This document shows positions 1 to 44,057 of a stretch of 44,057 bases of DNA, piece after piece. The stretch is from the NCBI GenBank assembly GCA_013115145.1, contig JAAPAO010000275.1:1-44057 (forward strand). Direction: 5' to 3'. This stretch comes from Perkinsus chesapeaki ATCC PRA-425 (Eukaryota > Protista > Perkinsozoa). Position numbers and translations under genes: made by a program. The notes under the pieces are model-generated. The model was not told where the DNA came from. It did not search any database and saw nothing but the letters and a program-made list of their open reading frames with translations. How positions within the stretch are numbered: the first letter of the stretch is position 1; the number at the start of each line of letters is the position of its first letter.

Positions 1-320
1 GTTTGTACCAGTTTAACTGCGTACGAGTTTGGCTATGTACCAGCTTGCACTGTACGATATGATACTCACCCCTGCTGAAGCACTGGCGGGTATCGAGTGC
101 CGCGATGCTTACGTAGCAGAGTATTTTTTGTAAATGTAGGATCTTGTACAGTTCATTAAGCTTTTCTAACCTCAAGGACCTTTAGTAATGTAAATTACGA
201 AAATGCGCTGTAGGGGGCGAGCGACAATCACACGTGATTCTGGTACTTGGTACCGACGGTCGGTAGCGTCGGTACGAATCAAGCTAAATTAACGTGGTAA
301 AATAGAACATACCACAGTGT

Positions 321-800
321 GAGTATGATTTAGAATCATACCCTGAGTTAAAATCTGATTCTGAATCTACGCTGATTTTCCGGCTGAGTAAATACTCGTG
401 AGTATGAGTTTTGAATCACAATCACAGTGAAAAAATCTAGAATCGTGAATTTTACTAAGCGGGGTGAGTAATTAATCTGAGTCCTTGATTCTGAATCAGA
501 ATCTGAATCAGAATCTGATTTAAAATCACGAATCATGATTCCGAATCACGAATCAGAATCACGTAGTGAGTAAAATCACGAATCAGGAATTGTACTCATG
601 ATTTGAAAATCTGACTCATGAATCAGGGATCGTACTCAAGATTTGTGAATCTTACTCGTCAGTACGGAATATGAATCAATGCCTCGGAATCAGAGGGTGA
701 GTCGAATCTTGCATCAAAATCAGAGGGTGAGTAAAATCAGTGCCTTTGATTTCCGAATCAGTATACAGAATCAGATCAGTAATCAGAATCAGTTGATTCT
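321..800. repeat. Degenerate low-complexity repeat of GAATCA/TGATTC/GAGTA/TACTC motifs
   Basis: Dense recurrence of gaatca, gaatct, tgagta and tactc. The 348..536 ORF (DSDSDSES) is just a translation of it. Confidence 0.6.
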
Positions 801-1185
801 CCTCAACTACTTACGACTGTTCGATGAAACTTTAAGGGGTGAGTACTGTATATGATAGGTTTCAAGTACTACGAGAGTAATAATCGAACTCTTCTATCTC
901 GAGGTAGTTCCCTAAGAAAAATCGTGATTTTGGGGCCAAAATTAAGGCGTGTATTCTAAGTTAATTTGGCAACTTTTCCGTGCCGATTTCTCAGTTCTTA
1001 ATAACCAGTGAGTGTTAGGCGCTGAAACTTCGGTGGTATATTGAAGGCCATGTTAGAACGAGGCTCTCTGAGTTTTGGGCATAGAGCCGCAAATCTGGCA
1101 GAGAATGGTCACAAAAACGTGATATTCTAAATTAATTTGGAGGACTGTACGTGTTTCAAGCAATGGAGTTGAGTATGAACGTAAT

Positions 1186-3945
1186 TTATGGAGATTGAAC
1201 ATCAAGTGTACGTGTTTTATGTGTACCAATCGTTAACATCCCGTCGAATAAAATCTGTTCAACAAACTGTAGAAGAGATTGTGGAACTAAGAGATAATCA
1301 AAATAGGGCTCGATCAAATGACGAATGCCGTATTCGATGAATATATCATGGAGCAGAGTTTCTAGCACTCTCGGCGCGCTGTTGGGACTCCGGCACTGTA
1401 TCATTGTCAATTGCTTCAGTCATACTACTATAACTCAAGAAGAGTAACTTGTGAAGAATAAAGAGATAATAAAGAACAAGGGTTCGACAATATCGATCAT
1501 AGCTAATACTTTAGCTCGGCCAGACTGGGACAGTACGACACAGAATAACACAAAGTATTACAGTCAGGTATCGAACCTGGGACCTTCAGGTTTAGAGTAG
1601 CCTGCTCTACCACTACACCACAACAACTTATAATCTGTAGGTTGATTAAAACTGGTAGCTATATACTGAGTGACAATAGCCGTTGTACGCACGCGACCGA
1701 AACCGTTACAGCGCTGAGGAGCCCAAAGAGCATTCTTACCATACGCCAGGCAAATGTGGAATGTTCCCAGCGTAGGCGAGTGCCAAGCCAAAAGGTTTGA
1801 CTGTCTTCGATATATATAGATAAATATGCTTTTTTCAAATCAATTAAATATAACGGCTCGTTATTGGGCGTTTTCCATGCCCGCCAACGCTTAATATGGT
1901 CGGGTGATGCAGTAGGCCGTTCATGTAGCTCATTAGGTGAGCTTGCAATATGTTCGTTTAACCAACGCAGATCACAACAGGGTCGGCAGGGCGTACTCTC
2001 TTTATGTGGTTGATATTGAACCACTAAAAGATGTGTCGCTTTCAGGGAGTCTAAAGGAATGGGTTCGATGTAATTCTGAGCTTTCCATAAATCGATAGCT
2101 TCCCTGAAAAGATTTTGCACATCAAGAGGCTGTGCTGCAAGGTTATAGTCGGGTATTGTAATTGGAGCCAGGGGTTTCTAACTTACGTAAGATGAAACCA
2201 GAGGTATCAATACGTTTAACAACTCGCAAACCGTGATGGAAATCTGGTTCACGTGGTTCTTGAAGAAGATAATAGGTTTCGTCCTTCCCATCAGTGACTT
2301 GGATAGAACAGTCACAAGTGACTGGTTGTGCAAGAATGGAAGGTGTCATTGTTGCAACATAGGGGGAAGGAGCGGTAGCTGGTACATGTATTGTGTTGTT
2401 CAATGGCTTCCAGTAAGGATGCCCAACATCATTGAAAAGTATCATAATTCCCCCATTCAACTGACACCAATCCAAGCCTAAAAGGCCTGAAACTCTGATG
2501 TGTCCATCAATACGAAGAGGTAGATCTTCTACAACCAAGCTGTGGGTAATGAAATCATATTAGGGGTCAAGACATTAAGAATCTTTTTGGCTTTATAGGG
2601 CTTGCCGAAAATGCTATAAACAATGGTATCGTGAAGGTCTTGTGTAGACTCCTCGTCATTGCCAGGAGCCATCACTCTTTCACCTGATAGACAGACATCT
2701 TTACTGAAAATTGATCGAGTACAGCCAGTATCGATCAAAAAGCAATGCTCGCCAGAACGATAAACGAGAGCATGGCAAGATAGAGAAGGTCTTACTTTCT
2801 CATTCGTTTCACGTGTAACATTATCACGTGAATATCCAGGGTTATCATGCCAAGTATGACCCCAGCCTTCACAAGTCCAACATTGAGGGACTCTAGAGGT
2901 CTTTTGATATTTCGCAGGCGGATAATCCGCCGACCCATCAAATGGTGGTCTATATTGACCCTGACCGCCCTTAAAAGAGCCTTTGCCTTTAGTGGCACCT
3001 CTGCCATCACCTTTAGATTGTCCTTTAGTGGACCTTCCTTTGCCTTTGGACCCTTTACCACCTTTAGGGGTATGAGCAATACCAGCTGTGGCAGGCGAGA
3101 TGGCGGAACCATCATTGGGTTCGTCATCATCATCATATAACGTTCGGCACAAATCTAACGCGTGGTTTAGATGTTGAGGGCCAGCCTGCCATGTACAATA
3201 GAGTTGTTTAGCTGCAGCGGTCCAAGGAATAGAGTTCCAAAAGAACTTACAGGCAACGACCTCAGAAGCGACGGCATCGAGCTTGGGCAAAGATATAGCC
3301 GCAAGTTCTCGAATCTCCGCGGCATGGAGATCAATATTGGCAATTGCCTTGCCTGGTTGAAAAGTTAAAGCAAGAAGCTTTTGAAAAGCTTTGCGCTCAG
3401 TGGCGCCATAAACTAAATTTAGTTGTAGCTTCTCGATGATGAGCTTCTCAGCAATGCTGAGATGCTGAGTCAGCATCCTCATCCGAGACATCGGGAGGAA
3501 AGATCATACGAGAAATCAACTTGTAAGCTGCACCAGTCAAGTGCATGAGAAGCTTTTGGCGGCGCTCTGCCGCGGACCAAGCAAACATGCTACAGAAGCT
3601 ACGATAACGACTCAACCATTCCTCAATATCTATACCGCCGGCAACTTTACCGGAGTAATATTGAAGTTTATTCTCAGAAATAACACTAATATTAGATGTA
3701 CCGCCAGAAGGTAAGCATTCTGACGCCCTTTTGGCGATATGCGTTGGGGCTTGGGGATGGCTAGCTGGGGGCTCCTGGGTCTGGGCACCATGTGGAGGTC
3801 TCGTCGGTTGTGAACTCGACATGATAGCAGAGAAAGAGGGATAAGAGAGAGAGGAGCGGACAAGAATCTGCACGCGTGCGCAATGTGCGGAGTTCCATGG
3901 CGAGGAACACAGGATGACATATACTACAACACGCCAGTATACCAA
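1186..3945 (-). mobile_element. Decayed Ty3/gypsy-like LTR retrotransposon (gag, protease, partial RT, integrase remnant)
   Basis: Gag-like YSGKVAGGIDIEEWLSRYRSFCSMFAWS..KLLMHLTGAAYKL (3448..3945). Knuckle-like CWTCEGWGH and protease FLIDTGCTRSIFS (2529..3491), GLLGLDW (2143..2538). RT motifs CRPCCDLRWLN, LIDLKKAYLSI, RMLFGL (1659..2120). Integrase-like IDIVEP..VIVV..TLLHDIFIEYGI with stops (1186-1500). Frameshifts are present; no YxDD, RNase H or matching LTR pair found. Confidence 0.8.
1556..1627 (-). pseudogene. Degenerate tRNA-like sequence (72 nt) inside the retrotransposon
   Basis: Minus strand GTTGTTG TG GTGTAGTGGTAGAGC A GGCTA CTCTAAA CCTGA AGGTC CCAGG TTCGATA CCTGA CTGTAAT. A-box and B-box at tRNA spacing, T-stem 4/5 paired, anticodon stem unpaired. 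Confidence 0.55.
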
Positions 3946-4064
3946 TGCTCCAAAAATGACTCTATCACTCGAAACTGGCGAGAGCCAACCTGGAGGGAGA
4001 GAGATAAATTGGTGCGTACGCGATAGAACGCACGAGAGCCGTCTTACATAAAAACGTAGTCTCC

Positions 4065-4084
4065 CTCACTATAAGCACCAAGTT
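4065..4084 (-). other. Candidate primer-binding site upstream of gag
   Basis: Minus strand ..CCCGTCA-ACT-TGGTGCTTATAGTGAG: CA, a 3-nt spacer, then TGG. Priming tRNA not identified. Confidence 0.25.
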
Positions 4085-4142
4085 GACGGGAAGTGAGGGA
4101 CGCTATATCTGCTCCTAAATATCCTGCAGGCTCTGCTGCGGC

Positions 4143-4187
4143 GTTAAAACAATGAGCGTCGCAAGTTGCGACGCTCATTGTTTTAAC
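4143..4187. repeat. Perfect 45-bp palindrome (22-bp arms, 1-nt centre)
   Basis: GTTAAAACAATGAGCGTCGCAA-G-TTGCGACGCTCATTGTTTTAAC, checked base by base. Confidence 0.95.
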
Positions 4188-4506
4188 AGTATGTTTGTGA
4201 GACTTTTGGTGTGAAAGACTGTGACGAGTTCAGGTTGAATTTGGGTCTTTCGCTTTATCCGATTCTGGTATCTTCGGATGTAGTTGCCGGAACGAATCGG
4301 AGCTTAGGGAGATTAGACATGTTGAGATCAATGCGACCAATTTTTTGGCCTATGATCCGCGCAGTTTCTTTTCTCCTACTTTCCCTTAGTCTTCTGCCAA
4401 GCTCTACAATCCCGACACTTCTGTTGAATCGGCGTCCTTGCCTGTGCCTTCATTAAGGGAGGAAAGTGGTGTGAACCCCCTTTACAACATGTCTGGTGGG
4501 TTGTAT

Positions 4507-5410
4507 CATGTCTCGTACACCGAAAACTCGTACACTTTCACTTCGTTCACCACTCGTACACTGAATGTCCGTACACCCCTCGGATCCGTAAATCGTCAAT
4601 TCGTACACACCAAATCATACACATAAAACCCGTACACACTAAACCCGTACGCATAACAATCGTACACATAAAATTCGTACACCAAAAACTCGTACACCGA
4701 ATACCCATACACCGCCAATTCGTACACAGGGGGAACTCGTACACTTCGCAGTCATGCAGCCCTCATCTTGGGTTTCCTAGCTTTTACAGGTTCCAAGGTT
4801 TTACGGCTGTTATGGTGGCGGTGTTAGAATGTGATGCTACATGACGAAAGGTCATAAGTTCAACCCTCAGGAAAACTAAATTAAATCAATAAATTCGAAC
4901 ATCACATTCTAGTTCAACACGTTACGTGGTTTGGGCTGTGCTACTCTTTTGCGCCCGGTATGCCGAATCGGCATTGCCATGTCGAATTTCCATCCCGAAG
5001 TAGCATACCTCAAATACTATTTCATGTGCCGCGTTTGAGTGTTGAATGCTGGCCAACTCGGCAGATCGACTCTGATTCTTGTATGTTGCAGATGTAGTGT
5101 AGACGTTAGTATCCAAGGCTATCAACCGCGAGGTCGCGGGTTCCATTTCCGCGGAGACCGTGGTAAGTGGCGTGAGCGAAGTGAAAGTATACGGGTTTTC
5201 GGTGTACGACTTGAAAGTGTACGAGTATTTTGTGTACGAGTTTAAAGTGTACTGGTATTATGTGTACGAGTATTATGTGTATGAGTGTTTGATGTATGAG
5301 TATTTAGTGTACGAGTTGAAAGTGTACGGCTCTTCGGTGTACGGGCTGTGAGTGTACGAGTATTCGAAACATGAGTCGAAGATGTAAGAGTTTTCAGTGT
5401 ACGAGACGTG
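4507..5410. mobile_element. Foldback/MITE-like element with 23-bp TIRs and CGTACAC subterminal motif arrays
   Basis: 4507-4529 CATGTCTCGTACACCGAAAACTC matches the reverse complement of 5388-5410 at 21/23. CGTACAC repeats at 4511-4745 and GTGTACG repeats at 5185-5410. No TSD found. Confidence 0.65.
5088..5160 (+). pseudogene. Degenerate tRNA-like sequence inside the foldback element
   Basis: TAGTGTAGACGTTAGTATC (A-box-like) ... AGGTC GCGGG TTCCATT TCCGC (T-stem 5/5). Acceptor stem does not pair. Confidence 0.4.
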
Positions 5411-6754
5411 AACACCCCAACTCGCACAGTCACGGCTCACAGTGCCAATTGCTACAGTTATATTTCGTACACACTCAGCTTCGTGCACGAGTTGACCTTC
5501 CGACTTGAGAATTCCAAGAACCACTCCTCAAACCTACATCACCTGCGATCGAACTTGGGACTCGCACATGAGAGCGCGGGTTCTTGCCCATCCTCTGACA
5601 TATAAATAAGAGTCTTATTATAAGACGTCTTCGCCAGCGCTAGGCGAGTTACGTTCGATTTCAAATTAGTCTTCGTAAGGTGCTGACTCAGCACTGCTGA
5701 GGCAACACTGCTGCAGCCATAACAAGGCGTTAGTAAATCCCAACGTACGTCAGTCATGTGACATGACTCATGTTACACACTATGGTAGGCGCATCACGTC
5801 ATAACATGGGAATGACAAAAACTGGATGCTCGGCGAGGATCCCGTTTTCCGGATTCTGTACTATACCCTATCGACAAGTATATTCGAGTGTACTCAACAT
5901 TGTAGTCTGACACCGTACAACTTATGTATCAGTTGGGTGTTGATACGATCATGTAACTTGAATGATTCCAGTAAAAGACGGCAGCCTGACGCTGAGCCTC
6001 ACCGAGTGAGGAATATTACTTCTATTAATTAACTACTCACGATCTGGAAGCCATAAAGGAACATCAAAGATTTCCACAAGGATTCCCTGCCAAAGAATGC
6101 ATTTGACTCTATCTCCGCATTAGAAACACTTTTTTATCATCACCGACGAACACTTCTCTGTGACGCTAGATAAATCTCTGCCTCCGACCCACTGGCTGGG
6201 ACTTGGATGCGTTCGCAACAACCATTTTTCGACCATACTCCCAAAATTGACAAACTCAACGGCGCGTTAATGGCCATAAAACTGTCAGGTTCCTGAAACG
6301 CTTAGTTTCTGTCGCTTTCGAGCAGACCATCGTGGGTCATCCTTCCACAGAGGGACTTTCCCAACGTCCACTAAAACCTGAGGACAAATATAAATTACAC
6401 ATTCGCAGTTCACAGCGTATATTCGAAAATTAGAACCCTATACCAACGCTGTATCACGCGGCTTGTGGAAAGCACTGTTAGGATGATAGCATTTGTTAGT
6501 AACAAATTGCTACTAACAAATGCTATAATAACAAATTGCCTTTCATGTAACCGTTGCATCCCCATTCGCTTTCTGCATGTCATAGAGGAACATCAGTTGG
6601 TGCCCAGAAGAACGATACGATTTATTTCTTTCAACCTACGAACATATTTTCAGGGAAAATTGCCACTGTATCTAAGTGCGAGTAAAATTTCCCTCTTACA
6701 TTGTACATTTACTAAGAACGCTCCTTACCCCCCGACGAGCATATTCCGGTGAGG

Positions 6755-8640
6755 TTAGATGAATTGATATCCCCTCCAGCTTACGTCGTTCCCAAGGTCC
6801 ACCTTGTGCAAGTTTCGCATCTTCTCCGCATCGGCGTGATTTAAACACACCACAATGGCCGCTTTTGACGAGCCAAACTTTTCCAACCATACCACCTGTG
6901 GAAAAAGTTTACAGAGAAAATCGTTTAGTGTTACCCGAAGCGTAGAGGTATATCCGCCTTTCGCCAAAACCGAGTCCAACCATCTCTGGTTGCCCCACTT
7001 TGCCGTGTTGAAGACCTCCGAGGCGGAGCGAAGCACAACAGCTTGTTTAAAATACCTTAGTATTTTCATCATCAAAACGGCCGAGTGTTCTTACGAGCAG
7101 GATTCGTTTCGGTGGTATTCTTTGCACAGAAGGCATGGAATAGCAGTTCGTTCCCTTGACCGTTCTTTCCTTTTCCCTCCACCCTGGTTCGATCCCTCCA
7201 CTCGGCGATTTGCTGGCTTTTTCTCTCGAGGGTCTTTCTTCATGTGCTTCTCCCAACTTCTAGAATATCCTTCCTCACGATCCGGCCAGCTTTCCATTTG
7301 ATTCTCTTCATCGACTGGCTGACTTCCTAAACACAAACACCTGCACCCAAGCCAACCTCAAACGCATCTTGTTAATTCAACATGAATAGTATCTTCTAAC
7401 CCAACTCACTCGATAAGTCCACTCTCACAACTCTATCACCGCCATATCCACACCTCGCCAATGCTTTAACCAAAAGTTTATCTGCTTCGTAAAAAGCGCT
7501 CGCCCAGTTGATCGATTTAAACCACCTACAGCTGTCCATTGTAGGTAATGCAAAAATAACGCTTTCCTTCCATGCTCCCCACATCATCGGAATCTTTTCA
7601 ATCAATCTTTTCTCCAAGCGATTGTCCACAAGAACATCGCTGAAACCGATTGATATCGATCAGCCGGCTGCGAGCTACACTCACAGCAGTTTTTCCCGAA
7701 TATCCTCGAGGCCGCCGATTTCAACCTTGGGAGGTTCCAGATAGTTCTCTTGTGGAAGCTGCCTGTCGCCACGAAACTCTCTGGTGATTTCCCAAACCTG
7801 AATTCTCATAAAATAGCGAAGCGTAAAGTCGTAAAATGCTTCACTTCAACATAACAGTAGGGATAGGCGTTTCCTCTAAGGCAGCGGATTCTCGGCGGTG
7901 CGCACCTCTCCCGGTCGCACCACTCCAAAAACGCCTGAAGAATAACAAATAAGAACAAATGAGTATATGTAGTAAATTTGCAGAATACAGCAGTTTTGAG
8001 CAATACACAGATAGTATGAAGACATTCAGATACTAATATATAGCCACCACAGGTACTTGGAACCGTGGGAAAATCAACGACGACGATATTGCAGGGAAGA
8101 ACCCGGAAGAGTATTCCCATCTCAGCGAAGCCTCGTGTCGATCGCGCCAAGTTAATCTGGAAAATACAGTACACACTCATCGGTGATGAGTCATCACAGA
8201 TAAAAAGGTTCCACATTCATCACACAAAGTGTTTCGGTTTGCCAAAAAAACAAAGATTTTCCGAAAATCCCTCCTCGCACCCGAGCGCAGTCATTTCGGC
8301 CTCCTCGTGAATCATCACCACCGGACCATTCTCGCATCGCTCCTGCGCATCTGAAACGAAAAGATTCTTTCGAGAAATCTTCCGCGTGCGCACCCACCGA
8401 CAAAGATACGGTTCTTCTACACTCAATCTCGATGGTTTCGAATCCCTCGCCAACATTTCCACATCCTCGACCCGACGGCCGCGGAAATTCGGAGGTACGG
8501 CATACTCGTCTTTGCCACATAAGATGGGCGTCAGAGGCGACTGTTGATGGAACGACCTGATGAAAAAACAAAGGCTATAAAAACCCGTCGCGGAATATCC
8601 TTTTCCTTCATGTAACACAGTTGACGAATAAACTGACATG
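6755..8640 (-). CDS. Multi-exon gene, probable RRM-type RNA-binding protein (boundaries approximate)
   Basis: Spliced frame AFLEWCDRE..PRIRCLRGNAYPYCYVEV|WEITREF..EKLL|DVLVDNRLEK..MDS|YKLLVKALARCGY. Second RRM-like stretch ILLVRTLG..VVWLEKFGSSKAAIVVCLNHADAEKM. Several GT-AG introns of 40-80 nt; central exon phase ambiguous. Confidence 0.5.
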
Positions 8641-8799
8641 AATCTCTTAACTAATATTGGATACCATACAGCTGCTGCACTGCAAGGTATTGATAAACAT
8701 TGAACACGAGATAGTAGTAATAACTACTATGACATCACAGCGTAATTTTTATTAAACCTACATAGAATTATCACCTTTTTGGGAATAAAAAGGTATAGA

Positions 8800-9300
8800 A
8801 ATTCACCCTTCTGAGGGGTTTAGCGCTCTGAGTACCACCGAGAACTTCTCGCTCTCTCTTAGCATTTCCTACGTGTTCCTCCTCCCCGGAAACATACATG
8901 CACCGCTTTTCAGCTCCTAATCTGCTCTCTTACAGGTTACACTCAATCATAACCCTCTCTTTCCAGATTTTTGGCGTGCGTGTTTTGGCGTTTTCACCGG
9001 TAACTCATAGCCCGCTAGCTCTGAGCTTCCCGTTTTCGTCCGATACTATTGCAATAGGTGCTGCTCGTGCAAAAGCATTGTTTTAACCCGTGCTTCAAGT
9101 ATACTCAAGGTCTAAACTCTCTTTTTCCAGATTTTCTGCCACCGACAGAAGGCGTTCGCACTGAGTCCTCAATGAGGACTCCTCATAGTCGACGGGCTTT
9201 CAGCTTCCCGTTTTTGTCCTATTACCTTGCGATTGATGTTAACACGCGCATAGGCATTGTTTCAACCCGTGCTTCAATCGCGTAACGAGCAATCTCTTTA
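8800..9300 (-). pseudogene. Decayed coding-like segment with an internal duplication
   Basis: About 75-bp imperfect direct repeat (9024-9098 and 9203-9278). Translates as IEARVETM../LEARVKTM.. with many stops. Confidence 0.3.
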
Positions 9301-9449
9301 CAGTCACGTTTAGCGCCTTTACTTTAGTAAACATGCCCCCTAGACCCATCTCCAACCGCACACAGGTAGTGCTCATTTTAGTGTTGCGTCCTCAGTAGTG
9401 CTAACTGATTACATCCCCAACACAACCCCAAAAAGTTTCCAACGAAGCG

Positions 9450-10295
9450 CCCGCTTCGTAGCCTTGTTAGAAGATAAAATGTAGAGAAATCATTCACGAA
9501 ATTGATATATTCGAAACTAGGACACACCGATTACCTTCCCCACCCGAGGTTTCAGCAGTGGAATAGCTGTAAAAATTTTCACCGGAATTTAACGAAATTT
9601 TATCTCGTCGATCGAAAGTAAGATACGAAATAAAATAAGTCACCAAAAATGAAGAGGAGAGCTACATATTCATTTCGCTATGGGAGCAAATCTTTTCCCG
9701 GTGGCAAACTCACGCTTCAACCTCCAAATCCTCCCAGATACCGTATCTCGCTGTAGTATCCGTAAATCTATCACTGAGATGACGTGCATCCTCATCGCCG
9801 TACACCATTTCTAAGCGGAGCGAAGCGATTCACCAATACAGTTTTTGAAATTACAAATATACCATAGAAGTTTCCAACCTTCTCATTTGATTGGTCTCCG
9901 GAACTTTGCCATAGTACCTGGGAAATTTTGGGAAATTAGGATTGTTCAGGAAATTCCGGGAAATTTCCCCGTCTGAGTTCACATATCAAACAGGCCAGAA
10001 AAAATAGGACCCCGGGAACAATACGTGAACTATTTTTCAACAATTTCCCCTTTTTTTCTTCGTATATTACCAAAATTTTCCACTTTTTTTCGGAAAATTT
10101 TCAGCATATTTCCCGGATTTTCACTGTCCGTTTTCTTACATTATTTGTATATACATCATCCTCTCCTACCGGCTCCCCCCGAAATAGTTCCGCCAGGTCG
10201 ATTCCACGAAAAGTTTCTCGTAAAAGGGAATCTACTTTACACCAGGACGTATCCTTCCCGTCTTGTACCGAGCTCGAGGTAGACGGCGCTAACAA
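9450..10295 (-). CDS. Probable multi-exon hypothetical gene
   Basis: ORF MLAPSTSS..DDVYTNN followed by a GTAAG donor. Exon EMVYGDEDARHLSDRF..DLEVEA flanked by GT-AG introns. Confidence 0.35.
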
Positions 10296-10781
10296 TACGG
10301 ATAATTGCTACAAAGGGTTTGGAAACTTACACGTTTGAAAGAATCGTTAATTATTATTAAATATTAATTTAATACTAATTATGATTAATCTGATATGTCA
10401 CTCTCAGTGAAATCATATTTTTTACCAAAATTCCCATTCGAATTTCTACCAATATACCCTCTACGGACTGGTACCGAAGTACAGTCTCCTAAATTATCTA
10501 TTCTTCACAGCTTTCCCAACTTGTCAGCCGCCGGAGAACTATTTTTTATTAACTACCGAATTTCCCGTCCGTTACCGATTCAACAACTACATTCATCCTA
10601 GTTTACTTACATAATTCTTATTAATCCGAATAGTAATGAATATAAGAATTGTAAGAAGTTGATTAATATTATTATTTCGATTTCCAACTTAAACAAGGCT
10701 AATCCTAATACGAAACCTAATTCCCTGCTTTCAACCCCCAAATTATCAGTGATAGTTCACCACACTTGAAACCTGTGAAAT

Positions 10782-11050
10782 TCAAATCTTCTTTGTTTTA
10801 TCGTCATCCGGCTTGATAATTTCAGTACGAACAACCGCGCGACGCCCATCTCATTCCCCAATTTTTCAGAATCTTTGCGCACCCGGAAGATTCTCTCACC
10901 GTCGCTCCACATCGCCTTCCAATACGCCTGAGTATCCAGCGTCACACCCTCCCCATCATCACCGCCTTGCTGGGGAGAATCTGAAACCACCAGCTTCCTC
11001 AAAGACGGTACAAGTCAGCAGCCGCAGCAGCAGCAGCTGCCGCTTATACA
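10782..11050 (-). CDS. Probable small spliced hypothetical gene (3' part)
   Basis: SPQQGGDDGEGVTLDTQAYWKAMWSD|DGRRAVVRTEIIKPDDDKTKKI* after removing a GT-AG intron with an AGAATCTT..AAGATTCT hairpin. Confidence 0.35.
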
Positions 11051-11530
11051 ATGTAACCCAAACTGTTATACAAATTAGTTTTTTTCCACAATTTTTCCAT
11101 TTGGACGAATAGAAACACGAAATTAGAATTGCATCCCAATCATTAAGAATCATACGTATAACAGCCACTACGTTAGTTATCAAGTAATACATGGTTAAGC
11201 CGTGCATTGAATGATACTTCAATATTACATATCAGAAAGTCATAAGGGTTCATTCACATGCATTTAGTCTCAGGATACGGCCCAGAAGGGTTGATGAGCT
11301 CATGCGGGCAACAGTCGGATTAATTTCCAATGAAAGTGATTCCTGTCTCAGAAGTAATGTATTTTATGTTTACTTTTGATCTTGGAACGTATTGCCATTC
11401 TATCTCCTATATATTAGGAACACTGATCCCCGCTAAGACACATTGTATTTTTGTGTCTCAGGCAAATGATCCTTTATTATATTTTGGATATAAATAAATA
11501 ATATTACACTTATACATAACGCATGTTGAG

Positions 11531-12860
11531 CTATATCATTCGCATAAGTATCTTGGCTTCAACCGTGCAAGATACACAATAGGTCGAATGAAATCCCCTA
11601 TCATTACATTCATTATATCCATCTTCTAAATCCTCCCCTTTACAACACGCCACACTATCACGCGCTAACGCCTTCAAAGTGGTCTGTTGTGCATAAGCCA
11701 GAGCTGACAAAGATACCATATTTCCAGGCGCGCAAGAAAATCACGGCCACTATAGAAACAATCTAAAGTAAATTTCGGAAATACCCAAATATCAATCCAA
11801 GTTGGAGGCTCCAACTATTCCGACAAAGACGTCACGCGCCACGAAATTATTACCGTTATCCTCCCGTTTGGTCTCGCTAACCTTCACATTTTTTATCTCA
11901 CTTCTACACCGCCGAAATTTCCCTTTGGATTTTTTTACGAAAATTTTCATCAATTTTTCCACATCTTCATCAGTTGGAGTCGGAGGTAATTTGTCCATTA
12001 ATGAACGGAAAAACTGACACTGCCGCATAGGAGTGAAGCCGACGACCACATATAATTTATACTATCCGCGTTGGTTATATCATTCTTAAGAACACTGAAC
12101 GATCAGCATGGTTCTCAAATTCTGTAACTTCGTTATTAATAATTAACATTTTCAAGAACTATTTATTGATAACCCTTTTGAGACCAGCTTTGATGATTCT
12201 AGTTTGAAAATTTCGCCTACTCGAAATTCTTAGCCTGAAACACCCTCCCTTTGGCCCGAAGGCTTTGGGCTGCGACAATGAACACACGAGAACGCATCTC
12301 CAGCCAATTTTCGAGAGCCCTTAGCAAATTCGATCGGAGGAGACATCCACTTTGAGACGTAGGTGAGCGGTAAACTTGGGTTTGATTTTAGAAAATGTAC
12401 TAGAAGGCGCATAAGTTGATGCCAGACCTGGAACGTCTCCTCATCATAGTGGAACGCTGAGCACCGCAAATTCACACCGTATCTCATCATACAACCATGA
12501 CACAGTCGATAAAACGGTTGACCGACTTTACAAATAAAGGTCATGGAAACCATCAGAGCTGTTTTGCTAATATATCTCTGGTTTGGTTGTTGCCCTCCTC
12601 CGTGTGGTAGAACTGCATATAGGTACCAATCCACTCCTCCTGTGCCGCTCTACAACTGATAACCTCTACAGATAGCTGAGATAATTCGCAGCACGAATTC
12701 ATTAATTTATCCACTACACACAAAATGATAAATCTAAATACATCATCAATTTGGAACATGTCATCACTCAACTTCTTCAACTTCGGATGATGATAATGAG
12801 GATGATGACATTGAACTCCTGAATGAATGAAACGGTTAATCGATTTGGCTATGGACAATA
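11531..12860 (-). CDS. Hypothetical coding fragments (one or more genes or pseudogenes)
   Basis: ORFs 12553..12858 and 12230..12634 overlap in different frames and are Cys-rich. Also 11792..12049 and 11531..11719. No family recognised. Confidence 0.3.
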
Positions 12861-12960
12861 AAAAATGAAACGGTTAATCGATTTGGCTATGGACAATAAA
12901 TGAAACGGTTAATCGATTTGGCCATGGCCAATAAAAAATGAAACGGTTAATCGATTTGGA
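12828..12960. repeat. Tandem repeat, about 38-bp unit, 4 copies
   Basis: TGAAACGGTTAATCGATTTGGCTATGGACAATAAAAAA at 12828, 12866, 12901 and 12939. Confidence 0.9.
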
Positions 12961-13459
12961 TATCATATAATAATCGTTTACTTCAAATATGTTCAAACCA
13001 GCACTCACGAAAAATGTAAATAAAACTCACCCCTCTGACTCCTCGCCACCCGATTCTGCATCGCTGTCCTCGCTACTAAAAAACAAAACATTAAAATAAT
13101 TCCTAACAAATGCTGTTGCTAAATTTTTCTTCATATATCGATCGCTATAAGACCACACAGCCTGCTGCTGCTCCGGACTTATATCATCAATTTACATTTT
13201 TACCATTCTCTCTTCACATTTGGATTTTTGCTTTCCGAAGGAGCCGGGATGTCATACTTCTTCGGTATTGCTTCCACTAACTATCCCTTTCCGAACAATT
13301 CGAGACCAGCGCACAAGTGCTTTTGGAGGAAAAGTGGAACAGGTTGAGTAGAGGAATTCGATTTTGCAGTCTTAAATAATATCACATTTTATAAATAAAA
13401 AATACAACGCGAAACAATGTAAATTTTTTCTATAACATTTTCGAAGCCAATCTACAGTC

Positions 13460-16100
13460 AAATTTACCTTGGTCGTCTACCAAATTAGACAAAAAATATT
13501 CAACTCATTAATACTAATCGAAAATAATAAATAAAATACTCTCTCCGCGGATCGAACCCACAACCTACCTTTCATCAAAATAAGACGACTCTTCCGAGGA
13601 TTCTTCAACAGCTTCATTTCCCCCAAACCCAATCAACGATGCAATCGTTCCTCTAATAGTTCTCCGAGCTAATAAATAAATCGATCACCTGGGCGAGCGC
13701 TTCTTACCAAACGTCTTACGTATTGTATTTCGCTCCTCAACTTTAGGGGGCATATTCGCCTGAAAATGCGAAACATTTCGCACTTCGCTCCGCTAAGATG
13801 AATACCTTCAATGCCTCGAGTTTCTTTCGACTTGCCTTTGCATTTGCGCGAAGCTGAAATCGATCGCTTGATCGATTTGTTAATCGATTATCCTTTGCTA
13901 CCTTTTTTCTGTATCCACTCGTGCAGCTGAATGCCACCCAAGAGAGGATAAGAATGAAAATTAAAAATGCTATTGTCACCATACGGGTAAATCTGACAGC
14001 AGAAATTTACAGAAAATTTCCGGAAAATTTCAGAAAAAAAGTTTTTTTCAAAAAACTACTTTCTTTCTGATTGGAAAATCGCGTTTCTTTCTTCTCCCTT
14101 TGTATGTTGCTTTGATACACAATCGGAGTCCTCGGAAGTCCACCACGTTGGCAAGTGTAAAAGGAAAAATTTTAAGTTTTTCCGGGAAATTTACGAAAAA
14201 TTGTTTCTTCCATAAGCACTCCCTCTTACCTGACAATCGCTCGCATTGAACAAGATTCTTTGAAGTTCCTGACGAATTCCAAAATGTTACCATCTGAACA
14301 ATCAGTGGCGACTTCTATTTGGCCTTGAGCGTCTCGGGACATGAGAAGCCTGAGGTCGGAGCATGCAAGATACGAAATAGGTCGAGTAAGATATATCACG
14401 CGTGAAGATAGCGAATCTAAGGTTGGAGCATGCACGATACGAAATAGGTCAAGTAAGATATGTCATGCGTGAAGATAGCGAATCTAAGGTTAGAGCGTGC
14501 AAGATACGAAATAGGTCAAGTAAGATATGTCATGCGTGAAAATAGCGAATCTAAGGTTGGAGCGTGCAAGATACGAAATAGGTCAAGTAAGATATGTCAT
14601 GCGTGAAAATAGCGAATCTAAGGTTGGAGAGTGTAAGATACGAAATAGGTCAAGTAAGATATGTCATGNNNNNNNNNNNNNNNNNNNNNNNNNNNNNNNN
14701 NNNNNNNNNNNNNNNNNNNNNNNNNNNNNNNNNNNNNNNNNNNNNNNNNNNNNNNNNNNNNNNNNNNGCGTGAAAATAGCGAATCTAAGGTTGGAGAGTG
14801 TAAGATAGATAGTAGTTCGGGATGAATACTTCCACCTATCCACAAGTGTGCTAGATTACCTAACCCGATAGGTAACAACTTGCTGCCAACAAGTCATATC
14901 CTACGTTGAAGCGTGCAAGATCCATAATGACTCAGACTTACTGCCCTCCTTCACTGCTGGCTGTCAACCCCGGTGTTCCAACCATCCTCCCATTTCCTTC
15001 AACCACCGGAGCCAGAGCGTTATATTCTGAAACTCGCCGAGATCAGAGAAAAGATCGGTATGAGATTTCCTTACGAGTTCGAACGTCGCTTGTCTTGTAC
15101 TTCGGGAGCCGCCAAATAACCGTCTCCGGAAGATCCACTCGCTGAGGGATTAGCTCTGAGGGAAAAAATATTAATCGATCAACTGATCGATTTTACACCC
15201 CTTTCGTCACTTTAAAAATTTGTTTGAAACTTCGAAACATTTCGCGGCAAAACCAACTTCCCATGGAAGATGAGATTCGATGGACATTTCCGGAATTATG
15301 AAGAATAACTGCTTACCTATTCCGGAATCTTCGATCGACACCGGGTCACCTCCGACCAAATGCGGACGTCTTTCGTATCGAACTGGTTTGTCCGATAAGT
15401 CGGTATTCAATAACCGAACAATCAGGGCGCTCCTCCAACCAGCCTGATAAGAGGAAAAGTCACCTATTCCTTCATGATGCACGCTTCAAGCTAGGATTCT
15501 CTCACCTCTGGATCACCAGAAGGACATTCCCCTACTGCTACGCACTCGCAAGATTTGCTCCACATGCAAGTCATATCTAACAATCGAAGGGTCCCGAGTT
15601 CGATCCCGGTGATCATCATTTTACTTTTCTTATTGAAACTGACAAATTCAAAATTGTTCCCCACATGCTCCCGAGTATATTGCGCACAGGCAAGAATCTG
15701 ACAAGATACTCTTACAATCGTCACGCGCCACTTAATTACCGAATCGATTCCTAGTCGGCTCCTCGTGTCAACGTGCCCGGCAAAATCAGGACAAACTCCT
15801 GCTACATCGGGCTGGTCAAATTCTGAAAAATGGCGGAAAGTTTCGGAAGTTGCGAAATGAAGCAAAAAATTTTACAGAACTTTTCCAGAAACGATCATCA
15901 GAAGTGTGATAAGATCTGTACGCGAAAACAGAAAAAAATGTGAAATTGTAAATTTCACTGAAATTCTGCGGGAAAATTTTTCCCCAAAGTTTTCCTCACC
16001 TTTCAGCCGAAGACTCATGACCGCGTTCGCCACGAAATTATACACCACCAGCCGCCTCATAAAAAAGTAATAGCTGCAACAACAGTGAGCCAACAGCGTT
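13460..16100 (-). CDS. Multi-exon membrane protein with a Cys-containing (PAN-like?) region and one TM helix
   Basis: Spliced frame ..GIDS|ILACAQYTREHVGNNFEFVSFNKK|NMTCMWSKSCEC..DPE|AGWRSALIV.. TM segment VTIAFLIFILILSWVAF. Then LK|ANMPPKVEERNTIRKTF|ARRTIRG..SSYFDE. Ends uncertain. Confidence 0.55.
14361..14805. repeat. Minisatellite, 67-bp unit, at least 5-6 copies, with an N gap, derived from intron family A
   Basis: Equivalent positions at 14368, 14435, 14502, 14569 and 14636. Minus-strand unit begins TTGACCTATTTCGTATCTTGCAYGCTCCAACCTTAGAT. Confidence 0.9.
15577..15624 (-). other. Probable intron consisting of an antisense tRNA 3' half (family B)
   Basis: Plus strand CT AAC AA TCGAA GGGTC CCGAG TTCGATC CCGGT GATCATC A TTTT AC. 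On the minus strand this is GTAAAA..TTAG (48 nt, in frame, so not proven by frame). Confidence 0.6.
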
Positions 16101-16250
16101 GAGGAAACACAAGATCCGGCAAGATTGCAAGATTCCCAAGACTAACGCTCATGATCGGCATGAAACGGTATAAGTATAGTACGTACCAAATTACAGTCCT
16201 GAGAAAGCGTTGGGTAAATGCAAGCGCGAGCAAGATTGCAAGATTTACTG

Positions 16251-19200
16251 TTAGAATATGACAATATCAGATTTACTGAGAAGATCCACTCGTCCATCGA
16301 TACCGCCAACAGCCATGTAGTTCGAATTCCGATGTATAGAGAGAAGTGCCGAGCTTGAAGGGGAGTTATTGAATTGACCTAAAAAATATCTTTTGGGATT
16401 GAAAGAGTTAAGGAACAAAAGATATCTTTGAGGTTGAGATTGCAAGATACGTTACAGGTCAACTTTACCTTCTAAAAGAGCTATTTCAGCTTGAGAGTAC
16501 ATGAAACCGTCAGGTATCCTATCTCATGCTTTACACTTACCCTAGAGTTGTCTCATGCGGAAAATATTAAATTGAATAACATTTTTGGTAGGAAAAATCG
16601 ACTGGAATTTCAGCGCTTATATAGCTATTATACCACACAGACGCGCCGCTTCCTCTCTAATAAACTTCCCACAACACCCACAGTTACTAAAGCTAGCGAA
16701 TCAGGGGTGTCATTTGCCTGAGACATAAAAATACAATGTGTCTTAGCGGGGATCAGTGTTCCTAATGCGCAGTAGATAGAATGGCAATACGTTCCAAGAT
16801 CAAAAGTAAACATAAAATACATTACTTCTGAGACAGGAATGACTTTCATTGGAAATCAACCCGAATTTTTCCCGTAACATCTTCCGCGCCCCACTCTGCG
16901 CGGTTAATCGATTACTGCATAGCTAATGCTCCCCCCAAAAAGCTGTAGACCAGAAATAAGCCTTTGTTGAATCTTTTCCCGCCTTGAGTTCATGCCTGTG
17001 AGTGAACCACTAGCAGGTGATGGTGATTATAGTGATAGTGTTAATAAAAAGCAAAGAAGCAATGAGTACTATAAATTTATGATAATGAGCAGTGGGTTTC
17101 CGCGAGCTTCAGGACAGTGCAGCTATAACGGCAAAAAAACCGTTCATCGCGATTTACGGAAAATTATCAATTTTCCGTGAAGTTGAAGCGAAGAACTGAG
17201 TTCTTACGCAGTTGTAAAACTTTGGTGGGCATTTCGAGCCCATCGTCAATCTCGCCAATCGATTCCATACTGAGGCTCTCACTTGATGATTTTAGGGACT
17301 TACGCATATCCCAGAATCTAAAGATACAAAATAGGTTGACTTGGTCAAATAGAGGAAAGATACAAAATAGGTTGACTTGGTCAAATAGAGGAANNNNNNN
17401 NNNNNNNNNNNNNNNNNNNNNNNNNNNNNNNNNNNNNNNNNNNNNNNNNNNNNNNNNNNNNNNNNNNNNNNNNNNNNNNNNNNNNNNNNNNNACAAAATA
17501 GGTTGACTTGGTCAAATAGAGGAAAGATACAAAATAGGTTGACTTGGTCAAATAGAGGAAAGATAGAAAATAGGTTGACTTGATCAAATAGAGGAAAGAT
17601 ACAAAATAGGTTGACTTGGTCAAATAGAGGAAAGATACAAAATAGGTTGACTTGGTCAAATAGAGGAAAGATACAAAATAGGTTGACTTGGTTAAATGCA
17701 GGAAAGATACAAAATAGGTTGTCTTGGTCGAATAGAGGTAAGTAACACACTCCAGCGTATCTTTCGATATCACGCAAAAAAACGGGGTCGGCCTAAGATT
17801 CGGTACAATACATAATCGGGCCGACCTAATATGAAGCCAAAATATCTTCCATTATCATGAAAACCCCGGGTCGACCTAAGATATCCATCAAGTGATGTTC
17901 CAGCAACTTCCCATTGTTCCGCATTCAATCCAGTAACAGCCGCATCGCTTTCATCATCTCCTCCACCAGATACAATATTCGCCTCAATATCAATGCATCT
18001 CACACTTCCATCAGAACAACCAGCGAAAACTGAAAAACAAAAAATGCTTCGCTCCGCTTGGCAAGGAGTATCAAATTTGGAAATTCACTCGACGGATATA
18101 GAACGCTACGTGAAAACTATTCAATAAATTACTCTCAAAATCGAGAACAAAAAACGCTTCGCTCCGCCAGACGTAAACTCAAATTTGTTCAAGACAACGC
18201 CCTTTCGCAGAAAGAAATAATTAGCCTAAATTACTAGCCAAATTTCATCTCTTAAAAGCAAGCCCTTGCTGAAAAACGGGAAACAAAAAACGCTTCGCTC
18301 CGCTCATATCTTACCACACTTTCCTCCATTGGCACTATTTTGTGCTACTTCCAAACAAGTTATCGGTGCACCGGATTCCAATGGAGCAGTTCTGCTGATA
18401 AACTTCCCACTGTGAATATCAACACTCCCGACCGTGCCATCAACAAACCCGATCACTAGCTTGTTACTCACATCAGAGGGGTGCCTGAGCATATCGATCA
18501 CGTGATCGATTGCAACAATCACCGCCAATTGGCCATCAATGAGTTTACCACATTCCAGTGCTTTTCACGGGTTTGTGTGAGCCATTTATTTTTCTCATTT
18601 TCCCGCCTATTTTTACGGGAAAAGGAATTGTGAAAATTTTCAGAATATAAATTTTCCGCTCATTTTTTTTGACCAATTTCCAGCTGATTTCAGAAAATTT
18701 TTCTAGGAGACCTTCCTCGTCGCCGACGAGTCGTCGGCCTCGAAAGCTTCTCCATCCTCCCGAGCACAATTAATTTTAATGAAGGTATTCCCCAAAAGAT
18801 ATGTGCCGTCTTTTAGCTCAAATCAGTTAGACGGACAAGCGTTGCCATAAATACAGTACAACAACACTGATATCAGTAATTACCGATGAAATTATAAACT
18901 TAAAGGACTATAAATTCGATCTTCCTTTCTCCACTCTCAACTTGGCCAACATTATTGCGCTGGCCATGATATGATCTATATCGCAGCGACATACAACGAC
19001 GATCGAATGTGAAGTCGACACCATCATTTTCAAACTATTCCCGCGTTTTTCCCTTTTATCCATTGCCGAACAGAAACTCTTTTCGTCCGGATTTTTCTTT
19101 CAGGCAGAACGCCTGCTTTTAAATTAAAAAATATCTCCCCCACCGGGATCGAACCCGCGACCTTTCGCTTACCAGCACAGCGCGCTCGGCGTGACCGTCT

Positions 19201-22200
19201 TCCCCTCTTCAACCAGCTTGAATCTCTGAGCCAGTAATTGTAAGAATGCCACGTCTTCATTCCCTGGGGAAAAATCCCGGAATTTTTCGGGAAAAAATAC
19301 CTCCATTCGGGGCGGAGACTTTCCAGACGCACGCGGTTCCATCGCTGCTGCTGGTGGCGAGAAGACTGAAAATTAACAACAGGAAAATAATGAAAGAAAA
19401 ATTACCGAAAAGTCACAGGAAATTCGGGAAAATTCTGGACCTCGCGAGAACACTGGAATTGAAGAACTCCAAAAAACTTTCTGAACATTTCATGTGAAAA
19501 AATGAGGAGTCTGACGAAGATTTGCAGGGAAATGTCCAAGCCTACCAATCTTCAGTTTTTCCAAGTCGAACAGACCAAACAGAATCCTCATGTCGGCAAA
19601 CTTCTTCTGTTTTTACAAGAGCGGCAATTTCGCGGCGCGGTGACAAAGCTCTGACCTCTACGCCCGAGGGTGGCAAACGATACATAGATACCTGAAGTAT
19701 ATTCCATTTACAGCTAATTCACCGTCGTAATAATGGAGGATAGTATTAGTGATGGAGTGCCACACTTCCACCTATCTCACCAAGCCCAGCAATATCTTTA
19801 TTAATGCCGTCAATGCCAAAGTCAAATTTCACAAATTATGCAATTAAGGCTAATTTTCATACTATTTTCGACAAGTGATCATTCCGCTGCACTCTATAGC
19901 TCCATACTAGTAATCAGTACTAGTGGGTTAGATCGATCACCAGGGCGCGCGCTTTAGCTCATCTCACCACTCCGTCGGCCCTGCCAGCGATAATCGTTCG
20001 ATCATCTTCCCGATAAGCCATCGAAAGGACACCAGACGCTCCCCCACGAAGACATAACGGATCATCCAACGTGATTCCTAAGAATAGTGATATCTTGCAA
20101 TCTTGCTCCCACTTGCATTTCCTTAACGCTTACCTCGAGGTGAAGTGGTATCGGATTCAGGTTCGATGGAAGTTGGTAGATGCCATACCTTGATAATGGC
20201 ATCTTCTGAGCCTAAATGGGATGCATCTTGCACGCTTCAAGCCCGGATTCTCCAAATCGATCGATGGACCGATTTACTCACCAGTCAATAGAGTCTTTCC
20301 ATCATCCACAACCATACAGCTCCTCACTGCTCCCAAGTGGGCATTTATTCTAGCGGTAGAGCGCCACTCCTTCGAACCCTCTGTTGGCGAACCCGCGCAA
20401 GTTCCATGCCGGGGGGAGGCCTTTTTCAAAGGCGGTGGAAGCGACCCCTAAGATCGAAAGAAATTTCCAGAGGCTCAAGAAATCGCATAAAAAGTATTTT
20501 GGCTGAGTTCAGAGTCAGCGACTTGCATTATACAACGAGGGATATCTGTAGGTCATACAACAAAGAGATGTAATTGAAAAGTGAATCGATTGTCGAAAAG
20601 CGCACGTTCTAGACTAAGCGCACTGCAGTTCTTTCTGTGCCAGGAAATATACTGCGATCACGCGCATCAGTCGGTCGATTGCGAAATCCTATCCTACGGC
20701 TACATTCGATTTCCGACCTCAAAAATATCTTTCTTAAACTCCAATACCACCCACCGACTACGGATTGTAAAAATTTGAGTACCTCATAGAGGTTGAATTT
20801 CCGACCTCTGGAGTATCTTTCTCAAAACCGACTACCCCAAAGCTAAGCTTCAACCTAAGATACCCTTACCGTTTTCAAATTCTCTTTGGTGGGAAATCTC
20901 GCAGCTTGCATCCATGAGGTCGGCGAGGGTGGTGCCTTCACCGCATTAGCCGCCGGACTGAATGAATTCACGTATTCCATGGTGACGATCCTGGTTCGAT
21001 TCCCGGTAGAGGAAGAATCATCAAATTATAATTATTTCCCGTAAATTATATCAATTCATTTCCTCGAGAACGAAACCGTAAATGAAACTTTGGGAAATTT
21101 AAACAGTTTTTCCAATCTCTATTTTTCCTATATTCCGCCCTTCTGCCATTTCCCCACAAGTGATAGATTTGAGTTTTCTGTAATTCAATTATCAATCGTG
21201 AATTTGCAACACTTCATTAATTAATCGAATGGATGTGGAATTCGGAAACAATCCCCATGATCTACTTGGGAATATCTTAGCTCGAAGCCTGCAAGATATA
21301 AAATAGCTCAGCCCTAGTGCCTCACCTTTTCAAAGTATTTCCTGATTTCGGCGACTTCCCTCCACTCTGAAGCCGCGTCGAGTTACCCATCCGAACCCGA
21401 CCCTCGCTTCCGCCAAGACTCGTCCTGCTCGGACTTGATTGCAGACTTTTACGTATGTAACTGGTAAGACTAATATAATCGATCACCTGATCGATTTCCC
21501 AACTTACTCTCTAAATTCATCAGCACTTGCTCTCGCCGAGGCCATTGGAGAGGGATTCTGACTCGACGTTGTGCTACCGAGTGCTCCCAAGTGCGCACGA
21601 AGCGCTTCGACCGGCGAAACCGGAAATGACGAAATCGAAACCGTTTCGCTCCGCTCAGAAATCGGCGGTGTTGCGCTCACTTCTCTATCAATCTCCGAGC
21701 CTGATAAATTGCCAAAAAAACATAGAAATATTTTTTCCGAAATTATCCTTGATAAATATTATTAAAAATTAAATTGAGTAAACTACAGCGAGCGTTACCT
21801 GCCTCCCTCGGCTGAGACGTAAAACGATAAAATCTCTAATGCTGGTGGATGAACGAAATAGACCGGAATTTTCAAAAATTTCCTCAAATTTCCCCCAGAT
21901 TTTTAACATTTTTTTCTGCACCAAAACCTGTAGTCGACCACGCTTGCCTCCCAAGAACACTCCGCATAGTAGATACTTCATCAGAGACTCATCTACCCTC
22001 ACGGATAGATGTTCCTCGTTGACCCAAAACGAGGTGCTCTTAATGCGCAGTAGATAGAATGGCAATACGTTCCAAAACATAAATTACATTACTTCTGGGA
22101 CAGGAGTGACTTTCGTTGGAAATTAGTCCGAATCTTTCCCGCATGAACTTCTGCGACTCCAAAGCTTTCGCATTGAACATCTGGCTCTGCCGTCCAGTAT

Positions 22201-22500
22201 CCAATACCACATAAATTTATAAAAATCAATTTCGACTTCCCGAAAACCGCGCTTAATCACCACCTTCTTTCCGCTGTAAGATCTCCACGGTTGCTCGCTC
22301 CCTTTTCAATGCGAATTCCAACATACTTATCCGTCTCAGATAATCTTCCGCTTTCGCACTCTCAGCCTCGGCCACCTCCTCAGCTTTCTGGCATCTCTTC
22401 ACTAATTCGTATCTTACAAAGATAATTTAACGTGCTCATTTCATCAATACGCCGCTGACTTCTAGAGACTGTATTAACTCTGCCGCACTGCATCTCGAGC
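16251..22500 (-). CDS. STRN: Striatin-like protein (N-terminal coiled coil, C-terminal WD40 repeats), multi-exon; start uncertain
   Basis: DYLRRISMLEFALKRERA is the striatin coiled-coil signature. WD repeats AHLGAVRSCMVVDDGKTLLTG|SEDAIIKVWHL, HEDSVWSVRL, LLATSSSDGTACVWKV, TPSALCW|HPSDVSNKLVIGFVDGTV, VFAGCSDGSVRCID, GTSLDGYLR|FWDM, YMAVGGIDGRVDLL..*. The order matches my recollection of striatin. Confidence 0.8.
17320..17730. repeat. Intronic minisatellite, 36-bp unit, with an N gap, related to the 5' half of family A
   Basis: AGATACAAAATAGGTTGACTTGGTCAAATAGAGGAA repeated. Lies in striatin intron 17318-17875. Confidence 0.9.
18485..19172 (-). other. Striatin intron beginning with a tRNA 3' half (family B) and ending with a family D palindrome
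   Basis: Exon ..CTG|GTAA GCGAA AGGTC GCGGG TTCGATC CCGGT GGGGAGA TATTTTTT. Removal gives the WD-consistent ALCW|HPSD. Confidence 0.8.
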
Positions 22501-22655
22501 TCGGCTTTAACATTTCGAACATGGAAGCACCTCAATTAAGGTCTTCACCAAAACCCTATTGAACCAGTATTATTAAACAAGTAGGTAATAATAACGCTAA
22601 AATATGATGTATAGTATTACTATAGCTCATAAGCAGTATGTAGTAATTGTATACT

Positions 22656-22990
22656 ACTTGTTAGTATACTATACACTGTATTAGCATAGCAGTAAGTATA
22701 CAGTACTTGTTAGTATACTATACACTGTATTAGCATAGCAGTAAGTATACAGTACTTGTTAGTATACTATACACTGTATTAGCATAGCAGTAAGTATACA
22801 GTACTTGTTAGTATACTATNNNNNNNNNNNNNNNNNNNNNNNNNNNNNNNNNNNNNNNNNNNNNNNNNNNNNNNNNNNNNNNNNNNNNNNNNNNNNNNNN
22901 NNNNNNNNNNNNNNNNNNATTAGCATAGCAGTAAGTATACAGTACTTGTTAGTATACTATACACTGTATTAGCATAGCAGTAAGTATACA
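22656..22990. repeat. Tandem repeat, 49-bp unit, with an N gap
   Basis: ACTTGTTAGTATACTATACACTGTATTAGCATAGCAGTAAGTATACAGT at 22656, 22705 and 22754, and again after the gap. Confidence 0.9.
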
Positions 22991-22999
22991 GCCCGAATT

Positions 23000-24600
23000 C
23001 AACCACACCTACTACTGAAGCTGCACTATTCGGTACTAGATGAAGTTTATTGGAAAAGCAACCCAAATGGTCGCAATGAATTCTACCATCATTCGCGCTT
23101 TACTGGAAAGAGATCCAGACACCAATGCCCCTAGACACAGAGACCTCTAAGCTACTCTGGGGATCTCTCCGTTCTCTTCAGCAGCTAACTACTTTATCAC
23201 AGTCAAATAAGCAGGAAATAAGTACTTTTTAAACACGCTCAGCAACGTCGTGAAATGCTAAAAAGAGAACGCAGTTCATATTTTAACATCATTCAAGACA
23301 CATATTCCTCCTTGATCCAAAGGATCTCCCCCGGAAGTATGTGACATGCGTTCACGACACTACCTTTCCAGGTCGGCTTCTGCCTGGTCACGTGCAAGAT
23401 GCCTCTTCAAGTCCTGAAGGTCTCGTACAACCTGGAAGATACGATCGCATTATCAACATTTAAGAGACATATGACCTCACTGTAGAGATTTATGAAGATA
23501 TGTTCGCACTACAAAGTTTTCAAAGATACGAAAAATATATTTTTACGTTTGAAAATCAGAGGATCCCAGGAAGGCAATAATAAACGGAACAACAACGGGT
23601 ACTAATTTAGTACCATCCTTCTGCCTCCCATAAAGCATCTTATTTTCCATGAAAAGCACGCTTCAAGCTATACGATATGAAATAGAGAAGCCAGCCAGTG
23701 GCTATATACTACAAGGGCGATGAACTACTGAAACATGTTGCAGTCAAGGATACTTTCACCGCGGAGATGATTAATTTGGAAAATAAGGCACCCTTGCGAG
23801 CACGACATAGTAAAAAGTAATTCACTCACATTTGAGTAATTAATCGTAATGAAATGTGTTAACAATTTATATAAAATTATTATGTAATTAAATTAATATT
23901 ATTAATGAACGCTCAAGAGTCTGGAGGAATCTCTGAGTAGTAGAGTAACTAATATTCAATGTTGATTCGCCATCTCAAAGTGTGACTAATTTTACAATAT
24001 ATAATTTGCCCATTATCACCTTTTCAATCAATAAAGTGGCAACATCATTCACAGACTTCCTTCCACCTTCGACGCGATGATGATGACCGACAGCAGAAGA
24101 TGCATCCATGGTCATTATCGAAAGATACTTCGGAGGTCGGAAATACAACCTCAGTGAGCTTTCCAAGGGAATAGGAAATGCGTTTTAGCTGGATAATCTT
24201 GGATTTTGAGAAAGATATTTTTGAGGTCGCGATTGAACCTACGTGGTCGATTGGATGATTTGGATGGAGGAGCTGATTTACACTCGGACGGCTTAGTCTA
24301 TTGCGTTAACTCAAATATCTCGAGGTCGAGTGTGCAAGATTCAGTCGAGGTTTAACGAATGGTCGAGGGTGAAATTAATTTAAATTGAGGATCATTTCGA
24401 TCCGTGGAGTGCACTAGTCAACCTAATCGTTATTCCTGTGACCGACACATGATATAGAGCTGTATGGTATCTAACGCTGAAGCATGCAAGATGCAACAAT
24501 AGTTCCACCATCGTTTTCGATCACTTACTTTTCAGGCGAGCGCGCTAATGAATAGCTTATCGCGCGCCTCAAAATCGTTCGCTGGAAATATACAATTCCC
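23000..24600 (-). CDS. Possible multi-exon hypothetical gene or pseudogene
   Basis: Exon-like VVRDLQDLKRHLARDQAEADLE between AG and GT, plus several family A introns oriented on the minus strand. Not fully reconstructed. Confidence 0.3.
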
Positions 24601-24674
24601 GTTCACGAAAAATCATTCCGGGTCGTATCTTAGCTTGAAGCAAACATGATTCATATCAGGTTAATACGCTGTAC

Positions 24675-25273
24675 ATGTTATCCTTCATTTCCCTTATCGC
24701 CGTCGCTCTCTCTGCACCCAAGCCTGGCCACTACAAGATGATCCAAGGCGATTATAGCTTCAAAAAAATAACCAATATTGAAATCGATATCGCTGATTAT
24801 AAACGTAGGCAGCTCGCCAATCTGACATTTGTTTCTGACACTTCTAGCCGTGAGATCAAGAATGCCCACCTCTGCAAGATGCTTGACAGCTTGAAGGCCC
24901 TTGACTTTCTGACCAGAAAAAATGTGCTACCTTCGCAACCTGCGCCTCCTGCCCTGACCGAGACCAGCAGAGTGATGATTTCAAGCAACTTAAATCAGTC
25001 GGTTCCGGGGATTTGACCTACGTGACGGCTCACGCATCATTCATCTGCGAGGATGGTGACAATATAGCGTTTTTGATCTCCAATTCGCATATGAAGAGCC
25101 CCGATGCTTTCGTACGTGTTAAGCTCGAAAGGGTTCACGACGACCATGAAGATGATAGTAACGAATTTAAAGGGGCAGAAATCGATAGGGTTTACGATGG
25201 CAAGGTTAAAGGTGCTGGAAAAAGAAAAGCTTATACCCCAATTAAATATGTAAAACGTGTAAGAGTGGAATAG
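24675..25273 (+). pseudogene. Intronless secreted-type protein split by a 1-base frameshift
   Basis: Signal peptide MLSFISLIAVALS followed by APKPGHY. A second frame is open from about 24905 (KCATFATCASCPDRD..TYVTAHASFICEDG..VRVE*). The shift maps near the A6 run at 24917-24922. Confidence 0.55.
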
Positions 25274-25460
25274 GCGTGAATGTTATGTAATGATGTAATG
25301 ATGATGTCAATTGTTGATAGTATAATTATCGAGTTCAAGTTCTTTTATTTGGTTAGCTGTGAACAGGCCGGTATCTTTTACCGGTGATGAATGCACTCAT
25401 CAACCTGTGTTACGCACTCTAATGAATTTTGTAGGGAAATATATTATTCTGTTTTTCCCG

Positions 25461-28254
25461 ATGAGCTTGGATGGCAACCAAATCGACGGAGATGATGCGA
25501 GTGATATTTCGAGCGACGGAGAGGAAGTTGTAGAATCACTTGCCCAAGAAATAAGATTTGGAATAAATAATAGCTGGTATCCTGGCTTCAGGCCACCGAG
25601 AGTGTAATAGGAGGGGAGCAATTAACATTTTTTGCATCTTGCACGCTTCAAGCTCAAAGTATCTTCACGATTGATATGCGGAATGAAACTGACCTGTTTA
25701 GCATATTGCACGCTTCAAGCTCGGAGTATCTCTGAGATCGATATGCGAAATGTAACTGACCTGTTTTGCATCTTGCACGCTTTAAGCTGGGAAGTCGAGA
25801 ATATATTTCTCACGCGGTCATCTTGGCAGGTTCTCGACCCTCCCAATTGATGGTTGTCAAGTGATCTGTGCAACCGGTAAGTTTGGGACTGCTCGGGGAA
25901 TGCTACGCAGTGTTGAGGTTCTGGAATCACAGAAGTACTCTTCATAGTTTACACAAGCTACATGAAATCTTATTTATAATTTTCTCCTCTTTCACTCGTC
26001 AGAATTTTCGTTTTTCCCAAAAAAAATTCTAAATTTTCCAGGAAATTTCGTTATTTTTTTCGTGCAGGTATTTTGGATACTTCGGCTTCGGTTGTCAAAC
26101 TCAAGGAGGATAAAGAGTACAATCTTGGATGGCTGGCTAACGTATTCTGGGCATATTTTCGTGGCGCGTGAGAAATGGTCACAGGTTAATTCATCACTGG
26201 TTGCATTGAAGGGAGATTTGCTCGTGCCAGGCTCGAAAGACCTGACTAGTCAACCGAAAGAACACAGTAATAATTATTTGGCGCGCGGGAAAACTTGTCG
26301 AAAGTTTCAAGGTGTTCCCAATGGAAACTCACTATTATGGGAAAATATGTCAGATTTTTGCCTTTGAAAAGAAATCCATTTCGTTCCCAATGAAAAAGCT
26401 TTCCGGTAAAACTGCGAATTGAAAAACGCCGATTGGATACGTACTGAAAATTGTGAAAGGAATTTAGTATGAATAAAGCAGGCTATTTTAGCAGGCAAGT
26501 AAATCTGTTTAGTTCGATATAGTTCGATATTTTTCGGGAAAAAACTTGGTGAAATTTTCCGATTTTTTTGTCAGTTTTACGGGTATGGGATGACGGTAAA
26601 GTAAACGTGATTGTTCCAAAGAACCAAGTCAAGCCGATGAGAATCTTCCTGGATAACTCTTCTTGGGTGATTTCAAGCTCTGGCGGCGACCCGTAAGATA
26701 TCTTTTTGCACGCATGCACACGAAGATATTTCTCAAGTTACGTTCCGCTACCTTCGTTGAGTGAGGACGATGTTGGTCCGCAGCTGGCTGGAAGGCTGTT
26801 GAAGGAGCAATCGAGCGAATGGCCAATTTGTTATTGCAAAGTCGGCAATTGGGTCATGCTCAGCGGTACTAAGGACGTGGGTTCAATCCCGGGGAGGGAC
26901 ATTTTACCCCAAACTCGAAATTGATAAGGTTGCCTGAGGGGAAGAAGACCCGAAAAAACAGGGGAATCGATCTCTCGCTCTCCAAGGCTATTAGATTGTA
27001 TTCTTCCCGTCCGAACTGAACGGTGTATTTTCAAGCTAATCGGGTTCACTTTTTGACTTGAGCATTTTTAGTATTTATTAGACTACAGGACGTCCTTGCT
27101 TGGCTATGTCCAAGCATGAGATATGAAATATTATCAGTTTTAATTTCTTTTGAAGATTTACGGTTGCGGAGGAGTATCATCATTCAGTGGTGTCAGAAGT
27201 TACGCAATCAATTCTCATCGCCCTCTGATTTGCCTCCATTAAATCGTCGTCACATTAGAAGCACTTTTCATCGAGTACATAATTGTTATCAATTTATCGA
27301 AGCAATAACTTAATATTAAACCTTCTCCAAGAACTCATCAGTCCAAGTTGGTATTAGGCTATCTGTGATGATGATTTGTATTTGGCGATTCATATAATGC
27401 AATACTTTATGTGGTACTCTGTTTACCTTGGAAATTGATAGTGATGTATGTTTGCACGCATGCGCATTTCTCAGGGTCGATATTTGATTATGATGAAAGA
27501 TATGAATCGATTGTAAGAGGGAGGCTACCAGAAGGATGTCGACCAGCGACGGCGGTTAAGTTACCAGTTACACATGGAGGAATGGTTAGTGAATGTAAGG
27601 GTATCTTAGGTTGAAGGATGCAAGATGCATTTGAGGTTGAAAATAGAATTCGAGGTTTAAAATAAAAAAAGATACTCTTGAAATTGAAAATAAAAGATAT
27701 CTGAGGTTGAAAAAAGATACTTTTGAGGTTGCAAATAAAAGATACTTTTGAGGTTGAAATGAAGAGATGTTTCCAGGTTAGAAAGGAGTACTTCATAATT
27801 AAATGACATTCAGGTACAGTTTGGTCAGATGGCATTATTACGATAAATGCAGGTGTGTATTCTCAAGCTAAGAAACAAACTTCTGAGTAAGTCACGAAGT
27901 AAAACGTATCTTTTACAAGTTAACCTATTTCTTATCTTTTACAAGTTAACCTATTTCGTATCTTTCACAAGTTAACCTATTTCGTATCTTTTATAAGATA
28001 ACCTATTTCGTATCTTTTGCAAGTTAACCTATTTCGTATCTTTTGCAAGTTAACCTATTTCGAATCTTTTTAGTCCTAATAAAAATAAGACTATCACATA
28101 CCTCAAGCGCGGTACCGTGTCACTTAATACTGTTCGGTTCTTCGTGGATGAGGGAGAAAGACTCGACCTTTATGAGGGTTTTGCTCATGTACTGCCGGGA
28201 TGGGAGGAGTTTGATAGGAAATATGTTACTAGTGATACGGAGGAGGAGATATAA
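25461..28254 (+). CDS. Multi-exon protein with an LPxGCRP (phage tail-fibre-like) beta domain
   Basis: MSLDGNQID..NSW|FSTLPIDGCQVICAT|GILD..WLAN|VNSS.. then CYCKVGNWVMLSG|SIFDYDERYESIVRGRLPEGCRP..GTVWSDGIITIN..GTVSLNTVRFFVDEG. Frames restored by GT-AG introns; 3' end ambiguous. Confidence 0.55.
25625..25790 (+). repeat. Three tandem family A copies with a 67-bp period (intronic)
   Basis: TTGCACGC cores at 25639, 25706 and 25773. Confidence 0.85.
27905..28070. repeat. Intronic minisatellite, 26-bp unit, about 6 copies (family A 5' half)
   Basis: AAGTTAACCTATTTCGTATCTTTTGC at 27917, 27943 and onward. Confidence 0.9.
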
Positions 28255-28474
28255 TAGAAAGGAGTTTGATAGGAAATATGTTACTAGTGATACGGAGGAG
28301 ATATAATAGAAAGGAGTTTGATAGGAAATATGTTACTAGTGATACGGAGGAGGAGATATAATAGAAAGGAGTTTGATAGGAAATATGTTACTAGTGATAC
28401 GGAGGAGGAGATATAATAGAAAGGAGTTTGATAGAAAATATGTTACTAGTGATACGGAGGAGGAGATATAATAG
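28205..28474. repeat. Tandem repeat, 55-bp unit, 5 copies
   Basis: AGGAGTTTGATAGGAAATATGTTACTAGTGATACGGAGGAGGAGATATAATAGAA at 28205, 28260, 28312, 28367 and 28422. Confidence 0.9.
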
Positions 28475-28526
28475 AGTGACTCTTCTTGCGTACGGAAATT
28501 CGTGACGTTTTGAAGTTGTTTGTTAG

Positions 28527-31500
28527 TTACATGCTAGACCACAGAACTACATCAAAGATAAGGATGCTAAGAGTGGTAAGTTGACCTATCGTGTATCTTG
28601 CACGCATCAAGCTCAGGAGAATCTTCGGAATGCAATGAAGATTCGGACTCTGACAGCGAAGGTGACGAATGGTATCTTACGGGAGACAACTCGCCCGGAG
28701 GAATCTCGATTGCAACCGCGACCGCGCGCCACGATATTGGCGATCTGGAGACCTCGGCAAGCACTGCTGAGGTTGAAGCTGGTAAGTGCGAATCTTTATA
28801 GTACGAAAGATACGTGAAGTGTTATTAGATGTTACGGGTGGAGTTAGGGTGTCGATGTGTGGTGGATTGGTGATGTTGCAAGGAAGCTGTACATATGTGG
28901 ATACACATTCCGGAAAGGGGGAAGGTACGTTAACATCTCAGGTATCTTGCATGCTTCAAGCTAAGATATCTCTCTCAGTTACCCAGTCGGAAGATGATCG
29001 AGTTGGAATTGCTCAACTTCCGATGCATTTGGCTCCCTCGACCACTACTATACATTACGTCTACGGAAACAGTAAGAAAAACCTTCGCAGTGCGCAAAGC
29101 GTATCCCATTCAGTGCGCAGGTCGTATCTTATAATAGATATTCCCATCCTTGGAAAACTTTGTGGTGCGGTGAGCGTATCTTAGCACTTAATCAATAACG
29201 ATGAATTATATCCGGTCACAGAAATCTCACGTATTTCAGAAAGGAAAATTTATTCCTTTTTTGCAAATTTTCCGCAATTTTAGGTTTTCACTGCCAAGAT
29301 AATTTTTTGACGGACTCGGAAGATTTTTGATTGGTCTCAGATAAATGGAGCAGGGAAAGAATCGAGATCGACCCGACTGGAAAAATTATGAGTTGCAGCG
29401 CGAAGACTAGAACGCTACATAAGAGAACCGAACTCTCTGGCATAGTGTTCGTAAGTTAACCTTTCGTGTATCTTACATGCATTAAGCTAAGATACTATAT
29501 TGAACTTTTAGGCGCCGCGGTCGAGCCTTGCGAAAGATGATGGACTCTTGGATGACGCCGCAGGGCTAGAGGTGGCGACAGGCTCACGAAGTAAGGTGTA
29601 CCTCGAGGTTAAGCGTGCATCCCACAGGTTAAAAGATACTCCTGTCTCAGATGGCGAGATTCCAACCGCCTTATGCGCTGGGAAGTTCGCAGAGGATTTG
29701 AGCAGGCAAGATTGGAAGGATATCCTGGAAGAAGTTACATCGTAAGTTATTTTGCTTCCTGCGCGCTTCAAGCTTGGATATTCCTAGGGCATACGAAGAC
29801 GCACTTGAACGTCGACATGTTAAAGAGAAATATCCGAAATGCGAAGATGACCGGAAATCGTTCTCGTTCGATGTGAATCAAGAATTTATAAAGTAAGATG
29901 ATTCTCTTCGTTTCTGGTGAGAGCGCTTCATTGCCTTCAGATACGGAAAGGATCATCGAAGGGAAGAATCGGAAGATTGGCGGTTGAAAATGGAGAGGAC
30001 GAGTCGGGTAAGGTCGTGGGTTCGATACTCGGTCTTGGCATTTTTCCGGGATTTTTCAGAATTTTCCTAGAAGAGATTTTCACAGTGCAGCAGATCCGTC
30101 GATGATGACGATTTTAGCTGATCGAATTGCGAACGAATTGTAAGATTCGGAATAGATTGATGTGAGGCCCTTAGATATCTTGGGTTGAAGCGAGGTTTTT
30201 TGGAAATGGTGTCATTTATTTCTCTGCGAAGTATGTAGTTTTTCACAAAAAATGAGGAAGTTTACGAAGAAGTATTTTTCCTCAAGAAGGAAATTATTAT
30301 CGAGACTCCAGCGTGAGGAAGTATCTTAGCTTGAAGCATGCTTTGTGAACATGTCTGGCTGAATCTCATTACATGATCAGGGAGAATTTCTATTTTCCCA
30401 AGTACAAATTGCCAGTTGAAAGTGATTGGGAAAACGTGAAAGATGAAACGCTCCGCTCCGCTAGATATAGAGCGACTGGATTAAAAAAGCGAGTTGACGG
30501 GCTTCGAGAAATCATTGAGAGATATGGAAGCACGAATGATTCGCAGGATAATGGAGGAGGAAACGCTCAAGCTTTGAGGGTAACGTATATTGTATCTTGC
30601 ATGCTTCAACCTAAGATACTCCGTGTCAGGCACTTAGGCACTTTGGCGAGCAGCAACAACAAGGCAACTGGAAACTAAGTCCGCGTGCTTTGGCCTTGCC
30701 TCAAGTGAGCGGAGCGAAGCGTTTCTTATTTCATTTCTTGTGCTTCGCTCCGCTAGTGTATTATTTTTCACTTTTTAGTTGCGAAGTCTGAAGAACGCTG
30801 ATAAGGAGACTTTCGATAAATTCATGGAGGTGAGCAGTTGGTCAAAAAAACGAAAAATCCGACCTCCTTTGATTGCAACCTCATTCGTGGAAAATTCATT
30901 TAGGCAAGTTGTTTTGGATTTTTTTCCTCATTTTTTCCAGGAACTAGCGAATTTTCCGTTTTTGGCAGATACAGGAGTGGTGGCTTGGTTTCGATACAAA
31001 TGAGAAAGTGTTGACACACAGCACTCTGATGGGCAACAAAGATGCATTTTCGTGCAGGTAAATTTATCGTCTAATGTAGGCTCGGAAAAGTTATTAAAAG
31101 GCCCATTTTACTGGGTCACCTTGTAGCTTTGTCGCCTACATTGCCCGATTGACTAAACTCACCACTGGAACTGTTTCCCAATGCAAATATATGATAGAAG
31201 CTTTATGTACCTCAACAGACGTTCCAACGCTAGTGGAGATTGGTTTACTCAGACTAGCGACAGCAGTCACTTATAGAGTATTTTAATCTGTGTTCTTCTT
31301 CTGGCTCCTCGGTGGCTAGAATCCTTTCTTACCTTAAGTGTAGCTCATTAACCTGTGTTCTTCTTCTGGCTCCTCGGTGGCTTGAATCTTTTCTTCCCTT
31401 GAATGTATCTCCTTATGTCTGACATATCTGAATTATTTCTATTTCAGTGGCAAGTGGCGCATCCCTGATGATCCGAGCGTCCAGAAGGCGTTGTTCTACA

Positions 31501-34500
31501 ACAAGGCGTGGTTGTATAAGCATGGCGTGCACACGTATATTTCGGAAATACAAACACCAATGTAAGAATCTTCCGGCAACTAGTTTCCAATCTTTCTGGT
31601 CGGAGTGTGGGCGAGCGAAAGGACGATTTTGGCGTGTCACCATCATCTGCTGAGATCATCATTTTCCATGGCATTTCTTTCGAAATTTCTCTCGCAATTT
31701 TCCCGATTTTTTCTTTCTCTAAATCAGTCTCATCTTGGAATTTTTGGGGAATTTGTCGGGAATTTCTGTCAGTTTTCGGAGATTTTTTTGTAGTCCAAAA
31801 TTTTCCAACATTTTTCCGAATTTTTTGCTCTTCTTCAGTTTCCCATTCATAGAAGATATCGATTTCGAAGGAACATTCCACGACATTGAAGGCTCAGGCG
31901 ATTTGGATACGATCATCTTGGACGAGAATTTAATGTTCTTGAAAGAGTAAGAAAAATACCCCCACCGAGGATCGAACTCGGGTCCTTTCGATTACCAGAC
32001 GGGTACAAGCGTTGCATTTATTCTTCCCCGATTTGGACAAGTTCAAATGCCACGTCTATTCGGCGTCGGGATACAATAAAGGAAAGGAGCGATGGAAGAG
32101 TTCATTTCATTTAGTATGGCCTGATTTGATAGTAGATGGAACAATGGCACCAACGATGAGGTGAGCGTTAGGGAAATCCAAGATTCAGCAAGAGTGGCAA
32201 GATTTTAGGAATGTTACTGTTGAGCATTTTGAGGACTTGACGAGGAGGGATCCTTATTTTAAATTGATGTAAGCGGGAGTTGAACCGGGGGTTGGATGGT
32301 TTCGAAAAACAGTCTGGTGCTCTACCGCTGGAGTATTTGGGAAGTAAATGGTTCGTGGATGATGATATCCACGAGAATTGAAGGAATGACATCAATCTGG
32401 TGGACACGTCTCTGGATTTTTCATATTTCAAAAATTACCAAAAGAATGTATCTTTGGGATTCTTTCAGGTTCAAAAGAATGATGAGATTTTTCGATCAGA
32501 ATATTTGGGAAAATGTCTTTGATCAAACCACAGCGAGTGCCAAGAATGGTTTGAGAATGCCTTTCTGTAGGTCGCGGGTTCGATCCTCGGTGGGGGCGTT
32601 TTTAAATTGATTTGTGTGTATTTTCAGGTAACAAAGTTTCGTGGCATAAAGACGCCGAGGGAAGGAAACAACCGAGAGTTGAGGATCGCTTCTCGCTGCC
32701 GATTGGTAGGTTGAAGCTTGCACCTTCTACGTGAGAAAGATACGACTTTAAAAATGATAGGCAGTAGGGTCGCGTATCTTACGTTTAAGGATGCTTCCCA
32801 CATTTTTTAAAGATACGCTAATCCGAGGTCACTCTCATAATTGAGTATCTTAGGTTGAAGCTCGCTTTTGACTTCTTTCTCTCCAGGAACTATCGAGTTT
32901 GAATATACACGGAAAGAAATCGGTCCAAAAGAATTGGAAAGATATCGCCGGGACGAACAGAAAAGGTTCGATCAGGCGGAGAACGATTTCAAAGAGAGAT
33001 TACAGTAATTGACCTATGTTGCATCTTGCACGCTTCAAGCTAGGATATTTCAGTGCTTCTAAGGATTACCGAGATATCCAAGGTGATCGAACCTCAGCCC
33101 ACACGAGCGACAAGACTTCCATGGATAGAAGTTTGGCATTTGCCAAGGCTTTGAGGAAAATAGGCGGAGGTAGCCTGGTGTAAATCTTGCTAAATCTTGC
33201 TTAATCTCAACGTTCGAATCAGATCCACGGTATTTGACTGACTTGAAGGCTCGTTGGATAACGGGGCCGTTGAAGAAGGACGAACTGAGAGATATGGATA
33301 TAGAAACAATAGCGGAATGGATTGCTCGAGGTAACTTACTATATATCTTGCATGCTTCAAGTTAAGATATGCTTCTCAGGTTCCTGTCGGAGAGGCCAGT
33401 ACACCACTGATGATGTGACCACGTAGGGAAAAACTTTTCTTCCGCAAATTTTACCGAAATTTTTTTCAGCCCCAACGCAGATTTCGTAAAAGCCTACGAA
33501 GAAGCAGATTTCGAATTGATAGAGGAAATAGGTCGGTGTCGTTGACGTAAAAAGCGCACGCCCAGTTGATCGATTTCAGGCCTGGATGCAATTAAGGAGA
33601 CTGACAAGTGGAAGAAAATGACGCCGTGTGCCCAGAAGGGTGTGCTTGTTAGATTTCAACAGTGAGTGGGGAATTTGGTGTTTTTTCCGGGGAAAAATTA
33701 ACTTTGTGTTGTCAGTAATTTGCCAAAATTTCAACGTTTTCGAGAAAAAAATCGTTTAGATTCTTGGAAGGAATTATTCTGTCGGGAAATTTTCGGAAAT
33801 TTCAGTGTCTCTCTTGAGTTTTCAGGGAATGTTCCGTGGCGCCGGAAATTATTTTGATTTTTATTGTAGGTATCGGCAGAGCCGAGGGCTTTCTACGGAG
33901 GGAATAACAGTGCGAACGTCGAAGAATAAGAATAGGGGGAAAAAGAAGGTAACTTGTTTTGTATCCTGCATGCTTCAACTTTGGATACGTCTCAGAAGAC
34001 TAAGGAGAACAGTCAGACTACTGTTCAAGAAGAGGAAGAAGTGAGATGTTTTGGCGTGGCGAAGTCTGGTCAACTGACGTCCTCTGAAATTAGGTGAAAC
34101 CACCGACGGGACGATCTGGATTCGATTTCGATTATTACAAGCGAGGCAAGGATAATGGAGGGGAATCTTGTATATGGAGGTAAAAAACTCTACTCCTTTC
34201 GTATCTTGCACGCTTCAAGCTAAGATTCTCCGACACCTGTACGGAATTCAAAAAGAAATTCAACGAAGGGCTTATGGACCAGGATTTCGTTGCATCGGTA
34301 AGCGTGGTAAATCCATCACGTAATCGATCATGTAATCGATCTCGTTTTCAGGGCTTCGGGGCTCTACGAAGTTGTCTCAATCACCCTTTCGGCTGTTCCT
34401 GGTCGAGGAATCGGAATGGCCGCGGAGTTGTGTGGAGATCTCCACCGGAGAAGGATTTGGGAGATATGGGATTTTATAATTCTGACGTAAGATACGAAAT

Positions 34501-35263
34501 GGGTTGATTTGATGACCTCTGTCGAGTTCAGAAAAATCACCATCCTTGGAGGGGAAGCGGTTCCAGAATATGGAGAGATGGCTGCAGAGAATAGTAAGCA
34601 GTGGGGAAGGAGTATCTTGAGGTTGAGCGTGCACGTTACGAATGAGGTCGTTGAGGTTCGCACGGCACGTAGACTCTTCCTATCTGTGGAATGCAGTAAT
34701 CAACCTCGCGTCGATGAAATGCAAGATGACGTGAGGTTATGAGATTGTTTCAGTTTCGTGCCTAAGTTCGGGTTGAGAGAAGACATGGTCGAAGTTAGGC
34801 ATTACGAAGTATCACAAAGAGTCATGCTTATGGGAAACTGCAATAGTCAGCTATACAAGGTGAGCTCCTTCGTATCTTTCAAGCATCAACCTTAGATATT
34901 TGTTGAGGTTGAAGCGCGTAAGATACAAAATAGGTCGATCTGAAATACTTTTTAGGACGTCGCATCTTTGCTGGAGCTCATTTGTGATGGACCCGATCCC
35001 GCTTTGTATAAAACTTTACCGAGTTGCGAGACGGCGGACGACGGAGACGTTCTTGCGGGTGTAATGGACGACGTTTCGGCAAGAAATGAACTCCAAGCGT
35101 AAGAAGAATCTTAGGTTGAATCACGCAAGGTACTGATGAGGTTAGGTATCGCGACGAGCTTGATTCTTCGGATGTGGAAGATGATGATGACGAGCTAGTT
35201 CCCGAGACCGTCGAGCTAAACAAGTTGTCGCCAGTGATTGAAGAATTGACCGATTCACATTAA
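28527..35263 (+). CDS. Large multi-exon protein with a central archaeo-eukaryotic primase (PrimPol-like) domain; start uncertain
   Basis: Spliced frame FME|IQEWW..AFSC|SGKWRIPDD..YISEIQTP|IFPFIEDIDF (motif I DxD)..LKE|RVQALHLFFPDL..KSSFHLVWPDL (motif II SxH)..WENVFDQ..GLRMPFC|NK (motif III)..FSLPIG|TIEFEY. Continues through many GT-AG introns to the acidic C-terminus ..EELTDSH* at 35263. The 29165-29450 join is less certain. Confidence 0.75.
30008..30059 (+). other. Intron with tRNA T-arm and terminator (family B)
   Basis: GTA AGGTC GTGGG TTCGATA CTCGG TCTTGGC A TTTTT..TTTTCAG. Removal restores the frame RTSR|NFPRRDFH. Confidence 0.7.
30708..30754. mobile_element. 47-bp element with perfect 13-bp TIRs at the 5' end of intron 30705-30778 (family C)
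   Basis: AGCGGAGCGAAGC (30708-30720) and GCTTCGCTCCGCT (30742-30754). Single arms recur near 7024, 9826, 13781, 18047, 18157, 18291, 21646, 30449 and 37642. Confidence 0.7.
31284..31410. repeat. Two-copy 65-bp direct repeat in an intron of the AEP gene
   Basis: CTGTGTTCTTCTTCTGGCTCCTCGGTGGCT at 31288 and 31353. Confidence 0.85.
31947..31998 (+). other. Intron consisting of an antisense tRNA 3' half plus terminator (family B)
   Basis: GTAAGAAAAATACCCCCACCGAGGATCGAACTCGGGTCCTTTCGATTACCAG. The reverse complement reads CT GGT AA TCGAA AGGAC CCGAG TTCGATC CTCGG TGGGGGT A TTTTT. Removal joins AEP motif I to motif II in frame. Confidence 0.85.
32567..32627 (+). other. Intron consisting of a sense tRNA T-arm, acceptor strand and terminator (family B)
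   Basis: GT AGGTC GCGGG TTCGATC CTCGG TGGGGGC G TTTTT ..TTTTCAG. Removal restores LRMPFC|NK. Confidence 0.85.
33005..33053 (+). mobile_element. Representative family A introner-like intron (more than 25 related copies in the window)
   Basis: GTAATTGACCTATGTTGCATCTTGCACGCTTCAAGCTAGGATATTTCAG. Related introns at 28576-28616, 28925-28978, 29451-29511, 29742-29787, 30580-30629, 33331-33379, 33949-33995, 36681-36732, 37145-37195, 37438-37494, 38596-38644 and 38752-38814. Confidence 0.75.
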
Positions 35264-35501
35264 TTTAAACGTTTCAACGATTCCCCTGTCGCCGTGTTCG
35301 CCAGTAGGATTTTATCCTCCTTCGGAAGAGGTTCTACGAAAAGTCCCAAGTCTTCGTAGGAGACAAATCTGCTCCACCTGATGCCTCGGGGATTGGCTCA
35401 AAATCCAATTTTCCTCCGATGTTGATTTCTCTAAGCAACTTGAAGAACTTAACTTTAGCAATTTTTGGGATACGATGTGTCAGCTTATCCTTTCCCTTGA
35501 T

Positions 35502-38500
35502 ATGAGCGGTACTGTCGTCGAGAGGATCCGTTCAGATTGGGAAGATTTGGAGACGATCGAGAAGGCGGCCTCGAAGGTTTTGGTGGAGCAATCTAATAAG
35601 GCTGGAAGCAATCAAACTTCGAGGGTAGTATCTGATATTCTTCCGAGCGCGCAGGGAGAGGTATCTTTGAGAAATCGGGACGAGAAGATATCTTTCGAGT
35701 GCGTAGNNNNNNNNNNNNNNNNNNNNNNNNNNNNNNNNNNNNNNNNNNNNNNNNNNNNNNNNNNNNNNNNNNNNNNNNNNNNNNNNNNNNNNNNNNNNNN
35801 NNNNNGCTTACGATTATGGAATATCTTTTGAATCTTTCGAGTGCGTAGCTTACGATTATGGAATATCTTTTGAATCTTTCGAGTGCGTAGCTTACGATTA
35901 TGGAATATCTTTTGAATCTTTCGAGTGCGTAGCTTACAAGTATAAAATATCTTTTGAATTTTTCGAGTTTTGAAATTCTAGTGCGACAATGTTTATCCAG
36001 TCGACTGAATCAAGCTGCTATGGCATCGATCTATGAATTTCATGGCGCGTGACATTTTACATTTTACTTCAGGTTGCCTACGATTATGCCTTAGTAGATC
36101 TCGTAGAGCAAAGCCGTAAGAAGGCAGAGGAGCTCGAGAGACTTTACGATGACAAGGACGGCCAGAAGGAAGTAAGAAGGCTCGTGCAGCAGTTTTACTG
36201 AAGATCTTCTCTTGGGAATATTCCATTAAAAGTGTTAGTAGAAGAAGTCACCGGAGGAAAAATCGGCACTGAAATATTGGTGTGAATTTTTTGGGGAAAA
36301 CAGTTCATCAAGATTTTTTTGTCGTGCTTGCGAGAATCGATGGATGTGGCTGCTGGCGATAAGTATCATATGTCTTTCAGGAGGAACTGTCTTCTCTCTT
36401 GGGGAAAGGCGGGGAAATCTGGAGCAACTTTTACCGGAAAATTAAAGAGGTAATCCAATCGCCCAGATTCGATCCCCGTAGGCGACAATATAATATTCTT
36501 CAGGCACAAGATTACTATGCGAGAAACAGCGAGAAGAACTCAATGCCGAAGGTCGGAAAATTTTCGATGATTTGCTGGATCGTGGTGGTTCCAGGTTCCG
36601 ACGGTCGAGAGCTGGTTTAAGGACAGTTTGGCTCATCAGAGGAGTGAGTTCCAATTCAGTGGGGAAGAATCGTTTGGAAGGTGACCTGTTTTATATCTTG
36701 CATGCTTCAAGCTAAGATAATTTCTCGCTCAGATATGTTGACATGCATGAACTCTATGACCAGTTTGTTAACCTGAAAAGATACGCCGAGTAGCTCAAGT
36801 CAACCTCTGGCGTATCTTTTATCGAGAAAGATTTTTCTCAGGTTCAGACGGAAACAGTTCCTAAGTACTTTGTGGGAGAAGTACGAGAAAAAGCATCAAG
36901 CGAAAGCTGATAAGGGAAAAAAATCGGAGGAGAAAATTCTTTCCCAAAAAGAATTTCTGGCGGAACACGAGGGGGACTATAATGAGATTGATTACATCTC
37001 CTATTTGAAGACGTTCGACCAGTTCCATCATATTCCGAGGCATCTGAAGTAGGTCGGAAGGAATGTAACTAGGTTAGCTGCGAAATGTAGGTACAAGCAG
37101 AAGGATTACTTGGAGTATCTCAAGGCGTTACAGGAGTATCTTAGGTGAGCTATTTTGTATCTTGCACGCTCCGAGCTAAGGTGCGTTTTTGTTAGGGGTT
37201 TCATTCAGCGCCAGCGTCCGCTGTTTGACATTGGGAAATTGGAGAAAGAGTCCGAGGACGAGTTCCAAGAGAGATGGGCGGTGAGCAAATCGATCACCTG
37301 ATCGATTTCGAGTTTGACGCGAAATTGTGCATTGTTAGGCTAAGTCTGTCCAAGGTTGGAGCTCTGGTTTCACTCGAAATTCTAGCCTCTACTGCCCACC
37401 GACTGATAGACTCTTCGCCAACGAGCAAGCCCTAGAAGTACGCAACTGGAGCTAGTCCGTATCATGTGAGCTTCGAGCTAGGATATTATCTCAGGGCCAC
37501 AAGAAGGGTAAGGAATTCAAGAAGGCTGCTGAGAGGATGGCTAAAATGCACCCCGCCGAAATCGAGGCTCTCAATAAGCTCTCGGAGAAGCGAGATATGG
37601 AGTTAGCTCGACTGGAGGTGAAAAACTGAAAACCTGAAACACTTCGCTCCGCCTGGAATGACATTTTGTTTGACCAGGTTATTATACAAAAATATAAGGA
37701 AACGTTGGCCGACACGATTGATGAGACAGTTGAGTATTTAACGGTCAGACAAGCCAGGTGAAGAGGTGTAATTTTGTGGCGCGCGAAATTTGTTCTGTGG
37801 CTAGAACCTTGGATGAGATAGAAACAGACATATGGTACGAGGAGCACGGTGGAAGGGAGACGTTTGAAGATGAGAAAGATGATGTGTGGGATAAGAAGGT
37901 GGGAGATGACTTGACTTTTTAGTCTAGTGGTATCTATGTCCGTTGTATACCGCTGCACCCAGGTTCGATCCGTACTAGCGTGATTTAATTATTTATTGTT
38001 ACAAAGTTTCTATTCCTCTACAAAAGCCTCTCCGCAATTTTCTAATTCCCCATAGAAATCGTCCACACGGGTGACCCGTGACGGGTCTACTTCCCTTTCT
38101 TTGATCGATGCATCATGTATGCATGAACAACGCTATAAAAACCGACTCTTTGAAATTCTTTTGCATTATTTCTTTTCAGTGGCAAATTAGATAATTTCTG
38201 TTTTTTCAGGAGCAAGACTCTGACAGCGATTCTGATGATTCTGACGATGGTGACAACCGTGCACTGTAGGGAGTATCTTTAGGTCGACTCGTGGCTATCT
38301 TCTCTAATTTCAGATATAACCCTCTGAACCTTCCAATCGGATGGGACGGCAAACCGATCCCTTTCTGGTTGTACAAGTTGCATGGTCTAGGGAAGCCTTT
38401 TAGGTGGGGAGCAAATCGATCACGCGATCGATCTGATGTTTTTTTGGTAGATGCGAAATTTGCGGAAATTATACCTATTGGGGACGCCGGGCGTTTGAGA

Positions 38501-38848
38501 GGCATTTCACCGAGTGGCGTCATGCGCATGGAATGAAGTGTTTGAGGATCCCTAACTCAAAGCATTTCCATGATATTACTAGTATAGAGGATGCGGTAAG
38601 TTGAGCTACTTTGCATCCTGCATGCTTCAACCTATGATTCTCAGATCACTTTATACGAGAAGTTGAGACGTGAACAAGCTATTCAAGGATTCGACCCTGA
38701 TGCGGATATTGAGTGCGAAGATAACATGGGAAACGTTATGAACCAGAGAACGTAGGCTATCAACTTAACCGGTTTCATATCCTGCACGCTTCAACCTAAG
38801 ATGCGTTTCTTCAGATACCGAGATATGCTCAAACAAGGTCTCATCTAA
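35502..38848 (+). CDS. SF3A3: Splicing factor 3A subunit 3 (Prp9), about 17 introns
   Basis: [17 protein letters not shown].., [16 protein letters not shown]|[99 protein letters not shown]|[10 protein letters not shown]. All junctions restore the frame. Confidence 0.95.
35688..35970. repeat. Tandem repeat, 42-bp unit, with an N gap, in SF3A3 intron 1
   Basis: ATATCTTTTGAATCTTTCGAGTGCGTAGCTTACGATTATGGA at 35821, 35863 and 35905. Confidence 0.9.
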
Positions 38849-39919
38849 AGCCATCACATTACGTTTATTTTCCAGTCGGAAACCATATTAGTTGCGTCTT
38901 CAATTTCGTGGCGCGCGGGAAATAATCTTGTGAATTATCATTAATAAACCAGTTTCACTGTACTAATCATGAGCCCGCACTATAAACTGAGTGGGTTATC
39001 GATATAGGCCGACGAGCGTTGTAGAAAAATCCCTGATGTTCCACGTGCAGTATTATAAACACCACAAGAATGAGGTATATCCGAAGGAAGATAGAGCAGT
39101 AAACAGAGCGAGTAGTGAGTAGAATATCACGAGTATAGAAAGCTAGCAATACCGTGGTACGACAATTGTGCGATAGACAGGGATTGTGTGAATAACTCAC
39201 AGTGAGTTATATAGTGCAGACGTGTCGAAGTTGTAGAGGAAATGGGGAACGTGAACGGATGGGCACCTAGCGAGCCATGGGTTAACTGCATGGGGCCCGC
39301 CAGAAGGATTGTAAACATGTGTTAGCGCAGACTGCTATGCTCGCAGCCAGGAACATCTACTGCGAAACCCAATCGACTAGGAAACAGTGCGCGGTGACGC
39401 TGAACTCATGGAAGAGTCTTGAACCTCTATAAGACAACCACTGTAAAGTACAGGGCTGCTGCATGAGTGGCAGGAGACAATTCGGACACATGCTGCGTTG
39501 ACATCATGCAGTCAATACACTAATACCACACTCTACCGTAGAGCCAGGACATTAGTCGGGACAGCTCTGGGGGACTCTTGCGGTCACCGAAGGTGACACC
39601 GTCATCAGTTGAGGTTTCGTAGTTCATATGGCGCTATGAAGAGCAGGGATAGTTCGCAATTGAGTATCAGCAACGAAGATATCGGTGCGAGCTGACTCTC
39701 CGAGACTTGTTCGCGCCGCTGACCTGCCCGGAGTGAAAATATTACCTCCATCTGATGCATAATGCTATATCGGATTTGGCGAATGAGGGTGAGATCTCCA
39801 CGAAAACTGTCGGTAGATGATGGAATTTACTACTACCCGTCACTAAATCGTTTCGGCACTACTGAAAATGCATAGATTGCGGAAAGCATTCGTGATGCTT
39901 GAAAAGGAACCAGGGTTGA

Positions 39920-40171
39920 TTAATTGATTATCGTCTCAGATGTGTCGAAGATATTTTCATAGGGAGCCCTATGGGAAATCTCTTCGCACAATTTACACAG
40001 GCAATTTGCCTCTGGCAAATCTCTTATAAACCATTCATCGAAATAGTCGTGACAGTCTTCTCTACTGTCAATTTTAATCACGAGAGTGCAGGGATACTGA
40101 CTAGCCCGCACGCGTGCGCAGCAGCTCACGCGCCGTTGCCGCCCGATCATTGTGCATGCGTGCATCTTCAT
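39920..40171 (-). pseudogene. Possible transposase zinc-finger remnant
   Basis: DYFDEWFIRDLPEANCLCKLCEEISHR loosely resembles the W..CxxC pattern of hAT-type N-terminal zinc fingers. Weak. Confidence 0.2.
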
Positions 40172-41769
40172 ATGTTGTCAAGTCCGCAAGGATCGATGTC
40201 TTTGCATATTGAACGTATGGTGGAAGGCACGGGTTTTCGTCTCTGAATATCGCCTCGTGCTCCATGGGCACACCTTTACGGAAAAGCTCCAGCCGACCCT
40301 ATGCTCTTCGGCTGAATAGTTCTATCAGCATGCTACCAATGAATTTGAAACCGCTGAATGGCTCGGTTTGCAGGTGCGGAAAGTCCACCGCTGTCATTTG
40401 ACGTTCTCTCCGCTAAATGTGTCGTCCGTTCTTCCTTCTCAGCGCCTCCTTGGTGTTGACTTCTGAAGGATGCAATCCCGAGAGGGAAATATGTAGGTGC
40501 CGGGAATCGACCCAGGATCCATTGGGCTTATCTTTTCAGCTCGAGCGCCGCTGGCTGTCGTAACCCGAACGCCCCATTCAATTCCCGCGGGTGGTAAGAG
40601 AGCTTCCGACCCAATCTGCAGAGAGAAAGAGCCTTCCAATGGAACCCTCGACATCTCTGAGACGCTATTAGAATTCGTTCCAGGGAGGCACTTCGTCGAA
40701 GGGACTTCGAACGTGTCCAGAAGGGATGAACTTAGAGTTCCCTAAAGAAGAGGATTTCCTCTCGCTCCGGGAAAATATTTTCTATCGATATTCTAGTTAC
40801 ATCTCTGCATTAGGGACAATTTTTGTGTCGAGGGGTCCCCCCCCGTGAGTCCGTCATCAGTCGTGCAACTTGTTATTATTCAATGTATCTCTCGTTTCCC
40901 TTCAGAAATGTATCCTTCTCATAATTTCACTTACGAAGGCCCTGGTCCATTCATTGGCGACCACGGTCTTATCATCTTCGAGTTTGGTGGGCCAGGAGTC
41001 ATGAACTATTTGTAAGAGTCTCGGACAACTGGTCATGTTTTAATTTATTCCTTTGATTCACCAACATAGCCTCTCCGCTGTTAGCAGTACCACTCGTGCA
41101 GATTCGTAAGTTACTCTTCCGATTTTCATTTCTCATCTCATTCCGAATTAAATACAGTAGGCAGACTAATTTACAGCGTGTGCGAATTTGTTATGCAAAT
41201 GACCCAATTTTTGTTATCTCTCGCCGTAGAGCGGCTTGGGAGGCCACAGTTGGATGGTATATGTACTTCTACTAGGGGAACTCGATGAGGTATCTACCGA
41301 CTGTTTCATGAGCCGTCTCATTGCTATACTTGGCACATGGTCATTTCAGGCGTGGGATTCCCAGAACGAAAAATCTCCAATTAAGTTTTTCACTTTTCCC
41401 CAGTTAAGGAAACGCTCCTCATTTAACCATCTACGGGGTAAATGAAAAATACCATTCCATACATTTTCTGTGCTCCTTCGATATGTATTGCGTCGTCGAA
41501 CTCGTTGGAAGCCGAAAATTATGATTAGATTTTTTTGTGATGAAGGCATCTACCGGCGATGGTGTCGTGTAATAGATTGCTGGAACCCACTCATCTTCCC
41601 CGAAGAACGAAACATTATAGAGGACTTCAAGCACTCCGTATCATTATTGGACCATGTTTTGTTAAAAATGTTCTATGCACCCTATATCATCTTTTTCGTA
41701 GGACTCCTAGGATAGTAGCATAACGTTTTAGTGCTAACATATAATAATAAAGTTTCTAAGTTAGAAATT

Positions 41770-42188
41770 CTAATGTTTGTAGAGTCCAGATCACCTCAAC
41801 CTGTGGGGCCTTCTGAATCTGTCCAGAATCTGGACCCTCGGGATGCGCGTGTTTAGTGTTGAACGAAAACCTCCCAGCGCTCAGGGGAAACTCAATACTA
41901 CCGAGTCGATAGTGCCTGGCCTTTCTCAGTTATATGGGCTCCGCCGACAAGAGAGATATTTTCGTATCATGCAGTAACATATCCTATAAATTGAGCGACA
42001 AGAAGGTTACTATGGATGTGGCTTTTCTGCCGTTCATGAAAAAGTCAATCTTAGAAAGTAGAGGCGCTGGAGAGCCTTCCAATAATGAGCTATCAGGTGC
42101 CGACATCGAGTTGACTCGCGAGGGCATCGAGGTGACTTTTCATTATCCATTCAATGTCACAACGCTTATTGCGAAGAAACGAGCATAG
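41770..42188 (+). pseudogene. Disrupted intronless hypothetical gene
   Basis: The frame GPSGCACLVLNENLPALRG..SR*CLAFLSYMGSADKRD..KKRA* contains an internal TAG, and the upstream part is in another frame. Confidence 0.35.
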
Positions 42189-42270
42189 ATATGATTACTG
42201 TTGTTTCGTTCATTACCTTTGCAAGTATTGTGTTACAGTAGTAGTTGAACTCTAACTACCAAGAATAGAA

Positions 42271-42651
42271 CTACACGATAACTAACACAACATCGACTAA
42301 TAAAGACTCTCTATCAGTGAGCAAAGCAAACAGTAACGATGTGACAATGCCTAAAACATTTCGATAATCGAGAAGTGTCATTAAACAACTTTCAAGGATC
42401 ATTGGCGCATAGTTTCCGAATTTCGAGGTCTTCTCCAAGTCGATGTCATCGGACCAAGAGTTCTGGTGCCTCCCCACCGGGGCCAGTGCCAACCATCGTC
42501 TAGTCTTGAGTGGTGTCTCCTCAAAGTAGACATTAAGGGGCAGCCAGAATGTCAAGCAGTGTTCGAAACACACTGGGGCCAATGTAAGGGAGCAGCTAAC
42601 ATTTAAATGCTTATAGTATAGCGAGAAGATGACAAGATGACGAATGGGCAT
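42271..42651 (-). CDS. Hypothetical ORF with a hydrophobic C-terminus
   Basis: 126-aa ORF ending NVLGIVTSLLFALLTDRESLLVDVVLVIV. No family recognised. Confidence 0.25.
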   Translation of the reverse strand: MPIRHLVIFSLYYKHLNVSCSLTLAPVCFEHCLTFWLPLNVYFEETPLKTRRWLALAPVGRHQNSWSDDIDLEKTSKFGNYAPMILESCLMTLLDYRNVLGIVTSLLFALLTDRESLLVDVVLVIV

Positions 42652-43404
42652 TGATAATGATGGTTGGAGCTTTGAATCGGCAGTAGAAAGTGGCGAGCAA
42701 GAGCCTCGGGCTTTTCACATTCGTGGGTTGTGAAGACATCCTCTCTTATCTCACGTGGTACTAATCTACAGTACCTATTCGCGCGAGGCCTGCGTTCGAC
42801 ATGTCCGGTACATGTCAAGCATGCTGTCCTTTAGTGTGGTGTGACATACTTATCTGGTAAATTTATCGAGTATGCACGGAAGAAGGCTGACATTTCATAT
42901 ATGGAGCGCACAAGATATCGCGGCGCTGAATAACTACACCGTCCCCCAATATTGAATAACAAGAATGAAAAGGCCTCCACAGAAATTTTGTCAGGATGCA
43001 TCTGAATGTGATTGATTGTCTGTCACACGGCCTATCCTGCCTCTTTTTGCACGTATTAGGTGAGAATATGTTATTTTTTTAATGCTTAAGCTGAAAAGTG
43101 TACGAGAGTTCCACGTGAGGCGGCGTCGGGCATTATTATGGTAGTTAATCTACCTATGCTGCTTTGCAGGCTCAATGTTGCTCCTTGTTGATCGCTGACT
43201 GTCTAGCACTTCTAACCGTAGACATAAACTAGCTCCTGACTACCGATCTTGCTTGGATTGCTTGGATACAAATCTCGTTGTAATGGGGACAAGACGAGTT
43301 GGCAGCCCAAGTATCTGCGTGCATATTCATGGCGCCGTGAGTTCAGCTGATTCAATCGGCACATTCCCATTCACCAACCCTGGATCGGTTGTGCTCACTT
43401 CAAC

Positions 43405-43908
43405 ATGAAATGGTTCAACTTGAGCGCAATCGCCTTCGTTGTTTCTAGTGCTCTCGGTCGCTCTGATATTGCAAGGGACTGCAAATCATTCTGTGACCAG
43501 CACAGTGAGGGTGCTTGTACTCGTCATGGTGGTGATTTTGAGTGTCATTTTGACACCAGGCATGGCAACATATGTTCGCAGTTGTACTACACCGATGTCA
43601 CGGAGACTACAATATGTATTGATATGAGAGAAGACGGTAGGTATGAGTGCCAACCGAACATCCCAGTACGGTGTGAGGTTTGTCCAACTCCCACAACTAC
43701 TACCACGACCACAACCACAACTACTTCTACGAGTACCACAACAACTAATACAACCACTACAACTACTACAACTCCTACAACCACTACAACCACTACAACC
43801 ACTACAACCACTACAACCACTACAACCACTACTTGGCTCAAGGCAGTTGTTTTTTCCTCTAACCTGCTAATTCCCTCTCCGGGCTTTACTTCATATGCCA
43901 ACGACTGA
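43405..43908 (+). CDS. Secreted Cys-rich, Thr-rich mucin-like surface protein (3' end probably disrupted)
   Basis: Signal peptide MKWFNLSAIAFVVSSALG, Cys-rich domain CKSFC..CEVC, then a poly-Thr tract (ACNACA repeats, about 43687-43833). Confidence 0.75.
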   Translation: MKWFNLSAIAFVVSSALGRSDIARDCKSFCDQHSEGACTRHGGDFECHFDTRHGNICSQLYYTDVTETTICIDMREDGRYECQPNIPVRCEVCPTPTTTTTTTTTTTSTSTTTTNTTTTTTTTPTTTTTTTTTTTTTTTTTTTWLKAVVFSSNLLIPSPGFTSYAND

Positions 43909-44057
43909 AGAAGAGCCTCCCCCGCCGGCCTCCACCCCTGCTGGAACCCCCCGTGTCCCGCTCGAGTTGGAGACTGAGGGAGAGGTGTTCGCATTACGTA
44001 TGCGAATGCGCTACGCGCACCCTAAGATTCATATTGTATATCGCTCGCCCACCGTTT
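43832..44057 (+). other. Spliced-leader remnant, UTR-like stretch and ORF running off the window (probable retrocopy)
   Basis: CTTGGCTCAAG (43832-43842) equals the 3' 11 nt of the Perkinsus spliced leader as I recall it. It is followed by a pyrimidine-rich 52 nt, then ATG at 43895 opening MPTTEEEPPPPASTPAGTPRVPLELETEGEVFALRMRMRYAHPKIHIVYRSPTV to the window end. Confidence 0.55.

What the first reader, a model, noticed from the sequence alone, without database searches (positions are those of the whole stretch)
13514..32627. Spliceosomal introns made from tRNA-gene 3' halves, with the anticodon loop used as splice site in both orientations
Seen: at least seven introns carry a tRNA 3' portion in correct geometry (variable loop AGGTC/AGGAC, T-arm GGTTCGATCC-like, 7-nt acceptor strand, discriminator) directly followed by TTTT(T), a Pol III terminator pattern. 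They are 13514-13568(-), 15577-15624(-), 18485-19172(-), 26866-(+), 30008-30059, 31947-31998 and 32567-32627. No 5' halves or A-boxes precede them. Three copies keep CT-NNN-AA-(T/G)CGAA. In the sense copy at 19172 the GT of anticodon GGT is the donor. In the antisense copies (31998, 15577) the complement of C32-T33 is the acceptor AG and the donor lies just past the T-run. Three junctions are fixed by conserved protein motifs (AEP motifs, striatin WD). Inference: a tRNA-half-derived SINE or introner that creates removable introns either way round, copied from tRNA genes or pre-tRNA since there is a terminator and no CCA. Alternatives are intronic B-box (TFIIIC/ETC-like) chromatin sites or split-tRNA pieces. 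I know of no description of this.
Basis: partly seen in the sequence, partly recalled or inferred. Interest (0 to 1): 0.9.

Follow-up and report, generated by a model that had tools for sequence, protein, structure and literature searches.

The report
Old tRNA-gene tails forming tiny introns
In this Perkinsus parasite several very short introns consist almost entirely of the leftover back end of a transfer-RNA gene. These leftovers are ancient and their core has stayed near one consensus, so they are not freshly jumping elements, and I found no description of this in the literature.

Summary
The tRNA-like pieces are real and far above chance. GGTTCGATCC with at most 1 mismatch occurs 14 times against 2.6 expected. 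A model built only from a P. olseni locus finds all seven claimed pieces, none in shuffled windows, and the pooled model finds none in 70.8 kb of dinoflagellate loci.

- **Junctions:** four of seven are confirmed by protein continuity with orthologues (30008-30059, 31947-31998, 32567-32627, 15577-15624). 18485-19172 is in frame and fits a WD repeat, but that is inference. 13514-13568 is unverified. 26866 is not supported.
- **Anticodon loop as splice site:** this holds for three long-form copies. Other copies fuse the donor to the variable loop or abut the T arm.
- **Age:** the pieces sit in the same introns of P. olseni or P. marinus although 4-fold sites are saturated (27-30% identity). The variable loop and T arm (B box) stay at consensus in both orientations, while the acceptor strand decays.
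- **Context:** this is one of several intron-core families, found in 16% of 82 introns.

Best reading: ancient tRNA-gene 3' relics under constraint, possibly TFIIIC/B-box sites. An active SINE or introner is unlikely. No usable RNA-seq was available. The scan has reported the same phenomenon before on other pieces of this genome.

The parts
30008..30059 (+). 52-nt intron of the AEP primase-like gene. It holds a sense tRNA 3' piece (30010-30044), with the donor GTA fused to the variable loop AGGTC.
   Evidence: Spliced alignment to P. marinus protein P0063 is continuous across the junction. The orthologous P. marinus intron L002 12624-12767 also begins with a sense piece. HMM E=1.4e-6.
31947..31998 (+). 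52-nt intron filled by an antisense tRNA piece covering positions 32-73 plus the T run. The acceptor AG is the complement of C32-T33, and the donor GTAAG lies just past the A run.
   Evidence: Junction ..LMFLKE|RVQALHLFFPDLD (AEP motif I) is continuous in P0001 and in dinoflagellate homologues. The P. olseni orthologue L001 758-1133 keeps the piece at the acceptor. HMM E=3e-8.
32269..32468 (+). 200-nt intron whose 5' end is an antisense T arm abutting the donor, followed by a decayed D-arm-like stretch (to about 32345).
   Evidence: Junction confirmed by P0001. P. olseni intron L001 1412-1662 begins with the same antisense T arm.
32567..32627 (+). 61-nt intron holding a sense tRNA piece (32569-32602), with the donor GT directly before AGGTC.
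   Evidence: Split codon T|GT gives ..GLRMPFC|NKVSW, continuous in P0001 and its paralogues. P. olseni intron L001 1761-1992 starts with the same piece. HMM E=3.7e-7.
15577..15624 (-). 48-nt intron of a small secreted-protein-like gene, filled by an antisense piece that resembles tRNA-Val (anticodon loop CTAACAA). The acceptor is the complement of C32-T33.
   Evidence: P. olseni protein P0085 lacks exactly these 16 codons. Spliced alignment agrees. Orthologous intron L005 634-686 keeps the antisense piece.
18485..19172 (-). Probable 688-nt intron of a WD-repeat gene. A sense long-form piece (19130-19172) sits at its 5' end, and the donor GT is G35-T36 of the former anticodon loop.
   Evidence: Read-through hits a stop at once (TGG TAA). 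Splicing is in frame (TG|G) and restores WD-repeat geometry. No orthologue or RNA evidence was found, so this is inferred.
13514..13568 (-). Putative 55-nt intron holding a sense piece (13533-13566), with the donor GT before AGGTT and a 3' end reading TCGATTAG.
   Evidence: The sequence fits the family. The junction is not verified, and splicing would give a 4-codon last exon.
26871..26905 (+). tRNA 3' piece that is not at a demonstrable intron boundary.
   Evidence: HMM E=2.9e-7. The flanks are not conserved with P. marinus, and the upstream conserved ORF ends at a stop at 26694-26696.
36450..36503 (+). Probable 54-nt intron of the SF3A3-like gene, holding a degraded sense piece.
   Evidence: HMM E=0.11. 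The orthologous P. olseni site L001 about 6550-6595 has a clear piece (E=1.1e-6) with conserved flanks.
37899..38209 (+). Probable 311-nt SF3A3 intron containing a decayed full-length tRNA-like sequence (37918-37985) with both an A box and a B box.
   Evidence: The A box (TAGTCTAGTGG) lies 30-60 nt upstream of the B box. The orthologous introns in P. olseni and P. marinus keep a decayed tRNA-like stretch with the D-arm/A-box-like TAGTGTAGTGG. By the strict A-plus-B regex the pair is called in P. olseni but not in P. marinus.
1552..1627 (-). Nearly full-length tRNA-like relic.
   Evidence: Rfam tRNA 20.9 bits, below the gathering score. A box plus B box. HMM E=4e-6.
20991..21012 (+). Isolated T-arm/B-box-like piece with no T run.
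   Evidence: HMM E=0.015; 0.0049 with the P. olseni-only model. Context not resolved.

Best explanation
These are genuine short spliceosomal introns of a Perkinsus species whose bodies are relics of the 3' part of tRNA genes. The relic comprises the anticodon-loop or variable-loop side, the T arm (which is the Pol III B box), the acceptor 3' strand, the discriminator and the oligo-T terminator.

Shown:
- The relics are ancient. The same introns carry them in at least one of P. olseni or P. marinus, although synonymous sites between the species are saturated.
- About 20 nt (variable loop plus T arm) stays at one consensus in every copy and in both orientations relative to the host gene. The acceptor strand drifts toward randomness.
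- The pre-mRNA does not fold unusually well.
- Each piece lies at an intron end. Ancestrally the tiny intron was essentially the piece, and longer orthologous introns are the same intron expanded by internal insertions.
- The former anticodon loop supplies the splice site only in a long-form subfamily that looks Val-like. Other copies use GT fused to AGGTC.
- The tRNA family is one of at least four conserved core families that together mark about three quarters of the introns examined.

Inferred:
- tRNA-gene-derived DNA entered genes in either orientation before the Perkinsus species split, and only copies that could be spliced out exactly survived.
- The retained core now acts at the DNA level, most plausibly as a TFIIIC-binding B box (ETC-like), or it is kept uniform by gene conversion.
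For: Enrichment and specificity.

Junctions.

Orthologous retention: w31947 with L001 1085-1133; w32567 with L001 1761; w30008 with L002 12624; w15577 with L005 634-686; w36450 with L001 6550.

Saturation: 4-fold identity is 27% (window vs P. olseni), 30% (window vs P. marinus) and 53% (P. olseni vs P. marinus), with similar third-position composition.

Region-wise identity, orthologues vs non-orthologous cross-species pairs:
- T loop: 0.84 vs 0.82
- T-stem halves: 0.74 vs 0.61-0.65
- Acceptor strand: 0.49 vs 0.32

Other measurements:
- T-stem pairing falls from 96% (53-61) to 46% (49-65).
- A T run of 4 or more follows position 73 in 17 of 28 copies, and none has CCA.
- Both orientations are conserved.
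- Fold z-scores run from -0.8 to +0.3.
- Full-length relics keep an A-box-like D-arm motif at tRNA spacing from the T arm in orthologous introns of three species.
- Family census of 82 introns: T 16%, P 38%, G 15%, F 10%, none 26%.
- None of the four tRNA-type introns of the AEP gene is at a position shared with Symbiodinium or Effrenium homologues.
Against: - There is no RNA-seq for any junction. Confirmation rests on annotated orthologue proteins and homologue continuity.
- TFIIIC binding is untested. Seven of 18 P. olseni/P. marinus copies have A at position 54, a departure from the B-box consensus that makes a perfect palindrome (CCGGATCGATCCGG). That could point to another factor or to a DNA/RNA hairpin.
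- All tiny introns, not only the tRNA type, are conserved (interior identity 0.65 against a 0.5 baseline). The constraint may therefore be a general property of tiny introns, not B-box specific.
- Content can change within a fixed intron position. P. olseni has a 53-nt tRNA-type intron where the window has a 277-nt intron without one. The SF3A3 intron has a T piece plus a W module in P. olseni and P. marinus but only the W module here. So the pieces need not have created their introns.
- The sample is small: five genes and 28 pieces.
Confidence: 0.55

Rival explanations
1. Active or recent tRNA-half SINE or introner. A mobile element copied from tRNA genes or pre-tRNA inserts in either orientation and creates a new, exactly removable intron each time.
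For: - Tiny introns equal the piece.
- Copies sit in at least five unrelated genes in both orientations.
- Almost no AEP intron position is shared with dinoflagellate homologues (1 of 30).
- Two neighbouring window copies (31953-31987 and 32569-32602) are about 86% alike, including the acceptor strand (by eye).
- Possible species-specific states at positions 54 and 66.
Against: - The introns and their pieces are shared across species with saturated synonymous sites.
- Mean identity between copies is about 0.55.
- I noticed no target-site duplications or terminal repeats, though this was only by eye.
- No A box, so no Pol III promoter for retroposition.
- No intron presence/absence difference was seen among the three species at tRNA-type positions.
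- The distance from piece to splice site varies.
Confidence: 0.12
2. RNA-level role. The T-arm-like hairpin in the pre-mRNA helps recognise or splice tiny introns, or recruits a T-arm-binding enzyme (a Pus4/TruB-type or Trm2-type enzyme).
For: - The pieces sit at intron ends.
- The inner T-stem pairs are kept (96% and 86%).
- One orthologous pair shows a two-sided change, A52-T62 to G52-C62.
- All intron families have palindromic cores.
- Tiny introns are conserved in general.
Against: - Antisense copies are conserved equally, yet would present a different loop.
- Fold energies equal those of shuffled sequences.
- The outer stem pairs decay to 46-61%.
- The inner pairs are also B-box positions, so they say nothing specific about RNA structure.
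Confidence: 0.15
3. Homogenisation without function. Frequent ectopic gene conversion, from the several hundred tRNA genes or among intronic copies, keeps the T-arm region tRNA-like.
For: - In the T arm, orthologues are barely more alike than any two copies (0.74-0.84 vs 0.61-0.82).
- A54 occurs in 7 of 18 P. olseni/P. marinus copies and 0 of 10 window copies. T66 predominates in the window and C66 in the other two species.
Against: - The species-specific signals rest on two positions out of about 40 and are not significant after correction.
- Conversion tracts would have to stop at the T arm and spare the acceptor strand.
- No true tRNA gene was available for comparison.
Confidence: 0.13
4. 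Chance, or convergence of splicing signals (GTAGGT donor, polypyrimidine tract) with tRNA features; or functional split-tRNA halves.
For: In sense copies AGGTC overlaps the donor consensus and the T run can serve as a polypyrimidine tract. TCGATT-N-AG also ends some introns without a tRNA piece.
Against: - Multi-part geometry with E values down to 1e-8, 0 hits in shuffles and 0 in dinoflagellate loci.
- Antisense copies carry the same features.
- Full-length relics exist.
- For split tRNAs: the acceptor strands are decayed and variable, no 5' halves are present, and neither ARAGORN nor Rfam calls any of them.
Confidence: 0.03

Closest known systems
Introner elements (Micromonas, Aureococcus, fungi, dinoflagellates; Amoebophrya introners, PMC7789003)
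   Same: Families of introns with shared sequence occur in unrelated genes. Each short intron is essentially one unit. Intron positions are mostly lineage-specific.
   Different: The copies here are old and divergent and are shared between species. No terminal inverted or direct repeats were seen. The unit is a tRNA-gene 3' end, and its core is still conserved. Canonical GT-AG is used.
Extra-TFIIIC (ETC) sites and tDNA-derived B-box elements of yeasts and mammals (from general knowledge)
   Same: A B box stands alone, without an A box or a functional tRNA. It is conserved and orientation-independent.
   Different: The sites here lie inside tiny introns at their ends, in large numbers, with a retained oligo-T and variable loop. 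Occupancy is unknown. One subfamily departs from the consensus at position 54.
tRNA-derived SINEs
   Same: tRNA ancestry, dispersal through genes, and frequent intronic location.
   Different: SINEs carry the tRNA 5' part with A and B boxes plus a LINE-related or A-rich tail. These pieces carry only the 3' part with a Pol III terminator, and no tail or duplications.
Dada DNA transposons that target tRNA genes in P. marinus (Kojima and Jurka 2013, PMC3706591)
   Same: Same genus. They show that tRNA genes are abundant and are a substrate for mobile DNA there.
   Different: Dada elements are 4.7-11 kb, insert into tRNA genes (the target-site duplication TAGCTC matches D-arm sequence, by my reading), and are not intron bodies. 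I found no sequence link.

Membership tests
Spliceosomal intron | GT-AG boundaries whose removal restores a continuous, conserved reading frame | tested here: met
   Four of the seven claimed junctions (plus 32269-32468) by spliced alignment to orthologue proteins. One more is in frame with WD continuity. 13514-13568 is unverified and 26866 is not supported.
Spliceosomal intron | Junction reads in RNA | tested here: inconclusive
   Only two tiny RNA contig sets were available. Nothing was laid across any junction.
tRNA gene or pseudogene (3' part) | Variable loop, T arm with TTCGA-type loop, 7-nt acceptor strand, discriminator and Pol III oligo-T in the correct spacing | tested here: met
   Alignment A1 and 28 HMM hits. 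A73 in 22 of 28; a T run in 17 of 28; TCGA..C invariant.
tRNA gene or pseudogene (3' part) | Complete cloverleaf detectable by tRNA finders | tested here: not met
   ARAGORN calls none of them. Rfam tRNA gives only a sub-threshold hit at 1556-1627.
tRNA-derived SINE | Internal Pol III promoter with an A box and a B box at the 5' end | tested here: not met
   Only 2 of 29 B-box matches in the window have an A box 30-60 nt upstream, and none of the seven does.
tRNA-derived SINE | LINE-related or A-rich 3' tail and target-site duplications | tested here: not met
   The pieces end in a T run. No flanking duplications were seen by eye at the confirmed junctions. No formal search was made.
Introner element | Many similar copies, each coinciding with one intron, in unrelated genes | tested here: met
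   Copies lie in confirmed, probable or putative introns of the AEP, SF3A3, WD-repeat and small secreted-protein-like genes of the window. Further copies lie within a U1-70K-like gene of the related loci, where intron status was not checked. They are divergent, however (about 0.55 identity).
Introner element | Recent gain: intron presence/absence between close relatives | tested here: not met
   tRNA-type introns are at shared positions in the species that could be compared. Only the content differs.
ETC-like TFIIIC site | Conserved B-box consensus without a functional tRNA | tested here: met
   The core is held at consensus across saturated divergence in both orientations. Caveat: an A54 subfamily exists.
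ETC-like TFIIIC site | TFIIIC occupancy without Pol III | not testable with these tools
   This needs ChIP or CUT&Tag in Perkinsus.

The most novel reading that the evidence does not exclude
Perkinsus genes are threaded with a small vocabulary of conserved, mostly palindromic intron cores. One of these is the tRNA B box with its terminator. The cores are kept by selection because introns double as DNA-level docking sites (TFIIIC and other factors) that organise chromatin or transcription in an organism with trans-splicing and few defined promoters. On this reading the tRNA relics originally founded the introns they occupy.
Probability: 0.25. Interest if true: 0.9.

Novelty: new variant of a known kind. 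Interest (0 to 1): 0.68.

Why it matters
If the reading holds, it ties three fields together: intron origin, Pol III/TFIIIC elements outside tRNA genes, and genome organisation in the perkinsid-dinoflagellate lineage. A tRNA gene's 3' end already offers usable splice signals in both orientations: GT in or next to the anticodon or variable loop, a T run that can act as a polypyrimidine tract, and CT/AC complements. That gives a concrete route by which short DNA insertions could become exact introns.

Retention of the B-box core over saturated divergence also makes a functional test possible in P. marinus, which I understand can be transfected. Practically, gene finders and tRNA or repeat annotators for Perkinsus should expect these motifs inside introns.

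Tried and rejected
- **RNA-seq:** the two runs listed hold about 4 Mb of short contigs, and none lay across any junction.
- **Rfam and ARAGORN:** neither recognises the pieces. The single ARAGORN 'tRNA-His' at 4008-4081 does not look like a tRNA.
- **Homologue search for the WD-repeat gene:** nothing found, so the 18485-19172 junction stays inferred. Pfam on single exons was mostly uninformative.
- **RNA structure:** rejected as the main explanation, because fold energies equal those of shuffles.
- **Dada transposons:** considered as the source of the tRNA halves and rejected. They insert in what I read as the D-arm region and are kilobases long.
- **Reverse-splicing spread:** rejected as a sole mechanism, because antisense copies exist.
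- **Codon-bias shift as the cause of low 4-fold identity:** rejected, because third-position composition is similar in the three species.
- **Literature:** six of the seven searches aimed at a prior description found none.
- **tRNA-Val resemblance:** the match of the long-form pieces to tRNA-Val (..CTAACAC GCGAA AGGTC CCCGG TTCGAAA CCGGG..) is recalled from memory. I could not test it against Perkinsus tRNA genes, because none was in reach.

Full report
**Organism and setting.** The window encodes proteins 72-86% identical to P. olseni and P. marinus proteins. Earlier notes of the scan name the genome Perkinsus chesapeaki; I did not check that name. Genes are dense and broken by many tiny introns. 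My spliced aligner places 30 introns in the primase-like gene (Pfam AEP_C962R) between 28542 and 35191, most of them 44-61 nt long.

**The assembly gaps.** The three gaps (14669-14767, 17394-17492, 22820-22918) each abut a tandem array, with periods of 67, 36 and 49 nt. They reflect unresolved array length. None overlaps a claimed intron.

- GGTTCGATCC with at most one mismatch occurs 14 times against 2.56 expected, and no shuffle out of 100 reaches 14.
- Aligned in tRNA sense, the copies share the variable loop AGGTC, a T arm, a 7-nt acceptor strand, A at the discriminator and a T run.
- An nhmmer model iterated on the window and three related Perkinsus loci finds 28 pieces at E<0.12.
- A model built only from the P. 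olseni locus recovers all seven claimed pieces (E from 1.3e-5 to 0.13) and finds nothing in ten shuffled windows. The pooled model finds 19 hits at E<0.01 in 89.8 kb of Perkinsus DNA and none in 70.8 kb of dinoflagellate homologue loci.
- A T run of at least four follows position 73 in 17 of 28 copies, and none has CCA. The source was therefore gene or precursor sequence, not mature tRNA.

**Are they introns?** No usable RNA-seq exists, so I used protein continuity.
- A representative search with the AEP core exon found the P. olseni orthologue P0001, and a homologue search with P0001 then found the P. marinus orthologue P0063 and dinoflagellate and transcriptome homologues. I fetched the orthologous loci L001 and L002.
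- Spliced alignment confirms 31947-31998 (..LMFLKE|RVQALHLFFPDLD, AEP motif I), 32567-32627 (split Cys codon..MPFC|NKVSW) and 32269-32468. It also confirms 30008-30059.
- For 15577-15624(-), the P. olseni protein P0085 lacks exactly those 16 codons.
- For 18485-19172(-), read-through meets a stop immediately. The proposed splice is in frame (TG|G) and restores a WD repeat. I found no orthologue, so this is inference.
- 13514-13568(-) is unverified.
- 26866 is not supported. The conserved upstream ORF ends with a stop at 26694-26696, and the 1.1 kb that follows is not conserved with P. marinus.

**The anticodon-loop claim.** Three long-form copies keep CT-NNN-AA-(T/G)CGAA.
- In the two verified antisense copies (31998 and 15577) the acceptor AG is the complement of C32-T33, and the donor lies just beyond the A run.
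- In the inferred sense copy (19172) the donor GT is G35-T36.
- In P. olseni the first arrangement is kept (L001 1133). In the second the acceptor is displaced by a 4-nt insertion (L005 686).
- Other geometries are at least as common. The donor GT is fused to the variable loop in four window copies and several orthologues. An antisense T arm abuts the donor at 32269, L001 1412 and L001 8263. A decayed full-length tRNA sits inside a long intron (37899-38209).
- No A box precedes the seven pieces, but two other window copies have one.

**Age and constraint.**
- Four-fold degenerate sites are 27% identical between the window and P. olseni, 30% against P. marinus, and 53% between those two species. 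Third-position composition is similar in all three, so the first two comparisons are saturated.
- Even so, the orthologous introns keep the piece (five window-versus-relative pairs and two olseni-marinus pairs).
- Region by region, orthologues are no more alike than any two copies in the T loop (0.84 vs 0.82) and only slightly more in the T stem (0.74 vs 0.61-0.65). The acceptor strand has fallen to 0.49 against a 0.32 family background.
- T-stem pairing declines outward from 96% to 46%.
- The tiny tRNA-type introns fold no better than shuffled sequences, with z from -0.8 to +0.3.
- Sense and antisense copies are conserved alike.

Together this points to a constraint, or a homogenising process, centred on the variable loop and the T arm (the B box). 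It acts independently of the transcript strand.

**Caveats to the B-box reading.**
- Seven of 18 copies in P. olseni and P. marinus have A at position 54, which makes a perfect palindrome.
- All tiny introns are conserved, not only these (interior identity 0.65 against about 0.5 for unrelated or shuffled pairs).

**Context that changes the picture.** Orthologous introns of the three species fall into a few sequence families. By simple motif tests on 82 introns, 38% carry a hairpin-like core of the type TATCTTGCAYGCTTCAACCTAAGATA, which is also the unit of local minisatellites. The tRNA type accounts for 16%, a GGCGGAGCGAAG / TGATCGATTT type for 15%, and a TTTCCGGGAAA type for 10%. 26% carry none. 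The tRNA relics are thus one member of a wider system of conserved intron cores.

**Origin.**
- Only one of 30 AEP intron positions, and none of the four tRNA-type ones, coincides exactly with an intron in the Symbiodinium pilosum or Effrenium voratum homologues.
- The pieces sit at intron ends. Longer orthologous introns look like the tiny intron expanded by internal insertions (L001 758-1133 against window 31947-31998).
- Content can also change at a fixed position. P. olseni has a 53-nt tRNA-type intron (L001 597-649) where the window has a 277-nt intron without a piece. One SF3A3 intron holds a T piece plus a GTGGCGCGCG module in P. olseni and P. marinus, but only that module here.
- Whether the pieces founded their introns or entered existing ones is therefore open. 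I found no sign of recent mobility.

**Literature.** Searches for Perkinsus with introns, tRNA, introner or SINE found no description of this. The nearest item is the report of Dada transposons that target the abundant tRNA genes of P. marinus (PMC3706591). Several earlier follow-ups of this scan, on other pieces of the same genome, reached the same general reading. I treated those as leads and repeated the key tests here.

**Verdict.**
- The tRNA ancestry and the splice-site coincidences are real.
- The active SINE or introner mechanism is not supported.
- The best current reading is ancient tRNA-gene 3' relics, kept near consensus at the B box inside tiny introns, with function unproven.

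Noticed in passing
window 28573-28616, 29451-29511, 29742-29787, 30580-30629, 33005-33053, 33331-33379, 33949-33995, 35099-35145 and others; arrays 14353-14668, 25630-25792: The commonest intron core (38% of 82 introns) is a hairpin-like unit of about 28 nt, of the type TATCTTGCAYGCTTCAACCTAAGATA. It occurs in both orientations, is conserved at orthologous introns of three species, and is also the unit of the 67-nt minisatellites.
   Followed up: partly
window 30705-30778, 33532-33579, 34041-34093, 18485-18520; L002 14313-14677: A second intron core family combines GGCGGAGCGAAG (often as an inverted pair) with TGATCGATTT or the palindrome AAATCGATCACGTGATCGATT close to the acceptor. The ATCGAT core recurs in the P. 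olseni variant of the tRNA pieces.
   Followed up: partly
window 15698-15739(-), 37757-37804(+); L001 339-482, 8263-8337: A third core, AATTTYGTGGCGCGCG, contains TTTCGCGC on the opposite strand. From memory, that matches the E2F site consensus. It recurs in introns of unrelated genes and species.
   Followed up: no
window 28542-35191(+): A primase-like gene (Pfam AEP_C962R) with at least 30 introns. It has homologues of about 1,100 aa in dinoflagellates and marine transcriptomes. Only one of the 30 intron positions is shared exactly with the Symbiodinium or Effrenium homologues.
   Followed up: partly
window vs L001 tiny introns (e.g. 33949-33995 vs L001 3590-3636): The interiors of orthologous tiny introns are 51-81% identical (mean 65%), while 4-fold sites of the same gene are at 27%. 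Tiny introns as a class therefore seem constrained.
   Followed up: partly
T pieces in window vs L001/L002/L005: There are possible species-specific states. A at position 54 occurs in 7 of 18 P. olseni/P. marinus copies and 0 of 10 window copies. T at position 66 is common in the window and C in the other species. This hints at concerted evolution but is not significant after correcting for the number of positions.
   Followed up: partly
window 11341-11386(+) and 16793-16838(-): An identical 46-nt hairpin-like sequence occurs twice in opposite orientation, 5.4 kb apart. It was picked up as weak mir-1000 matches (26.4 bits, below threshold).
   Followed up: no
window 4008-4081(-): ARAGORN's only call, tRNA-His with anticodon ATG, does not look like a canonical tRNA and is probably a false positive.
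   Followed up: partly
L002 14676-14766 and 16342-16432; 15550-15673 and 17541-17664: The P. marinus locus holds the same AEP exons twice and contains N runs. This looks like a local duplication or an assembly artefact, and it limits comparisons there.
   Followed up: no

Follow-up and report, generated by a model that had tools for sequence, protein, structure and literature searches.

Minimal introns in unrelated genes of Perkinsus chesapeaki share a sequence unit, here called family A, and comparison between Perkinsus species supports the view that this family is old, diverged and lineage-restricted. We consider it probable, at roughly 60%, that family A is an ancient cis-acting element of Perkinsus, inherited vertically and kept by selection as a pre-mRNA recognition module. 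Look-alike intron families are normally taken as the footprints of intron-creating transposons; here the family is old and appears to be maintained, and calls of 'introners' from similarity alone can mislead. The window analysed is the whole of a 44,057-nt stretch (contig JAAPAO010000275.1).

When up to 3 mismatches are allowed, the 18-nt core of the unit, ATCTTGCAYGCTTCAASC, is matched 33 times in the window against 0.20 expected, with a maximum of 3 across 100 shuffles. An nhmmer profile built from 14 family A copies yields 37 window matches at E<1e-3, and genes carrying such matches number at least four. Both results bear out an earlier, sequence-only reading of this DNA, which saw one sequence running along most of the intron in unrelated genes. 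Its count of 'dozens' of such introns comes down to about 20 intronic copies, which occupy GT..AG introns of 41-63 nt; the remaining matches include array copies. Nine of the 33 core matches are members of two 67-bp tandem arrays, and about 5 copies lie in antisense orientation within introns. In genes of known strand, an orientation-specific core search gave a sense:antisense ratio of 16:3.

From 5' to 3', the constant parts of the unit are a box, (G/A)ACCTATTTYG, an adjoining 5' arm, GTATCTT, a 14-nt centre, and a 3' arm, AAGATAC. The box is asymmetric and lies 5' of the arms in every case. The window contains 14 occurrences of the arm pattern (0.9 expected), and 10 of these 14 arm pairs have a spacing of exactly 14 nt. 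At about 40 nt, the unit makes up nearly the whole of many minimal introns. Its distance from the 5' splice site varies from 0 to 14 nt, measured to the box, and the registers differ (GTGACCT, GTAAGTTGACC, GTAGGCTATCAACTTAACC). In family A introns a CTAAG that shares bases with the beginning of the 3' arm, and that lies 8-20 nt before the 3' AG, is likely the branch site, judging by position and sequence. Among 25 non-array window copies, pairwise identity averages 67% across the unit and falls to 36% in the tail.

The most complete record comes from the gene encoding SF3A3, whose model has 16 introns and an open frame of 510 codons once these are removed. Intron removal restores the FGR|YVD and YLR|GFIQ junctions, as the sequence-only reading had noticed. 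The gene (forward strand) carries four strong copies, in introns 4 (36681..36732), 7 (37145..37195), 15 (38596..38644) and 16 (38752..38814), together with a weak copy in intron 9 (37438..37494; nhmmer), a degenerate copy with box, arms and a short centre in intron 5 (36790..36841; nhmmer), and an antisense half-copy in intron 13 (38266..38313). RNA contigs from two public runs join exons across 36681-36732, 37145-37195 and 37438-37494 (exon joints at 36677/36731, 37140/37192 and 37435/37493), and introns 4, 7 and 9 are thus spliced in RNA.

Outside SF3A3, intron bounds were placed as GT..AG at consensus positions, and splicing there is predicted. Open reading frames were rejected as a guide to these bounds, being too unspecific in a window where long open frames are common, and a Pfam search on exon pieces named a single gene, the WD40 gene. 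On the forward strand, nhmmer matches bounded by GT..AG comprise a 41-nt intron with a truncated 3' arm (28576..28616; E=9e-13), a 54-nt intron with TATCTT-N14-AAGATA (28925..28978), introns of 61 nt (29451..29511), 50 nt (30580..30629) and 49 nt (33331..33379) that also carry the arm pattern, a further 49-nt intron (33005..33053), a 46-nt intron with the arm variant TCC/GGA (29742..29787) and a 47-nt intron in which both arms of the pair are altered (ATCCT/TGGAT; 33949..33995). A copy at 34180..34232 (+; nhmmer E=7e-12) sits in an intron whose 3' end is uncertain. The 96-nt intron at 34860..34955 (+; nhmmer) contains a sense copy with an inverted one downstream of it, forming a long hairpin; in a permissive Rfam scan it gave only a weak, miRNA-precursor-like match that was not significant (E=3.2). 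On the reverse strand, the WD40/striatin-like gene has a family A intron at 21265..21325 (nhmmer; GT..AG). Other reverse-strand copies are an intron-like one of 59 nt (14883..14941; nhmmer, GT..AG), one bounded by GT..AG (24467..24528; nhmmer) and one that is probably intronic, with uncertain bounds (11546..11607; nhmmer). Antisense copies were found where the sequence-only reading had placed them: at 32843-32865, in the intron at 35099..35146 (+; nhmmer match 35102-35133 on the minus strand), and in an intron of the reverse-strand striatin-like gene (20206..20281), where an antisense core accompanies an ATCGAT palindrome motif.

Family A units also occur in tandem. A 67-bp array (14353..14806, -) repeats the whole unit plus a 22-nt spacer, and a second 67-bp array has a homologous unit (25630..25792, +); a 26-bp array (27905..28070, +) contains the box and 5' arm only, and a 36-bp array (17320..17742, -) likewise includes box and 5' arm. 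The proposed start of the family's range, position 14361, does hold family A sequence, although within the first of these arrays and not in an intron. All four N gaps fall within minisatellites that have an identical repeat unit on either side: 14669-14767 in the 67-bp array, 17394-17492 in the 36-bp array, 22820-22918 in a 49-bp array, and 35707-35805 in a 42-bp array in the first SF3A3 intron. No family A intron and no reading frame crosses a gap, and the uncertainty is confined to array copy numbers. An LTR retroelement lies elsewhere in the window, at about 1600-4000.

For comparison between species we used orthologs from P. olseni (JABANM010023883.1) and from Logan contigs of SRR12548988. 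With P0002, an SF3A3 exon piece and P0162 as protein queries, nothing beyond P. olseni fragments and a single Logan contig was retrieved, so the comparison is confined to SF3A3, a small sample of one gene, 4 strong copies and 6 pairwise intron comparisons. The alignments cover 12 SF3A3 intron positions, all of them common to the compared Perkinsus species, and the family A copies in introns 4, 7, 15 and 16 occupy orthologous positions: position and motif are shared with the SRR12548988 species in intron 4, and with both P. olseni and the SRR12548988 species in introns 15 and 16. The ortholog of intron 7 contains two units in tandem, the antisense half-copy of intron 13 is also present in P. 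olseni, and intron 5 of the SRR12548988 species is without the motif. The comparison with sister species that the sequence-only reading had proposed revealed no differences in intron presence among the SF3A3 introns compared.

Third codon positions are 56% identical between these orthologs, and neutral sites are near saturation. Family A is therefore old, because species this diverged carry its copies in the same introns. Identity is 76-79% in the arms (65 of 84 positions, 77%) and 68% in the box (GACCTATTTYG), and 50% both in the centre and in the remaining intron bases. In the other two species all 9 copies found keep the arms exactly 14 nt apart. Conservation thus exceeds the neutral level and is limited to sub-motifs (arms, box and fixed spacing), a pattern that points to maintenance instead of recent spread. 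Orthologs also share copy-specific variants, namely GATTC in intron 15 and, in intron 16, the rare AAGATGC, which is common to P. olseni; descent is therefore favoured over re-insertion. Beyond Perkinsus, the family A intron positions are not exactly matched in SF3A3 of Durusdinium, Eimeria and Symbiodinium. Metagenome scans with a 24-nt core gave zero matches, and 7 metagenome matches to a 20-nt box-plus-arm pattern were discarded as chance 20-mers in which the full unit is absent. The positions are not exactly shared with the distant taxa compared, and in the window the motif is not mainly intergenic, in line with the sequence-only reading. Its picture of an 'old, diverged introner burst' holds for age, divergence and lineage restriction and is not supported for the transposon.

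The arms are able to pair, as expected from the hairpin-forming consensus proposed earlier; covariation and folding stability lend that proposal no support. Arm cells are paired in 76.1% of cases, compared with 74.7% after column shuffling, a difference matched or exceeded in 42 of 500 shuffles, and the covariation score of 0.169 versus 0.151 is attained by 49 of 500 shuffles. Folding is no more stable than in shuffled sequences: the 15 family A introns examined have a mean z of -0.27, the 8 other introns one of -0.05. The RNA hairpin reading, and with it a 'structural intron motif' in that sense, is weak because there is neither covariation nor excess stability. Conservation is at the level of sequence, in the two arms and the box, together with their fixed spacing.

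In our preferred reading, that of a pre-mRNA recognition module, family A would fill almost the entire minimal (41-63 nt) spliceosomal intron and would be maintained by purifying selection because of its action on the transcript. Very short introns may be recognised through it as a composite module, which would supply or present the branch site together with a binding platform. The platform might be read by a protein that recognises two arms at fixed spacing, or by an snRNA through pairing. The family possibly arose when one sequence underwent a burst in the ancestor of Perkinsus, and would no longer be spreading. The mechanism, whether a pre-mRNA splicing module or a protein docking site, is predicted.

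A site that acts on DNA would account for part of the same pattern. The arms, TATCTT-N14-AAGATA with their GATA-like cores, are candidate half-sites for a dimeric DNA-binding protein, and the introns would merely house them. Both the sequence of the arms and their exact 14-nt spacing are kept while the centre is free and compensatory change is absent, an inverted repeat reads identically on either strand, and the antisense half-copy has been retained in P. olseni. Units in tandem arrays point the same way, although antisense copies and arrays fit action at the DNA level or no action at all. A symmetric DNA site is not expected to show a 16:3 sense bias or an asymmetric box 5' of the arms, the 3' arm lies as far from the 3' AG as a branch site would, and no binding protein is known. 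We regard docking on DNA as somewhat unlikely.

Several features recall introners, the intron-generating transposons known in Micromonas, Aureococcus and Symbiodiniaceae. As in those elements, spliceosomal introns of unrelated genes are alike over most of their length and contain an inverted repeat, and Perkinsus is an alveolate near lineages with known introners. Unlike introners, family A copies are old, common to diverged species and only 67% identical on average. Their inverted repeat lies inside the element, with fixed spacing, instead of at its ends, the splice sites are canonical GT..AG, and no fixed element ends supply them. Nor are there target-site duplications or direct repeats at the junctions, where the sequence-only reading had suggested looking: at 15 family A introns the longest junction repeat has a mean length of 2.5 nt, against 2.7 nt at 10 others. 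Taken with the constant presence of introns across species and the varying distance from 5' splice site to unit, these results speak against a transposon origin. Among alveolates, introner elements have been described in Amoebophrya (PMC7789003).

Family A could still be the functionless fossil of an ancient introner burst in the Perkinsus ancestor, its similarity upheld by gene conversion from the arrays and not by selection; we consider this unlikely. Such a burst would explain why unrelated genes have similar introns at positions that are not exactly those of Durusdinium, Eimeria and Symbiodinium SF3A3. Unit arrays exist, the unit is tandemly duplicated in orthologous intron 7, and gene conversion from arrays could, in the absence of selection, keep copies close to the consensus. 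The 14-nt centre is 73% identical among window paralogs and only 50% between orthologs, a contrast that may be inflated since the window copies came from a loop-containing profile, a bias that an arms-only search lessens and does not abolish. Conversion should homogenise the centre too, yet conservation between species is found only in arms and box; the copy-specific variants shared by orthologs also tell against it, as do the lack of target-site duplications and the varying splice site-to-unit offsets. Fungal introner-like elements of the Dothideomycetes are short, multi-copy introns, said to fold stably and to turn into ordinary introns by decay over time. Family A introns are likewise short and multi-copy, but they fold no more stably than shuffled sequences and have not decayed in orthologous introns despite near-saturated neutral sites.

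A more speculative extension, which we hold to be doubtful, is that minimal introns draw on a small vocabulary of docking modules comprising family A, the ATCGAT palindrome, tRNA/B-box remnants and the CGCTTCGCTCCGC motif. Family A would then be a fixed-spacing bipartite site with a lineage-specific reader and a centre homogenised in each genome and different between species. If true, the dispersed intronic sites would be evolving in concert, or co-evolving with their reader, and introns would be defined in a manner not described before. The tRNA-remnant (B-box) and ATCGAT-palindrome motifs resemble family A in lying in tiny Perkinsus introns, including those of SF3A3. Family A differs in having no tRNA or B-box similarity, in its strong sense bias and in the placement of its 3' arm at the putative branch site.

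It is very unlikely that the unit originated from, or imitates, a splicing small RNA, either the spliced-leader RNA (ATCTTGGCTCAAG|GTAAATAT) or the U2 5' region (CGCTTC...GCTAAGAT, GTATCT). The 8-mer GCTAAGAT is common to the unit and to what we take to be the U2 snRNA sequence. The unit's local alignment to the P. marinus spliced leader (PMC9399869, PMC3101222) plus intron start beats 97.6% of shuffles, and spliced-leader-like tandem repeats are reported from the P. marinus genome (PMC3101222). These resemblances reach p ~0.02 (spliced leader) and 0.09 (U2) before correction for several candidates, and most of the resemblance falls in the centre, the part not kept between species. The spliced leader (up to 3 mismatches) is absent from the window, and a permissive Rfam scan of 28400-39000 gave no snRNA, tRNA or spliced-leader match. 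Rfam at gathering threshold found no RNA family in the whole window. The permissive scan also tells against a tRNA origin, as does ARAGORN, which finds only a tRNA-His (4008-4081) in the window. A currently or recently active introner is most improbable and largely refuted, as resemblance among many introns and an internal inverted repeat are all that favour it, while every compared copy is present in other species with 12/12 covered SF3A3 positions shared, paralogs average 67% identity, target-site duplications are absent and the 7-nt arms are internal, not terminal.

A maintained pre-mRNA module would have its nearest functional counterparts in intronic splicing enhancers and in the branch-site-presenting stems of short yeast introns, which are gene-specific or short and degenerate, and in which compensatory changes support pairing. 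Like these, family A would be an intronic cis-element that aids splice-site pairing and is selected in place. It differs as a 40-nt unit present in a third of one gene's introns, and compensatory changes are absent. We found no description of intron motif families of this kind in Perkinsus in the full-text literature searched. The unit offers a testable candidate for how the spliceosome recognises introns of 40-60 nt, in a host that is a transfectable parasite of oysters and clams. Other motifs are present in SF3A3 as well, namely the ATCGAT palindrome in introns 8 and 14 and tRNA-like pieces in introns 2 and 12.

The 18-nt core of family A, ATCTTGCAYGCTTCAASC, matches the window 33 times on both strands when up to three mismatches are allowed, as against a mean of 0.20 and a maximum of 3 in dinucleotide shuffles, and a profile built from 14 copies gives 37 hits at E<1e-3. 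The unit starts from a 5' splice site (GTAAGT, GTGAG or GTAAC) and comprises a box, (G/A)ACCTATTTYG, a 5' arm, GTATCTT, a 14-nt centre (GCAYGCTTCAASCT in the P. chesapeaki genome), a 3' arm, AAGATAC, and a short pyrimidine-rich tail that leads to the AG. The splice site lies in differing registers relative to the box. The window has 14 occurrences of the arm pattern, as against 0.9 expected; of its 14 arm pairs, 10 are spaced by 14 nt, as are the arms in all nine copies found in two other Perkinsus species.

About 20 sense-strand copies occupy GT..AG intervals 41-63 nt long in at least four unrelated genes: a WD40/striatin-like gene on the minus strand (17.7-22.5 kb), genes at 28.5-30.7 kb and 32.9-35.3 kb, and the splicing-factor gene SF3A3 (35.5-38.85 kb). 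About five antisense copies lie within introns, including those at 20206-20281, 32843-32865 and 35099-35146, the three places where the sequence-only reading had put them. In the intron at 34860-34955 an inverted copy comes immediately after a sense copy; together they make a long hairpin, some 90 nt in length, whose sole echo in Rfam, a miRNA precursor, was not significant (E=3.2). The unit also occurs in tandem arrays. Those at 14353-14806 and 25630-25792 have homologous 67-bp units, and two others repeat only the box and 5' arm, with periods of 36 bp (17320-17742) and 26 bp (27905-28070). Each of the four N runs in the window interrupts a minisatellite whose unit recurs on both flanks (14669-14767, period 67 bp; 17394-17492, 36 bp; 22820-22918, 49 bp; and 35707-35805, 42 bp, within the first SF3A3 intron); thus, array copy numbers in the assembly are unreliable. 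The gaps interrupt neither family A introns nor reading frames.

The SF3A3 model, based on RNA joints and frame continuity, spans 36073-38850; removal of its 16 introns leaves 510 codons in an open frame. The RNA support comes from two small data sets, with contigs placed on 33000-38900; exon joins bridge eleven introns, three of which carry family A (36677/36731, 37140/37192 and 37435/37493). The modelled protein can be aligned to SF3A3 of other eukaryotes, its nearest relatives being Perkinsus olseni proteins and contigs, and it restores the junctions FGR|YVD and YLR|GFIQ anticipated from the sequence. Family A copies are strong in introns 4, 7, 15 and 16, weak in intron 9 and degenerate in intron 5, and intron 13 has an antisense half-copy. 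Judged by their GT..AG bounds, the copies outside SF3A3 are probably spliced as well.

Three orthologous SF3A3 pieces were available: one from P. olseni (JABANM010023883.1) and, from a further Perkinsus species, two Logan contigs (run SRR12548988). Their overall DNA identity to the window is about 72%. All 12 intron positions covered by the alignments are shared. At introns 4, 7, 15 and 16 the unit is still present, and the antisense half-copy of intron 13 also occurs in P. olseni (the SRR12548988 species aligns poorly there). Identity to the orthologs is 79% in the 3' arm, 76% in the 5' arm, 68% in the box, 50% in the centre, 50% in other intron bases and 56% at third codon positions. With both arms pooled, 65 of 84 positions are identical, by our own calculation about four SD above the third-codon rate. 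The variant AAGATGC of intron 16 is common to the window and P. olseni, and the variant GATTC of intron 15 is found in all three species; such copy-specific variants favour descent of each copy over repeated insertion. Centres are G-rich in the SRR12548988 species (TGGTGGGGTAACCT, GTGTGGGGGACCTG). They are 73% identical among 25 non-array copies in the window versus 50% between orthologs, but the sample is small and the profile that retrieved the window copies itself included the centre; this contrast could reflect a lineage-specific consensus, produced by conversion or through co-evolution with a reader. The SRR12548988 ortholog of intron 7 (window 37145-37195; contig L003, 1640-1790), about 127 nt in length, has two almost identical units in tandem; this suggests a possible start of the family A minisatellite arrays.

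The hairpin proposed in the sequence-only reading found no independent support. Arm cells pair in 76.1% of cases versus 74.7% in column shuffles, and family A introns have no excess folding stability over shuffles (mean z -0.27). The conserved property is therefore sequence and spacing, not base pairing. CTAAG, which shares bases with the beginning of the 3' arm, lies 8-20 nt before the 3' AG; this is the distance expected of a branch site, for which CTAAG is a candidate. In an orientation-specific core search across genes of known strand, the core is sense-oriented by 16:3. Given this bias and the position of CTAAG, we favour a pre-mRNA recognition module, which would combine the branch site with a bipartite binding platform. 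The main rival, a DNA-level docking site, is favoured by the symmetry of the arms, by conservation of the antisense half-copy and by the tandem arrays of the unit.

As to origin, family A may derive from an ancient burst, since its intron positions look specific to the Perkinsus lineage. The sequence-only reading had proposed an old, diverged introner burst or a structural intron motif, with a check of intron positions against distant taxa and of junctions for target-site duplications. No position is exactly shared with SF3A3 of Durusdinium, Eimeria or Symbiodinium; introns 7, 14 and 15 are close to, not identical with, Durusdinium or Eimeria positions, and Symbiodinium has two introns only. 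The age holds, as the SF3A3 copies sit at positions shared within Perkinsus, but the junctions show no target-site duplication (longest repeat 2.5 nt on average versus 2.7 nt in other introns). This counts against a recent transposon origin, as do the mean identity of 67% among paralogs in the window and the varying splice-site register. Family A also differs from the introners of Amoebophrya, which have direct repeats at their junctions and non-canonical splice sites and are strain-specific (PMC7789003). Rfam gave no match to family A, and resemblance is weak both to the Perkinsus spliced leader (p 0.02; PMC9399869, PMC3101222) and to U2 (p 0.09). A full-text literature search found no description of intron families of this kind in Perkinsus.

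Other motifs occur in introns of the window. The palindrome AAATCGATCA..TGATCGATTT (37281-37338, 38404-38450 and 20206-20281) takes up SF3A3 introns 8 and 14 as well as part of one intron of the striatin-like gene, and is conserved in orthologous introns of the other Perkinsus species. SF3A3 introns 2 (36450-36503; CCCAGATTCGATCCCCG) and 12 (37899-38209; TAGTCTAGTGGTATC...GGTTCGATCC) contain tRNA-like pieces called neither by ARAGORN nor by Rfam, the first of which is retained in L003 as CCCCGGTTCGATCCCCGG. A further motif, AAACGCTTCGCTCCGC, recurs on both strands in several introns (near 18040, 18150, 18290, 30440, 30720 and 37640). The stretch 43832-43841 matches the final ten nucleotides of the Perkinsus spliced leader (TTGGCTCAAG) and comes immediately after the ACAACCACT repeat, which encodes Thr, of a mucin-like ORF. 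On the minus strand at 1600-4100, long ORFs that include a stretch resembling a zinc knuckle (CWTCEGWGH) suggest, by eye, a putative LTR-type retroelement, which is adjoined by a tRNA-His gene (4008-4081).
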